Below, one piece after another: positions 1 to 64,000 of a DNA stretch of 64,000 nucleotides. This DNA is from Podarcis muralis (taxonomy: Eukaryota): contig NC_135660.1 in NCBI RefSeq assembly GCF_964188315.1, positions 79,670,001 to 79,734,000 of the forward strand, read 5' to 3'. How positions within the stretch are numbered: the stretch's first letter is position 1; each line of letters begins with the position of its first letter. The position numbers and the translations under genes are program-made. The notes under the pieces are model-generated. The model did no database searches. It worked only from the letters and a program-made list of their open reading frames with translations, and had not been told where the DNA came from.

Positions 1-2080
1 ATTTCAGCTGTCATACTAAAACAGATGTGTCAAATAAGACAAGTTTATCTGATTAATTGTCTGCCTTTGAACCAATCCATTGCTTAATCAAATAAATTTA
101 AATAAATGCCCATATTACCAACTCTTCATCGCCAACAAAATAAAGCCTGTTGCATATTGCAAGGAAGACATTTAATATTTTATTTGCATTCCCTGTCACA
201 GGCAGACATCCAAAAAAACATGCCTCTAATTCAGTCCCACAAATTAAAGCAATTTAAAGTGGAATGGTAAATCAACTAACAGCACACTTCTAGATCTGTC
301 TATTCCAAGATAAGTTCTATTGAATTCAAACTTTCTCACTCCCAGGTAAATGGGTTTAGGATTACATTCAGGCTTATTCTGAGATGGGGAAACAGCAGAT
401 GGATTAAACTATTTTGTAGAACTGGAGGAGTTTAACAAGCAAAGTTTTCATCCAGCATTAATCTGAAGCAGCATTACTTACCGGTTCCTCATATGTTTCC
501 TTGATCAAATGAAGCAGCTCAGCTGATTTGAAGAGAGATGAAGGCTAGCCAAGAAAGGGGAGGATTTCTGTTTTGCTTAGAACGGTGGGGAAAAAATCTG
601 TAGAAAAATCCCATAGATAAGTATGTTTTATTTTATCTCTGTGGATTGCAAAATTGTACTTTATACACCAGCACTTACTGGCACGACTGCATGAAGTGTT
701 TCAGCATAACCTTTCTCCCCCAGTCAATTTACTGGAAAACAGGGACAAATTCTAGAACTTGCCCTTTCGTATAATCACTGGAAGTGCTTCTCCCAGCAAA
801 TAGATCTACAGACATGTTATAGAACTGTGATACAGAAATCTGTTATATTATGCATTATAGAGATACAGAAATCTAAAATGCTTTATACTTTTTGCAGCAT
901 TATCAGAAAGCTTGGGCTGTCAATCCATAACCATTTTTTAACCTTCTGATGAGTTTGTTCAGAGTAACCTTCCTTGTCAGCTCTCAGATAAGTAAGATAG
1001 GTGGAACCAAAGGGAAGTAAACATGTTTTTGTTAAAACCATCCAAGTTTCCCAAAAGTAATGATGATTAAATCCACATATGACCTCTCCATGCAGTTAAG
1101 CAGAGTTCCAGAATATCTGGAGAGGCCGTAAAACTCTTTGCAAAAGATTAAGCTAGCAGTGAACAGTAGCTTTAAAGCCAGTTGAAACTGAGGAAAAGAG
1201 GGTGGGTGGTGAACAGATATCTATCCTTGTTTCAACACTAGGCCCTGTTTCCGGTCACAGAGGATATTCCCTATTCAGAAAGGCTGGATGTAGCTGATGC
1301 CATCCCAGCTGTTACACCAAAATCTAAATTGGAACCTGGAAAGTATTTTTTCTTTCTTTCCACCCTGAGAAGTGTTTTGGAACCTAAGGGGAAAACACAA
1401 GAACAAAACGAGCAAGTTCAGGTAGAGTGGATGGCCACACCTGAGAAAGAAGAAGGGTGGATCTACACTCATGGTTTATAATGTTAAGGAAGGGTTAAGA
1501 AATGGTTTTCACAACGTAGATGGACACATTGTGTTCTGCTTTTAACGCTCACAATGCATTATTAAAATGAGACACCAGAGGCCACTGCAGAGCAACCAGG
1601 AACCAGCAATAGGGAAATTAAGTTTTGACGGACAAAACAAGGTATGAAACGCTTTTAATCTACAAGTCTGCACTGTAACCTTTTAGAATGATATATCTAG
1701 TATTCTAATAAAGTTAAACACGTCCCTTGTAGATCCAAGGAAAGTAAAACAAATCCCATTATTCTTCATTGAGCAGGAACATCATAGGATCAGGCACTGC
1801 CTGGAAGTAGGGTGGCTGTGGGTCCTACTTATTGGAAAGGGTCCTCTTTTGGAAGGGTAGCCTGATTCAAGTATAAATCACCATAAGGATGGAGAGCAGG
1901 GACCCATGAACAGGTAGCAGCACCCTGAGCAGCAGACTGACACAGCTCGCCTGATCAGTCTTCCCCACAAGCCCACCATGGTGAGGTGTGCTCTGTTTAT
2001 ATCCAAATTATTGCAAGTTTTATGCAAACGTGTGTCATCTTTTGTACTTTTTTTAGATGATATGTACATGGCCACATGTA

Positions 2081-2520
2081 CAGTAGTGATGTATGGAAGT
2101 GAGAGCTGGACCATAAAGAAGGCTGATCGCCGAAGAATTGATGCTTTTGAATTATGGTGCTGCAGGAGACTCTTGAGAGTCCCATGGACTGCAAGAAGAT
2201 CAAACGCATCCATTCTTAAGGAAATCAGCCCTGAGTGCTCACTGGAAGGACAGATCGTGAAGTTGAGGCTCCAATACTTTGGCCATCTCATGAGAAGAGA
2301 AGACTCCCTGGAAAAGACCCTGATGTTGGGAAAGATGGAGGGCACAAGGAAAAGGGGACGACAGAGGATGAGATGGTTGGATAGTGTTCTCGAAGCTACA
2401 AACATGAGCCTGACCAAACTGCGGGAGGCGGTGGAAGACAGGAGTGCCTGGCGTGCTCTGGTCCATGGGGTCACGAAGAGTCGGACACGACTAAACGACT
2501 AAACAACAACAACAACAACA
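2081..2520 (+). mobile_element. Bov-B (RTE) LINE, 5'-truncated 3' end
   Basis: ORF ..VMYGSESWTIKKADRRRIDAFELWC..HGVTKSRTRLND; (AAC)n tail; approximate TSD acatggc(c/t)ac. Confidence 0.93.
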
Positions 2521-2592
2521 ACATGGCTACCTCAGCTGAGGGACTTTCAGGAATGTGGAGGGGACAACAATATATCACAGGGTAACAGATTA

Positions 2593-2726
2593 ATAGAATT
2601 GCAGAGTTAGAAGGGACCATGATGGTTATCTCCTCCTGCAGTGCAGGAATCTTTTGCCCAGCATGAGGCTCAGACCCATGACCCTGAGATTAAGAGTTGC
2701 ATGCTCTACCGACTGAGCTAACTCAG
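2593..2726 (-). mobile_element. tRNA-Lys(CTT)-headed SINE with CR1-type tail (not a functional tRNA)
   Basis: Minus strand TAGCTCAGTCGGTAGAGCATGCAACTCTTAATCTCAGGGTC.. followed by ..cccttctaactctgcaattctat. Confidence 0.8.
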
Positions 2727-4071
2727 AGTTTTCAGGTATAACTGCACTAACCGGCAATAATACAAAGGCTTCCTTCCCACTGGTAATAAATATTTTGTCT
2801 CCAACTTTATTTACCACTCCTGTCAAAGCGAAGGCAGCATAAGAGAAGAAAAGTAATGGTTTATACAGTCAGATCTAAGGATTATTCACACGCATGCCCA
2901 TTAGGCAACAGAGGCTTGGAATGGAGACGAGAACATCTTGGGACGCTGTCCCACAAAGCTCAGAATGTTTAGCAACAACCTTTTCTCCTTCTGTTTCAAT
3001 ATTCATGTTACATGATGGGCCACCATAGTCTCAACAGGGGTTTGGGCCTTGAGCTTCTCAAACAGCAGCTCTTCATAGCAAACCACCTTTGAAACAGCAA
3101 ACCACCTTTGAAACCAAGAAGGCTTTCTAAGGTAGCTTGTGATGTTTGCAGAGAATCTGCTCAAGCTCTTTGGACCTTGGCCCATGTTTGTTAGTGACAA
3201 ATATAATCCATTGTCATTGCCATGACACACATCATGTGGAAAGAAGTGGGGGGGGGGGAATAAAATAAATGCATGATAACCATTCTTACACATGCATGCA
3301 TCAACTAGTCCATCTTGAGATTCCAACTGCCAGAAATCTATTATTTTAATGACTGTTCCTTAATTCAAAACATGTTAGTTGCTCAAGAACATAGGGCAAG
3401 TTCCTTCTTTCAGAGACCTACCACTCCATTGTGTAGTATCGAGAAAATATCAGGTTCTGAAATGCACTTTAGATTTGAAGTTTCAGGTGGATCTAAGGCA
3501 TTAATTTGTTTAATTGTAGAATTTAATCCTAGATGGGCCGTTGACCTGATCCAGCAACTCTTCTTGTGTTTTTGTTTGATCTGTCAGATGCTGGACATTG
3601 GAGTGGTTTTGTTTTCCTTCTGTTGTATATTTGTTAAACCTTGCAACTCAGAGAGAGGAAAAGACTGGCACTCTCAATGGAGTGTTTTTCTGAGGATGTC
3701 ATGAGATGACACAGATAACAAATCAAAATCAATCAAAATGTTTATTCGGCTTTGCGCCCATCATGAAACACAACACAACAAAACAAATCAAAACAAATCA
3801 AATCAAATAAAACAGGGGACTCGTACAAGCCACAAGTAGTATAACAACACAGATAACAAAGATGACCTTGAGATAACCTAGGGTTGTCCTTACCTGAAGT
3901 TGGCCTTACAGGGAACATGTGTTTGCTGATGAAAGTGCAATGCTCCTCAGCAAGATAGGGTGAGTATTTAGGGCTTTAACTTATAGTATTGTTCAGTCAG
4001 AGGGAAGATCTGAAAGACTGATACAGCTGACTGACTCATAATGTGACTCTGAAGGTGGCATCATAAAGTAC

Positions 4072-4206
4072 CAGGGCTTTTTTTTCAGCCAAAACTTGCT
4101 AAAACTCAGTTCTGGTACCTCTCAGGTGGGCATTGTTGCCATTGTAAGAGAACAAAGTGAGTTCATGGTGAGTTCTGCGAGATCTCTTTCTAGAAAAATA
4201 GCACTG
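4072..4206. mobile_element. hAT-type MITE (cagggctttttt..aaaaatagcactg)
   Basis: Terminal inverted repeats; same family as 9460-9597 and 59737-59840. Confidence 0.75.
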
Positions 4207-4794
4207 TATAGAACCATGTTTGATTCGTTCATTATGGCTGCACTTTAGCTCTTACTCATCACTGGAGTAAGTGTAGGAGAAGACGGTTCAGGCAAGAGGG
4301 ATGACATGGTCTGCACCAGGCTGTATAGATTAGACAGGTGTGGAATGACTAATCTGTACTATAGCCACATTTTAGAGCTGGCAATGTAACCCAGTGAACT
4401 ATGCCACCATCGACAAGATTACTTGCGAGTCTCCATATCTTGGCAACAGGTTCTTTTCACAATCATAGTACCCTCAGGGATCCAAAATCCTTTTCCTTGC
4501 AAGGTCTGTGGTTTATACAGACATCTCCATTGACCTAATGTCTGGTAATAATACAAAACATTTGGGATTACAGCTAGAAGGCAGTTTAAAAGCATGGATT
4601 TTTTCCTCTCTGCCTTATGCAGCATACTTTGACAATGCAAGTTGTCACAGGAATACAAAGACGGGTAGATATTCTGCTATGCAAAAGTGGCCCACTTTTC
4701 CTAGGTTTTTCTGTATCCCCAAACTGGTGAGCAATAAGGTCCTGCTTCTGATGGTCAGAAGTTTAGCAGGGCTGTTGGCCTGGTTGAAAGAAGA

Positions 4795-5297
4795 CAACAA
4801 GAATCAGAAAATATTCCTCTATGCCACAGGAGCGGCAAGGATCCTAACTGCTAAAAACTGGAAAAAAGAAACTGTGTCAACAAAAAGAGAATGGCAAGAC
4901 AAACTGTTAGGGTATATTGAACTGGCTAGATTAACAGAGGCAATTAGAGATCACACTAGATAAGAGTTTCAAAAAGGATGGGGGAAATGCAGAGAATACT
5001 TCACAGAACAGTGCCCTAAAATACATACCTGGACTTGTTTCGATTAATGTCTGCAGGAGACTTTGTGGATATTTAAGTTATAATTAGAAAAATCTTAATA
5101 ATTATTCATAAAGGAAACAGTTTATAAGAAGTAAATAAGGAGGCCAGATACAGGATAAAGGAAGTCTTTTATTTCGTTGTTTGTATTGTATGTTATGCTC
5201 ACTGTATGTTATGTTCACGTTTAAAGAGGGTGGATTGTGTATTGGGGGGTGGGGGGGTTTATGTTATGCTGTAAATAGAATTCCAATAAAAATTATT

Positions 5298-5364
<67 letters not shown>
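4795..5364 (+). mobile_element. L1-clade LINE 3' fragment with AATAAA and (GAAA)n tail
   Basis: ORF2 C-terminal-like KIFLYATGAARILTAKNWKK..EWQDKL, then a 3'UTR, aataaa and a (GAAA)n tail; boundaries approximate. Confidence 0.75.
5298..5364 (+). repeat. (GAAA)n microsatellite
   Basis: Directly visible. Confidence 0.95.
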
Positions 5365-6062
5365 CAAGAGATAGCTAGTTCTGGAACAACCCAACCTATG
5401 TCCGAGAAACAAATAGCACAAACCTGGAAGAAATGTCAGAGTCAGTAGCCTTATGGGATCAACTGGAAGTCTTTTGTCCTCTTGTGTTGGTAGCTACAAT
5501 TACCGCTGACCACCTGAAATGATGGTGAGTGTTGTTGCTCTGCTATTTCTTTCTTCAGCGAGCTCCTGTGCTGGTACAGAGAGCAACGTTCCTGAATCTG
5601 AATACTAGAATCACTGGTATGATTCCTTGAGCGCCTTATGAAGTTACGCCATGGTCTGAGCTGGAGTAGCCTTTGTTATATGTTCTTGTGCAGGTGAGGA
5701 ACAATTCCTTGAATTGGGCTATAGAGAAGAAAATGGCAGTTTTGCATTTTTGGGACTGGTTGAAAAGGCATGTGGGCGTTCCAGTGTAGTTTCCTTGTCG
5801 TTACCATGGGGATGGATGTTGCCTGAATGTCTGCGTACTCATAGCATGTATTTTTTATTCTTGGACATGCTTTACTAGAAATCACAAGCCTCACATTAAA
5901 TTTGCCATATTCTTTCTGCACACAGTCAGGTAAAGGAAAGTAGCATCTTGAATATCACTTGCGCAACTTACTGTTCAAGCTAGAGGGGTACCGAATTTTG
6001 AAAGAATTAGAACAAACTATTCCTTCACCTCACAAACATGGCCACCCCTGCACCTCCTGATT

Positions 6063-6436
6063 TTAGAATTCACAAATGACTAACCACTCAAGTGGGCAGC
6101 CTCTGTCATGCCATTTGCCATCTTGATGCATTTCTACACAGTTCTCGTTGCCAAGATTATTTGGTTCTCCTGGGGCCCAGTTAGAGTAGCCAATGACGTC
6201 GCCATTCAGGTACTCAAACCTGCCTTCTGTCGCCATGTCATTGATCCCAAGGACTGCTCTTCTGTTATACCAGGTCACTATTTTTTGCAGGGCGCTGTTC
6301 TCTGCCGCATTCCTTGGGGAGGCAAGTGCGCCACCCATGCGCAAGCAGGTCTCACGCGCAGCATCATAATCACCTCTGGATCCATCTGTTTTGAATACCT
6401 TCTCACCAACCATCACGCCGTTGGGGGCAAGGAGAA
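6063..6436 (-). CDS. Gene 1 exon: C-type lectin CRD
   Basis: Acceptor ctctttccag; LLAPNGVMVGEKVFKT..WAPGEPNN..ENC..WHD..C..CEF*; four canonical Cys. Confidence 0.95.
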
Positions 6437-9400
6437 CTGGAAAGAGACAGGATTGCAAGGCTTTCAATCTAATACTGTAAAACGCCAGGTGCATTGATGG
6501 TACGGGCAGCATTTTATATTTCAGTGGAAGGAGAAAGGTTCTCAGTGTGGTTTAAAGCAGAGGAGAGGATGGGAGTAGTGGTTGCACAACGTATGGATGG
6601 CCATCGGCCACGGGTTCCCCATCACTTTTGTGAACTCAAATTGCATCAATAGTAAACTTGAGATGGCAAGAGCTGAGAGGACTCACTTTGTAGGTGAAGA
6701 TTAAGGTATAATTATGATAGATATATAATTTTATTTTTTATTATGATTATGATAATTGATATTATTAATGTTCTTATCTATCTGGTTCCTCTTTTTCCCT
6801 TTAACTTTTCTTGTTCTTTTCTCTTTTAATTTTGTCTTTCTGATCCTATTTGTTCTAGGTATTATTTTACTGTATCGTGAAAACTTTAATAAAATATTTT
6901 GGGGGGAAATAGTCAACTTGAAGCTATATCAGCCTATTTGAACAAAAGCAAGCAATAATTTCCCTTTCTTACCTTTTTGAGTTTTGGTGATGGCAGATTT
7001 CAAACCCTCCAACTCTGTTTCCAAGCCCCTTATTTGTGTTTTAAGGCTTTCCAGCTCTGAATGAGAAAATAGTTGCATTAGATTTCCTGATCAACTGCAA
7101 ACTCCAGAAGTGAACTTTTTCAAAATATGTATGGATAACAATCTATGGCCAAGCTTTCATGTAGCTACAGAGCTGTAGCTTTCATGTAGCTACAGAGTCC
7201 ATCATTTGAGAACAGTGCACCTACTGTAAAACTATAATGTGCCAAGTGGTCCTCAGCTGCTCATTCTTTTAGGTTATTCAAATATTTTTTTACTGTATAC
7301 AAGAAGCAGAATGAACTTCCTCCTCTTTAAAGAAGTCGAAGGGTGTTTGCCAACAGAAACAATAGCTATTCTGTTTCCCAACGTTCAGTATTTCTCTCCT
7401 GTTCTGCCTTCTGTAGGAAGGAAATGTAATACAAATAGTTCTTGAGCTCACTCATCTTGGCTGGTTCACTTGGAAATTTTTCTTCAGGTGCAAATTTTGT
7501 TAACTTCCTGGATGGCGAGTTGAACTTAAATGCCCTCTTGTTTGGAGATGGAATTAAAATAACCTCATGTTAATAATTGCAAGTGACAGATTTGTGCAGC
7601 CAACTATGGGAAGAGAGAGAGACGTTTTTGTGGAGAGTCTGTGCAAGTTTTTGCCCTGCAACAGGACAATAGTAGGTCCAGCTGGAGCCCTCTGGGGAAA
7701 GGGGAAGGGAGAGGACTCAGAGAAACCGCCAAGAGGTTTGCCTCTTAGGGTTGGGACAGTGTCTGCTGTGCAGCTTCTTTTCTCCCAGAGCTCAGAAAGT
7801 GCTTCTGTCTAAGGACCAGTAGCCCTGTGTGTTGGCTCTTAAGATTGCACTAATATTTATTTATTTATTTATTTATTTATTTATACCCCACCCATCTGGC
7901 TGGGTTTTCCCAGCCACTCTGGGCGGCTTCCAACAGAATATTAAAATACAATAGTCTATTAAACATTAAAAGCTTCCCTAAACAGGGCTGCCTTCAGATG
8001 GCATCTAAAAGTCTGGTAATTGTTGTTCTCTTTGACATCTGGTGGGAGGGCGTTCCACAGGACGGGTGTCACTACCGAGAAGGCCCTCTGCCTGGTTCCC
8101 TGTAACGTGGCTTCTTGCAGCGAGGGAACCACCAGAAGGCCCTCGGCACTGGACCTCAGTGTCCGGGCAGAACGATAGGGGTGGTTAATATTTGGATGTG
8201 GCTTCTCTTTTTGCACACACTGACACCACCACATTGGGGGAAGAAAGCCGACAACTGCCTCCCCAGAACCCCTAAGTGAGAAATGTCCACATGTGCACAC
8301 CAGATTAGTAGTAACCACAACGCAGAGTAGTAACCGGGGGGCCACTAGGGAAGATGGCCGACAATAACATCTCTCCGACCCACACGAGGTAATTAAGAGC
8401 CTGGGATGGGAGTATGCAGCCTCCCTGCCCCCCCAAGGGAATGGGGGGGACTGCCCTTGCCTGCTGTGCCCATATACCACCCCCGAATTCGAGGGGGGTG
8501 GGGGCACTAGGCAGAAAGCCCTTGTGTGGACTTTGGCTCTCCTGGACACTGTCTCTGATTCGCTCCACTAGCTGCAGCAACTTCAAAAGAAACAATTAGG
8601 AAGAAGCAAATGCACATATCCTCAAGGAAGAATGGGGAGTAAAGACTGCTAATTGAAGGGATCTCTGAGAAAGAAGACGGGTCGGATAAACAGGAATATA
8701 TCATGAGAAGACACATCAAGGCTTGGTATGTCGGCAACGGGACTGGAAGGGGGGGGGAACTTTCCTTTCTTTCTTCTATGTGATTAACCAATAATCCCCC
8801 CTCACAAGTCAGAAATGCTGCTTTAATGACCTAAGCTGCATGATTTAAGACTGTGTGGAGATAATTTCTAACCAAAAGCATGTTTTAAGGAGATCGTGGA
8901 AACTACAAGAGCTTTGGGATGACGCGGTAAAAAACAGCGTCGCCATTTATGTCTGGGAGGAGGAATGCATTTGTTTTCATACTGTGGGCGAACCTCCTCA
9001 GAGGACTAAAGAAGGCGACAGATTTGCGAAGGTTAATGATGAAAAGAGTGCTTTTATTTATGGAAGTGATGATATATGGAAACCATCTCGATATGGTTAT
9101 TGGACGGACGGAAAAATTCACACAGGATTACAACTTGTGTTTACCTGCTTAAGGAGATTATCAGAAGAGATCACAAAGAAAAAAGAAAAATATATGAAAA
9201 TAACAAGATGAGATGTGGGAACAGTAAGATAGGACTGGATAGAATTGTGAACATTATTTGGACAGATTTGTGGACATTAATGCAGCAGCAAGAAGATGAT
9301 TGGAATCCCCTTCGGAACTTGAAATATGGATACCCCCAACAAAAAATTAAAATTCGGCTTTGTAATTCGGAATTTATGTGATGTGATTTGATTTGATTTG

Positions 9401-11915
9401 ATTTGATTGGTCGGTTAATAAAAAAATATTTTTCTTAAAAAAAAAAGATTAGTAGTAACCAGGGCTTTTTTTCCCAGCCGGAACTTGCCGGAACTCAGTT
9501 CCGACCCCTCTCAGGTGGGTGCCATAGCCATTATAAGAGAACAAGGGAGGCATTCATGGTGAGTTCTGACACTTCTTTTTCAAGAAAAATAGCACTGGTA
9601 GAAACCATACAAGGGCATTTTATTTTTTAGAGGAAGAGAGTTGATTCAGAAGGAGAGAGCATCTTTCCTCATGGAGTCATGACTGGCCCAGAAACCAAAG
9701 GGATATATTTCTTCCTCACTCCTTGACTTTGAGAAGTGTCTGCGGACTTTCGGCCTAAACGTCAAGTCTTTGTATCACTTTTTTGCTAATCTCAATATGA
9801 GGCGGTTTTGAAATTCGATCCTCAATATACTTGCACATTGTAGAAGAAAACACTTTCTTCCAATCTATTTGATTGGAGCAATTGTAATTATGTTAATACT
9901 TTTCTTGCTGATTATGTGCCAGTTATGTGTTATACAGTGACACATTTCACTTTGACCAAATAAAAACATAAGGAGGTCAAACAATGCAATTGATATTGGA
10001 TGGACTACTAGCTCCCCCCCCCCTTTAGATTATAAATCTCTGGTAGGGCTCATATTATTTTTTATTTTTGTACAGTGCCTAGCTGTGTTGTTGCTGATGA
10101 CAATAATAATAATAACAACAACTGACAACAACAGCTTTTACCTGGAAGATTACTGTTTCCACTTGATCCCTTTCCACCTATAGAGCCTTTATCTCCTTCT
10201 GAACCAGGAATGCCAGTTGGTCCTGCTGGACCCTGTAGTCCTTGGGGTATTGGTAATCCTATAAAGAAGACCCAAATCAGTTAACTGATATGTGACTTAA
10301 AAACAACAACAACTCTGTTTTATAGTGCCTATCATTTGAGGTTACGTAGACAGTACTCCGCACTCTTGTGTCAGAACAGTCACCATCTCTCCAATGAGAT
10401 TTTACTTGAGAATTGTGCCTCAGAGTTCTTTGGCTCCTATACTATAGTCCGTTAGTTAAGTGCTGATACCATAGTCCTCCATATTCAGGCATTTATTAGT
10501 TCTATCTGTGGAAGGGCCACAGAGATGTAGGGAGCTGTGAAGCAGACCAGCCTCTTCCTGCTTTGCCAGTCTGATTGGCTCCAGTACCAGCCACGAAGAA
10601 AGCAGATTGGTGCAGTGTTCATAGATCACAGAAGAGTCGGAAGGGACCCTGAGGACCAACCCCCTGCAATGCAGGAATATGCAGCTGTCTCATATTGGGG
10701 ATCAAACTTGCAAAGCTGGCGTTATCAGCACCATGCTCTAACCAATGGAGCAATCCATCAGTTGGGATAGCTACCAACTATCCAGCTATCCCTTGGCTTC
10801 CCCAGTCCAATATCAGAAGCCTGGTACCCTTTGCTAGCCTGAGCAAAGGACACTCGAGTGCACAGAATGCGGCGAGGGGCAAGACCTGGGTAGGGCTTGG
10901 CAAGGTGGACTGAGAAGACTGGTGGGTTGCATTTAATCAGTGGGCTGCAAGTACCTCAACCCTTCTGTAGCATGTTAAACACCAGCTTGAGCATTGTGGC
11001 AGGAGCTTTTCGCTTATTTGATCTGCTATATGTGTCTTTGATTTTAGTGCATGTGATGAAGTAGCCTGTGGTTTACCTAAATTACAGTAGCACAACACCA
11101 CAGAGCCTAGGGCTTGCCGATCAGAAGGTCAGCAGTTCGAATCCCCACGACGGGGCGAGCTCCCGTTGCTCGGTCCCTGCTCCTGCCAACCCAGGAGTTC
11201 GAAAGCACGTCAAAGTGCAAGTAGATAAATAGGTACCGCTCCGGCGGGAAGGTAAATGGCGTTTCCGTGCACTGCTCTGGTTCGCCAGAAGTGGCTTAGT
11301 CATGCTGGCCACATGGCCCGGAAGCTGTACTCCGGCTCCCTCGGCCAATAAAGCGAGATGACCCCAGAGTTGTCCGCGACTGGACCTAATGGTCACGGGT
11401 CCCTTTACCTTTACGTGTCTTTGTTTTATTTTAGTGCATGTGATGAAGTAGCCTGTGGTTTACCTAAATTACAGTAGTTAGATATTCTAGCCTTATGAAA
11501 TACTATATTACCATAAAATAGTTCTTCCTGACATTGCTGCTATAAGGAACAGGAAGCTGCCCTGTCCCCCATTTCCTGTCACAGGGGCTTTGATCTATTG
11601 TCGTTAGCTAAAAAAAGAGCCCACACATACTTGCTCCAAGCTTGTATATGAGAACAGAGTGGATCAAGCTTATATAGAAGTTATTTACCCCATATTTACC
11701 CCAAAGTGCACAAAAAGAGAGTGCACCCTCCCCATAAATGTTCTGGTACCTTGATCTCCCTCTTCTCCTTTTGGTCTGGTCTCAGCAGATGCACATATAA
11801 CTAATGTACAAGCATTAGGAACCCATCCTGGCAGAAAAAGCCTTGGAGCAGAGCTGGTGGTTCTCTGCAGAGATGCTCCCCTTACCAATGGAGAAAGTAT
11901 TAGAAGTATCAGCAT
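6063..11915 (-). CDS. Collectin gene 1: SP-D-derived short-collagen collectin, 4 coding exons, predicted 246 aa
   Basis: Exons 11750-11915 (166 nt, MLILLILSPL..NACTLVICASAETRPKGEEGDQ), 10142-10258 (117 nt collagen), 6973-7056 (84 nt neck) and 6063-6436 (374 nt CRD, EPN..WHD..CEF*). All junctions are GT-AG, phase 1; the sum of 741 nt is an open frame. Confidence 0.9.
6973..7056 (-). CDS. Gene 1 exon: 84-nt coiled-coil neck
   Basis: cattcag/AG..AAAG/gtaaga; encodes ELESLKTQIRGLETELEGLKSAITKTQK with a heptad pattern. Confidence 0.92.
7851..8185 (-). mobile_element. L2-type LINE 3' end
   Basis: (TTTA)n tail; the minus ORF ends ..QRAFSVVTPVLWNALP..FRCHLKAALFREAF, typical of the L2 ORF2 C-terminus. 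Confidence 0.85.
8336..9445 (+). mobile_element. Apparently complete ~1.1-kb non-autonomous L1-type retroelement
   Basis: 5' G-run + AAGATGGCCG; 3' (GATTT)n, AATAAA at 9417 and poly(A); 16-bp TSD agattagtagtaacca at 8302-8317 and 9446-9461; no long ORF. Confidence 0.75.
9460..9597. mobile_element. hAT-type MITE
   Basis: TIRs cagggc../..gcactg; 8-bp TSD gtagtaac/gtagaaac. Confidence 0.8.
10142..10258 (-). CDS. Gene 1 exon: 117-nt collagen exon
   Basis: tttatag/GA..CCAG/gtaaaa; encodes GLPIPQGLQGPAGPTGIPGSEGDKGSIGGKGSSGNSNLP. Confidence 0.9.
11091..11414 (+). mobile_element. Sauria SINE (5' end slightly truncated)
   Basis: Diagnostic ..gttcgaaagcacgtcaaagtgcaagtagataaataggtaccgc.. and (ACCTTT)n tail. 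Confidence 0.92.
11750..11915 (-). CDS. Gene 1 exon: signal peptide + N-terminal Cys region + 2 Gly-X-Y
   Basis: ATG at 11915, 16 nt inside an acceptor (ttttag at 11932-11937). NACTLVIC matches the SP-D N-terminus. Donor is CAAG/gtacca. Confidence 0.85.
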
Positions 11916-12892
11916 TGTCTGGATGTATGGTCTAAAATGGGGACAGAAACAAGCACAATGTCATTAGAAAAGAAGACAACTTAAACTCTGGTCACATGCA
12001 TACCATACACTGAAAGCACATTTCCAGCACATGGTTTTCCCCAAAGAATCCTGGAAACAGTAGACTGTCACCCACAGAGCAACAGTTCCCAACACTGTTA
12101 AGAAACTACAGTTCCCACAATTCTTTTTAGAGACGTGTGCTCTAAATGTGCTTTAAATTTATGGTGTGGGTGTGACCTTTATCCTAATTAGCAGCTTCTG
12201 ATTTTAAGAAGGAGATGGACAATATTTGACAGAGAATCGGAACAGATATGGATTTTCAGGATTGTGATTTCAGGTTCTGATCTGGAAAGACAAGGTTCAG
12301 TAAACATTGCTTGATGCCCTGTTGAAAGGGGAGAACTAGGGGAAACTGGGACCTTACAAAAGAGCAAGTTGGTGACCCAAAGATTAGAACAAGAGCCCAA
12401 AGGTCCTTACGTGTGGCACAAACAGGAAGTACCGCAAAGAATTAATTCATTGCTGAGTCAGGCGACGTGTGCAGTTTCAGCACCATAGTACACCAGCCTG
12501 TTGTGCCAGTCATGTTATAACTTGTGCCACCTGTTTTCTACAGCCTTTACATGGTAAGGTTTGGATAAAGAAAATAAAATTCTAAGTATCTGTAATATGC
12601 ATCGCTGCTTTCGTCAGCAATGCCCAAGTTTTGGATCCTGAAATCTCTCAATTGCATCCTTTGAGTTCTGTGTGTCAAAGCAAACAGGCTGTGATTCCCA
12701 CCCCACCCCCAGACAAATCATGCTGTCCTACAAGAAACTATTATCACTAGCAATAAGGGTTTACTTCCTACCCCATTCTTGTCCCTGAGTGCTAGCATGG
12801 TCAGCTGCAAAAGAGGGCTGGGCTCCTGTAGTTTTAATAGTCGTGCAAAAGTGGGGATTTCAGCAAGTGTAAATTGCATGCCCCTACCAGCT

Positions 12893-13640
12893 ATCAACAA
12901 CCTCAGGTATGCAGATGACACAACCTTGATGGTAGAAAGTGAGGAGGAATTAAAGAACCTTTTAATGAGGGTGAAAGAGTGCAAAATATGGTTTGAAGCT
13001 CAACATCAAAAAAATGAAGATCATGGCCACTGGTCCCATCACCTCCTGGCAAATAGAAGGGGAAGAAATGGAGGCAGTGAGAGATTTTACTTTCTTGGGC
13101 TCCATGATCACTGCAGATGGTGACAGCAACCATGAAATTAAAAGACGCCTGCTTCTTGAGAGAAAAGCAATGACAAACCTAGACAGCATCTTAAAAAGCA
13201 GAGACATCACCTTGCCAACAAAGGTCCGTATGGTTAAAGCTATGGTTTTCCCAGTAGTGATGTATGGAAGTGAGAGCTGGACCATAAAGAAGGCTGATCG
13301 CAAAAGAGTCCCATGGACTGCAAGAAGATCAAACCTCTCCATTCTGAAGGAAATCAGCCCTGAGTGCTCACTGGAAGGACAGATCCTGAAGCTGAGGCTC
13401 CAATACTTTGGCCACCTCATGAGAAGAGAAGAATCCCTGGAAAAGACCCTGATGTTGGGAAAGATGGAGGGCACAAGGAAAAGGGGACGACAGAGGATGA
13501 GATGGTTGGATAGTGTTCTCAAAACTACCAGCATGAGTTTGACCAAACTGTGGGAGGCAGTGGAAGACAGGAGTGCCTGGCGTGCTCTGGTCCATGGGGT
13601 CACGAAGAGTCGGACACGACTAAACGACTAAACAACAACA
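12893..13640 (+). mobile_element. Bov-B (RTE) LINE 3' ~750 bp with small internal deletion
   Basis: INNLRYADDTTL RT motif through ..HGVTKSRTRLND; a frameshift, and a deletion at ~13300 relative to the copy at 2081. Confidence 0.93.
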
Positions 13641-16097
13641 TCAGCAACACAAAGGTGAGGAAGCCCTGTCATCTGTTGCATCTGGCCACCCTACAGAATA
13701 CAGATGTATACTTTCTCCAATCCAAGTGAATGGGTGCGATTCCTTCCTATGCAAAAAAGTCTAACTTCTGCATCTCGGGGAATTGCTGAAGTGATGGTGA
13801 AATGCTGCCCTATCTGGGGCCTGGCTGCAACCCCTATGCATGCTTGCATGGGACTAAGTTCCACTGAGCACAGTAGGACCCTCCTTGTACAGAAAGAGTA
13901 CCAAGAAATATAGCACAGCCTCCTGGGGGCCCTGCAATATATGGTACCTGTTCCCACCTTCCCTTCACTCCCGTTATAATCACAAGCATTTTGCTAATCT
14001 ATACAGTAATCAAATGCATTTAGAGTATTTCGGTCCAATAAGTCCCTGTTGATTTTAGCACACTGAAAGAATAATATACAATCATTTATACCTGTTAGGA
14101 ATCTTTGTTTGGTCCATGTTTGGAGTTCATATCAAAAGTCCAGTCCCTTTGTAATTTCCGTTTTGTTCCACAAAAGTCTTAGCAAGACTAATTTAGGAGG
14201 CATTCAGGATTCCATTTATAGACCAAGGGTTATGTAACAAGAGCTCATGTTTCTTATGCAAAGCATTTTAACCATAAATATTTTGCTTCACGATCGTCAA
14301 ACTATCAAAGCAGGTCTGTTGCTTTCAAGTGGGACTTCTCAAGAGCATGGTTTCCGGGTTCCTGCTATAGTCGCTGTTAATCCAAGAAAGCGAAACACAA
14401 AGGAAGTATTGTCCAGTGGTGGTAAAATACATGCAGAGAACAATGGAGCTTGCCACTTCAAAGTAAACAATTCAAAACAAATTGTTAACTCATTACTGAA
14501 CAATTTACAGTACTTGTTAAGGAGCAATTACTTAAATCAATCCACTGGTGGTAGCAAGCACATAATATTTGTGGCTTGGTTTTCTGTCTTGGGGGTGCTC
14601 CACTAATGGTACTTATAGTCACTTATAGTGGGAGTGTCAGGCAGTAAGCAAGTATTGAGATGATGTATTCCGTGTGATTTCTAAAATTCTGAATTTTACA
14701 GTGGTTAAAGACCCAGGCTTGACCTTGTTATCATTATTTTGAGGAGCAAATAAATATATGTTATTTAAGTGATTAATTAAAATCCATTTCCTGGGAGCGG
14801 CCCAGATACTGATCACATTCTTATGGAGAAGAGATTGTTAACTGTGTAAAACTGGTATGATAGCATTTGGATAGCATTTGCACTTGTAGGCAAACTAACA
14901 CAACAGTGCTATAGTAGTCAGAGGTGACAGTACCAAATATGGTTTTTATGATAACTGGTCTCCATTTCTTTCATTAATTCCTCGTCCAAAGAACCTAGAC
15001 TACCTTCTGTTTACTGTACTTTTTGGACAGGTATGTTAGACCAAACATCTTGATATTCCAGATTTTCTTTGTTTAGACTGACTCTTTCTAAAGTTTAAAG
15101 GTTGTGCTAATTTTATAAGTATGTTGTCATAATCAATACTATATGCTTGGCTTTTGTAGATAACATTCTTTCAAAAGTTTGTAATGAGGATACACAGTTC
15201 ACATGTATTTCCTCTCTCCCAATGTGATCTTTAGAATGTTTTGATTGTTTTATGCCATGCTTACTGTTTCCTAACATTTTGCACTTTTTGAAACAAAAAA
15301 TTGAAGATCTCTAAGAGCTTTACTGTATAAAGTGAACAATTGTACCCCCTCCCCTTTCTAATATCATCTAAAATATGTGAATATGCACAATATGTACACT
15401 GTTAATCTATTCTGTTGTTTAAACTTACTCAAGTCTTTGGCTCCTTTTCATACACCTCATGCTTGTAGCTCTCTCTAATATTTCTCAATACCTACCATGG
15501 AACACAGAACTCCAAATGAGGGACAATGCCAGGATGTTCAAGACTTGAAATCTGAAAATCCTTCAAAATGCTTTCTGAGGGTTGGAATTCCAAAAAGTGT
15601 GTGTGTGTGGGAGGGGGGGATTGTTCCAAGGTTCAGAGTTCCAAAAATTCCTGAACACTTGTTCCAGGGATAAAAATTCCAAAAAAGGTATGACAGCTGG
15701 AATTCTGAAAAATGCTGAAAACATGTTTCAATTAATCTGAAAATGCTAAAAAAAAAAAAAAAATAATCTGAGGGTTGGAATTCTGAAAATACCGCAAAAT
15801 GCCTTCTGAGAGTCAAAATTCCAAAAATTCATGGGAAAGTATTCTGCATGTAGCAATTCTGAAAATTCACAAAAGGTTTAAATTCATTGTGATCCGATAA
15901 AAGCTGGAAAATCTCTTTTCCCAATGCTGGCTAAGGGCATATATGTTCTCTTAAAAATCATTTATAAGCTATTAAGCTGAAAAGTTGAAAGAGCAGAAAG
16001 AGCGCCCAGAATATTATTATTTTGCGATCAATAAGAAATGCTGTTCTCTTCGTGTCTGTGTTGGGAGGTTTCCCTGCTGTAACCATTGTTTGCTGTA

Positions 16098-16331
16098 CAG
16101 TGGTACCTTGGGTTAAGAACTTAATTCGTTCTGGAGGTCTATTCTCAACCTGAAACTGTTCTTAACCTGAGGTACTATTTTAGCTAATGGGGCCTCCTGC
16201 TGTTGCTGCTGCACGATTTCTGTTCTCATCCTGAAGCAAAGTTCTTAACCCGAGGTGCTATTTCTGAGTTAGTGGAGTCTGTAACCTGAAGCATCTGTAA
16301 CCTGAAGGGTCTGTAACCCAAGGTACCACTG
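16098..16331. mobile_element. Tc1/mariner (Tigger-like) MITE family A
   Basis: TIR cagtggtacc../..ggtaccactg with TA TSDs. Confidence 0.9.
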
Positions 16332-17675
16332 TATTAGTTTATTATTGAACACCCACCTCCGAAAGTGGTATTTTTTCCTTATTTTCCCCCTTCACCCTGA
16401 TTTGTATATGAATAGCTCTTGTAAAAGTAACAAACAAGGTGCCTTTATACAGGTGTGTTTCCTTCCAGAACCAACTGCCATGCCTTATCCTGATCTTAAT
16501 ACAGTATTCCTTTCTTTAACCATTATTTGATTTTGTAAAATGATAATCTTATCCATGGCTACATTCTGGCTGGAGAATTGTTTATCATTATTTATATTCT
16601 GTGATATTGTACCGTTCTATGTGCCAAACTATTGGGGGGGGGGTAATTTTTTTTATTTCTGCGGATTTTTCTCATTAATGCCCCTTTCTCATATCTTAAA
16701 AGGAAAACTGTTTCTATCATTTTTTTTTAGGAAATAGAAGAGCCGAACATGTCCTACTCATGGTCCTCTGACTCTTTTCCTGGGAGTTACATGAATTTTC
16801 TTTTACACCTGCTAACTGAAAAGACTGATGTTCTTCAGTGGTTGCAACTTTCTGCTCCAAAGGGAAACAAGAAAGAAAAAGTTGCTTGTTGCTTCTTCCT
16901 AGCAAAGTTTATGTCAACGTAAATGATATTCCTATCAATGGTTCATAGTCATGCTCAGGTGTCTTACAGGCCACATGAGGATGAAAAGGGAAATACTGAA
17001 AATACTGATATTGCTATGCATTATGCTTAAGTTGGATCATTGTGTTTGTCATAAAGTAACAACCCCTCAGATTAAGTGTATGTATATGATCTGATGGTTT
17101 GGTTGATATTTGCAGATTAATTTCCTTGAGTTGTGGGTTTAAATGTGTTCCCTACAAACACCAGAATCCCAGTCAGGGCTGTAGCCTGGGGGACATGGGG
17201 GGAGCGTAGCCCTGGGTGCATGATTCTGAGGCATGTGAAGAAGATGCCCAATGCAGAGATCCCCATTCTGCCTTGCCTGCCACCAGGGGTCTCTGGGCCC
17301 TGGAGCCCAGCCTGGCCTGGCCTTGCCACCACAACCTTGGCCTCCTCGCGGAATGGCTGTCCGGCCAGTGTTGGGTGATGCATCCACCAAGGGTTATCTT
17401 GGCCGGCCAGGCTCCCCCAGCGTGGGCAGGCAAGCGGCACAGTGCAGCCCCATGAACCCTCCATGTCCTGCGCCTAGCAGACAGTGTCAGTGGCGAGGGC
17501 TGGGCTGGTGCCTAATATAATGCACATTTGTATGTTATTTTCCACTGACAAGCATTTCTATGGCCGCTTTACCCTAGTATATCCATTTTTGCACACATTA
17601 CATGGACAGAGAACAGCATTGCGAAAGTGCAGGTTTCAATGGGTGGCTTTCTTTCGTATCCTCTCACAGAAGGTA

Positions 17676-18020
17676 AGGTAAAGGGACCCCTGACCATTAG
17701 TTCCAGTCGTGACTGACTCTGGGGTTGCGGCGCTCATCTCGTTTATTGGCCGAGGGAGCTGGCGTACAGCTTCCAGGTCATGTGGCCAGCATGACTAAGC
17801 CGCTTCTGGAGAACCAGAGCAGCGCACGGAAACGCTGTTTACCTTCCCGCCGGAGTGGTACCTATTTATCTACTTGCACTTTGACGCACTTTCGAACTGC
17901 TAGGTTGGCAGGAGCAGGGACTGAGCAACGGGAGCTCACCCCATCACGGGGATTCGTACCGCTGACCTTCTGATCGGCAAGTCCTAGGCTCTGTGGTTTA
18001 ACCCACAGCGCCACCCGCGT
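17676..18020 (-). mobile_element. Sauria SINE, full length
   Basis: 15-bp TSD ctctcacagaaggta at 17661-17675 and 18021-18035. Confidence 0.95.
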
Positions 18021-18044
18021 CTCTCACAGAAGGTAGGTCCTGCT

Positions 18045-18725
18045 CAGCGGCGTAGCGTGGGTTATCAGCACCCGGGGCAAGGCAAGTAATTTGCGCCCCC
18101 TAACCCGGGGCAAGGCAAGTAATTTGCGCCCCCTAACCCGGGGCAAGGCAAGTACAGTAATTTACTCTCCCAAGCAGCAGCAGCGAGGCTTCTCTTTCCC
18201 CCGCGCTCTCCTGGAGCTGCCTCTTTTCTTTCCTTTTTCCCCTTTCTCCAAGGCTTTTCGCTTTCTCTCCTAAGTTGATTCCTCCTCCACACCACGGCGT
18301 TTCCTGGCTGCTCCCCCCCTTCCCCTCTCTCTCCTCCTCGCTCTGCTTGCCTTGCCCTGCCCTGCCTGAGGGCGCCCTGAGGAGACTCCGCTCTCCTTTT
18401 TGACCAGGCGAGGTGGAAAAAAGGGGGGAAAGTCTCTTCCCGCCCCCTCGCCAGACTCCCTGCTCGGCTCGGCTCACTACCCAGGCGGCCAGTGGAGAGA
18501 GTCTTGAGCCGCTTAATTCCCAGCAAGGAATTAGCAGGCTCGCTCCACCTCCTCCTCCTCCCGACTTTGCTGCTGCTGCTGCTGCGCGGATTTTTTCCTC
18601 TACCGACGGCACGCTGTGCCTTGGAGAGGTTCCCGCTTCCTCGAGGGGGGCCGACCAAACGCGCCCCCCAAAATGTTGCGCCCGGTGCGGCCGGCACCCC
18701 TGGCACCCCCCACGCTACGCCACTG
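18045..18725. mobile_element. GC-rich non-autonomous hAT element
   Basis: TIR cagcggcgtagcgtggg/cccacgctacgccactg; 8-bp TSD gtcctgct/ctcctgct; internal 33-bp tandem repeat. Confidence 0.85.
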
Positions 18726-19038
18726 CTCCTGCTTAAACCTCAGTTAGAGGATTATTGCTGCTGAAGCAACATTTGAAACTCTGTCTTTGTGCACCCTTTA
18801 ACCTGATCCCTGGGTGAAGCAGTGCCATATAATCTTGCAACTGTTCCCTTACCTCAGCCTAGACCTTGCCCCAGCTCCCCTGTTCTTGCTCTGTTTGCCG
18901 AAACCTAGATCTCTACCTGTAGCAAGAACCACCCAACGAAATTGCTCAAAACGGAACAGTTTGCTTCATTTGAGTGAAAAAGGATGGTCCCCAAATCACA
19001 TCGAGAGAGTGGCTGCTCAAGATTGTTCTAAAAGCACG

Positions 19039-19178
19039 GAGCTGGGATAGCTCAGTCAGTAGGACACAAGACTCTTATTCTCAGGGTCTTGAGTTTGAGC
19101 CCCCCCTTTGGGGGCTGCATTGCAAGGGGCTGGGCTGGATGACATTTGTGGCCCCTTCCATTCTGCAATTCTATGAAT
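19039..19178 (+). mobile_element. tRNA-Lys-headed SINE with CR1-type tail, decayed
   Basis: gatagctcagtcagtagga..actcttattctcagggtc; tail ..ccccttccattctgcaattctatga. Confidence 0.75.
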
Positions 19179-19435
19179 AGATAAGGAGCAAGATGTGTGT
19201 CAGGTGGTGGAGAGGCATGTAATGATAATGAACTGGGGCAGTAAAAACTGTTTCAATAATGGTCAAATATGCCCACATGTCATTAGCTAAACACATAGGT
19301 AAATGTTGTATCATTATCACTCTAAAACAGTAACTTCAAGATAAAATATAGTATGGAAAGTATAGAAACAGTAATGGAACAGCGTATTATTCCAAATGTA
19401 GCGAACCTACAAATTCAATGGAACAGTCCAATATA

Positions 19436-19665
19436 CGGTCGTACCTTGGTTGTCAAGCGGAATCCATTCTGGAAGTCTGTTCGACTTCCGAAAATGTTTG
19501 ACAACCAAGGAGCGGCTTCTGATTGGCTGCAGGAAGCTCCTGCAGCCAATTGGAAGCTGCGTCAGATGTTTGGGTTCCAAAGAACGTTCGCAAACTGGAA
19601 CACTTGCAGCGTTCGGGAGCGAAAATGTTAGAGTCACAAGGCGTTTGGGATCCAAGGTACGACTG
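19436..19665. mobile_element. Tigger-like MITE family B
   Basis: TIR c(a/g)gtcgtaccttgg/ccaaggtacgactg; TA TSDs. Confidence 0.88.
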
Positions 19666-19780
19666 TATTATTAGCTTCTTGGCTTCTATACTATCAGCAA
19701 TCCTATTACTCTTTGGAATTTGGTACACAATGTGCCCGAAGTTCTCTAGGTGATTCGGTCAATTAAACAGATTTTTGAAT

Positions 19781-20078
19781 GATATCTGTATATATGAATG
19801 AAAAGGTTCTAAAAATTAGTAAGAAATTATAAGATAGTATACGGTAATTAGTTTAATGTCAAGTTTTGTACAACAGGAAAATAGAAAAGGTAAAGGCATT
19901 GAGGGGTGGGGTGGGAAATCTTAGGTGTATAAATGTAGGAGTGTATGGTGAATTGTATTATATTTTGAACTGACATTGTTTTGTAATTTTTGTTTTTTCA
20001 AAAGACCATATATAATAATGTTATGTTATCAAGTAAATTCAATAAAAAATTAAAAGCAAAAAAATAAAAAAAATAAAA
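19781..20078 (+). mobile_element. L1-type 3' UTR fragment with poly(A) tail
   Basis: 16-bp TSD aaacagatttttgaat at 19765-19780 and 20079-20094; AATAAA plus an A-rich tail. Confidence 0.85.
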
Positions 20079-20136
20079 AAACAGATTTTTGAATTCTGCT
20101 TTAATATATCTATAAACACCCATAAAGACAGTCAGA

Positions 20137-20507
20137 TCAAAATTCGCACATTATTAACCGAGCCACATTGCATGAGATGTCATTCCATTTGCCATCTGGA
20201 TACAATTCTATGCAGTCCTCTTCCACCCCATTGGGTTCTTTTGGTGCCCAGTTTGAATATTCCATTGTTTCACCATTAAGATGCTTGAAGATGCCTTCTG
20301 TCTCCTGGTCATTCATTCCAAAAAATACTTTTCTTCCCATTTTTGCAGAGAGTTTCAGTGCAGCATTGTTTTCATTTTCATTCCTTGGAGAAGCAACCTG
20401 GCCACCAAAATGGTTACACGTCGCTTTTGAAGTCTCATAATCACCGTCATCTCCATTAGTCACAAATAGTTTCCCTCCTACTCTTGTGCTGTTTGAGAAA
20501 ATGTAAC
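20137..20507 (-). CDS. Gene 2 exon: C-type lectin CRD
   Basis: Acceptor cattctag; YIFSNSTRVGGKLFVTNG..EPNGVEEDC..WND..CEF*. Confidence 0.95.
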
Positions 20508-23497
20508 CTAGAATGGCTAACAGACAATACAATCAAAATTAATTATTTCAAATGTGCTTTCGTCATTAATAGCCCAAATTTAGGACCTGGGCCTGATTCA
20601 TACAGCAATTGCTGTACATTTAGTTGCTCAAATGAGTGGTTTGGTTGCATTAAGGACTGTGTAATGTCAGAGGATGATATTAATGGCAACCCGTACATCT
20701 TTCATCAAGGTACACAAACAACTAGCTTACCTTTCTGGGTTTTGCTTGCAGTCAGCTGCAAAGCCTTCAGCTCTCCTTGTAAATCACTGATTTGAGTTTT
20801 GAGCAGCTCAAGTTCTAAAAGGCAAAAGGACAGTATTGTTCTTGTTCTGTTTGTGTTAAAGTATAAAAGATTGCAAAGGAATCTGCTTCAGAAGTGACAA
20901 ATCTCAAATCCACCATTGCCCTTCTCCCTGCCCCATTCAGTTTCTCATTGTCTTAATTCCAGAAGAGTGTTAGTCTTTGCAGCAAAATCAGCAGTGTCTT
21001 GGCAGAACTTAAAGACTAGCAAATGTAATGTCGCATGCATTTTTGTGGTTCAGAAGAGCTCACCTCATCAGATGCATAAAGTTGATAGTGTACACAATGA
21101 ACCATCCATCAAGGAACAAGGAAACTATTTTCAAACTATAACAAATCAGGTCAGGTCTGGTTCAGACTCCACTCACCTCCCTTACCTAACCATAGTGATG
21201 TTGAGGCCACAATCATAGCAGGCTGAAAAAAATGGCACCATACTTCCTTGCTCATCGAATCATAGAACCGTAAAGTTGAAGAGACCACAAGAGTCATCTA
21301 GTCCAACCCCCTGCAATGCAGGAATCTTCTGTCGAAGGTGCGACTCAGCCCCACAACCCTCAGATTTAAGAGTCTCATGTTCTACAGGCTGAGCTATCCC
21401 AGCTCATGTGTATGTGTATGAATTGGTAGTGTCACATGGGACTTTATATGAGACTGTTTGCTTCCATCAACTAGAATCTGCTTGAATCAATAAATGAAAC
21501 ATTTCTGTTGTTGATTGAAGTAGCAGTCCTAAAGAATCATGGGAGTACAAGGCCTCAGTTTAACCAGACTGATTTTGCAGCTGTAATCAATTGGCCATTT
21601 TAATTAAGACAGATATCTAAAGCAACTCTAGACTTTAATACACTTATATTTCAATAAAGACATTTCCTCTCCCATCGTTTGGAATGTTTTACTTTTCGCA
21701 TGGAACCACAAAGTTTAGATTCTTATTAGCCTTGTGTATAGAACCCAGACAAATTTCAGTAAAATCTCTTGGCTTGTGTGTGTCTGCAGTTGTCCACATC
21801 CCTTACCTTTTCCTCCACATTCACCTTTCTGACCACTTTCCCCTTTAAGGCCAGGAGGCCCAGCTTTTCCTGGGAGTCCCTGCATTCCTCGTAAACCTGC
21901 CATTTAATCCAATGGATAAACAGAAAAAGATGAACTAATGAGCAACATAATGCATGGGCATTCTTAGGTTATAGTTAAACATATGAATACACCAACAAAT
22001 AGTTATTTGAAAGGGCATTCTGCGGGAAACTGGGGGTCTTCATTGTTGCCCAAGTGTGCTCTGTGTTCCACCTCTTTGGAGGAGAGTGACCAGCAGTCTT
22101 TTCTAGTTGTGTTATTTGAGATCCCTTTTTTGTGGAGAACCACAGATGGAACATGGGGCCTCCTCCATGCCAGGTATGTGCTTTGATTTCCTCCTAATAC
22201 TGAGAGAGCAACCAAGATGATCAAGGGTCTGGAAACCAAGCCTTATAAGGAACAATTGAGGGGATTGGGTCTGTTAGCCAGGGAAAGAGGAGACAGGGGA
22301 GATCTGGTAGCCATCTTCAAATATCTCAAGGGCTGTCACATGGAAGATGGAGCAAGCTTGTTTTCTCCAGCTCTGGAGGGTAGAACTCAAACCAATGGCT
22401 TCAAGTTACAAGAAAGGAGATTCCGGCTAAACATCAGGAAGAACTTTCTGACAGTAAGAGTTGTTCAACAGTAGAATGGAATCCCGAGGGAGGATGTGGT
22501 CTCTCCTTCGTTGGATGGTAATCTGTCATTAAGATTACCGCCTTAAGAGCGGCAAGCCACACTCCCTGAGCCAGCCGATAGGCTGGCCAGGGTATGACGC
22601 GGCAGAAGATTCCCCCTGTATGCGTGAGGCTGAGAGCCAGCCTCAGTGCGGGAGTTGGGGGCGGGAAGCCCGCAAACCCACCTCCTCCCTAGGGTCAGAA
22701 ATGGCTTTAGTTGATTTAAAGACTATTTACAGAAATACTGTAAAATTAATGAATGTTAGAAAAATGTTGGAATGAAGTTATATGGCTTTAGTAGAAATGT
22801 TATAAGGAATTAAGTATAAATAGATTACTAGAGCATTAAAGGGAGAAATAAGGTTAAAATGTGTTAAGATAATTATAGGATAGAAAATAGAGGAAGATGG
22901 AAAGGAATTGCTGAAACAATCAATAGACGTGGAATACAAAAAGGGAGGTGTGAGGAGGTCGTGGAAATTAGCGAAAGAAGGATAAAATATTGAAATTGGA
23001 CTGTGTTTTAAATGGTTTTTGTTTTGTTTTGTTAGTTGTATGTTAGTGTTTTCTTTTTTATTATATTGTATTGTATTATTGTATGTTTTTTTCTTTTTTG
23101 GTTTTTTGTAGTGTTGTGTTCAATTTGTTGGAAAACTAATAAATATTATTATATAAAAAAAGAGGAAATGGCTTTAGTTGAGATCTTTGCATTGCAGGGA
23201 GTTGAATATATAGCCCTCAAGGTCCTTTCCAACTTTACAGTTCTATGATTTTATGACTACCATTGGATAACTCTTGGAAATTCCTTATGCCATACCTTGC
23301 TCTCCCTTTTCACCTTGAGGACCTTCCTTCCCATCTCTTCCTGGCAGTCCATTGCTCCCAGGGATGCCTGGCAATCCATTGCTTTCAGGAATAACCATGC
23401 AGGCTGGCACTTTCTCTTCACAGTTGCATTGCTCCGGATCTGACATTCTCACCGATGACGCTCCCAGCACAAGAATGCAGAGGACATGGCGTTGCAT
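20137..23497 (-). CDS. Collectin gene 2: mannose-binding-lectin-like, 4 coding exons, predicted 248 aa
   Basis: Exons 23296-23497 (202 nt), 21807-21896 (90 nt, GLRGMQGLPGKAGPPG, like [17 protein letters not shown]), 20731-20814 (84 nt neck) and 20137-20507 (371 nt CRD, EPN/WND). The sum of 747 nt is an open frame. Confidence 0.9.
20731..20814 (-). CDS. Gene 2 exon: 84-nt neck
   Basis: ccttttag/AA..AAAG/gtaagc; encodes ELELLKTQISDLQGELKALQLTASKTQK. Confidence 0.92.
21253..21405 (-). mobile_element. tRNA-Lys-headed SINE with CR1-type tail
   Basis: Minus strand ..gatagctcagcctgtagaacatgagactcttaa..; tail ..gcagggggttggactagatga..ttctatgattc. Confidence 0.8.
21807..21896 (-). CDS. Gene 2 exon: 90-nt collagen exon with MASP-type motif
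   Basis: atggcag/GT..AAAG/gtaagg; encodes GLRGMQGLPGKAGPPGLKGESGQKGECGGK. Confidence 0.92.
22200..23255 (+). mobile_element. CR1 LINE 3' end, interrupted by two younger insertions
   Basis: ORF2 C-terminus MIKGLETKPY..FRLNIRKNFLTVRVVQQ; the CR1 tail resumes at 23165-23255. Confidence 0.9.
22715..23164 (+). mobile_element. L1-type 3' fragment nested in CR1
   Basis: 17-bp TSD gaaatggctttagttga at 22698-22714 and 23165-23181; FKDYLQKYC-like ORF end, AATAAA and A tail. Confidence 0.85.
23296..23497 (-). CDS. Gene 2 exon: signal peptide + Cys region + collagen start
   Basis: Acceptor gccttag at 23514-23520, ATG at 23497; [48 protein letters not shown]; donor CAAG/gtatgg. Confidence 0.85.
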
Positions 23498-23600
23498 TTC
23501 TCGATGATGAGATCTAAGGCAAAGCACAACAGCATTTGTATAGTTAGTTGAAGGCGACGTCTCTGCCTGGGGCCATGCCAGATAGTACACCTGAGCTTAC

Positions 23601-23676
23601 ATAAAGTGAGATGAGCACCGCAACCCCAGAGTCGTTCACGACTGGACCTAATGGTCAGGGGTCCCTTTACCTTTAC
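23601..23676 (+). mobile_element. Sauria SINE 3' fragment
   Basis: gagatgagcaccgcaaccccagagtcg..ggggtccctttacctttac. Confidence 0.85.
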
Positions 23677-24855
23677 ATGACTGAATCCTCTTCGCTACAG
23701 AGAGTTCCACACACACAGCCAAAAAAGGTCCTCAGTAGTTTTCTCTCACACACCAGGAATTTGTGTATAGGAATCTTTTTTTCTCAGGGGCAAATTCTAT
23801 CACACACTTGCAGTCTAGTTTGGTTTGGTCTGACTCAGGTTTTGCCACCTCATAACTGGGCCATTGTTATCCTAAGCTAAAGTGGAAACAAGATCTTACA
23901 GCGGGGGTCACAGGTTTCAAGTTCTGCAAGGCAAATACTTAAAACATAGATTAGGATCTTCAGATTTCCCAGGCTTATTTGCCACAGTTAGGGTCAAACT
24001 AGATGGCATGTTATCCAGTGCTTTATTGCTTGTATGAATGGTTTTTTAAAATAATAAATAGCAAGAGAAGGGTAAACCTGACTTCACCTGTGGTATAGTT
24101 TTCAATTCGTGCAAAGAACACATTGCTATTTACTCCCACTGCCCCACCCCAAATCAGAGTGAACATGAGGGGGTTTTTTTGCGGGGGGGGGGGGGAGTAG
24201 CAGAAATGTGGCAGCAGGTCCTAGCATGTATTACAATGCTCAGGGGACATTAGTCCTCTTCAGGTAATTAGTGTCAAATGTGTGCAGGAGAAAGTGAGCC
24301 ACTGGTCTTTCTCCGTTGCCCTCCATTACTGGAAGACTGCAGTGGTCGAGCCTGCTCTCACACAGTATTGACATACTAGCAAGCCATTCAATGGTCGGGT
24401 ACACACCATGTATATAAAGCACATAACTTGTCCCAAAAACTCATGGGAACTGCAGTTTATTAAGGGGTGCTGGGAACTGTAGCTCTTTGAAGGTTAACTA
24501 AAGTTTCCAGGATTCTTTGGGTGAAATCATGTGCTCGAAAAGTCCACTGTGTATGCAGCCAATGCCTGTTAGCAGGAAGCACTCTCTGATCCCTGCTAGC
24601 AAGAAGTAAAAACCTGCTTGCTCTTTCCATTGCAACAGCTTCATTACAGAGGTGGAGATGTATGTGTATAACAAACTAGGTCAGCAGTTGCAAAACCAGT
24701 TAATCATCAGTTTCATTCCTGGAAATGGTTTGGAGTGGTTTCCCCCACAAAATCGAAAGTTTGCTAGATGTTCACCATAGGCGAGGGCAATTGACCTGTG
24801 ACCCTCCAGGAGTTGCTGGACTTCAGTTCCCATGCTCCCTGATCATTGGCTATGC

Positions 24856-25579
24856 TGTTTGGGGATGATGAGAGCTGGAGTCCACCTACCTGGCAGGACA
24901 ACAGGGAGGAGGAAGGGGCTCCTGCTGAGGGGTGTAGCTGGGACTGGGACACATTGGGGCAAGCAGGGGATGGGGATGGAGAGGTTGGTGTAAGAAGTAC
25001 TTACAGGGTGATGGAGGATGACAAGGGGGTGAGGGTCAGTGCACAGGAACCAAAGCAGCAGGACCCATCACCAGAGCCAGAGGGTCCCCTGTCTCCATGA
25101 ACTCAGCGAGCTCTGAGACGTTGGGAACAGTGGGAGATGTGCTCTAGGAGGCTGAGGCAGGCAAGGGCCCACAGCCCAGTTCCCAAGCTGGCCAGGTGGG
25201 CCTCGCTAGCTCTGGGAGAATGTGTGTGATTCCTCTGCTGGAGTAGGCTTAGAACAGGTGAGGGTCATATTGCTCATCAAGCCCAGGTGCTGCAATCAGT
25301 AGGCAAGGCACCAAAGGTAAGCAGAACTGAGGTGCTGTGTCTGCACATATTGAAGGACCTCAGCATGGATGTTCCAGGATTTCCACAGGACTGTGTTTTG
25401 GGTTTGACTCTGGACTGTACCCTGATTGCTGGACTTTAGACTTGGCTACTTGGATGGACCCTGAACCTCATTTCCTGACCTTCAGACTTTGGACTTCACC
25501 TGTTTGGATTGACCCTTGGACTTTGAGCTTTGGACGTGGCACAGTGACTTGCCTCCAGGTAGGCCAGGGGTTCAGGACA
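24856..25579. mobile_element. Possible solo LTR
   Basis: ~720-bp GC-richer block starting TG and ending ..tcaggaca, with an LTR-like ggact-rich end; no convincing TSD. Confidence 0.45.
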
Positions 25580-27423
25580 CCCCACGGGTGACTGACTGCC
25601 CCTTTAGTATATTGGGGGGGGGGGATTTGAGAAGCACCGATTTGGATTATTTTATCCCTGCACAAGAGTAAAAGAAATGGATACCTATGAGGACAACTCT
25701 AGCTATGTTACAATCAAGGTGGCAGAGTCAAGCAGAAATCTTGATAGGTTTGAATTTCAAACCTTAACCGATGGGATTAATAGGCAGGTCACTCTAGTCT
25801 CTTTATTGCCCAATGTTTGACGTGATATTTATCCATGTGGGAAAGGTCGGCTAATCTGATGATACATGTGTGTTAAACTGCTCACCCTGTTCCTGTAAAT
25901 AAGGAAATTAGTTTTTTAAAGGCCACTGTGAAGTGGGTTGGAGTATATTCTGGGAAATCAAGAGTTCTGACATCTGCCAACGCCAGCAGCTTAGTTGATT
26001 CAGATAAAGTATTTATGTACACGAGAACAGAAGGTGTGTGACCCTTATGGGAAATCCATCTAGGGTGGCAAGCCAGATTTTGCCGAGTGTTTACCAACTG
26101 GGGCTTGTATAATAGCAATGCCCTGTTAGTCCTCAGGATATAGCAACCAGAGTTTATATGGCTTCAATTATGGCATGACATGGCTAATACCAACTGCTGG
26201 GCCTATTTATGTGTGAATTTAGCTACCTCAGGCTTCCTCAAACTCGGCCCTTCAGATGTTTTTGGCCTACAACTCCCATGATTCCTAACTAGCAGGACCA
26301 GGGGGAAGGGATGATGGGAATTGTAGTCTCAAAACATCTGTAGGACCGCGTTTGAGGAAGCCTGAGCTATCTCCAGGCTTTCATTTGAACAGGTGAAGTC
26401 TCAAACTGCATAGGGGAGAACAGGCACACAGCCCCCCCTACATCCCAGTTTATATCATCACCCCCCCCCAAAAAAAAATTGGATCTCCAGCTGTTTTAGG
26501 GCTACAATTCCCACCATCCCTGACCACTATTCTTGCTAGCTAGGGATGATGGGAGTTGTAGTCTAAAACAGCTGGAGACCCAAGTTTGGGAAACACTGGT
26601 TTATACTATTAGTAGCAAAATGGCTCCCATCATGCTAGTTGAGGTGGGGGTGAAGGGAAGGTTTACACACTGTGGCATCCCCAGGGACCTTGTCTGTCCC
26701 TGTACAAAGTCACAATGCACTCTGATGTGGGGTCTGTCAGGCCTGGACCATTCAGACTCTAGTGTGTCAGGCATCCACCTTCCATATTGTATGCCACATT
26801 TCCACAGTTCAAACCATGCTCAAGGTGGCTTACAACATTAAAAAAAATCATAAATCTGCAACATAACAACAGTAGTCCTAGACAATAAATAAAGTTAAAA
26901 AGCACACAGCCAAACTAAACCATTTCCACAAAAATCACAAGATCTAAAAGATACCAACAAATTAGCAGCAACAACCCACACCCCAACAAAAACAGTTCCC
27001 AGCCCAAGAATCGGTTCAGCAGCCTCAGCTTCTGCAGCTGGAGTCAGTCCGAACTCCACCTTCCCAGGACAGGTGGAAAAGGCCTACAAGGCAGGGAACA
27101 GATCTTCCAGGACTCATAGCCAAGTTGGTCTCTTCAGGACTTATTCTCATAACAGCCGTGTCCCCCCCGTGACAATTTATTCTTCGCTATGGCAGGGATG
27201 GGAAACCTGAGGCCATCCAGATGTTGTTGGACTTCAACTCCCAGCCAGCATGGCCAATACTCAGGGATAATGAGAGTTGGGAGCTCAACAACATTTGGAT
27301 GGCCACTGGTTCCCCATCAAATGCATCCATAGACTCCACTCGGGTTGGGGTTAAAGATGCTCACTGCCTTTGTTGACCCCAGATGTTCAGTGCCAGGTTT
27401 GTTCCTATCTACATAGTGTAGTG

Positions 27424-27558
27424 CAGGCATAGGCAAACTCTGCCCTCCAGATGTTTTGGGACTACAACTCCCATCATCCCTAGCTAACAGACCAGTGGTC
27501 AGGGATGATGGGAACTGTAGTCCCAAAACATCTGGAGGGCAGAGTTTGCCTATGCCTG
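27424..27558. mobile_element. Palindromic hAT (Charlie-like) MITE
   Basis: caggcataggcaaactc../..gagtttgcctatgcctg; exact 8-bp TSD gtgtagtg. Confidence 0.92.
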
Positions 27559-28397
27559 GTGTAGTGCCACCCTTTCATATGAATGGCTCCGTGCTGATCA
27601 CTGGCCCAAGTCATACCATTGCCTAAAGTGGAGCCCATCCCAAGGGCCAGCACCTTTACAGATCTTGTTGCACCATTCAGACACCAGTCCCATTTTTCCA
27701 CTGCTCTTCCCCCACCCTCACTGACCCACCCCAAATTAAGGCTGCTTCCTTCACCCTGCTGAATGCCACTCCTGACACTGATTTTGGCTTCTTGGTCATG
27801 CTAGGTTGTAAGGAAGCGGCTTTTCTAAGAACCGATTGCCAATTGACCTAAATCAGTCAGTGTTAATCCTGACTTGTTTGCTCTCTATATGTATAATGCG
27901 TTTGCAGAGCTGAAGCCAAGATGCTCAACTTCATTTTCCCACCCTCACTCTCATTCATCCAGCAGAGTTATTTATTTTTTGAAACATGATTGCTTTGTTC
28001 CTTGTTATTCCTTTATACTCATGCCAGGTATTGATGCAGACTTCCAGTGTCAGGTTTCAAAATCCTGCTGTAGCTTATTTTGTTGCCTGTTTGGGTGCAT
28101 AACTCAGGAGTAGGGGTAATAAGCTTGGTCAAGCTGGATTTTATAGGAGAGAAATAAAATGAAAACATGTCAGATTTAATCCTTGGGGGTATTGGTAGTT
28201 TTGGCAAGTTCAAACTTAGATACATGATATATCAGTCTGTATAAATAGCAGAGTATCTATACGAAAAGAAGTGTCCCGTATGTATTTAACTGTTTAAGAA
28301 ATTTAGTAAGTGACCACTCACACCACCAGATAGCAAAAGAATAACTATTAGCCAACACTTGGCAAATACTGCCCCCCTCCCCCATATTACAATCTAT

Positions 28398-28540
28398 CTT
28401 GGACCTGGTCCTCACCAACTGATTGACAAAGTGGAAGTACTGGGAGCCATGGGAGGAAGTTTATAATGTCCTCTTGGGTTTTAGAATACAGAACAAGGGA
28501 AGGTTGAGTGTAGTTGGACATGCAATCACAAATGACTTGA
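28398..28540 (+). mobile_element. Old CR1 endonuclease-domain fragment
   Basis: Frameshifted LDLVLTN / LIDKVEVLGAMGG resembles the C-terminus of the CR1 APE domain. Confidence 0.55.
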
Positions 28541-28689
28541 GGGAGGACATCCCAGTGGTGCGTACTACCACTGAGAAGACTCTTTTGTCACCATGCGATA
28601 ACTGTCTGCTGGTCATGAAATGACCACTAGGGTCTCTTTGGAAGATCTTAAAGATTGGATTGTTCTGCACCAGGGTAGGTAAGCTGTTG

Positions 28690-28765
28690 TAATACATGGG
28701 GTCCCTAGGTAGTCTCCCAACCTGGTGTTGATCAAACTCAGACCTGCTTAGCTGCATCATGTTCC
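28690..28765 (-). mobile_element. 5S-rRNA-derived SINE fragment, decayed
   Basis: Minus strand gcagctaagcaggtctgag..ggttgggagactacctaggga resembles 5S AAGCTAAGCAGGGTCGGG..GGATGGGAGACCGCCTGGGAA. Confidence 0.5.
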
Positions 28766-30742
28766 CCCAGGCCATGCCCTGGGCTCAAAGTCTATGGCAT
28801 GGCTCAAGGCCCCACTGTTCTTTCACCAGGGAGTACGGCCAACCTTGAAATACGAACCTCTACTTTCCCTGCGACCCCTCTTTTAACTCTGCCAAAAGTG
28901 ATTTTGGCACAGCAGCAACACAGCAGATTAACAGGGTATTAACTTTGCAGGTTAGTTTGTGAAAAGTCATGATTTATACAACAGTGAAGGAAAAATTACT
29001 AGCTTACCTTCTGCAGATCCACTCCGAGTATGACCTAGCAAAATCTGATTACAGGACCTCCCAGCCCCATATCACTTAAAAGTGGTTTACGGCCTGTTGG
29101 ATCCACCCACTCTCTACCTTCTTGTGGGAATTGCATCTCCTGACCCTACCCCCATGTACAAAATATGTAGCAATGGCTCTCAGATGAAGAAAAGTCCAGA
29201 TGAAGCAAGAACTATCTGGGGAAACTGCCAATATATCATTGCTGACAAGTTGCTATTTGTCAAAGCAAATACCCCCCCCCCCCGTTTTTAAAGCACAGCA
29301 TTACACAACAGTGTTGCAACATAATATGGCTTTCGCTGCTACTAAAAAGACAATTTTCACTTGAGGGAATGTTGGATTCAGAACTAAATCAAACAAACCA
29401 AAGGTATTTCTGTATATCTTTTATTTTAATCTTGCACACTCTTTTGTTAACTTATACAGGGAAACCCAGTTGGAAAGGATGGGACTCAACAGTGCCATCT
29501 GGTGCCATAGTGTTATATCGCATATACAACGCATATAAAACACTTTTTTACCAATCTAGCTGAGTCCTTAGTTTGCAAGTTTTATTCTGCACCCACTACT
29601 TCAATTTTGGTAGAATTTGAGCACAAAGTTGGCAAAAGTCAACTTTCCCTGCATCTGAAGTAGTAAAATAGTTACCACTTCATGGGGTCATTTTAAAAAA
29701 ATTCCTCCATCCTTTCTTTTTAAAAATCCATACAAGTAGAAAACGAGAACATTAGGGAGAAGGCAAAGTGGGTGGTACCTGCTTAGCACAGTTTTTGCAA
29801 TATTGTGAGTCGCATTAGTGCAAATGTATAGATACATTTTTGCCAACTGGTAGTCTCAAGTATCCAGGGACAGTCCCAGATTACAGAAGCTGTCCTGGTT
29901 TCTGATTTGATCCCAGAATATCCTGCTTCTCTTTAGGAGTTCCCTATTTTCATTGGAGTAATGTTGAAAGGTATGTAGTCTTTGAAGGTGTTGGGGAAGG
30001 ATTTCTGTAACAGTGAACACAGTGACACCAGCTCTCCCAGTGCCAGGTTTTCTGCTACTGCCTGTGTGGCTATTTGTGCCACATATTTAAAGTAACAAAA
30101 ATTAAATGAGAAGAAGCAGAGGTGCGCGGCTCTGCGCGTGTAGGACACTGTATTGTACACACCTGCATAAGTTCACATTTGAAATATCCCTGGGGGAAAT
30201 GCAAAAGGAAAATGTTGTTCCATAACAACTGGAACAATAATGAGGGGAAGTTGGTGAAGTACCTGAGATTTCAGAAAGTGAAAGGCCAGGAAATGGTGGA
30301 AATCAATGCCAAAAATGGAGGAGGGACAGAAAGATTTCCCAACTGATTCTGCAGGTTAAGTCACTCCCAGTGTTCAGAGGTCATAAATCAGGTTAGGGAA
30401 AAACAATACTGGAATAAACAAGTGGAAATCGCAGATGGAATGAGCAAGTGGAAATGCACGGGTTTGCTATTGCGTTGTGTGGCTTCAGAGTGAGGAGCAA
30501 GATGGTACCGTAATGAGCAAACAGGCTAGTGTGGGTTGTGTCTCTCGAAATGGATGCCTGAGTTGCGTAAAAAGAGGACTATGTCAAAATACAGACAGAG
30601 TGGAGGAGATGGTTTCTTGCTTTGTACAGGAACTGGGGGCCAGTGGATAGTCCCTATTCTCTAACAGGGTCACATTGGATATTCCCAAATACGATTGGAG
30701 ATCTTGCATATCTTGCAACTGGGCAGAAGTTGGCAGCCAAGA

Positions 30743-31119
30743 TTAAAACTCACACACTATTAACCGTCTTTCTGTGCAGGACTTGTCATTCCACTTGCCA
30801 TCCTGAAATATTTCAATGCAGTCCTCCTTCCCGCCAGCATTGTTTGGCTCTTCGCTTGCCCAGTTGGTGTAATTGACTTCATTGCCGTCCAGGTGGGCAA
30901 ACGTGCCTTCTGACTGCAAGTCGTTCATTCCCAGATAAGCTGCCTTGTTGTGACGAGCAACTATTTGCTGGATGGCTGCGTTCTCCGCAGAATACCTCGG
31001 AGAGGCAAGCAGACCACCGGCCTGGAAGCAGGTAGCTTTGGCTGCCTCAAAGCTGCCTTGGGAGCCGTCGGTTTTGAATAGCTTCTCACCAACACTTCGG
31101 CCATTTGGGAATAAATGAG
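30743..31119 (-). CDS. Gene 3 exon: C-type lectin CRD
   Basis: Acceptor ttcctctag; the frame is open to TAA at 30743; EPN/WND and four Cys are present. Confidence 0.95.
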
Positions 31120-34100
31120 CTAGAGGAATAGAGAATCAGTTACAGCTGCGTTAAGTTTTGGCTTCGTTGAATGGTACTTGATTAGTTATTCCTCCTCCTG
31201 GGCAGTCTGGGAAGGTTGTACAAACGGAAGCTCTAGGTTGAGCTCTAGGTTGGGCAAAAGATTCTATGATCCCTGATCCTTTTAAGAGGATATAGCAGGG
31301 ACTGAACTGGAGGTCTTCTGCAATGAGAAGCAATGAGAAGGTATGGTCTGATCCCTTTACTGGAAAAGGATTAAACACATCCTTCTTCCACACCAACTTG
31401 CATCTTGCAAGTTGAAAGAATCACAGAACTTGATGGAAAATGTATTTTGAGTTTACATTTTAGCTAGCTAATGGGTGGCACTCTCTACCACTTTTGTTGA
31501 TTCATGCTGATGCTTAGTTTATTAAGATGAAGTTTGGGTAGTGTCTTTTAGTTTGAACCTTACGAGTTCACATTGATATTTAAGTAATCTTTAGTGTGGG
31601 GACTTATCAGACTGCACTGTCTCTCTGCTGGTTTGAAATGCCCTTAGGAAATGTAAACAGCTGCTAAATCTGCTGTGACTTTAACTATATAATTATGTAC
31701 AAATATGAATGGGAATCAGGTTTGTCATAAATCATACAATTAATGCTTTGGTCATATGAAGCTTAGCAGTTCTTCCCGTGTCTAATCCCCACGTCCAAAG
31801 TCAGAATCAGGTTTAACTCAAAGCTAGCAAATCAGAACTAACAACCTTATTAGCAATGGAAAGCCAACATAGTTACCATTTTAGACAGTAGGGGCCCTCC
31901 CTCAGCTGGCAGTTCAACTTTCAAATAAAATAAAGTAACACCACAGTGAAGAATTTGTTAGCAGCTGTGTGTTTGTTGTGGCGTGACAGACAGTGCATTC
32001 AACTGCCCAAACCCACCTTCAGGGCTGTTTTAGATACAGTCAGTAGCAGGGCCGGATTTAGGTAAGCTACTGAAGGTAATGGGACCTTTTATATGTTCAG
32101 CTGTCCTTTGTCAACAACAAATTGTCACTCTTTTTTTGTGTTGAATAGATGCTATATGGTAATTTATGGACCTAATAGATATCTAAAGCCATTTGTACAT
32201 AACAAAATATGTATTTTATCAAAGTTCTGTAATTGTTGAACTGAAATACAATTAAGAAGTTTATCTTACATTTTCGAAATGTACATCCAGTTTTTTCTTT
32301 TAATTTTTGGGGGGACCCCCAAGAGAGTAGGGTCCTAAGCTAGAGTTTGTTTAGCTTATAGATAAATCCGGCACTGAGTAGTATCAGCTGAGCTTCCTTC
32401 CTAACAAACTAATCTATACAGAAGGAGATTGTTTTGCCATTTTGGTTGGGGAACCTTCAGACATGCAACCCTGCCCTTGCCACTTGAAGTGGTACAGTCC
32501 TGAGAAAGCTTACAATCTGTTGATTTTATAAATTATCTCTTAGAGCTTTAACTCCAAGAGCCAGAGCAGCTGGATTTAGGCTGCATCATCATATTAAAAT
32601 CAACATGTAGGTCCCTCTGCAGGACACTTGATAGATAACTTCATGCATTTCACAGAAAATGATATCTGATATCCACATTCTCGCCAGTCCGCTCCATTTT
32701 CTCACCATTTTGGTTCCTGAGCATAGCGTTTCTCAGAGCCTCCACTTGTTCTTTCAAACGGGCCACTTCAGATTCCAGTTGCTGAAGTTCTAAATGATGT
32801 AACAATAAAGACAAAATTCTTAATATTGAGATGTAAAGCATATACTGAGAAAAGCATGACAATGAGAGGAACCACCTCTGTGATAAGCCACAAGTGCAAC
32901 GTCAAAAACCTCTGGATTCTCCGCCTCTGCTTCTCAGTTTTTGAAAAAGTACTTTAATAAACACAGCAAGTAATGCAGTTCAGAAGTCAAAGCTGCTGAT
33001 TTAAAAACAAGTCAGTGACCCTCAGTTGTCTAACAAAACTATTTTTGCCTAGATTCAGCTGGACAGGAGAGGAAATTGTTTGGTTCACATTTTCATGCAA
33101 GCCTACCTGATTAACATCTCCAAAACCCACACACTAACCAAAACTGGAATCCTATCAATCAGCTGTCCCAGAGCTGCTGATTGAGGCCACCTCCACTAAA
33201 TAATTTGTTCTCAGTAGGATTCTGGTTTCTCTTTATTCTATTTATTTAGTAAACTTTTCCAAAAACACTAATTGGAGTCAAAATTGAAGCAAAATGGGTA
33301 CAATGGGTGAGTATGATCAGCCTTAAGTCAGCTCAATAAATAGATTCCAGTTTGTTTGTTTTTGTTTGTTTGTTTTTAAAAAGGACTATGGGAATGCAGT
33401 CCCGGCTGCTTTGTGCAAATGCTGCAAATCACCACCACCACCTATTAGGAACTTGGACCCACATATCTTGTTTGAGATGTGATTGTTCTCACCCTGATTG
33501 GGGCGCAGGTAAAGGATTTTGCCAATGTGGTTTCTCTAACAGCACTCTTATGGAAACATGATACTATATCAGGCATAGGCAAACTCGACCCTCCAGATGT
33601 TTTGGGACTACAACTTCCATCATCCTTAGCGAACAGGACCAGTGGTCAAGGATGATGGGAATTGTAGTCCCAAAACATCTGGAGGGCCGAGTTTGCCTAT
33701 GCCTGTACTATATCCACCAAGTATGCTGTTATAGGAATGACATAGATGGAGGCATTTAGGAAGACTTCCTAATAGGTGTAGGATGAACTGCATCAGCAAC
33801 TGAGTACCTATAGAGAGGGGAGTCTTAAACTACTGACATTATTGTTGTATAATGAGCAAAAAAGCCAACCATTATTCCAAACTGACTGGCATAAAGCCTA
33901 TTGTGAGCATTTCTTGGTGACACTTGGGGAAATACAGTGTGGTCAAGTCTTGGAGCCCCTGACCATGGGAATGCTCCTTTTATAGGTTTACAAAATGTGT
34001 ACACTTAGAATTTTTTGAAACTGAAACAACTAGGTGACCCTGGTCTACCTAGGTCTTTGTACTGACAACCCTCTTCTTTCAGTGACGGATGCTCTCTGTG

Positions 34101-36062
34101 GCACAATGGGTCGGTGCGTCTGGCTGTTTACTGGGAAGGTTGGTGGTTTGAGCTACTCAGGGATTGCTGTGGGCAGGATCCCTGTATTGCAGGGGGTTGG
34201 ACTAGATGACCCTTGGGGTCCCTTCCATCTCTACAATTCTATTATGAGTTTATCAGATCAGGCTTTCCAGAGTCAGGTTTTTTGAAGAGTCATCAGGAAG
34301 TGGCATTTCCCCTTTTGGGTTGTTTTTGTTCTTTGGTCATTTGTTACTAGTTGGTTTAAATGTGCCCTCTTGTGGTATAATAGAGACATAACCAAAATAA
34401 ATGTGCAGTTAGTTTAGAAGTGATGGATTTTCTCATCAGTTGTCACAGGGAAACGTCGCCACGAAGTGAGATCGTTCTCTGTAATTATTTGTCAGAATAA
34501 ACGTGCTCCCTCACGGTGCAGATACAGCCACAGAAAAGGCAATGTTTGTTTGCTTTAGGTGAAATTATATCTAGATTTCAGATGGCTGTAACTTTACTAC
34601 TACCTGGTGAAGGAAAGTGAAACCATTGAGATGATGCCTTGTACTTTGCAAATACTCTTACGTGAAAGCAGGTTGCATTCAGTGGTTGTCTCTTCAGTGC
34701 CCAGAATGATTGTCCACCAGAGAAGAAAGATGGCAGATTAGCAGGTAGCTAATCTATGAATAGGCTCCTACCTCTTGCTCCATGGTCTCCCTTTGGTCCT
34801 CTTTCACCTACTAGACCCCGATCTCCTTTATCGCCTTGAGGCCCAGCTTTTCCTGGAGGTCCCTGAATTCCTTGGGGTCCTAGACATCATGGGATTAAAT
34901 GAACATCAAGAAACACCAGGAATAACAGGAAGTAAGAAATACGAATCCATGGTCAAGTTCTACAAGAACATCCGTTGCATGGACAAACATTTAGATCCTG
35001 ATCAAACCTTGAGTGGCTGGACCAATTATGGTGGTGATGTGCTCATACTTTGGCATCAAATACAGAAATACTTGTTTTGAAAAGTTCTGACTAATGGCTA
35101 ATGGCTTATTTTACACTGAGCCACAAAGCTCACCTCAGATTGCCTTATTGTAAGAATCGGCAGCCGTATCCCATCCCATCAGGGCTACCATTGATTCCCT
35201 AGATACCAAACCAAAGCCAAGAGGGGTATCCCCAAAAAGTGACAATTAGGATAGCGTCAGGGGTGGCAGAAATGACAGGGTCCGGTTTGGAGACACACAC
35301 GCAGTGGTAGCATCCCAATGCTGGTCACTTCGCTCCCTCCTCAGAATGTTTCCCAGTCGTGGTCCCTCCCCTCTTGCTCCAATTCTAAGGCGACGTGGGA
35401 GAGTACAAACGCAGGCAGGCAATGATCTGGAATTTAAAATGGCCGACTGCGCTGCAGAGCTCCACCAGGCAATGGGCCTTTTAAAGCAGTGCTGCCTAGT
35501 TGGGCAGGGCAGGGGCCAATGTCCAGATGGCCAGCAAGTTTCTGCCCTGGCGAAGCAGCCGCTGGCTGGGCTGCCACGGTCTTCAACTCTGATGGGTATC
35601 TGCCCCCATTCCCAGGGCATAGGGGCTGGTCAGTGTGTGCGGTGGGGTAAAGAGGCTGGAGTGCAAGGGGCCATAAACGTCGCCCCAGGGAAGGCAATGA
35701 GCAGCCATTGCTGACCAAGGTCCTTACTACAAAACAGTCCTCTTTTTAGGATTGAAGTTGTTGAGCATTTTTTAGGATTTTACCCTAGGAAATAAATTGC
35801 CACAGGGGCCGGATTAAACTGACCGGCGGGCCAGATTAGGCCCCCAAAACAGACTTTGGACATGCCTGCACTAAGCCCACCCCTGACAAGTCTTTGTAAC
35901 TTTACCTTGATCACCCTTCTCTCCTGCGGGACCCGGCAATCCATTGCTCCCAGGCATTCCAAGAATGAAAGGGCACGTGTTGTCCTTGCCTGCAGTGGGG
36001 ATTGTGCTTTGTGAGAATGCCACCGGCAAGATAAGGAAGCCAAAAGTCCAAAGGAATCCCAT
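30743..36062 (-). CDS. Collectin gene 3: short-collagen collectin with SP-D-like CRD and MASP-type motif, 4 coding exons, predicted 241 aa
   Basis: Exons 35906-36062 (157 nt), 34772-34879 (108 nt collagen), 32706-32789 (84 nt neck) and 30743-31119 (377 nt [30 protein letters not shown]). The sum of 726 nt is an open frame. Confidence 0.9.
32047..32376. mobile_element. hAT-like MITE
   Basis: TIR cagggccggattt/aaatccggcactg; no clear TSD. Confidence 0.7.
32706..32789 (-). CDS. Gene 3 exon: 84-nt neck
   Basis: catttag/AA..AATG/gtgaga; encodes [28 protein letters not shown]. Confidence 0.92.
33570..33705. mobile_element. Palindromic hAT MITE
   Basis: Same family as 27424; exact TSD tactatat. 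Confidence 0.92.
34772..34879 (-). CDS. Gene 3 exon: 108-nt collagen exon
   Basis: gtctag/GA..AGAG/gtagga; encodes [36 protein letters not shown]. Confidence 0.92.
35906..36062 (-). CDS. Gene 3 exon: signal peptide + single Cys + collagen start
   Basis: tttctag/GC ATG; [43 protein letters not shown]; donor CAAG/gtaaag. Confidence 0.85.
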
Positions 36063-38261
36063 GCCTAGAAAGTTGATTTTAGAAGAATGCATGTATAGCC
36101 TTTTCAGCGTGATCCATTGCCGTTTTTACAAAAAACAGTTCTAAAGTGATCCCAGTAAAACAGTTGTGTGAAATGATGATTTTGTTAGTCTTGAATGGAA
36201 AAAAATGTTATATGTAAGATATAATTTCAGGTACATTTGAGTCAATTGGCAAATGCACATAAAGAGTAGTAACTGAGCATATTTGAATAAAGGCTCAGGA
36301 AACGTGTATCAATAGCACCAAAAGGAGGTTTTGTACACTGGATGCTCAACACGGCATAGCCTCCCTGTAAATTTTGCACACATGTTGCACAACATGGAGA
36401 GTTTCAACTAGGGATGGCCAATTCTGCATGTGTTCATTCATAAATCTGTTCCATCCCATTTCTACTTTAAGATGTGACTTTCTAAAAAAGAGATCACACA
36501 CACACACACACACACACAACATTTTTAAATACTTCCTTCATCTCAACATATGGATTTGTAGTTGCATTTTATGCTAAAATACATGTTTTATAATCCATTG
36601 TGGTGAAAAAAATTAGCAAAACATAAGAAATAAGTAATATTCCAAAATAACAATTACATAACAAATGCATCTGAACTATATAACCATGCACAATAACAGC
36701 AAATCTCAAAGGGGGGTGTGTGTGCACTGGGGCTTTAACCCTTTGCCCCCAAATACGTTACCAGTTTGGATCCTCTCACAGCTGTCATTTGTATTGAAAG
36801 GAAAACCTATATTGGTGTGAACAGGAGCTTTTCTAGTGCAAACAGCAAGCACAAACCTCTGATTTGGATGGGGACCATAGCGGGCCCCTCTAAAAGGCTG
36901 AAGCCCCCCTAACCAGTTTGTGATCTGAAACCTTCCCTGAAATTATTTGGTTTAGGAAGCCATTCACATTTGTGAATAGTGTTTCACCTACCTACGTTCT
37001 GATTTGCAGCAGTCTGAAACAGTTTAAGATAAGAAACCCCCTTGCTCTGCTTGCTGAGATTCTAAAGCAGCCCTTCTCAAACCTGGGTTGCCAGGTGTTC
37101 TGGAAGTGTAACTCCCATCCTCTCTGACCACTGGCCATGCCAACTAGGAATGATGGGAGTTGTAGTCCAGCAACATCTAGGGACCGACCCAAAGTTGAGA
37201 AGGGCTGCCCTAGAGGTTGCCCCAATACCTATAACTGAAGGTGCTGTGGACTGAACCTGTACTTATAACCTAATGTGCTTATATACAAAACTGGCTTTAA
37301 AATGTCGTAGGGAAAATGACAGTTGGGGGATCTTGAGGTGGGATTATGAAACTAATTGTGGTCAGAAAAACCTCAACCTTCTCTGAAAATGAAATTAGAA
37401 AATGAAAATAACAAGATATAGAAATGATGAGGGAGTGCATTGGTTCAAAACCATATTAAAAAGATGTTATAGGTTCTGTTAGCAGAGGGAAGATGGAGCA
37501 ACAGCTGCCAGGAAGAACACTGCAAGATTTCTTCTCAGGCAAGTCATAGAAAACCCATCTTCGAATAAATTTATTATTATTATTTGAAGAGGCACCCCTC
37601 CTGTGTGAGCATTTTCTCAGGATAGGTTTAGTGGCCACAATTTTTATAAGTGCTTGTATTAATCATCCTTGACGTTTAAAAGGTCTTGAAAAATATTTTA
37701 ATCTAACCAATTAACCAACTAAGGCTGTATTCCTATACCCTCTCTCTCTAGTGTACTCTCTCTCTCTCTCTCTCTAGTGTACAGGCACAGAAAAGGTTCC
37801 TGTTTTCAGGATCACACTTACCTTCTTCAAGTCCAAATTTTGTTTCAATATTGGTGGCACCCCAGCGTCCTCTGTGTTTATCTCTCAAGTGAGAATATTC
37901 TCTCTCTCTTTTCTTCTCCCACCCACTGTGTTTATCAGTTGAAATTCCATGGAGCAAAGTTCAAGTCCCCACCCACTCCAGACAACAGACAGTCTGGAGC
38001 TTCTACAATGTAAGATAGGGTGGGTTTTGGGTCATCCCTCCCAAGTTGTTGACCTTTGAGAATACATTTTGCAGCGGCGTTTTGTTAAAAAAAATAACGT
38101 ACGATTCACATGTCATTCCATAAATCAATAAGATGATTGCAGTAGTGTAGTGTAGCCTAGTGTAGACTTTGGGGCGGGGCCCACCTCAGCATTGAAAAAG
38201 AGACAAGTTCATAGATGAGCTGAACAGAGGCAGCAAGTGTGGAGGTGGGCTGGATCACATA

Positions 38262-38506
38262 CAGTGGTACCTCAGGTTAAGTACTTAATTCATTCCGGAG
38301 GTCTGTTCTTAACCTGAAACTGTTCTTAACCTGAAGCACCACTTTAGCTAATGGGGCCTCCTGCTGCTGCCACCGCGCCGCTGGAGCACGATTTCTGTTC
38401 TCATCCTGAAGCAAAGTTCTTAACCCAAGGTACTATTTCTGGGTTAGCAGAGTCTGTAACCTGAAGTGTATGTAACCTGAAGCATATGTAACCTGAGGTA
38501 CCACTG
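38262..38506. mobile_element. Tigger-like MITE family A
   Basis: TIRs plus TA TSDs. Confidence 0.9.
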
Positions 38507-41028
38507 TATTGGTAGCCAGCATGGTTCACGACCTGCTGTTCCTCAACCATTGTTTCATGTAGTTCTTTTGTTCCATTCACAGGAACACCTATTATTTTAG
38601 TAGTGTGCCAGTAAATATTGCCTCTGAGAGTGATGAGTGCCTTTCTCACATCAATGAACCCCCAAGCACCTTTATAAAATGCACTGTAGGAATGGGGCTT
38701 CAGAGGACTCGTCTGAAGCTTGGCCATGTATTTTCATCCCCACCCACAGCACCATCCATGTTGTTCCCTGCCACAGGTCTTCATTTTGCTCTGAGTGCTT
38801 ATGCTGGAGTGCCTCAGGAAGTGGCTCTTGCCTTGAGGTGGACAAGTGACCCTATGGTCATCCCAGGGATTTGATCTAGAACCTTCTCTGGTGGCTTCCA
38901 TCTGACACGGCAGGTTTCCCATTGCTCGGCACATCGCCGTGCTGCCAGATGATGGCTGTTGTCTCTCGTACTTCTGCCAAGCAATCTTCCATGCACCTCT
39001 CGTGTATGGAGGGTAGGCTTGCGGGGGGGGGGGGGGGATTCATTGGCTTTGTTGAAATTACTTGATTCATATTTGCTCCACTTCAGACAGCAGAATCTGA
39101 CACAACTGGTCACCAAGCAGCTCAAAGTTTTGATGGCAGCCCTAGTGAAGGAGGTTTAAGAATTGAAAGCAAATTTCAAGAAAATCACTTGATGCAACTT
39201 TTGCTTGACTCTACCATTTCAGTCCATATGAAGGGGGATAGCACATGATGCCCCCCAACTAAAAATGCTCTTTTGCAAAGACAACAGTAGAAGTTGCTGG
39301 AAAGCACACAGGTAGTGTAATTTATTTTGTTAAGAAGGAACCACCGCCGCCGCCGCCACTTTAGGACAGGTGAATAAATCGTTAAAAAAATAAAAAAGAT
39401 GTCATATTGGCCAGATTGCTAAAGCAGAATAAATTTTGTTCAGTATTTGAACTACATTTCCAGTCAATATTTGTTTTGGAGAAGGGCAAGTTAGCTTATC
39501 TTAAAACACCATCTAGAAACACAGTGAGAGATGTTTGATTTACTGTGGTCAAGGCTGTACAGCTTTTGCCTTGCAATCATACATGTATAACTTACTAACG
39601 ATGCCCTAATATCAGAAGATTGTTCATGTGTTCAGAAGAAGACCCAAGCGTGTATAGTATGTTTCATGTTACAGCCTATAGTTGCAAAATATTTTCTCAA
39701 CTGAGGTCATTTCCAAGTTACCTACATCAATATGTAGGTAACTTGGAAATGACCTCAGTTGAGAAAAGCATTCACCCTGATTTGTTTGCAGCACTCAGAG
39801 CATTCACCCTGATTTGTTTGCAGGGAGGTAAGATGATATCCTCTATTAACTAAGCAAAACTTGGTACACTACTACCCAAAATTTCCAACCCCAGCCATAG
39901 TCGTTTGGCTGAGTATGAACCATTAGCACAAATCCTTGTTATGTCCAATTCCACCCAGTTTATTTTTCATCAGCAGAAATATAACCAGCATAAATTATAG
40001 TGCAAGCGAGTCAGAAAGTGAAATCTATCTGGATGCAGAGAATCTTGTGCAAGTTTTTGGGGAAATGATGAACCATTGTGGAATTTAATATGTGTATGTC
40101 TTTCCAACTTTTGCCCAAATGTGCATCACACAATGGAATAGAAAGGCAGCATTGTTTACCACATTCTGGTGTACATCCTATTGGAAGCAATGGCGTAGCT
40201 GGTCAGTTTACATGTTTGGGTGTGAATGCCAATGAGGATCTGATTTGCACAAGTGGTAGACCATGAGGCAGAACAGTGGAAAGCAGGTTCTGGCCAGCCC
40301 TCGTTAGTTACCGTAAATGATTCAGTACTTTCTAACCCATCTCTACCTCAGATAAATGCTCCTAGGAATGCTTACTCATATGATGAAAATACTTCTGTTT
40401 GCTCCAAGAAAATCTCTTTTAATAAAGTTTTGAAAATATAAATATAAAAATATCCTGTGCATGTAAAAATCCCCCCACCCGCATCAAAAGCAATTCACCC
40501 CACTTAGGAAAAAACAAAACACCCACAAACCATTTTCAACTTCAGATTTACAAGACCTTACATTTCATTCTGAATGTGCGTCTTCAGCGGAAAATGGATC
40601 ATGATTTATTGATATAAGCCCATCAATCTACATAGTACTTTATACAGTAACACAAGAAGAAAGGTCCTGCCCGAAGGAGCTTCCTTTCCCGCTCCTCTCC
40701 TCCCAGGCAAATCCCACAAAATGCCCTTACAACTCAGTTAAAAACAGTTGAAACACTAAAAAAAAATCAAAAAGGATTTTTTTTAAAAAAAATTAAAAGC
40801 AATTTAAAAGAAGCCCTCTCTGTTGAGCAGCAGCAGCAGCAGTCCTTATAAAACCTGTCAGGTCTGCCCTGGCCCAATGGCTATGTTATGTGTGCACATA
40901 TGTCAATAGACTAAAACAAAAAAGGATTGGAAAAATAATGATTAATGTCTACAGATAAAAAGCAAACACAGTATTGAAGCTTGTGGCTGGGTCGAGCTTT
41001 TTCTTTTTTCTTTTTTGGAACAGATGGC

Positions 41029-41405
41029 CTAAAATTCACAGAGTATTAGCCTCTTTTCCCCGCAGGCCCGGTCGTTCCACTTTCCATTCACATAAACCTC
41101 TACACAGTTCTCCCTGCCCTTTTCGTTATTGGGTTCTCCCTGTAGCCAGTTGGAGTAAACGATGGCATCGCCATTCAGATACCTAAATTTCCCCTCCGTC
41201 TGGATATCAGTTACCCCAAGAAAGACCGACTTGTTATGCTGAACAACTATCTGTTGGACAGCTGTGTTCTCCGCAGCATTTTTGGGGGCGGCCAGCTGGC
41301 CCCCGGCTTGCAGACACTTTTGCTTCAGGTCATCAAAGGTGCCTTCGTAGCCGCTGGTTACGAATACTTTGTTACCGACAATTCGCCCTCCCGGGAATGC
41401 TGCAA
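41029..41405 (-). CDS. SFTPD: SFTPD CRD exon
   Basis: Acceptor tgttttag; [27 protein letters not shown]. Confidence 0.95.
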
Positions 41406-43455
41406 CTAAAACAAACAAAGGGAGTGGGCGTCAGGTTGATAGTCAGCCACTGTGTTTTGCGAAGCCAATAAATGGATGGCAACCTCTGCTATTTGCAACC
41501 CATAGGAATCTTGGATTTGGATAATGTTTTTAGCAACAAGATGATTAATGCCATCCTATGCAGAAGCAAGATAAGGGACGCGGGTGGCGCTGTGGGTTAA
41601 AGCCTCAGCGCCTAGGACTTGCCGATCGAAAGGTCAGCGGTTTGAATCCCCGCGGCGGGGTGAGCTCCCATCGCTCGGTCCCAGCGCCTGCCAACCTAGC
41701 AGTTCGAAAGCACCCTCAGGTGCAAGTAGATAAATAGGGACCGCTTACTAGTGGGAAGGTAAACGGCATTCCGTGTGCTGCGCTGGCTCACCAGATGCAG
41801 CTTGTCATGCTGGCCACGTGACCTGGAAGTGTCTGTGGACAGCGCTGGCTCCCGGCCTATAGAGTGAGATGAGCGCACAACCCTAGAGTCTGTCAAGACT
41901 GGCCCGTACGGGCAGGGGTACCTTTACCTTTACCTTTATGTAGAAGCAAGAGAACCCTCATAGCACCTTAGCTGTGGCCACAAAGGTGACAATTGAAAAT
42001 TGATGGTGCACCTGGCTCTGGCCAGGCTACAGCACATTCAAAAGAATATTTTATTCACCGAATTTTCAAAATGTTGCAATTATTTTGCAGGAAAGGAAAA
42101 TGGATCTTTAAAAAGAAGGTTCAGAAAATGCTGCAAAAGACTAGGGATAACCTACACAATTTATCCCTGTGCTTATTGAGCTTGTGCTGCAGTCATAATC
42201 TTGCAAAGACAATGTTGTTGCTGGTTCTCTAATGCTACAACAGGGGGATGATGCATGCATGTGCTGGAATCTAAGGGTTACAATGAACATCCCTGTGCTA
42301 TCACATATAATGTGCCCATAGACCTGTGTGTTGGTACTGGTTCTTTGTTAAGGGGCCAAACGGACCGAGAAAGATTGCAAAAGACGGTTCACAATGTTTC
42401 TGTTACATGCAGCATTTACCTTTTTGATATTTGGAGAAACTGGCTTGCAAGGCTCTTAGCTGCCCCTCTAGGTCACTGACTTGTTTTTTCATAAGGTTGA
42501 CCTCTGAGAAATAATAAAATGATCATGATCTGCAAGATTCAGTACTGTAGTAATATGCGGTAAACAATATATTGCACACAGTGTGGATGTGAAACGTTTT
42601 GTTAAACCAAATGCCACCTCTCTCTCCAACTTCCACCCACCCAGAAACTAAAAATTGCCAGGCAATCCAAATGGCACAACACAATAAACATGTTGTTGTC
42701 ACAGTCAATCAATTGCTGCCATAATTAATACATTCATCATTCATTCATTAATTCTATGGAAATTTAAATAATATTATGCTATATTTGCTACATAATCTCA
42801 GTGTAGAATCAAATGGAAATGAATTTGTACATTAGTGAATATTGGGTGGTGATCTCTTACTAGGTCTGTTTTGCTTGTGTGTTGGTGTATGCATGTGTGT
42901 ATTAATGGTATGAATTAATTATACGATTAATGGTTCAGTGGTATTAATGTCCATCAAGGGTAAACGTTTGCCCTTTTTTGAAAGAAGCCTTTGTTTATAC
43001 AGATACATGTATCCATCGCTTGATCCCTCTTTCAGACCTTCCTGTTAAGGCCCAAACTAGAATAAATATTCCCACCCCACCCCCCAGAATGGTCTGGAAT
43101 TAAATACACTCTCAATCGAGTTGTGTGATTTTTTAAAAAAAAGTTAGCTCCACCCTGATTGCTCACTTAAACTTTCCCTCAATAATCAGAGTTACAAAAT
43201 TCACATGGATTGCACCAACTAAAAAGGGCACAGCAACTTAAAAGACAAATTTTGCTCTAACACTTTTAATGCATCACTTTTAACATCAACAACAAAAGGC
43301 TACCCCTCCTTACCTGAGAGACCGCTGTCACCCTTGGTCCCTTTGTCACCTACAGATCCTTTATCTCCTTTGGATCCAGGAGATCCTGGTTTCCCCACTG
43401 GCCCTTGGGGACCAGTCGCTCCTTGTAATCCTATGGAGAGAATAATAATTAATAA

Positions 43456-43502
<47 letters not shown>

Positions 43503-46500
43503 ATTATTTATACCCTGCCCATCTGGTTGGGGTTCCCCAGTCACTCTGGTCAGCTTCCATCACATTTGAAAACATAATAAGATGTCTAACATTAAAAACT
43601 TATTGATACAGGATTTTTAAAATAAAAAAAAACCCTAGCAAGTTAGTTGGTAGGTGGCTTCTGTTTTCCTATGCATGTTAATATCTGATAAACAGCCATA
43701 GCCAATTGGTTTAAAAGGCTGTATGCAGGAGCAGTGTGAACAAATCACCCATCTTTTCTTTTCGTTAACCGGAAAGGAGTGTCAGAGGTTGACATGGAGC
43801 AGAAGCTTGGCATTACACCTGGCACCCCTGGGGCAGAGCCCTTCTGCACTGGTAAGGCGAGTTGCCATTTTAAATTTCCTACAGTGACATGGAAAGTTCT
43901 GGAGCCTCGTGGAGTATTGAAACAGCAGTCCCGGGGGGGGGGGGGAGTGAGTACAGACATTTTCAATGCTCAGTATGCCCTGGAGTGATGCTTTATTCGG
44001 GGTATTGTGGGGAATTTAAAATGATCATTTTTTCATTGCAGGTGGAGTCCCACTGACCTGGGAGGGCATTCAATCCTAGGGCAATTTGCTCCTCAAATTC
44101 AGACCTGAATCTGAGGAGTTCCAGTTTCCTTAAAAAAAAAAAAAGTCATCTAAGTTAGTGGCCAGCTGAAAATCCCTCAGACTAACTATGCACTACATCA
44201 AGAAGTTATTTCTGTTGTCTCTTCGGAACCTTTCTCTTTTTTAAAAAAAAATAATTTTTATTAAATTTTCCATTTTAACAATTCAATCAAATCACATTAA
44301 ATATTCCAAATTATAAAAATACATATCATATAGTCTGAATATTCTGCCAAATTATAAATTTTTATTGGGGCCTCCCATGCTTCAAGTTTGGTGGGGCTCT
44401 GATCATCTTATATCTCTACTGCCTTGAGTTTCCAACAGTTCTTTTAATTCTTCCTGTTGTTACCTTTCCTTTGTTCATGGCCTCTGAGTTGTTTCCACAG
44501 GCAAGTTGAAGTAAGCAATGATATGCTTCTGTGTGAAATTTGTCTGCCTATTGTTTGCTGTATATCCTCACACGCTGGTGTTTATGCCGAATTAATCCAA
44601 CTCTTTGGAACCTTTCTCATGCCATCAGAATGTTTGTTCAGATGCACCTTTTCGTCCACATCACTTACCTCTTTCTCCCACATCTCCTTTCGCTCCCTTT
44701 TCGCCCACTGGGCCTCTGTCGCCTTTGGGCCCAGCCACACCTGTGTCACCTTTGGGACCTTGGGCACCAGTAGCTCCTTTTGAACCTACAGAAATATTGA
44801 ATGGGGAGGGGAGAATCAACAAAAATGGAAGGTACTTTGTAATTATGACAAATGCAAAAGTAGGTAAATAGTTTCAGCTCAGCCCTAGTTTGTCTGTCTG
44901 TCTGTTGTTGTTGTTCCTATGCTGCCCTTCATCCAAAGATCACAGGGAAGTTTACAATATAAAAGCACAAAAATACACACAATAGTAACAAAATACCAGC
45001 CCACCTATGCGGTTTAAAAGGTCATAGATCAGGCATAGGCAAACTCGGCCCTCCAGATGTTTTGGGACTACAACTCCCATCATCCCTAGCTAACAGGACC
45101 AGTGGGCAGGGATGATGGGAGTTGTAGTCCAAAACATCTGGAGAGCCGAGTTTGCCTATGCCTGTCATAGATGGTTTAATTAGCCAAAGGCTGGGAGAAG
45201 AGGAATGCTTTTGCCTAAGATATGTAACAAAAGTGCCAGGCAAGCCTCTCTGGAGAGGGCATTACACAAACAGGGAGCCTGGTCTCATGTTGTTGCCCTC
45301 TGGGCTTCTTGTAGCGGAGGCTCATGAAGAAGGGCTTCAGATGATGATTGCACTGTCTGGCTCAGCTCATATGGGAAGAGGCAGCCTACATCTTAGGTTA
45401 GACATTCTCACAGAAATGATAGCTCCAGTGTTTATATACTATGTTTTGTACTGAGGATATGATAGTCACAATTTTATATCTAGGGGGTAGTCCTGTTAGT
45501 CTGGTATACCAAAACAATGATGAGGCTATGGTACTGCAGAGCAGGGGTAGTCAATATGGTTCCCTCCCAAGGTGAGCTACAACTTACACCATCTTTGCCA
45601 TTGGTTTTGCTGAATGGCGCTGATGGGTTCCAACAACCTCCCATGTTGACTACCCCTGCCTTAGAAACTAGCAAATATATCATAGCACAAGCTTTTCTGG
45701 ACTAGTGTCAGATGCATTTGATGAAGTGGCCTTTATCACTACATTTTATAACTTGCATGTTGCCAGAACATGACTTCAGAAGCTGGCTGTCACAGATCAC
45801 AATCTTTTTGTGACCTCAGCCAATTGCCTAACAATGGGAGTCAAGCTTGAGAGCTGTCAGCCTATGATGTATTTGCTTGTTCTTTCATTGGCATCCACGA
45901 TGGATGTACAGTGGTACCTCTGGTTAAGAACTTAATTCATTCTGGAGGTCTGTTCTTAACCTGAAGCACCACTTTAGCTAATGGGGTCTCCTGCTGCCGC
46001 TGTGCCGCCGCTGCACAATTTCTGTTCTCATCCTGAAGCAAAGTTCTTAACCCGAGGTAATATTTCTGGGTTAGTGGAGTCTGTAACCTAAATGTATGTA
46101 ACCTGAAGCGTATGTAACCCGAGGTACCGCTGTATATATAGAGGGAAACATCAGAGGTATGGGCATTTTATGGTTGCTTTCTCCACTCACATAACATTTA
46201 TAACTTGGAAACTGTACCATACTAAGTATCTTGACAACAGGGTGGATGTGAACATTTAAAATCTGTGACTGGGATCCAAAAAAGCTACTTAGGCATGCTT
46301 AAGGACTTGGACTGACATTTAGGTCTTTTTACTTCTTTTGTTGGATGGTAGGTCTCCGGGGATAACACAAATGGCTGTTTGAGAAGCAGAAGCCCCCAAC
46401 CCCACTGGGTGTGCAGAAGTAGTTGTATGCTCCTTTGGATCCTGGCCACTGTGGTATATTGAACCCTCTTGCAGAAATCCAACTATTTAGCACTTAGGAT

Positions 46501-47442
46501 TACCTGTTTCTCCCTTGACGCCTTTTTCACCTTGTGGGCCATTGTTGCCTTGTGCTCCAGAGGGGCCGACGCTTCCTGGAGGACCCTGCAAACCTCTGAT
46601 TCCACGCGGTCCTACTCAAAAGAAAGCGGTTTTGTGAGCAGGCAGAGATATACACCAAAGGGGGAAGGTCTCTTGTGATGAGTTGCAGTGCATCAGGGGC
46701 TCCTGGGCCTTAGAACTGGGAACACTGAAATGTGCATGCCATTGTCCCAATCTGGTATGCCTTCAGAGTGGTGGAGGACGCTGTCCTAACACTAGTGTTG
46801 AAATAAGTTTCAACTGGAAGTCTGGTGAGGTTCTATACATGGACTGGGGTATGGGCACCATCTTGTCTTTCATCTCAGGCAGCAAAATGTTTTGGGCCAG
46901 TCCTGTACTGGGAGCAAGGGAAGAGCACCTTGGTGGGTTTGTACTCTCGTCCAGGGAAAATGTTTGATGCCATCAATCGGCAGGATGGCCCTCTAACAAG
47001 ACTTAGAGACAGATGTGGATAAAAATATTAAAGAAGTTTGATTTCTTCTAATAATATCTAGCTTTTGTTGAATTTGATGCAATACAATTCCATTTAGTCA
47101 ACAACACTCCTTACCCATTGATCCAGCATCTCCTTTGGGTCCTTGCTCTCCTTGGGTCCCCTTTTCTCCTTGTGGTCCAGCTGGTCCCATTTTTCCAGGA
47201 GGACCAAGAATTCCTCTTGGTCCTGCCAACCCTGGCATTAAGTGGAAGAATGAAAAGTGGGGTTATCTTAATGATAAAGCTTACATATGTGAGGAATGCA
47301 ATACATAATAACCCAAGGGAGAAGTTTATTGAGAGGTGGGCCTTGTTTTTACTTTTCTGGAATGACAGTGGAAATGATATTTCCCCTTTTAACTTATGCA
47401 CGATACTATAGGGTCTTTGTTATGTTGTCCCTTTCTCCTTTC

Positions 47443-47508
<66 letters not shown>

Positions 47509-49322
47509 CTGCATGGGAAGCAAACATGTTTGATGTACAGCTTAATGGTTTTGGCTACATATTGTTATAATATCATATTAAAATCTTTAAAAAGAGGGGG
47601 AAAGTGGTTTACTAAGTGGGTGAACAAGAGGCACTTGTGATGAACACAAGGCTGATAAATTACTGGCAAATCAGTTAAATGAAACGATCTCATGCCAGTT
47701 TCAGTTTAAAGATGCTAAGACAAGAAGCAATGCATAGATTCCAGTCTTGGGTCATCATCATTGCTAAGTTATCTAGGGTTGCCATATTTCAAAAAGTGAA
47801 AATCTGGACGGAGAAGTTGTTGAGCTTTTTTGGCCATACAGTGGTACCTTGGGTTAAGAACTTAATTCATTCTGGAGGTCCGTTCTTAACCTGAAACTGT
47901 TCTTAACCTGACGTACCACTTTAGCTAACGGGGCCTCCTGCTGCCACCGTCGCCACACAATTTCTATTCTCATCCTGAAGCAAAGTTCTTAACCCAAGAT
48001 ACTATTTCTCGGTTAGCGGAGTCTGTAACCTGAAGCGTCTGTAACCCGAGGTACCACTGTAGTTGCAAAAACGACACTGCCGACATTGGTTGCCATATTT
48101 CTGTCTTGACATTTAGCCGATTTCCACCCAGACACTGCTTCTGACTACAGTATTCCAGGTATGTCTGGGAAATTCTGGGTGTATGGCAATCCTAAAGTTA
48201 GCCAAGGCAGCTACATTCAAGGTGGCTGTGGCTGTTGCCATACATCCACCAGATGACATTCCCACCCCCTCCCTATATTTGCTTTCTCCTCTTCTGCCTT
48301 TTCCTTCTCTGTTTGGCATCATGTCCCTCTTAATCCAGGAGAAATGCAGAACATCATGCGGTCTTGCACTTCTAGCCCTCACTGTTGATGGACCTACACC
48401 GTAATCTTTACAGTATCAATTTGAAAACTTAAGATTCATTTTTATATTGATGTCATGCAACTTTGCTTTTATGTTGTCTTGGTAGAATTTTTATGCTGTT
48501 TGCATGTCCAGGCGCTGTGACTCTGCTGCCCCTACCCAGTGGAGAAAAACCAGTCAAGACACATTCTTTTAAGTTGAATAAGAGCACTGCTTTATTGGTT
48601 GCAGATGTAAGAGGTTTGTCATAGGCACTGGGTATAACAACCAACCTGCCTGCTGGAAGTATCTTCTCCATGGGGTCTACCCTGAGGCAAGGAGGTCCTA
48701 TGACTTACATCAAATAGGTATATCTCTGCCAGGATCTCCACTATGGCTCTGGCCCTCACCTGGGAATCTGGATAGAAGCATCTCCTCCAGTATCCTTTTA
48801 ACAGGATACCCCTTTCCCTTGAAAGGGCAGCAAGAGGCTTACAACCTCCCCTCCAACCAAGACTAAGGCTTTTACCTTCAGGTGGTGGTTTAGGCACTGG
48901 ATAAGCCTAAGTCATGGCCAGAGAAGAGGTTGTCTTAACATTGAAAACTAAATGATATTTATCACAAGGCAATGTAATTGGGGGTCATCATGAAGTTGCA
49001 TCATAAGCTGCTTTTGCTTAAATTAGGTGGGACTGCATGGTTTACTGTCTTTCCCCTCCTCCAGTGTGTGAATCAAAAGCTGATCCTCAAAGAACGGGAG
49101 CTCTTAGGAAGTCACCTTTTCCATACCTTGTTCTCCCTTGTCTCCTTTTGGTCCTTGGACTCCATCTCTCCCATTTATCCCTGGTAACCCTTTCTCAGCT
49201 GGTCCACATACAACCAGTGAGCAGGCATTCCGATCCAAGTTCTGGATAACTTGCGGTGAGCCCTGGAACGATGCTGGTGAAAATTGCGAAACCAACACAG
49301 AGAGCGTTAGAAGCACCAGCAT
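41029..49322 (-). CDS. SFTPD: Pulmonary surfactant protein D (collectin gene 4), 7 coding exons, predicted 371 aa
   Basis: Exons 49127-49322 (196 nt; [17 protein letters not shown] vs human NACTLVMCSSVESGLPG), collagen exons 47115-47231 (117), 46504-46611 (108), 44669-44785 (117) and 43314-43430 (117), neck 42420-42503 (84) and CRD 41029-41405 (377; [11 protein letters not shown] identical to human SP-D). The sum of 1116 nt is open, and the architecture matches mammalian SFTPD. Confidence 0.88.
41575..41936 (+). mobile_element. Sauria SINE, full length, different subfamily 3' part
   Basis: Starts gggacgcgggtggcgctg; TSD tatg(c/t)agaagcaaga at 41557-41571 and 41937-41951; the 3' part (ggcctatagagtgag..ggcccgtacgggcagg) differs from the other copies. 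Confidence 0.93.
42420..42503 (-). CDS. SFTPD: SFTPD neck exon (84 nt)
   Basis: tttctcag/AG..AAAG/gtaaat; encodes [28 protein letters not shown]. Confidence 0.92.
43314..43430 (-). CDS. SFTPD: SFTPD collagen exon D (117 nt)
   Basis: ctccatag/GA..TCAG/gtaagg; encodes [39 protein letters not shown] (human ends GDKGAKGESGLP). Confidence 0.92.
43450..43625 (-). mobile_element. L2-type 3' tail
   Basis: (AAAT)n followed by taccctgcccatctggttggggttccccagtcactctgg, as at 7851. Confidence 0.75.
44236..44450 (-). mobile_element. L1-type 3' UTR fragment
   Basis: The minus strand ends ..gtgatttgattg..aataaaaaattattttttttt aaaaaa, resembling the tail of 8336-9445; boundaries approximate. Confidence 0.6.
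44669..44785 (-). CDS. SFTPD: SFTPD collagen exon C (117 nt)
   Basis: ttctgtag/GT..AGAG/gtaagt; encodes [39 protein letters not shown]. Confidence 0.92.
45030..45164. mobile_element. Palindromic hAT MITE
   Basis: Exact TSD tcatagat. Confidence 0.92.
45909..46132. mobile_element. Tigger-like MITE family A
   Basis: TIRs plus TA TSDs. Confidence 0.9.
46504..46611 (-). CDS. SFTPD: SFTPD collagen exon B (108 nt)
   Basis: ttttgagtag/GA..ACAG/gtaatc; encodes [36 protein letters not shown]. Confidence 0.9.
47115..47231 (-). CDS. SFTPD: SFTPD collagen exon A (117 nt, carries PGKMGP)
   Basis: aatgccag/GG..ATGG/gtaagg; encodes [39 protein letters not shown]. Confidence 0.92.
47447..47497 (+). repeat. 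(CT)n microsatellite
   Basis: Directly visible. Confidence 0.95.
47839..48059. mobile_element. Tigger-like MITE family A
   Basis: TIRs plus TA TSDs. Confidence 0.9.
49127..49322 (-). CDS. SFTPD: SFTPD exon: signal + N-terminal CxxxxC + 7 Gly-X-Y
   Basis: Acceptor cccccag at 49339-49345, ATG at 49322, donor CAAG/gtatgg. Confidence 0.88.
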
Positions 49323-50871
49323 TGTTCAGTGGTTTGACCTGGGGGGGGGGGAATAAAAATTAAAGGAGAAAAGAATTAACCCAAACCCAACCGTACCAAT
49401 TATAATGCACTGCAATGAAATGAAGGCCGGCTATATGAACAAGGATTTAAAATATTGTGGGTAAAGTGTTGTTTAATAGATTGAAGTAGGGGATTATGCA
49501 CCATTTCCAACACTCTTAATTTTATTTTGTTTCCTCATCTTTTGAACAGCTACACACAACAAGAAAGTTTTTATGCAAGGTAGGAGAACCCATTGGCCAT
49601 GCTGCCTTGGGGCTGATGCAAGTTGGAGCCCAAGAGCACCCAGAAGAGGCCTCATGCCTATCATAATAGCTAGCACCTATATTATTACTATTATTATTGT
49701 CGTCACTAATAATAATAATATAACCAACCCTTCGCCAACAGGTCCCAGGGTGTGCTTTAAATTCAGTATTATAAACAGGTTTTTTTAAAAAATAAATAAA
49801 TAAAATAAATATTTTGTGATACAAAACAAACACACAAGCAAGGAAAAGTACATATAGTGTCTCCGCTTTCAATTCAGAGTGTCTTTTCATAGTTTGTTTA
49901 CATTCAGTATGAGACACTATTGTCATAGACTTTGGGGGGAAATAGAGGGGAGAGAGAGGGTTGTGGGGTGATGGGCTTTTCATTCTTTGCATAGTGTTTC
50001 TGCAGGGTTTTTGTGTCAGCGTCTCATGAGTAGGTCCTTTATTTATATAGTTATTTGTTTTTTTTGGCATTGTGAGAGACTGGAGGGTCCAAGGTTTGGT
50101 TGGCTGCGTTCGGTTGGTTGCAGTGTGGTTTATTTGCGTGTTAGTGTGTGGGGCTTTTTGTTGTTGTGTCAGGTTAGTCATATTGATTTGTAAGTTGTTG
50201 GGGAGGGGTTAGGTCAGTTAAAGCAAGTTACAATCTCAGGTATGGGGTGTGGGTGTCTTGAAACCACATATCTCAGGTGTCATAGGGCAGGGTATAGAGA
50301 CGTGTATTTAGCATTCAACAAAAACTGTATAGTGAAACTTCCAGACACACCTCCTCACATAAGGCATATTTCAAGAGTGCCGTACTAGATCCCATTTAGG
50401 AAAGAATAAGATTCTGCACTCTACTAGGGGTGGGATTTTCTGCAAATTGCAGTGTCAAGCTTATCTGCATGGTCCCCCCCCCAAAAAAAATATATATTCC
50501 ACCCCCTCCTACATCACTCCTTGATCTTGATGAGAAGTGGGCTATTTATTTATTTTTACTGGTTCTGCTAAAAATACAAATAAGACTCACACATATTAAA
50601 TGCATTCTTATGCGTATCATATTACACATGTATTATGTGCTATTCAGCCAAGTTTTACTTGAAGACTAAGTAGTGGAACTAAATTAGTCATGTTCCCTAA
50701 TTTCAGCAGGTGTGCTCTGAGTAAAACTTGGTTAAATACCAATTGTTATTTGCATATACGTTCCGTGTTTCCTAAAGTAGCAAGCACATAAAGAGATCCA
50801 TAAAGGAATGCATGTAACTGTATTAAAAATATGCATGTAGTAATCTTTGTAATGCATGCAGAAAGATAGCA

Positions 50872-51090
50872 CAGTCGTACCTTGGATCCCAAACGCCGCA
50901 AACCTGGAACTGAGTGTTCCAATTTGTGAACGTTCTTTGGAACCTGAACGTCTGACGCAACTTCCATGGCTTCTGATTGGCTGCAGAAGCTTCCTGCAGC
51001 CAATCGGAAGCCGCACCTTGGTTGCCGAATGCTTTTGGAAGTCGAACGGACTTTGGGAACAGATTCCGTTCGACAACCAAGGTACGACTG
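50872..51090. mobile_element. Tigger-like MITE family B (inverted relative to 19436)
   Basis: TIRs cagtcgtaccttgg/ccaaggtacgactg. Confidence 0.88.
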
Positions 51091-53012
51091 TATATTGGAC
51101 TATTCCATTGAATTTGTTTTACTTCTGAGGTACCCCTGTACTGCATAGGGTTAGCAGGCACTAACTAGGCTTTGGGAAGGAGGAGGGAGGACTCTAGGAC
51201 CCTGTCAGGACCCTCACACCTCCTTCCTGAAGCAAGTGTTTACTAGGCTTTGGGAAGGAGGTAGGAAGGTGCCTTCCTGGCCCTGCACACTGTGTGGGGG
51301 AGTTGCCTCCAGTTCCAGGTTCGATCTCCAGCATCTTAAATCCTGGAAAGTTGTTGCAAGTCAGTGCAAACAATACTGAGCTAGATGGACTGATCTGATT
51401 CAATAGATGTTGCCCTCTGTAGCTGGAGATGCCCACAGCTGAAGCTGGGATTTCCCCATACAAAGCATGGGCTGTACCACTGATCTATGGCCCTTCCCCT
51501 ATTATGCTTCAGCAGCATCTCTGGGCTAAATTGAGTTGATCGAAAACATGAAACCAGAAGGTTATGAAGGGGATGCTGACACCAGATGACTATATGCAAA
51601 GCAGTCAGTTCCCAGCTCTAACTAAGAGGGTATCTCAGCCAGTGGAACTTTTATCACCTGGGTAGGGCAAGCTGTACTTGGCCAAAATATCATTTTCCCT
51701 GCATCATTATAAAAGGAATAGAAATGCCTTCTTCCTTTGCAACGGAATGCCTCCTTCCGAACAATACATTCAAAAGGACAATTTGCCAACTGCATTTAAA
51801 TCAGGGTGTTAAGCAAAATGGATCAAGATACTAACAAATTACATTGCTGTTGGACACAAAATCAACTCGTCGTTAAATCTGGAGATAATTATTAGATAAG
51901 CGCAGGCAGATGTGAAAGGCTGATACGAAAAGCACTTAATAATCAAAGGATGGATTATCAATGAAGAGAGAGTTAAAGCTCTGGTTGAAATTAATCAAAT
52001 CCATGGAGCACAATGCAATCTGACCCGTTTGAACAAGGAACTGGCGGCAGTCTTCAATATCGCATGTATTTCAGTCGCATAGCCATCATTAAGGAAGGAC
52101 AAATTAAAAATCTACTCACTCACTTTGACGTTTCTGGTGCTCTACAAAGGCCCGGACAGGAATCATCCGTTAGGAGTTCAGCCTTCCTTTTATAGGCTAT
52201 GAGTTAAGTAACACAGGCTTTGGTTTCTCAATCATGTGACCTCGCAGGAAACTTATAGCCAATTTATAACACTTTGGGAGCTGTTGGCCTCTTTCAACGT
52301 TGTGTAGCTGATAAGACATGCACAGAACAAAGGATGGGATTTCCCATGGCTTGCAAAATGTAAGGAATTTGTCTTTTGGAGCAAAAGGGCTGGGGGCTCA
52401 AATATGCATGAATGTTATCCTAGAACATTTTTACTATGCAGAACATTGAGCAGCATATCTTGCCAGTAACAGGACTCAATGGTCAGGGTTTCCCCAGATG
52501 TGGCTAATGACCCCACTGGAACCAAAGAACCATAGAATTGTAGAGTTGGAAGGGACTACGAGGGTCATCTGGTCCAACCCACTGCAATGCAGGAATCTTT
52601 TGCCCAAAGAATGATAGGGTAAGTGATGGTTGAGTGGTTGACTCGTAGCTGAGTGTGTGAACAGTCTCCATGGAAAAGCATTGCATTTGAGGCATTGCCC
52701 AGTGATATGAAAACTTGGAACTGGTTCAAGCATGTTCAAGCTTTGATGACTGCAGCATCAGAAAAGAACAAGTGTCATGTCCTACTCCTAGAGTCTGGTT
52801 GGCTGGCTCCTTTGGGAAGCAGGATGCTAGGCTAGAGAGGACGTTGGTCTGATCCAGCAAGTTTTATATATCCTCATGCTCTCTAGAGCACAGGTAGCCT
52901 GTTGTGGACTGCAGCTCCCATCAGCCTCAGTCAGCATGGCCAATAGCCAGGTATGATGGGTGTAGCAGTGTAAAGCATCTAGAGGGCACCACGTTGACTA
53001 TCCATCTTAGAC

Positions 53013-53148
53013 CAGTGTTTCCCAACCTTGTGCCTCCAGCTGTTTTTGGACTACAATTCCCATCATCCCTTGCCACTGGTCTTGCTAGTCAGGGATGATG
53101 GGAGTTGTAGTTCAAAAACAGCTGGAGGCACAAGGTTGGGAAACACTG
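53013..53148. mobile_element. Palindromic hAT MITE (cagtgtttcccaac family)
   Basis: Exact 8-bp TSD tcttagac. Confidence 0.9.
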
Positions 53149-53436
53149 TCTTAGACTATGTGGCTATCTGGCAACTCCAGATGCTCATGGGAGGCCCAGA
53201 AATGAGGCTTGAATGCAATGTGCTCTCCTCATGTGAATGGACCATCATAGATGGTCTCATACACAACATTGCTCATTGGAGTCAGGGCACATGTTAGCCT
53301 GCCCATCAATAAGTGCTCTAAGATGTAAAGTGGCCTTATTCTAAACCTGACCATCCATCTGTTTCATGCTGTACTGTCTACTCTCAATGGCAATAGCTGA
53401 TCCAGGTCTCAAGCAGAGTTTACTCCAGCTCTACTA

Positions 53437-53662
53437 CAGTGGTACCTCTGGTTAAGAACTTAATTCGTTCTGGAGTTCTGTTCTTAACCTGAAACTGTTC
53501 TTAACTTGAAGCACCACTTTAGCTAATGGGGCCTCCTGCTGCCGCTGCACCGCTGCCACACAATTTCTGTTTTCATCCTGAAGCAAAGTTCTTAACCCAA
53601 GGTACTATTTCTGGGTTAGTGGAATCTGTAACCTGAAGTGTCTGTAACCTGAGGTACCACTG
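53437..53662. mobile_element. Tigger-like MITE family A
   Basis: TIRs plus TA TSDs. Confidence 0.9.
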
Positions 53663-54741
53663 TACTAGAAATTGTCTAACTCACCTTCTCCAATCTTGGG
53701 TCCCCAAATGTGCTCAGATCCCATCATCCCCAGCCAACTCAGCTAATAGTCAAGGATGGTGAAATGTGTGATCCAACAACTTTTGGGACATCTTGGGGAA
53801 AGCTTTTCTAACTATGTATGGTACCAGGGGTAGCTACTTATCTGTGAATAGCATCTACATCACCCTTGTGCTATGACTCCTCCTCGCCATTATGCACATG
53901 AAAGAGTGACATTTTCTGTGGTGTTTGATCTATGATACCTCATTCAGACATGCAAATTGGCACTTTATATAACATGCGATTGCCATGAACGGCTTTTTAA
54001 AATGCTGTTTCTCCCACATCCAGTTTTGCAAGATTTTGGCTCACTCCCAACTCCTCCCCGTAAAAAGCATGGCATAGCTGAATAACCAGCTCCACCTTAC
54101 CAAATTGTTGTGCAACATCATGTACTTTTGGGAGTGCTTAAGGAACTCCAAATATGTTATAATCACCCATGGGTAATCCTGACAACGCCCCTTTGAAAGA
54201 GAGAGACACACGGTTTTTTCACACAAAGATTTTCTTCAACAACAGTATTTCACCAGGCATTCTAAAGCTGATCCATTTCCATAAGCTTTCTGACCCCTCC
54301 TCTCCCTGAGCTCTGAGTCTCCAGCTTTAAAAACCAGCGGTTAAAATGGTGCTCTCTGAAACAGCAGTATATTAAGTAACTGGCATGTGCTTATGCATTG
54401 TTTGCAAAATCCATAGCTTAGTACTCTGTATAGTACTTTTTCAGCACATTTCTGTCTCTTGAGAAAACGTTTCAGCAAAGTAAATGGAACCTCCTTAACC
54501 GCTCATTTCAACAGTCACAATAGTGCTTCGCCGAGCCCCACGACCAACCTGTAATTTCCTTCCTGTGATTCCATACTTAAATCATGGCATTTGCTACCAC
54601 GAGATGTGGTGACGGCCCCTAGCATGGATAGCTTTAAAAGGGGATTAGAAATAGTCCTGAAGGGTAAGGTTATCAATGGCTACTAGTATGCCTCTGCATA
54701 GCAGTTGCTGAGAATCATGAATGGGATGGGGCTGAGTGGTT

Positions 54742-54893
54742 GAGCTTGGATAGCTCAGTTGGTTAGAGCACGGTGCTGATTAAGCCATGGTCGCAGGTTC
54801 AATCCCCATATGGGACAGCTGCATATTTCTACATTGCAGGGGGCTGGACAAGATGACCCTCAGGGTCCTTTCCAACTCTACAGTTCTATGACT
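54742..54893 (+). mobile_element. tRNA-Ile-like-headed SINE with CR1-type tail (POM-SINE-like)
   Basis: gatagctcagttggttagagcacggtgctgattaagccatggtcgcaggttcaatcccc + ..ccaactctacagttctatga. Confidence 0.8.
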
Positions 54894-55119
54894 ACATGAA
54901 ATAAAAGTAAATTAATGTCCTGATTGAGCGCTTCCTGGAGCTATTGGATTGGCCACTGTGGGAACAGACTGCTAGATGGAGCCTTTGGTTTGATTCAGCA
55001 GCACCAACGTGCCCCAGCTACTCTGGACAGCTTCCAACAAAATATTTCAAACACTTTAGAAAGTAATGCCAGCATTTTGAATGAGAATTTTTGTGTGTGT
55101 GTGAGAGAGAATGGACATT

Positions 55120-55415
55120 GCATTGCCAATGGCCCATCTAGTCCAGTATCCTGTTCCCACAGTGGCCAACCAGATGCCTTTGGGAAGCCAGGGAGCAGAA
55201 GATGAACACAACAGCAATCTCCCCTCCCTTGGTTTCCAGCAACCATGGAGGTAGAGCCACAACCATTATAGCTACTCTCTATTGATAACCATCCTCTCCA
55301 TAAATTTGTCTTTTGAAGCCATCCAAGTTTGTGGCCATGACTGCTGCTTGGGGGAGCATGTTCCATAGTTTGACTATGCACTGTAGGGAAAAGTACTTTC
55401 TTTTTTCTATCCTAA
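55120..55415 (-). mobile_element. CR1 3' end, old
   Basis: ggcccatctagtccagtatcctgttcccacagtggccaaccagatgcc.. is a reverse-oriented CR1 tail; boundaries approximate. Confidence 0.65.
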
Positions 55416-56606
55416 ATCTCCCAACAGGAACACCACCAGTCTAATACATCCTGGGAGGGAATTCCAAAGGGGAGATGCCACTGTCCGTACACTAAAGGCC
55501 TCTTGTCCAATTCTTTCCTCTTCTCCATGTTGAGCTGTTGAGGCATAAATTTCAATTGCATGTTATATCTAGGCAAGCAGGCTAGTCTGAACTTTTGTGG
55601 GCAAGTAAGGTTTGGTTCATTTGAGCCCTAGTCAGGGAAAATCTCAGGTAAGGTTTGAGTAGGGCCAGCATCTAAAAGGGATGAATGACATTCCATTATT
55701 GGGTGCACTGTGAGCTCACATAACTATTAAACCTACCAGTAATCCAGGAAATGGTTTTACCACTAATACCACTTTTGCCAATAAGGTACTCTTTGTCTTC
55801 CACATGTCCTATATCTCTGGCTGACAATGACCTGCTGTGATGATGATTTAATTTTAAAGTCATTCTTGGCATATGGAACAAGTTCAAAGGAAAACAGTCT
55901 GAAACTGGAGGAACTCTCCAAGATAAAGGAATCGTTTGTGCAAATAAATCCGCGTGGGCAGAGCCAGGGAGGGCGTTGTTATAGAGGCACAAGCATTCCG
56001 CCCCTCCTGATCCAGTTGCAGAATTAGACAGCTATTATAGATATAATATGATGAAGAATGGCAACTGGTGTGTGTATCTGAGCAGGGGGGCAGGCAATGG
56101 AAGTAAGGAAATAAGGAGATAAGTATTTTATAATTACATGGTTTCATGCCTTCCTTGTTTACTTGAGTCTTTCCCCAACACTGTGTCAACAGAGTTTAAT
56201 GGGCTTCACCAGTTCAAAACAACTGCTGTGCAGTAAGGATTATCCTTGTTATTTGTCTAGAAATTTTCAATCTCCTCTTCCCCCACTGATATTAATAGCT
56301 TTGCAGGGTGGGGGAAGTCCGGTCGTAGTATGAGGAAGGGCCTTGCCAGCACTGGCGCCAGCTGTCGGCATCCACAGGCAGCTGCTAAGACCGCCATACA
56401 AAAGCAGAACTCACTGTCACCGAGAGTATGGCATGTTGGGAGGCCAGGCATGTGAGCCACCATTTTGAATTTCCCATAGTTCCCTGGACTGTTATGGTGG
56501 GTACCTTCAGGCAAGCACAAATGGGGGAGGATGCAGCTAACATTTCTTCCTCCCACCCTCCCTTCTTACCTTGCACTTCTGGTACAAATTGTGACCTAGT
56601 AATAAT

Positions 56607-56642
<36 letters not shown>

Positions 56643-56740
56643 AATAATAATAATAATTTATTATTTATACCCCGCCCATCCGGCTGGGTTTCCCCAGCCA
56701 CTCTGGGCGGCTTCCAACTGAATATTAAAAACAGTACAGC

Positions 56741-56901
56741 NNNNNNNNNNNNNNNNNNNNNNNNNNNNNNNNNNNNNNNNNNNNNNNNNNNNNNNNNNNN
56801 NNNNNNNNNNNNNNNNNNNNNNNNNNNNNNNNNNNNNNNNNNNNNNNNNNNNNNNNNNNNNNNNNNNNNNNNNNNNNNNNNNNNNNNNNNNNNNNNNNNN
56901 N
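56741..56901. other. Assembly gap (161 N) between L2-like tails
   Basis: Run of N; the left flank is (AAC)n(AAT)n plus an L2 tail. Confidence 0.99.
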
Positions 56902-58297
56902 TTTACACCCCACCCTCCCCAGCCAAGACCAGGCTCAGGGCAGCTAACACCAGGTATAAAAACAATTGATTAAAATACAAATTAAAAACAATATTAAAAT
57001 ACAACATTAAAATGCAGCCTCATTTCAGTAGAAACTCAAATCAAAAACTTTTTGGGGATGAAAACATCAAATCTTCACCAAGGCCAACTATCCAGACTGG
57101 TCCTACATGGGCCAGAAAAAAGCCAGGGAAGTCCCCAAATAGGAGTTCCATCACAGAAGGAGAAAGGAAAAAGGAAAGAGGGAGAGGGGATCAAGTTGAT
57201 TCCAAGCCAAAAGCTTGTGAACCCATAATGTGTCTTGAACCCGTGACAGGATGTCAGGTGGATCCAGCCAATGTGCCTTCAGCAGGGCCAGCCTAAGATG
57301 TTGTGCTACCCGAGGCAAAGAACAAAATAGCCTCGCCCAGAAACCAACTGGAATGTCAGTTGGGTTTTTTTTCTTCTTCCAATGCTGGCAATGGGGGAAT
57401 TCTTCATGGCACTTGAGGGCAGCAGTCTAGTTTAGGGGGTGGAGGACTGGCAACGTTGGACACAGAACTCTGCCCTATATAATAGGGGGGCATGACTGGG
57501 AGGCTGCAGGTCATTGCCCACACCGCGCTGGCAATATCTGCCCCCTAAGGCAGTTTCTGCACTCTTCATAGTAATAGGCTGGCCCTGGTTATCACCTGGG
57601 TCTACCTAAAGGAAGAACTGTAGGGAGACCAGCCAAGGAAGCCTTCTTGAATTTAAAAAAACCCACTGGGATCCACCTTGCTTGCTATTCGGAGATGACC
57701 CTGCCATGCAGCAGATTGCCTTTGCCTTCCTGACAATCTTCATTCATCTCAGCCTGCCCTCAACTACATAGGATCTGCCCAAAGTGCCTTAAACACATGC
57801 AATGTCTTATATAAAGCATGTTATGATTGTCTCAATGCGTAGGCAGGAGAAATGACAAATTAAAAATAAATAAATCCTAACACAGACCTTCGTAGGGGGA
57901 GCATTTTCCCCCCTGCACATACCAACCTTTGCTATTGGTGGAGGCACAGTCTGCCTCTCTACAGCTGGCAGTGACACAATGTTCCTGAGAGAACAGAGCA
58001 GTTCTTCTCTGAGGAAATTAATACCTTTGTGAGATTTAGTGTTAGGAGAAAAGCACGGCTCAATTTACCTGCATGTGAATTAAATCAGAGAACCCCAACC
58101 AAACTGGAGATCCCATTGTACCATTATGGGGGAGCTTCCCAAATGCAAAAAATGTGTGTGTGTGAGAGAGGGGGTCTATTCTGTTTCTTTGACCTCAGGT
58201 TCAATTGACAGCACCTTCATAACATGAGTGGTATAAGGGTAACATAGTCAGGCCATCCAGCAGCAGAAACAGAGCAGTGTGTGTCTGTAGATGTGTA

Positions 58298-58647
58298 AAG
58301 GTAAAGGGATCCCTGACCATTAGGTCCAGTCGTGGGCGACTCTGAGGTTGCGGCGCTCATCTTGCTTTATTGGCCGAGGGAGCCAGTGTACAGCTTCCGG
58401 GTAATGTGGCCAGCATGACTAAGCTGCTTCTGGTAAACCACAGCAGCACACAGAAATGCCATTTACCTTCCCGCCGGAGTGGTACCTATTTATCTACTTG
58501 CATTTTGACGCACTTTCGAACTGCTAGGTTGGCAGGAGCAGGGACCGAGCAATGGGAGCTCACCCCGTCATGGGGTTTCGAACCGCTGACCTTCTGATCA
58601 GCAAGCCGTGGGCTCTGTGGTTTAGACCACAGCGCCACCCGCGTCCC
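58298..58647 (-). mobile_element. Sauria SINE, full length
   Basis: 13-bp TSD ctgtagatgtgta at 58285-58297 and 58648-58660. Confidence 0.95.
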
Positions 58648-59183
58648 CTGTAGATGTGTACAATTAGGTAACGCGGGTGGCGCTCAGGTAGCCCTCCCTC
58701 CCTCTGCCAATGAACACTTTCTGTAACACTGAAGGGGACCCTCCTACATGGATATATACTTCATGAAGATTTTCCTCTTCCAACTAGCCTTTCTGCGTTG
58801 CAGCTATTTTCCACTGTTTTTATTTTATTTTTTTACACTTTTCTGGTTTTATGGTTGTGACCTTTTCATTTGTTTTATAATTGTATATTTGATTGTTGTA
58901 ACGCACCCTGAGTCATTACAGTAAGCAGAGGTGACAGCTGCTTAGGGTGATTGAGGGGGCCCAGCTCAACAACCTAATATCGCATGTGCAATGTCACATG
59001 ATGTTCCGACGTTGCGCGTGCAACATTGCGAGGAGCCGGGGCGGAACTGAATGCCCTCTGAACATTGAGGGGGCCCAGACTCCTAAAAAACAAAACAAAA
59101 ACAAAAAAAGGGGGGGGGGGAGAGAAAATGCTATGATGATAAGGATGGGTAAGAAATCCAGTAAGTAAGCAAATAGCAAATGA

Positions 59184-59425
59184 CAGTGGTACCTCGGGTT
59201 AAGAAGTTAATTCGTTCTGGAGCTCCGTTCTTAACCTGAAACTGTTCTTAACCTGAGGTACCACTTTAGCTAATTGGGCCTCCTGGTGCCGCTGTGCCGC
59301 TGCCACACAATTTCTGTTCTTAACCTGAAGCAAAGTTCTTAACCCAAGGTACTATTTCTGGGTTAGTGGAGTCTGTAACCTGAAGCGCCTGTAACCTGAA
59401 GTGTCTGTAACCCAAGGTACCACTG
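59184..59425. mobile_element. Tigger-like MITE family A
   Basis: TIRs; the left TA is mutated to GA. Confidence 0.88.
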
Positions 59426-59736
59426 TAATAGTGTGTGCATGTACAGCTCTCTCTGTAGGATGTCAAGATGGGTGGGGTATAAATAATTTTTTTAAAATTT
59501 ATTATTATTATTATTGACCAGTCTTCCAATTGCCATGGAAGGAAGGGGCTGTACATGCAGAGGTCCCTGTCAACCTGATGCTGCTTGCACATCATCCGGA
59601 GGTGTGACTGGTACATGCAGCAGCATTTAGCAAGTGGGGTTAGCCGCATGTATTCTCAGAAACCTCTTCCCAATGCCAGAATGAACCACAAGACACTTCA
59701 ATCCACCCCAGACCTGATTTTTGTTTTGGTTGAAAC

Positions 59737-59840
59737 CAGTGCTATTTTTCACGGAACTCACCATGAACACCTCTCTCATTCTCTTAGAATGGCAGTGGCG
59801 CCCACCTGGGAAGTGCCAGCTGAAGAAAAACAAAGCCCTG
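59737..59840. mobile_element. hAT-type MITE (same family as 4072/9460, inverted, internally deleted)
   Basis: cagtgctatttt../..aaagccctg; exact TSD gttgaaac. Confidence 0.85.
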
Positions 59841-60482
59841 GTTGAAACCCTAACAAATGCTAAATCACATTCCTAAACCCCTTCACTTCTGCTCCTTCAA
59901 ATCATTACCCCAAAGAAATGATGGTCTTTAAAATATTTTTCATTGTCCCATGGAGTCTTGAGCTGTGCTTGCCAGCTATTTGCTGAACATTGCAATTTGA
60001 CAGTAAAACGGAGTGTTTTGCAAATCTTTATTTTTGCTATGACTAAATCAAGACTCGTTCAATACTTGCTTGAGCTGACAAGCAAACAAAGAGCCTCCTG
60101 GCAGTCACAGAGGCAATGGATTGAAAACTTTAATAATGTATATGGGAGAGTGTAAGAAAACAAACTTACACATTCCCTGGGGATGACTTTTTTCCCCTTT
60201 TCATTTTACTGGATTCTGTCACTATCTCTTATTCAAAGATCTTAATTGGAAATAGGATGTGTTTCTTGATATGCTGTACTCTGATTCAGAAAATGGTTGT
60301 AGGTGATTTTTCACACGCCGTAAAGTTTTCTCCATGGGAGATACCACTTCAAATAAGGGAAATAAAATAGCAAACAGTGTATTGCTTATATCTCCTTCAA
60401 ACATGTCACAAAACTGAAAGGAGAGCAGTGCTTTGGGGTTTTCTTTTGGTTTGTTGGAAGTCTTCGTGCTGAAATAAATATA

Positions 60483-60706
60483 CATTCGTACCTTGGTTCT
60501 CGAACAGAATGCGTTTGGGAAGTCCGTTCGACTTCCAGAACTGTTCGAAACCAAGACGCGGCTTCTGATTGGCTGCAGGAACAAGCTGCAGCCAATCAGA
60601 AGCTGCGCCAGATGTTCGGCTTTCGAAAACACTCGCTTCCGGTTTTTGATTGTTCAGGATTCGAAACGTACGAGTTCCAAGGCGTTTTGCAACCAAGGTA
60701 CGGCTG
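60483..60706. mobile_element. Tigger-like MITE family B
   Basis: Degenerate TIRs with TA TSDs; core gcttctgattggctgcagga shared with 19436 and 50872. Confidence 0.8.
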
Positions 60707-61468
60707 TAATTGGTAAGTAAGAAGCTGAAGCAAATGTTTTCCAAAGCTGATATGCAGTTCAAAAAATGGCATCATAGGAGCCAACTCCTAGGGGCTGAGG
60801 TCCCTTCATTCCCCCATAAAATATTTGAGTGGGCCAGCCCCCCCCCAAACGTTGATATGCATTGCTATTCAAATGGAATGTGTGTGCTGTGTCATGTAAT
60901 CAGTTATGTGGGGCGGGCCTTACCTGCCCCCCCCCATATTTTATCCAAGTTGGCACCCCTGAATGGCATGCTTGACACTCTTTAAGAAATTATTGTATAC
61001 AACACACACAGCCTTTGGAGACAATGTTCAGAATAAGATGCAAATGTGCCTACTGATTAGTATGAGTTGGTTGCCTTTATATATTTTAATTGTACCTGCT
61101 TTGATTGTGTTTTCTTGGAGGAGTGGTTGGTAAATATAAAATGAACAAATGGGTGGTTGATGACACTTTGAAGCATGATGACTCTGGGAAAAACGACTAA
61201 CTGATGCAACATGAGTGCTGTTAAGTATATACGCTAAGGAAGTCTGGTTTTGACCGGGAAGAGAAAGTGTGAGTTTCAAAAGATGTTTGCATTTTAGTTC
61301 ATGTATTGTTTCAGAATGTGTGACTTAGGTAGGTAGGTTCACCTTGCTGGCCTGGCTTAACAGAAACTGGGGTGGGTAATATGGAGTAGGTTTATCTTTC
61401 CTAGGCATAAGCTTCATACATGACCGACAAAACACATATCAAGCGTACCAGAGAAGCTCAAGCAGTGC

Positions 61469-61658
61469 CATTTATTTATTTATCACAATCATTTACTTCC
61501 CATCCTTCCTCCAAGAAGCTCAAGGAAGTATACATGGGGGCTTCCCAATGTTATCCTCATAACACAGCAAGGTAGGTTAGGCTGAGAGTCACCCAGAGGG
61601 TGAGACTTTGAACCTAGGTCCTCCTTGTCCACCACTCTTTCCAATTAACACCACACTG
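61469..61658 (-). mobile_element. MIR/CORE-like SINE directly after gene 5 stop codon
   Basis: Minus strand cagtgtggtg..gacctaggttcaaa..gggtgactc..ctcagcctaacctaccttgc..(TAAA)n tail. Confidence 0.6.
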
Positions 61659-61667
61659 ATTCTGAAT

Positions 61668-62008
61668 TTAGGGGATAAAGGAAAATTCACAAACAGTGAG
61701 GAGCTTCTCTTTGCATGATGTAGAGTGCCACTTTCCATCTTTGGCAGCTTTTGTACAGTTCTTAGATCCATCAGAGTTGCTTGGTTCCCCAAATGCCCAG
61801 TTTGTGTATGCGTCAAAATTGTGGCCCGTAACATAGGCCGATTTCTCATGCCTCTTCAACACACTCTGCAAAGCGTTGGCCTCAGCCTCCTTCTTCGGAG
61901 AAGGAACATGACCGCCAGCGGCGAGACAGGTGGCACTGAGCGTTTCGAAGTCCCCTTCACCAAGATTTGTGGTGTATAACCTTTCACTGCCAGTTCCAAA
62001 ACTGCGAG
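61668..62008 (-). CDS. Gene 5 exon: degenerate CRD
   Basis: Open frame RSFGTGSERLYTTN..CLAAGG..YTNWAFGEPSN..C..GKWHSTSC..CEFSFIP*. Confidence 0.88.
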
Positions 62009-63190
62009 CTGGAAATACAGGAGACAATCATTCCAATAATTTCAAATGCTCTGCTGCTACAAGTTGGTTGATATAGACCCCAATATTCACGATGCACTAT
62101 GGAGCAACTTAAGTGAAAGACCCAAGCAGCTTACGATCTGAGATCAGATGTGGAGGACGGCAATGGAGAAGCAAAGGGCAATGCACCTTATTTAAAGAGT
62201 AGGAGGTTAAAAATTAAAACTGTTGTTGTTGTTTAGTTGTTTAGTCATGTCCGACTCTTTGTGACCCCATGGACCAGAGCACGCCAGGCACTCCTGTCTT
62301 CCACTGCCTCCCACCGTTTGGTCAAACTCAAAAATTAAAACTAGCAATGTTCTAATATGCTATGAGTCTATTTTCAGCAATTTGTAAACACGGAATCCTG
62401 TGTTACGTTGGAAATGAACAGGAACTCAGTAATGGCAGGCAAGATTGCTGAGGAAGCATTGGTTAAGCACTCAATCTGTAGCTGCAGGAGAGCTTTAGGT
62501 ACCTACCATTGGTGTCTCCTTCAGATGCTGTTTATTTTTAGTTATTAAATTTCTCCCATAATTCCTGACCATTGGCTACGCTGGCTGGGGCTGATGGGAG
62601 CCCTAGTCTATCAACAGCTGGAGGGCACTATGTTGACAGTCTCTGACCCATTCAAACCCGAGAGCATAACCCAGAATCTCTGGCAAGACACACATACCTC
62701 CCAACATTTCTCCAATGAAATAGGGACATTCTAAGGAAAAGCGGAACATTCTGGAATCTAATCAGAAAGCTGAACGGCTTCTGTAAATTTGGGACTGTCC
62801 TGGAAAATAGGGACGTCTGGACACAATGTTTCCGCAGCATAGACATTGTACCTTGGGACACTTGTTTCCTCATCAAAGTGAAAATCACTAGCCAAGACCA
62901 GGAATTATTTTTATCAACATTTCAATATTGTGATAACTCCCAAATCCTAAATACTTAAAAAAAAAAAAAAATCTTTAAAAGCTGGCAGCAAACATAACAT
63001 ACTGAGTGTAATTCTAAAGTGGACCACTTAATGGAAATCCACATTGAAAAGAATCTAGGATTCTGGGAAAGGTTTGAGGGAAATAACATACTTCCAGCTG
63101 TCTTACCTTTATGGACTGTAAAAAAAGCATTGTCTAGTGCGTCCAATTTTATTTTCAAATGGTTCACAGTTTCTTCCAAACTGTGTACTC
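61668..63190 (-). CDS. Collectin gene 5 (partial, 5' exons beyond window): neck + non-canonical C-type lectin domain
   Basis: Neck exon 63107-63190 (84 nt, cctttcag/GA..AAAG/gtaaga) splices in frame to the CRD exon 61668-62008 (341 nt, acceptor tatttccag). The CRD reads EPS..WHS..CEFSFIP* and keeps all four Cys. Confidence 0.85.
62222..62329 (-). mobile_element. Bov-B extreme 3' end (108 bp)
   Basis: 13-bp TSD aaaaattaaaact at 62209-62221 and 62330-62342; (AAC)n tail. Confidence 0.92.
63107..63190 (-). CDS. Gene 5 exon: 84-nt neck
   Basis: Encodes GVHSLEETVNHLKIKLDALDNAFFTVHK; GT-AG, phase 1. Confidence 0.88.
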
Positions 63191-64000
63191 CTGAAAGGAA
63201 AAACAGTATCACTTTCACTGGGACTTAACTCTCCAAGACAAATATCCAGGAACATTTAATATTCCTTGGGCTTGCTATCTTTTCTTTCAAAGGATTTCTA
63301 TCCATCTGAAGAAATACTATTAGCTATTATGCATGCATTATACCTATTCTCTTTGGGTATGGCATTTACTTTTAAAACTCTGAATATACACTTTTCATTC
63401 TTCAATTGGATCCCCTAAGTTCAACATATGTCTAAAGAATATATGGATCTGGCTTACGCAAAACCAGACAATTGCCCCATTTCGTGTATTAGCTATGTTA
63501 ACTGACAGTGGCTCTGGTCTAACTCTTATGAACAGTAAGTGCTAGTTAACCCTATTTCTGGATTGTCCCACTTTAGGTAAGGTCCCACACATCTGAGTGC
63601 TTATCCAAAAAGAAACATTCCTTGCACACAGAAAGCTATAAGGCAAGGCCCAGCCTTGATTTGTTGGCTTCTGTGTGCTGTGATTTGTTCATTTTTTAAA
63701 TAGTAGATCAACACCTGAGTCCCATTCTACTGTTTCTGAGATGGTACAGTCCAAACACAGGTTAACCACCCCACCAGCAGCTTTTGAGAACTAGATCTCA
63801 GGCAGAAGTCTTTGCCATCTCTATTGCCTAAGATCCCTTTTTGATTGGAGATGTCAAGAACCAAGGTTTTTGCATCGAAAGCCTGTGTTGTACCCCTGAG
63901 CTATGTCTGATCCACGTGCTTATTATACGAACGTACTTTTGTTCAAATCTTCGTCTGGGGTTGGATGTGAGCTGGTCAAAGATGTTCCCAGAAGAAGAAC

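What the first reader, a model, noticed from the sequence alone, without database searches (positions are those of the whole stretch)
6063..63190. Five-gene collectin array built on one SP-D-type exon scaffold but with mixed-and-matched functional modules
Seen: five co-oriented collectin genes, all with an 84-nt neck exon and phase-1 junctions. They differ in collagen length (about 15, 19, 19 and 58 triplet positions for genes 1-4), N-terminal Cys count (2, 3, 1, 2), presence of the PGKxGP motif (no, yes, yes, yes) and CRD motif (EPN/WHD, EPN/WND x3, EPS/WHS). Known: in human the neck exon is 84 nt in SFTPD and shorter in MBL2 and SFTPA; an SP-D-derived expansion is well known in cattle (conglutinin, CL-43, CL-46). 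Inference: this is an independent squamate radiation of SP-D-scaffold collectins forming a modular innate-immune system (long-stalk SP-D, complement-coupled short forms, altered-specificity and decoy forms). Equal neck lengths leave heterotrimer formation open.
Basis: partly seen in the sequence, partly recalled or inferred. Interest (0 to 1): 0.85.

Follow-up and report, generated by a model that had tools for sequence, protein, structure and literature searches.

The report
Lizard collectin gene cluster, old paralogues
This stretch of wall-lizard DNA holds five neighbouring immune-lectin genes (surfactant protein D, three short relatives and a collagen-free relative of the snake blood protein that blocks venom phospholipase), which are real and expressed but are old, squamate-wide genes rather than a recent lizard burst copied from surfactant protein D.

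Summary
Five intact, co-oriented minus-strand genes each have an 84-nt phase-1 neck exon, and the Cys counts, PGKxGP motifs and CRD motifs are as reported. RNA contigs from four runs confirm every junction of gene 1.

The window is Podarcis muralis, and the array continues past both edges. True MBL starts 449 nt beyond the left edge, followed by an SP-A-like gene. So genes 1-3 really are extra collectins.

- **Gene 4** is the 1:1 SP-D orthologue.
- **Gene 5** is not a collectin. It has no collagen exon and belongs to the snake PLA2-inhibitor-alpha (PLIα) family, with 51% identity to Elaphe PLIα-like protein. It also sits next to SP-D in a gecko.
- **Genes 1-3** are each squamate-wide orthogroups, found from geckos onward (gene 2: from iguanians and anguimorphs).

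A bovine-style origin from squamate SP-D is rejected (AU p=0.00015). In the ML tree, gene 3 pairs with a turtle gene, gene 2 with an echidna gene, and gene 1 with the whole SP-D clade.

The 84-nt neck exon also occurs in lizard and turtle MBL, so it is not an SP-D signature. There are two scaffolds: SP-D-type (genes 4 and 1) and MBL-type (genes 2 and 3).

Gene 1's WHD motif is conserved across lizards (WHN in snakes).

The parts
11750..11915 (-). g1 coding exon 1: signal peptide, SP-D-type N-terminus (NACTLVIC, 2 Cys), 2 Gly-X-Y
   Evidence: Model. RNA joint 10257|11749 in X1, X3, X25. N-terminus is conserved in all squamate orthologues.
10142..10258 (-). g1 exon 2: 117-nt degenerate collagen exon (13 triplet positions, 2 without Gly)
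   Evidence: Included whole in RNA contigs. Most similar to the last SP-D collagen exon: 68% nt, 39% at X/Y positions.
6973..7056 (-). g1 neck exon, 84 nt, phase 1/1
   Evidence: RNA joints 7056|10142 and 6436|6973.
6063..6436 (-). g1 CRD exon, EPN...WHD
   Evidence: WHD is conserved in all lizard orthologues; snakes have WHN.
23296..23497 (-). g2 exon 1: signal, 3-Cys MBL-type N-terminus (CNCEEKVPAC), 9 triplets
   Evidence: 94% identical to P. raffonei P0330 and 60% to turtle clade A.
21807..21896 (-). g2 exon 2: 90-nt collagen exon with PGKAGP
20731..20814 (-). g2 neck exon, 84 nt
20137..20516 (-). g2 CRD exon, EPN/WND
   Evidence: The whole model is 96% identical to, and the same length as, P0330. 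dN/dS 0.185.
35906..36062 (-). g3 exon 1: signal, N-terminus with 1 Cys, 6 triplets
   Evidence: Orthologues in Rhineura, Sceloporus and Eublepharis keep 3 Cys.
34772..34879 (-). g3 exon 2: 108-nt collagen exon with PGKAGP
   Evidence: Same length as MBL exon 2.
32706..32789 (-). g3 neck exon, 84 nt
30743..31119 (-). g3 CRD exon, EPN/WND
   Evidence: The P. raffonei gene at this place gives a 241-aa product, as my model does. dN/dS 0.067.
49127..49322 (-). g4 (SP-D) exon with start codon, N-terminus NACSLVVC, 7 triplets
47115..47231 (-). g4 collagen exon, 117 nt, carries PGKMGP
   Evidence: The motif sits at the same place in turtle, crocodilian and several squamate SP-D.
46504..46611 (-). g4 collagen exon, 108 nt
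44669..44785 (-). g4 collagen exon, 117 nt
43314..43430 (-). g4 last collagen exon, 117 nt
42420..42503 (-). g4 neck exon, 84 nt
41029..41405 (-). g4 CRD exon, EPN/WND
   Evidence: The protein is 76% identical to Pogona and Tiliqua SP-D and 67% to Chrysemys SP-D. It nests in the squamate SP-D clade at 100/98.
63937..64000 (-). g5 (PLIα-like) exon 1, partial: signal peptide and short N-terminus; runs off the window
   Evidence: P0364 residues 9-29 match at 100%. Donor GTACGT after 63937, phase 1.
63107..63190 (-). g5 neck exon, 84 nt, directly after exon 1 (no collagen exon)
   Evidence: The snake PLIα neck is likewise a separate exon (PMC5175389).
61668..62008 (-). g5 CTLD exon: EPS / E-to-K / WHS, 13-residue deletion, C-terminal CEFSFIP
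   Evidence: Orthologues are annotated as PLIα-like. Swiss-Prot PLIα proteins are the top 26 hits.
56741..56901 (.). assembly gap (N), intergenic between g5 and g4
   Evidence: No exon lies within 4.7 kb. Repeat-like flanks.

Best explanation
The window is the central part of the Podarcis muralis collectin locus. All genes share one strand, in the order PLIα-like (g5), SP-D (g4), two MBL-type short collectins (g3, g2), then an SP-D-type short collectin with a decayed collagen stalk (g1). True MBL and an SP-A-like gene follow just past the left edge.

The genes are old tandem paralogues. Each is a conserved orthogroup across Squamata and is kept under purifying selection. None is a recent copy of squamate SP-D.

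Differences between them arose mainly by loss or decay of collagen exons and by point changes at the Ca2+/sugar site, on two ancestral scaffolds:
- **SP-D-type:** g4 and g1.
- **MBL-type:** g2 and g3.
- g5 has lost collagen entirely.

Inferred working:
- All five products are secreted and trimerise through the 28-residue neck coiled coil.
- g4 acts as classical long-stalk SP-D.
- g2 and g3 are mannose-type (EPN/WND) lectins with a MASP-type PGKAGP site, so they probably feed the lectin complement pathway alongside true MBL.
- g1 is a trimer with a short or absent stalk. Its Ca2+ site-2 Asn is replaced by His in all lizards examined, which implies an altered, conserved ligand or metal dependence.
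- g5 is a Ca2+-independent, non-lectin binding protein of the PLA2-inhibitor-alpha type.

Shown here: gene structures, orthology and synteny, g1 transcription, and motif conservation. Inferred: oligomer state, complement coupling, ligands and PLA2 binding.
For: Identity and neighbours:
- L002 1-9552 equals window 9552-1 at 100%.
- MBL (P0279) starts 449 nt beyond the window, followed by a 258-aa collectin whose exon 1 resembles SP-A.

Orthologues:
- g2: 96% P. raffonei, 69% Varanus, 62% Anolis.
- g3: 71-74% Rhineura, Sceloporus, Eublepharis.
- g4: 76% Pogona SP-D, 67% Chrysemys SP-D.
- g1: 63-73% from geckos to Rhineura.
- g5: PLIα-like proteins from gecko to snake.

Trees:
- Orthogroups are supported at 100/99-100.
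- SP-D clade including mammals and g4: 99/94.
- MBL clade: 100/99.
- g1 joins the whole SP-D clade at 95/80, g3 joins turtle clade A at 95/86, and g2 joins echidna at 97/92.
- AU test rejects derivation from squamate SP-D (p=0.00015).

Synteny:
- PLIα-like followed by a 373-aa gene (SP-D-sized; its identity was not checked) in Paroedura.
- g1-type followed by MBL in Thamnophis.
- Short collectin followed by MBL in Macrochelys.
- g3-g2-g1 in P. raffonei.

Expression: all three g1 junctions are seen in RNA contigs of 3-4 runs. Word shares of 0.10-0.18 fit spliced mRNA for g4 and g1.

Constraint: dN/dS is 0.185 for g2 and 0.067 for g3. WHD is conserved in all lizard g1 orthologues; snakes have WHN.

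g5: the top 26 Swiss-Prot matches are all snake PLIα or PLIα-like proteins, at 40-51% identity over the full length. SP-D follows at 27-29%.
Against: - The trees are unrooted and lack mammalian MBL-A/MBL-C, SP-A and avian SP-A/lung lectin, so deep relations are provisional.
- Neck+CRD alone places g1 with turtle clade A (94/75), whereas full length places it with SP-D.
- AU tests do not reject a single squamate clade of g1+g2+g3+PLIα (p=0.33 and 0.062) or g1 with squamate SP-D (p=0.055).
- RNA junctions were checked only for g1.
- The g2, g3 and g5 models rest on splice sites and on matching annotated relatives.
- The SP-A call rests on exons 1-2 and my memory of human SP-A.
- No biochemical function was tested.
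Confidence: 0.78

Rival explanations
1. One reading: an independent squamate radiation of SP-D-derived collectins, analogous to bovine conglutinin/CL-43/CL-46, all built on one SP-D exon scaffold.
For: - All four extra orthogroups contain only squamates in my sampling.
- RefSeq calls most of them 'SP-D-like' or 'collectin-43-like'.
- CRDs of g1, g3 and g5 score higher against SP-D than against MBL or SP-A in PDB.
- Monophyly of g1+g2+g3+PLIα is not rejected (p=0.33; p=0.062).
- g1 does carry an SP-D-type N-terminus and an SP-D-like collagen exon.
Against: - A clade of these genes with squamate SP-D is rejected (dlnL 93.5, p=0.00015).
- SP-D of mammals, turtles, crocodilians and squamates forms one clade without them (99/94).
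- The 84-nt neck exon also occurs in lizard and turtle MBL.
- g2 and g3 have MBL-type N-termini and collagen exons.
- Turtle, crocodilian and echidna relatives interleave with them.
- CRDs are only 38-54% identical to one another.
Confidence: 0.12
2. g2 and g3 are additional MBL genes. They would be co-orthologues of the mammalian MBL-A/MBL-C pair, not a separate collectin lineage.
For: - N-terminus with three Cys.
- 18-19 triplets.
- PGKAGP motif.
- Exon 2 of g3 is 108 nt, as in MBL.
- Collagen-exon X/Y identity to MBL exon 2 is 43% for g2.
- They lie 2-3 genes upstream of MBL, with g1 between.
Against: - The bird, turtle and squamate MBL clade (100/99) excludes them.
- The g2 CRD scores 108 bits against SP-D and 96 against human MBL, whereas the true lizard MBL scores 123 against human MBL and 110-113 against SP-D.
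- Mammalian MBL-A/C could not be included in the tree.
Confidence: 0.12
3. Some of the genes (g1 with its decayed collagen, g5 with its lost Ca2+ site) are decaying pseudogenes or annotation artefacts.
For: - Two of the 13 triplet positions in g1 exon 2 lack Gly.
- g5 lacks four of the five Ca2+ ligands and 13 residues.
- An older P. muralis model, P0355, splices g1 differently.
Against: - Reading frames are open and splice sites canonical.
- g1 is spliced exactly as modelled in four RNA runs.
- Both genes are conserved from geckos to snakes, with WHD fixed in lizard g1 (WHN in snakes).
- g5's features are exactly those that define the PLIα family.
Confidence: 0.03

Closest known systems
Surfactant protein D (SFTPD)
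   Same: g4 shares these features: a 2-Cys N-terminus, 58 uninterrupted triplets in 117/108/117/117-nt exons, an 84-nt neck exon, an EPN/WND CRD, and a place in the amniote SP-D clade. g1 shares the N-terminus type and one SP-D-like collagen exon.
   Different: g4 carries PGKMGP in its first 117-nt exon, as do turtle and crocodilian SP-D. Eutherian SP-D lacks it there. g1 has only one decayed collagen exon and WHD instead of WND.
Mannose-binding lectin (MBL)
   Same: g2 and g3 share these features: four coding exons, a Cys-rich N-terminus, 18-19 triplets, PGKAGP, an 84-nt neck exon (as in lizard and turtle MBL) and EPN/WND.
   Different: They lie outside the MBL clade (100/99). The true MBL is a separate gene downstream of g1. 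Their CRDs are nearer to SP-D than to MBL.
Bovine conglutinin / CL-43 / CL-46 (SP-D-derived expansion)
   Same: Extra collectin genes lie tandem to SFTPD. Some have shortened collagen (CL-43 resembles g1).
   Different: The bovine genes nest within mammalian SP-D. In my PDB searches conglutinin scores like SP-D. The lizard genes do not nest within squamate SP-D (AU p=0.00015) and are far older.
Snake serum phospholipase A2 inhibitor alpha (PLIα) and PLIα-like proteins
   Same: g5 shares these features: a precursor of about 170 aa, no collagen, a helical neck encoded by its own exon, a CTLD without Ca2+ ligands, and a hydrophobic C-terminal CEFSFI(P). It is 51% identical to Elaphe PLIα-LP and 40-45% to viperid PLIα.
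   Different: It occurs in a non-venomous lacertid. PLA2 inhibition is untested. PLIα-LP of non-venomous snakes is reported as inactive against PLA2 (PMC5364564).
Chicken lung lectin / avian SP-A2 (collagen-less collectin relatives)
   Same: Like g5, these are neck plus CRD without a collagen stalk, encoded in the collectin locus.
   Different: According to the literature these are SP-A-like (PMC12077231). No sequence was available to test this here. g5 groups with PLIα, not with SP-A-type CRDs, in the PDB scores.

Membership tests
Collectins (collagenous C-type lectins) | Collagen-like Gly-X-Y domain | tested here: met
   g2 has 19 triplets, g3 has 18 and g4 has 58, all uninterrupted. g1 has 15 positions with 2 non-Gly (marginal). 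g5 has none, so g5 fails this feature.
Collectins (collagenous C-type lectins) | Alpha-helical coiled-coil neck followed by a C-type CRD | tested here: met
   All five genes have an 84-nt neck exon and Pfam Lectin_C. PDB matches to SP-D neck+CRD reach E=1e-15 to 1e-48.
Collectins (collagenous C-type lectins) | Intact Ca2+ site 2 (EPN/QPD, Glu, WND) | tested here: inconclusive
   Intact in g2, g3 and g4. g1 has WHD (Asn to His), conserved across lizards. g5 has EPS, Lys and WHS, so the site is lost. Binding was not assayed.
SP-D orthologue (g4) | Falls in the amniote SP-D clade with SP-D exon structure and collagen length | tested here: met
   Squamate SP-D clade 100/98 within the SP-D clade 99/94. 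58 triplets in four 108-117-nt exons. 67-76% identity to annotated reptile SP-D.
MBL orthologue (g2, g3) | Falls in the MBL clade and occupies the MBL position in the locus | tested here: not met
   The MBL clade (100/99) excludes them. P0279, downstream of g1, is the MBL.
Lineage-specific SP-D expansion (bovine type) | Extra genes nest within the lineage's own SP-D | tested here: not met
   AU test: dlnL 93.5, p=0.00015 against g1+g2+g3+PLIα with squamate SP-D. For g1 alone with squamate SP-D, p=0.055.
PLIα (alpha-type PLA2 inhibitor) family (g5) | Collagen-less precursor of about 165-170 aa with a neck helix and a CTLD lacking Ca2+ ligands | tested here: met
   Exon 1 joins directly to the neck exon. 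Ligand positions are S, K, H, S. The family description is in PMC5364564 and PMC5175389.
PLIα (alpha-type PLA2 inhibitor) family (g5) | Closest sequence relatives are bona fide PLIα proteins | tested here: met
   The top 26 Swiss-Prot hits of the P. raffonei orthologue are PLIα or PLIα-LP (40-51% identity, full length), ahead of SP-D at 27-29%. The clade with a snake PLIα-like protein has 100/100 support.
PLIα (alpha-type PLA2 inhibitor) family (g5) | Trimer that binds and inhibits group II PLA2 | not testable with these tools
   Needs protein biochemistry.

The most novel reading that the evidence does not exclude
The squamate collectin locus may preserve an ancient amniote set of short collectin paralogues, of SP-D type and MBL type, that therian mammals and birds have lost. 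Two unusual products would have arisen from it before crown squamates diverged:
1. PLIα, the snake 'self-antivenom' protein. On this reading it is an exapted gene of the collectin locus, already present in geckos and lacertids and therefore older than snake venom PLA2.
2. A collectin class (g1) with a decayed stalk and a His at the Ca2+/sugar site fixed across all lizards examined, pointing to a new binding chemistry.
Probability: 0.4. Interest if true: 0.62.

Novelty: new member of a known kind. Interest (0 to 1): 0.45.

Why it matters
- It gives a checked gene map of a reptile collectin locus. Lizards keep SP-D, which birds are reported to have lost (PMC12077231), together with MBL, an SP-A-like gene and three further short collectins.
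- The map makes complement coupling of sauropsid SP-D and of the short forms directly testable.
- It places the gene family of the snake PLA2 inhibitor alpha physically inside the collectin locus, next to SP-D, in non-venomous lizards. That bears on how venom resistance proteins originate.
- It corrects an attractive but wrong analogy with the bovine SP-D expansion.
- It shows that the 84-nt neck exon is an ancestral feature, not an SP-D marker.

Tried and rejected
- **Representative-protein search with the five-CRD profile.** The best 150 hits were almost all multi-CRD receptors. Only three collectins were usable.
- **SP-A, lung lectin and mammalian MBL-A/C landmarks.** None could be obtained:
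  - Duck and green-turtle MBL loci had no neighbour within 10 kb.
  - Garter-snake and leopard-gecko MBL loci did not reach SP-A.
  - The Atlas search with the SP-A-like exon 1 returned only generic collagens.
- **Malaclemys locus.** The 'gene' spans 97 kb but holds a single CRD, so the annotation is mis-joined and gives no array map.
- **Erythrolamprus PLIα-like protein.** It is not on record for a locus look-up.
- **AF2 model of the PLIα-like protein.** Confidence was low (pLDDT 62). I used only the sequence identities from the Foldseek table, not the TM-scores.
- **Module shuffling ('mix and match').** The only conflict is g1's SP-D-type N-terminus against its neck+CRD placement near turtle clade A. 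This conflict is not significant (AU p=0.265).
- **The upstream start codon annotated in P. raffonei g1 (MDQTKNPN...).** It has no counterpart in the window. I keep the ATG at 11915.
- **Literature searches.** I found no description of the squamate locus or of PLIα next to SFTPD.

Full report
**What is in the sequence**

The window has one N run, at 56741-56901. Five C-type lectin CRD exons lie on the minus strand, ending at 6063, 20137, 30743, 41029 and 61668. Pfam Lectin_C E-values range from 1e-12 to 1e-24.

A scan for AG...GT exons found exactly one well-formed 84-nt, phase-1/phase-1, heptad-rich neck exon upstream of each CRD. I assembled exon models with canonical splice sites throughout:

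| Gene | Exon lengths (nt) | Protein |
|---|---|---|
| g1 | 166+117+84+374 | 246 aa |
| g2 | 202+90+84+380 | 251 aa |
| g3 | 157+108+84+377 | 241 aa |
| g4 | 196+117+108+117+117+84+377 | 371 aa |
| g5 | neck 84 + CRD 341 | partial in window |

Triplets are 15, 19, 18 (not 19) and 58. N-terminal Cys counts are 2, 3, 1, 2. PGKxGP is absent in g1 and present in g2-g4. CRD motifs are EPN/WHD, EPN/WND three times, and EPS/WHS.

The CRDs are only 38-54% identical to one another. No other collectin-like piece exists in the window. The assembly gap is intergenic and repeat-flanked, 7.4 kb from the g4 start-codon exon and 4.8 kb from the g5 stop, so no frame crosses it.

**Where the window comes from, and what flanks it**

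A locus fetched for a lacertid MBL protein (P0279) overlaps the window at 100% identity: L002 1-9552 equals window 9552-1. The window is therefore Podarcis muralis, OZ076959.1.

In that locus the true MBL gene starts 449 nt beyond the window's left edge. It is followed 8 kb on by a 258-aa collectin gene. Exon 1 of that gene reads [33 protein letters not shown], which I recognise from memory as SP-A-like.

The transcribed order is therefore g5, g4, g3, g2, g1, MBL, SP-A-like. From memory, this is the mammalian order SFTPD-MBL1-SFTPA with extra genes added.

P. raffonei has g3 (241 aa), g2 (251 aa) and g1 in the same order.

**Gene 4**

- It is 76% identical to Pogona and Tiliqua SP-D and 67% to Chrysemys SP-D.
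- It has the SP-D exon plan.
- It nests in squamate SP-D (100/98) inside an SP-D clade that includes mammals (99/94).

It is the 1:1 SP-D orthologue.

**Gene 5**

A profile search with the g1 and g5 CRDs returned 167-170-aa squamate proteins annotated as 'phospholipase A2 inhibitor alpha-like'. They come from gecko (Paroedura) through lacertids, iguanians and Rhineura to a snake.

Residues 9-29 of the P. raffonei protein match window 63938-64000 exactly. The exon ends at 63937 with a GTACGT donor in phase 1. The signal-peptide exon therefore splices straight to the neck exon, and there is no collagen exon.

The CTLD lacks 13 residues and four of the five Ca2+ site-2 ligands. It ends in CEFSFIP.

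Reviews describe PLIα in just these terms (PMC5364564 and PMC5175389):
- a trimer held by a helical neck;
- the neck encoded by its own exon in the habu gene;
- a CRD-like domain without Ca2+ ligands;
- a hydrophobic C-terminal core.

The AF2 model was weak. Even so, the Foldseek table against Swiss-Prot lists 26 snake PLIα or PLIα-like proteins first. Identity is 51% to Elaphe PLIα-LP and 40-45% to the viperid inhibitors, all colinear over the full length. SP-D follows at 27-29%.

In the gecko Paroedura, the PLIα-like gene is followed 7.6 kb downstream by a 373-aa gene on the same strand (SP-D-sized; its identity was not checked), as in the lizard.

**Genes 1-3**

- **g2** has orthologues at 96% (P. 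raffonei, same length as my model), 93% (Lacerta), 69% (Varanus), 67% (Elgaria) and 62% (Anolis).
- **g3** has orthologues at 71-74% in Rhineura, Sceloporus and the gecko Eublepharis.
- **g1** has orthologues throughout Squamata. Geckos carry them as 'collectin-43-like' proteins at 63-67%. Snakes carry a divergent 246-aa form.

In the garter snake, the g1-type gene sits 8.4 kb upstream of MBL, as in Podarcis.

There are two N-terminus types:
- **NAC[ST]LVVC:** SP-D, the g1 group, and one turtle/crocodilian group.
- **C.CE.K...C (three Cys):** the g2 and g3 groups, a second turtle group, and an echidna gene.

The g1 collagen region is decayed in every squamate, and no Gly-X-Y periodicity is left in geckos or snakes. 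The g1 WHD motif, by contrast, is conserved in all lizards examined; snakes have WHN.

The single collagen exon of g1 resembles the last SP-D collagen exon: 68% nt, and 39% identity at X/Y positions against 14-18% for the other SP-D exons. Exon 2 of g2 is most similar, at X/Y positions, to exon 2 of g3 and of MBL.

P. muralis g3 has lost two of the three N-terminal Cys that its orthologues keep.

**Phylogeny**

| | Neck+CRD tree | Full-length tree |
|---|---|---|
| Data | 155 columns, 90 rows | 256 columns, 86 rows |
| Model | LG+C20 PMSF | LG+C20 PMSF |
| Main result | Split at 97/81: {PLIα, g2+echidna, g3, g1, two turtle/crocodilian groups} against {amphibian genes, MBL, SP-D} | g1 sister to the whole amniote SP-D clade (95/80); g3 with turtle clade A (95/86); g2 with the echidna gene (97/92); PLIα apart (100/100) |

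AU tests:

| Constraint | Data | Result |
|---|---|---|
| g1+g2+g3+PLIα with squamate SP-D | neck+CRD | dlnL 93.5, p=0.00015 (rejected) |
| g1+g2+g3+PLIα as one clade | neck+CRD | p=0.33 |
| g1+g2+g3+PLIα as one clade | full length | p=0.062 |
| g2+g3 as sisters | full length | p=0.24 |
| g1 with all SP-D | neck+CRD | p=0.265 |
| g1 with squamate SP-D only | full length | p=0.055 |

A bovine-style origin from the lineage's own SP-D is therefore excluded. An older origin shared with turtles and monotremes is favoured but not proven.

In the snapping turtle, a clade-A short collectin lies 5.6 kb upstream of true MBL. Short collectins beside MBL are thus not confined to squamates.

**The 'SP-D scaffold' argument**

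The neck exon of true MBL is 84 nt and phase 1 in P. muralis and Chelonia, and 90 nt in duck. MBL exon 2 is 108 nt, as in g3. The 84-nt neck is therefore ancestral to the MBL/SP-D group in sauropsids and does not mark SP-D descent.

As a calibration, the lizard MBL CRD scores 123 bits against human MBL and 110-113 against SP-D. The g2 CRD scores 96 and 108. So g2 is not an MBL by its CRD.

**Expression and constraint**

RNA-run contigs hold 0.10-0.11 of the words of the g4 region and 0.18 of the g1 region, as expected for spliced mRNAs.

Laying four runs from three studies on 5950-11940 gave these joints: 6436|6973, 7056|10142 and 10257|11749. All have GT..AG ends on the minus strand. They are exactly my g1 model, including the whole decayed 117-nt exon. 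One contig continues into a 5' exon upstream of about 11933. The alternative splice of the older P. muralis model P0355 was not seen.

dN/dS against P. raffonei is 0.185 for g2 and 0.067 for the g3 neck+CRD. For g1 exons 1-2 there were too few changes to judge.

The marine-iguana femoral-gland proteome reports 'three orthologs of SFTPD' (PMC8143647). This fits several of these proteins being made in lizards.

**How it most likely works**

- **Shown:** an old tandem family with five intact genes, at least g1 transcribed as modelled, and each conserved across Squamata.
- **Inferred from family knowledge:**
  - All products are secreted and trimerise through the neck.
  - g4 is classical SP-D.
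  - g2 and g3, with EPN/WND and PGKAGP, probably bind mannose-type glycans and MASPs.
  - g1 is a trimer with little or no stalk and a conserved His at the sugar/Ca2+ site, so its ligand or metal dependence has changed.
  - g5 is a Ca2+-independent PLIα-type binding protein. Its target in a lacertid is unknown.
- **Untested:** heterotrimers remain possible. Habu PLIα is reported to have two subunit types.

**Limits**

- There are no SP-A, lung-lectin or mammalian MBL-A/C sequences in the trees, and no root.
- The only tuatara sequences retrieved fell inside the SP-D clade; none grouped with g1-g3 or PLIα.
- RNA junctions were checked for g1 only.
- The SP-A call is partial.
- I found no paper describing this locus or PLIα's position next to SFTPD. 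All the genes are, however, already predicted in RefSeq under homology-based names.

Noticed in passing
beyond window left edge; L002:10001-15351 and L002:23394-25351: The true MBL gene (P0279, 243 aa; exons 168+108+84+CRD) starts 449 nt past window position 1. Downstream of it is a 258-aa collectin whose first two exons look like SP-A. The locus therefore has at least seven genes.
   Followed up: partly
window 47115-47231 (g4 first 117-nt collagen exon): The PGKMGP motif of lizard SP-D sits at the same position in turtle, crocodilian, Pogona, Varanus and Phrynocephalus SP-D. It is missing there in eutherian SP-D. It is thus an ancestral sauropsid feature, not a lacertid novelty.
   Followed up: partly
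window 35906-36062 (g3 exon 1): P. muralis g3 keeps one N-terminal Cys. Rhineura, Sceloporus, Phrynosoma and Eublepharis orthologues have three (C.CE...C). This may be a change in oligomerisation restricted to lacertids.
   Followed up: no
window 6973-7086 and 10142-10258: An older P. muralis protein model (P0355, 226 aa) uses an internal donor in the 117-nt exon and an acceptor at 7086. RNA contigs of four runs show only the 7056|10142 junction.
   Followed up: yes
window 1878-2502 and 12962-13631: Two copies of a retrotransposon ORF tail (…ESWTIKKADR…RSAWRALVHGVTKSRTRLND) lie in the window. SINE-like segments at about 7750-8350 and 10950-11550 show very high RNA-contig depth, which comes from repeats elsewhere and not from g1.
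   Followed up: no
P0170 (Pogona), P0151/L009 (Malaclemys), P0385 (Elgaria): Several public models of these genes are mis-joined. Pogona P0170 fuses g3-like and g2-like parts. The Malaclemys 'gene' spans 97 kb but holds one CRD. Elgaria P0385 has a g2/g3-type 5' half with a CRD near the g1 clade.
   Followed up: partly
window 56741-56901: The assembly gap lies inside repeat-like intergenic sequence. A microsatellite lies just to its left (ORF 56428-56721 encodes a poly-T/poly-I run).
   Followed up: partly

Follow-up and report, generated by a model that had tools for sequence, protein, structure and literature searches.

A candidate MASP-docking motif in the collagen stalk of a lizard surfactant protein D, probably ancestral and absent from the therian SP-Ds sampled

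Collectins and ficolins that activate complement (MBL, CL-K1/L1 and the ficolins) are classed separately from SP-A and SP-D, the two lung collectins, which are regarded as MASP-independent. This division rests on mammals, and a collectin locus of the lizard Podarcis muralis raises the question of whether it holds for SP-D outside them. The window, by which we mean the whole stretch of 64,000 nucleotides that was analysed, maps to positions 79,670,001-79,734,000 of its chromosome and contains, on the minus strand, a tandem collectin array with five lectin exons. A sequence-only reading of this DNA had proposed that one gene of the array, here called gene 4, encodes a full-length SP-D which carries an intact MASP-docking motif and might activate complement, a coupling that mammals would have lost.

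Gene 4, modelled by locating open frames and stretches of Gly-X-Y and then splicing them along sequence landmarks, is a complete collectin gene of seven coding exons on the minus strand, with GT-AG borders at all introns. Exon 1 (49127-49322) carries the start codon, the signal peptide, a two-Cys N-terminal segment (NACSLVVCG) and the first seven Gly-X-Y triplets, and ends at a GT donor. It is followed by collagen exons A (47115-47231, 117 nt, triplets 8-20), B (46504-46611, 108 nt, 12 triplets), C (44669-44785, 117 nt) and D (43314-43430, 117 nt), by an 84-nt exon for the coiled-coil neck (42420-42503), whose product matches Pfam PF09006, and by the exon of the C-type lectin domain or CRD (41029-41405), in which EPN is present and the stop codon is included. 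Exon A is of phase 1, lies between an acceptor AG and a donor GT, and has both ends within a Gly codon. The product has 371 amino acids and 58 Gly-X-Y triplets without interruption, matches the Pfam families Collagen, Surfac_D-trimer and Lectin_C, and agrees residue for residue (100% identity, full length) with P0162, a protein that NCBI names 'uncharacterized protein LOC114597103 [Podarcis muralis]' and whose gene lies on OZ076959.1 in assembly GCA_964188315.1. The architecture, the 58 triplets and the 84-nt neck are as the sequence-only reading described them, except that exon B has 108 nt and 12 triplets rather than 117 nt and 13. RNA-labelled sequencing runs, which bear no tissue label, contain 0.25-0.63 of the words of the gene 4 lectin exon, and two RNA-derived contigs encode, in spliced form, a 369-aa orthologue from a squamate in which GPPGKMGPP is present. 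Three SFTPD-like proteins and complement components C5-C9 have been described in the femoral-gland secretions of marine iguanas (PMC8143647).

The motif lies in exon A, where the codons for Pro(Hyp)-Gly-Lys-Met-Gly-Pro occupy positions 47182-47199 of the minus strand and the AAA codon of Lys79, at 47191-47193, places this residue in the X position of triplet 12. That the exon at 47115-47231 encodes PGKMGP, as had been claimed, was confirmed both by translation of the exon and by the identity to the database protein. In its context the site reads GPP-GKM-GPA, so that the residue before Lys79 is a Y-position Pro and the next triplet is Pro-first. As read from its codons, the motif agrees with the canonical Hyp-Gly-Lys-(aliphatic/Met)-Gly-Pro definition of the MASP-binding site (PMC2592599, PMC2856262), with the Y-position Pro before Lys79 being expected to be Hyp, a hydroxylation that we infer. 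The gene 4 protein contains one canonical site, and its only other X-position Lys stands in GPV-GKP-GSP at triplet 50. When the X and Y residues were shuffled inside the collagen domain of gene 4, the pattern P-G-K-[AILMV]-G-P appeared anywhere in 0.95% of shuffles (0.0095) and at triplet 12 in 0.02% (0.0002); the motif is more than a product of chance, and it is conserved in sauropsid orthologues as well. A Met after the Lys also occurs naturally in one mammalian MBL-A, that of Vicugna (GPPGKMGPP). One conceivable obstacle, that Lys79 is blocked by hydroxylation or glycosylation, was ruled out by position: the collagen lysines that become hydroxylated and glycosylated are those in Y positions, on which the modifying enzymes act (PMC2856262), and because Lys79 is in an X position it is not a target of lysyl hydroxylase.

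Whether this motif sits in an SP-D depends on the identity of gene 4, and a collagen stalk of the mammalian SP-D type could in principle also have been built on an MBL or an MBL-like paralogue by independent expansion. The MBL-like character of the motif speaks for such an origin. Compared with solved structures, however, the lectin exon of gene 4 scored 168 bits against SP-D (human, rat and pig), 134 against conglutinin, 127 against SP-A and at most 108 against MBL, which is 60 bits better for SP-D than for MBL. When a full-length snake orthologue (P0073) served as query, the first matches were proteins of squamates, turtles and crocodilians that bear the NCBI name SP-D; about 90 SP-Ds of mammals came next, with identities of 50-57% and almost complete coverage. 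Searching representatives with the lectin exon mostly matched giants with multiple lectin domains, with P0073 and a few others also coming out. Gene 4 shares with mammalian SP-D, including bovine conglutinin and CL-46, the N-terminal exon with seven triplets, the four collagen exons, the 84-nt neck and the lectin exon, as well as two N-terminal Cys, EPN in the lectin domain and about 54% full-length identity. Its two-Cys segment stands directly before the collagen and aligns with mammalian SP-D N-termini. The mammalian stalk has 59 uninterrupted triplets against the 58 of gene 4, in which exon B is one triplet shorter, and the X/Y identity between the two stalks reaches 27-29% when they are aligned in register (past the missing triplet, with a shift of one triplet) but is about 7-16% at most other offsets. 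An MBL with an expanded stalk would have had to build up independently a four-exon stalk that matches mammalian SP-D triplet by triplet. The PF09006 (Surfac_D-trimer) match, which is found in MBL-like proteins too, discriminates only weakly for SP-D.

A maximum-likelihood tree of the neck and lectin domain (62 rows, 150 columns) places gene 4 within a sauropsid SP-D clade (99/96) that mirrors the species tree, next to separate clades of mammalian SP-D (100/97), of MBL (94/94), which excludes gene 4, and of the short sauropsid paralogues together with frog proteins (95/88). The backbone between these clades is unsettled. A constraint that unites mammalian with sauropsid SP-D lowers the log-likelihood by 1.1 units (AU p 0.18), and one that unites sauropsid SP-D with MBL lowers it by just 0.7 (AU p 0.38). 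The union of the two SP-D clades is neither recovered nor rejected, and the grouping with MBL is not rejected either; the tree is compatible with orthology without proving it, and it leaves some room for the expanded-MBL reading even though its best form sets gene 4 outside the MBL clade. Orthology therefore rests on the colinearity of the stalk, the similarity scores and the order of genes.

The array runs from SP-D (gene 4) through three paralogues to MBL and an SP-A-like gene, all on the same strand, and it agrees with the SFTPD-MBL1-SFTPA order of the mammalian locus. The true MBL of the lizard (P0388), situated 0.45-5.8 kb ahead of the first position of the window, clusters in the tree with bird and mammalian MBL, and beyond it the SP-A-like gene has first exons that resemble SP-A, followed by kinked collagen. 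Gene 4 has 58 triplets, falls outside the MBL clade in the best tree and has a distinct MBL gene nearby, all of which speaks against its being MBL proper. Stalk colinearity, lectin scores and the separate MBL in the array uphold the earlier assignment of gene 4 as SFTPD-type rather than as an MBL with a stretched stalk, and we regard the latter as very improbable. Taken as a joint claim, it is highly probable that gene 4 is an SFTPD orthologue whose site is ancestral and was retained in sauropsids.

The position of the site bears on where it came from. Counted from the first collagen Gly, the Lys falls in triplet 12 in lizard, snake, turtle and crocodile SP-D and likewise in the MBL of Xenopus tropicalis and of a caecilian; it falls there too in reptile MBL and in a lungfish protein named 'SP-D' when the count runs through their two-residue interruption (the GQ kink in MBL). 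An Anolis protein to which NCBI gives the name 'mannose-binding protein' also has the Lys in triplet 12, and in the tree it belongs to the clade of short paralogues, not to that of MBL. The proposal that the site stands at the same place as in MBL hence holds for gene 4 and for amphibian and reptile MBL alike. Gene 4 and MBL have in common the Hyp-Gly-Lys-(aliphatic/Met)-Gly-Pro motif with its Lys in the X position of triplet 12, an EPN-type lectin domain and an oligomeric form in which trimeric stalks are joined at a Cys-containing N-terminus, which for gene 4 is suggested by its Cys pair. They differ in that MBL has about 19-20 triplets, often interrupted by GQ and encoded by two exons, whereas the 58 triplets of gene 4 run without a break through five exons; in that their lectin domains fall into different clades of the best tree; and in that SP-D arms, splayed as a cross, are about three times as long as MBL stalks. 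MASP binding, moreover, is proven for MBL and putative for gene 4.

Within the window, exon A aligns in register, at the level of DNA, with the single collagen exons of genes 2 and 3, and the AAA (Lys) codon stands in a common column. The exon of gene 3 (34764-34880, minus strand) encodes GPPGKAGPQ and that of gene 2 (21802-21897, minus strand) GLPGKAGPP, both in the exon column of the gene 4 motif. The same register extends to the other collagen exons of gene 4, in which the homologous columns read GSV in exon B (GPPGSVGPS, with Ser for Lys), GDT in exon C (GPKGDTGVA) and GKP in exon D (GPVGKPGSP, the second X-position Lys, in a non-canonical context). All four collagen exons of the SP-D gene are copies of one unit, aligned in register, and the site is intact only in exon A. 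Genes 1-3, which are short SP-D-like paralogues, share with gene 4 the array, the strand and related lectin domains; unlike gene 4, with its four collagen-only exons, they possess a single one and form a clade with frog 'SP-D-like' proteins (95/88), and genes 2 and 3 have Ala after the Lys of G(L/P)PGKAGP in the homologous column where gene 4 has Met. Recent gene conversion from these neighbouring MBL-like genes was considered as a source of the motif and rejected, as exon A differs from their exons throughout, including Met versus Ala, and as the Met form is common to turtles and crocodilians. With its exon column common to the paralogues and its triplet common to MBL, the gene 4 site is inherited and not new.

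How far this inheritance reaches was examined by aligning 96 SP-D-type proteins of full length and counting 24 sauropsid and 64 therian sequences among them. Lys occupies triplet 12 in 19 of the 24 sauropsid SP-Ds, as GPPGKMGP or a variant of it that differs in one residue and keeps the Lys, and it is kept in all turtles, both crocodilians, all snakes and most lizards sampled. Not a single therian SP-D (0/64) has it: against the Gly-Lys-Met of gene 4, triplet 12 reads Gly-Pro/Gln/Glu-X in all 64, with Pro in placentals (Gln or Glu in primates and some rodents) and Glu in marsupials, and conglutinin and CL-46 are also without the Lys. At the homologous place, Lys is found in MBL, in the sauropsid paralogues, in frog relatives and in one lungfish protein. 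The simplest reading, and a well-supported one, is that the Lys would be ancestral for the SP-D lineage and would have been lost before the split of marsupials and placentals. What had first been described as a trait of squamate SP-D does occur in squamates, and the survey widens it to sauropsids including turtles and crocodilians. The proposal that the site is ancestral and was lost in mammals fits these counts, with turtles, crocodilians and most squamates keeping the Lys and none of the 64 therians doing so. On the amphibian side of the orthologue survey, no unambiguous SP-D orthologue emerged among the retrieved proteins, where frog 'SP-D' entries cluster with the short paralogues or with MBL. 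Since the sampled mammals are therian only and no clear amphibian orthologue was found, the survey places the loss no more precisely than before marsupials and placentals diverged. The reported absence of SP-D from chicken agrees with a published description of SP-D loss in the avian lineage (PMC12077231).

Conservation of the site among sauropsids is strong and also uneven. The GPP of triplet 11 is invariant, as one of only three such triplets in the sauropsid stalk, and Met follows the Lys position in 21 of 24 SP-Ds, so that GPP and Met, on either side, show stronger conservation than the Lys itself. The Lys was replaced by Ile in Anolis, Thr in Tiliqua, Asn in Rhineura and Gln in Euleptes, which amounts to four independent losses, all in squamates. 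Any constraint on the Lys is therefore not absolute, and because Met and Pro-Pro were kept while the Lys was lost four times, the conserved block may serve something other than a contact between Lys and CUB domains.

One reading of this pattern is that the site is the relic of an MBL-like exon which was duplicated into the SP-D stalk, that it binds no MASP in vivo and that it persists through the slow evolution of Gly-Pro-Hyp-rich collagen or through its contribution to helix stability. The graded decay of the in-register copies in exons A-D, from GKM to GSV, GDT and GKP, the retention of the gene after each of the four squamate losses, the fact that GPP and Met outlast the Lys, and the close vicinity of other collectins with the motif are all as this reading would have it. 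The same copies also provide an argument against it, as those of exons B and C have decayed, which means that inertia alone does not hold the site; moreover, the Lys persists in every sampled turtle and crocodilian and in the majority of squamates, in a stalk where variation is free at most of the remaining X/Y positions, and published data indicate that a Lys in such a context is nearly sufficient for MASP binding (PMC2856262). We consider a relic possible, though rather unlikely. A different reading would keep the Lys site functional and assign it to a partner other than a MASP, for example calreticulin/CD91 or further proteins that have CUB domains or bind collagen. Several receptors are bound by collectin tails, and calreticulin/CD91 reportedly uses the same region of MBL. 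The conservation of a block of three triplets, GPP-GKM-GPA, and of Met beyond what would be expected if the Lys alone counted would suit such a partner; however, mammalian SP-D binds known tail receptors without a Lys at triplet 12, and evidence for a partner of this kind did not emerge from the present analyses, which makes this explanation improbable.

A second feature of the stalk also differs between most mammals and most sauropsids. In 48 of the 64 mammalian SP-Ds an N-G-S/T sequon lies at triplets 15-16, three triplets past the former place of the Lys, and it presumably corresponds to the N-glycan that SP-D is known to carry on its collagen domain (human Asn70). A sequon was not found in the collagen domain of gene 4, nor in that of 22 of the 24 sauropsid SP-Ds; the two in which it occurs, at the same position, are both Anolis species, and Anolis is among the lineages that lost the Lys. 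Loss of the Lys and gain of the sequon thus co-occur twice independently, in mammals and in Anolis, which is suggestive rather than statistical. The collagen N-glycan is a mammalian trait rather than one that defines the SP-D family.

The most direct precedent for what the site may do comes from engineered SP-A (SPA-KLP, PMC2856262). Mutagenesis in that work identified the Lys as the sole essential residue of the MASP site, with an aliphatic or small polar Y residue being tolerated after it and Glu not, and with the following Pro being replaceable by Ala (PMC2856262). SP-A with three substitutions bound MASP-2 at 36 and 104 nM, and binding withstood changes in the position of the site and the angle of the stalk (PMC2856262). 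Like gene 4, this protein combines the scaffold of a 'non-complement' lung collectin with Hyp-Gly-Lys-X-Gly-Pro, and it binds and activates MASP-2. Its activation was constitutive and free of control by the target, from which it follows that binding is possible without target-regulated activation (PMC2856262). The two differ in that SPA-KLP is artificial and shaped as a bouquet, whereas the site of gene 4 is natural and appears ancient and stands in the longer-armed, cross-shaped SP-D. This result makes MASP binding by lizard SP-D plausible.

If lizard SP-D assembles as in mammals, its two N-terminal Cys would join four trimeric arms into a cross-shaped dodecamer, and each arm would present, at a distance of about 33 residues from the hub, three unmodified X-position Lys79 side chains. 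A MASP dimer could then bridge the arms by Ca2+-dependent contacts between these lysines and CUB pockets adjacent to the Ca2+ sites, as it does with four-stalk MBL. The outcome may be target-regulated cleavage of C4 and C2, constitutive activation or binding alone. By analogy with engineered SP-A, we lean slightly towards binding of MASPs by lizard SP-D in vitro, and we lean just as slightly towards the whole statement that gene 4 encodes an SP-D orthologue with an ancestral MASP-docking site, MASP-binding competence included. Initiation of complement by this protein under physiological conditions appears less probable than not. As the lizard has a true MBL in addition, and the Lys motif in at least two of its short paralogues, SP-D would be dispensable for its lectin pathway.

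A wider and more tentative proposal, which we hold to be somewhat unlikely as a whole, is that sauropsid SP-D, circulating or secreted, might serve as a lectin-pathway initiator at mucosal and secretory surfaces, complexed with MASPs via Lys79. Complement-silent SP-D could then be a mammalian innovation, produced by the loss of the Lys and the gain of a nearby N-glycan, and Anolis would be repeating it in part. Three SFTPD-like proteins and complement components C5-C9 have been described in the femoral-gland secretions of marine iguanas (PMC8143647).

Part of this picture was already public, namely the gene annotations, many of them as SP-D, and the loss of SP-D in birds (PMC12077231). We found no published account of a MASP-type site in non-mammalian SP-D or of its loss in mammals, and no binding or complement data for non-mammalian SP-D, in a literature search whose coverage excluded most subscription journals. 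Should the binding not be real, lizard SP-D would provide a clean case of a canonical motif that is insufficient in its context. Lizard SP-D is also a natural counterpart of engineered SP-A, and it bears on how binding is converted into regulated activation on a four-armed scaffold with long stalks. If the binding is real, the split between 'complement' and 'surfactant' collectins would be a derivation of mammals, the SP-D stalk would have arisen through the repetition of a protease-docking exon, and birds, in losing SP-D, would have given up a possible activator of complement.

The collectin array to which the SFTPD-type gene (gene 4) belongs extends past the window. Because a true mannose-binding lectin (MBL) gene and then an SP-A-like gene lie beyond the window (L004 10001-15351 and 23394-25351; OZ076959.1 79,654,202-79,669,552), the array has seven or more collectin members: gene 5 comes first, followed by SP-D, the three paralogues, MBL and SP-A. 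The MBL gene, whose product is P0388, lies 0.45-5.8 kb ahead of the window start, just outside it and on the same strand as the array, and it encodes GFPGKAGPP together with a GQ kink.

The three paralogues, all on the minus strand, have short stalks and an MBL-like look (gene 1, window 6066-10259; gene 2, 20140-23404; gene 3, 30746-35960), and genes 2 and 3 carry the motif G(L/P)PGKAGP, that is, of the GLPGKAGP/GPPGKAGP type. In the lectin-domain tree, genes 1-3 fall into a sauropsid clade that also takes in frog 'SP-D-like' proteins (support 95/88), separate from the true MBL clade (94/94). NCBI names for their orthologues are inconsistent, ranging over SP-D-like, SP-A-like, MBP-like and collectin-46-like. 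Gene 1, for which we found the nearest relative to be a 263-aa Zootoca protein (83% identity), has WHD in place of WND in its lectin domain (lectin exon 6066-6470, minus strand), and its single collagen exon (10137-10259) is irregular, reading GLPIPQGLQG at one point. The lectin exon of gene 5 (61683-61982, minus strand) reads EPS for EPN and WHS for WND, and a deletion has shortened its sugar-binding loop region by 11-13 residues, consistent with loss of the Ca2+/sugar site; no other branch in the tree is as long as that of gene 5 (1.3). Two further features of the window are a (GA)n microsatellite in the gene 4 intron between exon 1 and collagen exon A (47444-47554), which translates as ERERER, and a run of 161 Ns between genes 4 and 5 (56741-56901), an assembly gap or mask.

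The lysine at triplet 12, in the X position of GPPGKMGP in gene 4, has varied among other SP-Ds. It is lost in Anolis (P0159 from A. sagrei and P0165 from A. carolinensis), where the site reads GPPGIMGP and an N-G-S sequon has been gained at triplets 15-16, where the collagen domain bears its N-glycan in mammals; two 290-aa SP-D-like paralogues of A. sagrei (P0196 and P0206) retain GPPGKMGP. The SP-D of the snake Laticauda (P0073) has an X-position Lys at the homologous column in each of its four collagen exons (triplets 12, 25, 37 and 50, reading GKM, GKV, GKV and GKP), giving up to four quasi-sites per chain, about 13 triplets apart. Among mammals, triplet 25 of a wombat SP-D lies in the sequence GPPGKIGLT, and the SP-D of the Old World monkey Cercocebus (P0211) has an X-position Lys at triplet 10, two triplets ahead of the ancestral site, in the non-canonical context GAAGKAGTP, with no preceding Hyp and with Thr after.

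Proteomics identified three SFTPD-like proteins in the femoral-gland secretion of the marine iguana, which also contained complement C5-C9 (PMC8143647). It follows that squamates secrete SP-D-type collectins from tissue other than lung.

Follow-up and report, generated by a model that had tools for sequence, protein, structure and literature searches.

The window analyzed here, a stretch of 64,000 nucleotides of the Podarcis muralis genome, contains five C-type lectin exons, all on the minus strand and ending near positions 6063, 20137, 30743, 41029, and 61668, together with Gly-X-Y collagen exons that accompany the first four lectin genes only. Gene 4 (40990-49200) possesses five collagen exons and a CRD of the SP-D type, which scores 161 bits against human SP-D versus 127-128 bits against SP-A and conglutinin. 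It is the immediate downstream neighbor of gene 5 on the same strand, gene 5 being located about 20 kb upstream in a head-to-tail arrangement, and a run of 161 N at 56741-56901 (an assembly gap or a masked stretch) sits between the two genes. Gene 5 is composed of the following features.

63937..64000, minus strand: 3' part of the first coding exon, whose translation covers the end of the signal peptide and a brief N-terminal stretch (...VLLLGTSLTSSHPTPDEDLNK plus base 1 of an Arg codon)
63191..63936, minus strand: intron 1, 746 nt, GT..AG, with its joint found in a spliced contig
63107..63190, minus strand: neck exon VHSLEETVNHLKIKLDALDNAFFTVHK, an alpha-helical coiled-coil segment, 84 nt, phase 1 at both ends, from its translation and both joints
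62009..63106, minus strand: intron 2, 1098 nt, GT..AG, with its joint found in a contig of run X6
61668..62008, minus strand: C-type lectin-like domain (CTLD) exon and stop codon, 341 nt, stop at 61670-61668
61465..61667, minus strand: 3' UTR, with overlapping AATAAA signals at 61480-61471; the X6 contig covers 61465-61860

The window does not reach the first 8 codons of gene 5 or its promoter. The portion of the first coding exon that falls within it (63937..64000) matches residues 9-29 of P0002, a PLIalpha-LP of Podarcis raffonei belonging to the alpha-type phospholipase A2 (PLA2) inhibitors discussed below, and is followed by a GT donor at 63936-63935; the codons split at the two ends of the neck exon are AGA (Arg) and GCT (Ala). 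Among public runs of the same organism, considered over the region 61000-64000, one contig, from run X1, links 63937 with 63190 at a depth of ∼2411, and another, from run X6, links 62008 with 63107. X1 and X6 belong to two studies, and their RNA nature is a guess for which the spliced joints argue, a DNA retrocopy being formally possible. Run X1 has no contig over the lectin exon despite the deep joint between the first exon and the neck exon, but such holes carry no proof. In the raw RNA runs X21 and X23, few reads come from the lectin exon, and their first mate is always on the plus strand, which fits an RNA transcribed from the minus strand. Gene 5 is open within the window, canonically spliced, and transcribed. 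Its intron 2 also carries a SINE-like repeat (62221-62330), with copies at 13534-13644 and 2405-2514 that are 93-95% identical; in each of the four RNA/contig runs, this repeat is covered to an enormous depth and adjoins a wide variety of flanks, and it is evidently high copy and widely transcribed.

The lectin exon (62008..61668) is preceded by a polypyrimidine tract and a CAG acceptor, starts in phase 1, and encodes 112 residues, open to the stop codon. Its CTLD matches the Pfam Lectin_C profile with an E value of 2.8e-12 (47.7 bits, versus 68-91 bits for the four neighboring CRDs) and is 36-46% identical to the domains of genes 1-4. Alignment with the latter reveals a single clean gap of 13 residues between SAYVTGHN and FDAYTNW (between ∼61818 and 61817), and the HMMER alignment with conglutinin shows the same 13-residue gap at the same position. 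EPS (61787-61779) stands in place of EPN, KNC in place of E[ND]C (N83 at 61760-61758), and WHS (61730-61722) in place of WND; all four Cys (C27, C84, C98, and C106, with codons at 61928, 61757, 61715, and 61691) are retained. Two further features, missed in an earlier note made from the DNA letters of the window, are a 3-residue insertion near the N terminus relative to genes 1-4 (GTGS) and a 4-residue SFIP tail after CEF. The Ca2+-dependent sugar site of collectins, which comprises EPN/QPD, the Glu before Cys3, WND, and the site-1 loop, is thus not present in gene 5.

In the spliced form, the neck exon follows the signal exon immediately, and therefore no collagen exon lies between them. Neither intron of gene 5 contains a run of at least three Gly-X-Y triplets in any frame, the collagen exons of the window found no tblastn match in 49500-64000, and the orthologues of gene 5 are 167-171 aa long with no Gly-X-Y. 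Gene 5 lacks the Gly-X-Y stretch that collectins carry between the N-terminal segment and the neck, and it is not a collectin. Its organization (apart from the first 8 codons, outside the window) is that of a precursor of ∼166-171 aa made of a signal peptide, a short N-terminal segment, the neck exon, and one CTLD, without collagen, as in the alpha-type PLA2 inhibitors. The earlier note had described an intact collectin and called for a search for collagen or a MASP motif upstream. The label of collectin has to be given up, since the signal exon joins the neck directly, the orthologues are devoid of Gly-X-Y, and the introns hold no collagen relic; the spliced joints and the intron scan revealed neither of the two motifs. 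Its account of the domain itself is fully confirmed by the translation and the alignments, namely, the open frame, the four Cys, the 13-residue deletion, and the EPS, KNC, and WHS motifs, and the splice sites are indeed kept, the acceptor being visible and the boundary at 62008 being backed by a spliced contig. We also concur that the domain cannot use the canonical Ca2+/sugar site, given the deleted loop and the EPS, KNC, and WHS replacements, and that the gene is intact and expressed rather than a decaying pseudogene, as attested by the open exons, the canonical splicing, and the spliced contigs.

A word search with the lectin exon alone returned 8 matches, all from squamates, of 145-170 aa and with E values of 1e-31 to 1e-68. 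The exon product is 97% identical to its counterpart in Podarcis lilfordi, 95% identical to a P. raffonei "phospholipase A2 inhibitor alpha-like protein," and 86% identical to a Lacerta agilis "PLIalpha-like protein"; the other matches come from Rhineura, two iguanians, one gecko, and one snake. A profile of six full-length members retrieved 43 relatives, again all from squamates, with nothing between an E value of 1e-43 and the cutoff of 1e-10. These relatives include the serum inhibitors of Gloydius brevicaudus, Protobothrops flavoviridis (PLI subunit B), Bothrops moojeni, Lachesis muta, and Atropoides (anMIP). An exhaustive HMMER search, considering single-domain full-length matches above 130 bits, added only Tiliqua scincoides (a skink), Varanus komodoensis (a monitor), and a skink-like Logan fragment, all with the gap, and the next single-domain match, at 127 bits, is a collagenous collectin of 250 aa with an intact loop. 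No PLIalpha member was found outside squamates by the profile and exhaustive HMMER searches, and the family was sampled in gecko, skink, lacertid, amphisbaenian, monitor, iguanian, and snake, which represent every major squamate lineage searched. A maximum-likelihood tree pairs gene 5 with P. lilfordi as its sister (100/87), places it within Lacertidae (100/98), and separates the PLIalpha clade from collectins 1-4 of the window at 100/99; its branching follows squamate phylogeny, as for one-to-one orthologues.

Several database entries of this family deserve a comment. Residues ∼34-52 of the annotated P. lilfordi protein (P0001) correspond to a +1-frame reading of the signal-peptide exon, which in the window and in P. 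raffonei reads LLGTSLTSSHPTPDEDLNK, and the neck exon is skipped; the deposited gene model is a misprediction and not a real variant. The Varanus komodoensis PLIalpha-like entry (P0192) is 417 aa long and is probably a fused gene model. Naja naja has two diverged PLIalpha-like copies (P0021 and P0027), one of them on a long branch (0.24).

In all 43 aligned rows, the same 13 residues are missing, a GSGS insertion is present, Cys3 is no longer preceded by Glu, WND is gone, and the tail is SFI(P) or YFI; the alignment also shows that three of the five Ca2+ site-2 ligands are replaced throughout the PLIalpha family. Since these losses are common to all squamate PLIalpha proteins, they are ancient: as judged from the alignment, the gap and the loss of the Ca2+ ligands are old family traits that, together with the loss of the collagen tail, would go back at least as far as the most recent ancestor shared by today's lizards and snakes. 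The loss of the site is hence not a special event of gene 5, the identical gap and ligand losses being found across the family, including in the characterized snake inhibitors. EPS is recent, as it occurs in Podarcis and independently in geckos, whereas Lacerta, Rhineura, iguanians, and many snakes have EPN and vipers have QPN; such a change is what one would expect of a motif that has become vestigial once its site was dismantled.

Sequence similarity, placement within the clade, and a CTLD that is free of Ca2+ ligands and carries the shared indels all assign gene 5 to this family. With a probability of roughly 0.87, we propose that gene 5 is the lacertid orthologue of squamate PLIalpha/PLIalpha-LP, a small secreted protein of ∼170 aa that would act in the manner set out below. 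That the CTLD of alpha-type PLA2 inhibitors is Ca2+-free has been on record since the 1990s. This property of the family and the RefSeq names of the orthologues in the sister species were already known, and gene 5 is a newly added member.

The fold of the domain is preserved in silico. An AlphaFold2 model of the exon product, computed with the family alignment, has a mean pLDDT of 85.5 and a pTM of 0.78, the lowest values (∼63) being found around the shortened loop. Foldseek relates this model to the CRDs of SP-D, SP-A, and conglutinin, with a TM score of ∼0.8 at ∼30% identity; no PLIalpha structure was present among the PDB matches. For the oligomeric state and for the comparison of necks, the P. 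raffonei orthologue P0002 (95% identical) served as a full-length stand-in, the exons of the window having been searched singly. A homotrimer model of P0002 residues 20-170 scored 0.89 versus 0.15 for the best control, with at least 93% contact agreement between runs and a partner pLDDT of at least 88. In the calibration of this score, 21 of 30 proteins whose solved structure is a pair of one chain reached the mark, as against 0 of 23 whose solved structure is a single chain. At the interface of the model lie the neck heptads and tail residues 164 and 166-168, which pack on the neck of the neighboring chain. This result supports a homotrimer, but it may reflect the memory that the model has of solved collectin neck+CRD trimers, and we take it as a likeness rather than as a proof.

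The closest relatives of gene 5 are, in order, the colubrid PLIalpha-LP, the viper PLIalpha, and the collectins, which gave rise to the family. The serum alpha-type PLA2 inhibitors of snakes (G. brevicaudus PLIalpha, P. flavoviridis PLI-A/B, and the MIPs of Bothrops and Atropoides) belong to the same orthology group and are ∼50% identical to gene 5, with which they share a precursor of ∼166-170 aa, a signal peptide, a neck helix exon, one CTLD, the same gap, the four Cys, and a hydrophobic tail. Viper PLIalpha differs by QPN instead of EPS and by a YFI instead of an SFIP end, as well as by N26, K/R28, Y144, and an N-F-T sequon at Asn103, all of which are missing in the lizard. Colubrid members are 53-56% identical to gene 5, a comparison which uses other colubrids, as no Elaphe sequence was among the matches. 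The collectins SP-D, conglutinin, SP-A, and MBL and genes 1-4 have the same fold (TM score of ∼0.8), phase-1 neck and CRD exons, and a neck+CRD part that is trimeric, as in the model of the PLIalpha protein; genes 1-4 moreover occupy the same locus in the same orientation. Unlike the collectins, gene 5 has no collagen and no Cys-rich N-terminal segment, its site-1 loop is deleted, its site 2 is dismantled, and it carries an extra tail. Snaclecs, NK receptors, and type II antifreeze proteins resemble gene 5 in using the CTLD fold without the Ca2+/sugar site, yet there is no close kinship: snaclecs are loop-swapped heterodimers in which the long loop is kept, whereas gene 5 is a putatively neck-trimerized derivative of collectins with a shortened loop. 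Some CTLDs also bind glycans without Ca2+.

Alpha-type PLA2 inhibitors are trimers of ∼20-kDa subunits with a CRD-like domain that is devoid of Ca2+-binding residues, and they bind their ligand in a Ca2+-independent manner (PMC5364564, PMC5175389). Indeed, the known activity of the family is that of a homotrimer which binds PLA2 independently of Ca2+ (PMC5175389), and the members found in vipers bind and inhibit venom PLA2 (PMC5364564). In the snake proteins, the ligand is bound at the neck and the central pore and not at the sugar site of the CTLD, and the determinant of inhibition is the neck segment 13-36, which corresponds to exon 3 of the P. flavoviridis gene (PMC5175389) and of which the neck exon of gene 5 is the counterpart. 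Based on what is established for the family, our current working hypothesis is that three chains of gene 5 would assemble through the coiled coil of the neck, the hydrophobic C-terminal tail of each packing on the neck of its neighbor, and that the protein would be secreted into plasma, the family being one of plasma proteins made in the liver. The trimer would recognize a protein ligand independently of Ca2+ and of sugar, near the central pore on the neck side and not at the destroyed sugar site; in vipers, this ligand is the venom PLA2. A charged pair, E23/K28, was reported to stabilize the Gloydius trimer. The lizard sequence has K23/D28, a reversed pair that could still bridge.

Whether gene 5 has the features of a functional PLA2 inhibitor can be judged from the neck determinants of segment 13-36 and from Tyr144. 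Gene 5 has A26, D28, N29, and S144 and an Ala at Asn103, where inhibitory viper proteins have N26, K/R28, D/Y29, Y144, and the N-F-T sequon at Asn103, and it thus lacks the sequence signature of the inhibitors. Residues R57, K71, R108, and H109, also pointed out in the literature (PMC5364564), do not fall on basic residues under the numbering used here and play no part in this comparison. Gene 5 agrees instead with the colubrid PLIalpha-LP type, represented by Elaphe quadrivirgata and Elaphe climacophora and judged here from Pituophis P0012, in having K23, an acidic residue 28, N29, S144, and no sequon or glycan at Asn103; position 26 is Glu in colubrids and is therefore non-Asn there as well. 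PLIalpha-LP from the nonvenomous Elaphe inhibited none of the PLA2s tested (PMC5175389). Because gene 5 carries nonviper states at the determinants, a PLIalpha-LP-like behavior is expected, and the protein most likely resembles, by analogy, the PLIalpha-LP of nonvenomous snakes, a plasma trimer that acts weakly, if at all, on the acidic PLA2 of vipers. As for the ligand in the lizard, an endogenous secreted PLA2 is possibly the most economical guess, and a role against predator venom, albeit possible, is less likely.

The latter role would imply that gene 5 is a working PLA2 inhibitor directed against the venom of snakes that prey on the lizard and that an arms race drives its accelerated change. 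We regard this as unlikely. The inhibition of venom PLA2 by the viper members of the family (PMC5364564) speaks for it, and so does the faster change seen in Podarcis on the former sugar-binding face. This change includes V85T, which creates an N-C-T sequon at N83-C84-T85 (61760-61752), the sole N-glycosylation sequon of the mature protein; gene 5 has neither the Asn103 sequon of vipers nor the sequon that precedes Cys1 in geckos, Rhineura, and some iguanians. However, N26, K/R28, Y144, and the Asn103 sequon are all absent from gene 5, which has the states of the noninhibitory colubrid PLIalpha-LP (PMC5175389), the family is also present in geckos, skinks, and monitors, and our literature search found no lizard data on this point.

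The pace of change in Podarcis bears equally on the strength of selection. Crown Squamata is ∼200 My old. The open frame, the four Cys, and the core of the PLIalpha proteins are conserved from gecko to snake, which argues strongly, albeit indirectly, that the family is constrained, and we infer purifying selection on gene 5 from this conservation across squamates alone. Within Podarcis, the replacements comprise D88A, at a site that is 95% conserved and in all three Podarcis species, along with V85T, S64F, and N76S; N43A, also at a 95% conserved site, is found in this genome only. Relative-rate counts (Tajima) of this genome versus Lacerta are 9:3, 8:1, 8:1, 6:0, 6:3, and 6:4 with six outgroups, with chi-square values of 0.4-6 on ∼10 sites, and the Podarcis stem branch of the tree measures 0.10 versus 0.032 for Lacerta. 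This suggests a faster change in Podarcis, which is not significant on so few sites and which would fit relaxation as well as adaptation.

A relaxed constraint, with gene 5 being an incipient pseudogene in Podarcis that is still open and transcribed, is in our opinion improbable. N43A, D88A, V85T, S64F, and N76S do affect sites conserved in the family, the relative-rate counts point to Podarcis as changing faster than Lacerta, the Podarcis stem branch is long, and the two raw RNA runs contain few reads. Against these observations, all three exons keep an open frame, both in the window and across three Podarcis species, canonical sites are used for splicing, a depth of ∼2411 is reached by the spliced form in run X1, the four Cys and the core are preserved, and the relative-rate tests are weak.

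The interpretation of gene 5 as an unrecognized collagen-bearing collectin, which would have lost its sugar site recently and would serve as a decoy, a regulator, or a heterotrimer partner of its neighbors, appears very improbable. In its favor, the gene does lie among clustered collectins, the phases of its neck and CRD exons are those of collectin genes, and conglutinin and SP-D come out as its best matches of solved structure. Yet the joint between the signal exon and the neck already refutes its collagen part, and the collagen-free orthologues of 167-171 aa and the lack of any Gly-X-Y relic stand against it, as do the fact that the losses are common to all squamate PLIalpha proteins and the dissimilarity between the neck of gene 5 and those of genes 1-4. 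A role as a decoy or as a heterotrimer partner, advanced in the earlier note, receives no support, the known activity of the family being the binding of PLA2 by a homotrimer (PMC5175389). The parallel drawn in that note with CTLDs that bind proteins and not sugars is apt. The binding of carbohydrate by gene 5 at a noncanonical, Ca2+-independent site seems just as remote, since the retention of the CTLD fold in the model and in the Foldseek comparison is offset by the deletion of the site-1 loop, by the family-wide replacement of three of the five site-2 ligands, and by the location of ligand binding at the neck and central pore in snakes (PMC5175389).

We thus return to gene 5 as the lacertid PLIalpha/PLIalpha-LP and to what its location implies. 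It has long been proposed that PLIalpha derives from a collectin whose collagen exons were lost. The tandem arrangement of gene 5 with an SP-D-like gene constitutes direct genomic evidence for this derivation and for an origin of PLIalpha by tandem duplication in a collectin cluster. A literature search for a lizard PLIalpha or for SFTPD linkage found no paper, which is not proof of absence. Other collagen-less proteins of this type exist in frogs: Pelobates (P0105), Hyperolius (P0191), and Lithobates/Rana (P0182) have SP-D/SP-A-like proteins of 176-196 aa with a signal peptide, a neck, and a CRD but no collagen. These keep EPN, WND, and the full loop and, from their sequences, look like independent collagen-less derivatives of collectins that would still be sugar competent.

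The presence of the family in all the squamate lineages sampled, with no member found outside squamates, suggests that the antivenom activity of vipers was probably a late co-option. Tentatively, we can envision a scenario in which PLIalpha had a single origin at or before the squamate ancestor, as an SFTPD-adjacent duplicate that lost its collagen exons and its site-1 loop, served an endogenous ligand before it became the self-antivenom of viperids, and is being reshaped in Podarcis, on the former sugar face (EPS, D88A, N43A, and N-C-T), toward a lineage-specific ligand; this scenario is possible, although we would not favor it over its alternatives. Gene 5 is of little consequence for lectin biology, and the finding is real but ordinary. 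Its modest interest lies with its position next to the SP-D-like gene and with the original ligand of the PLIalpha family, for which a nonvenomous lizard would be a convenient test system.
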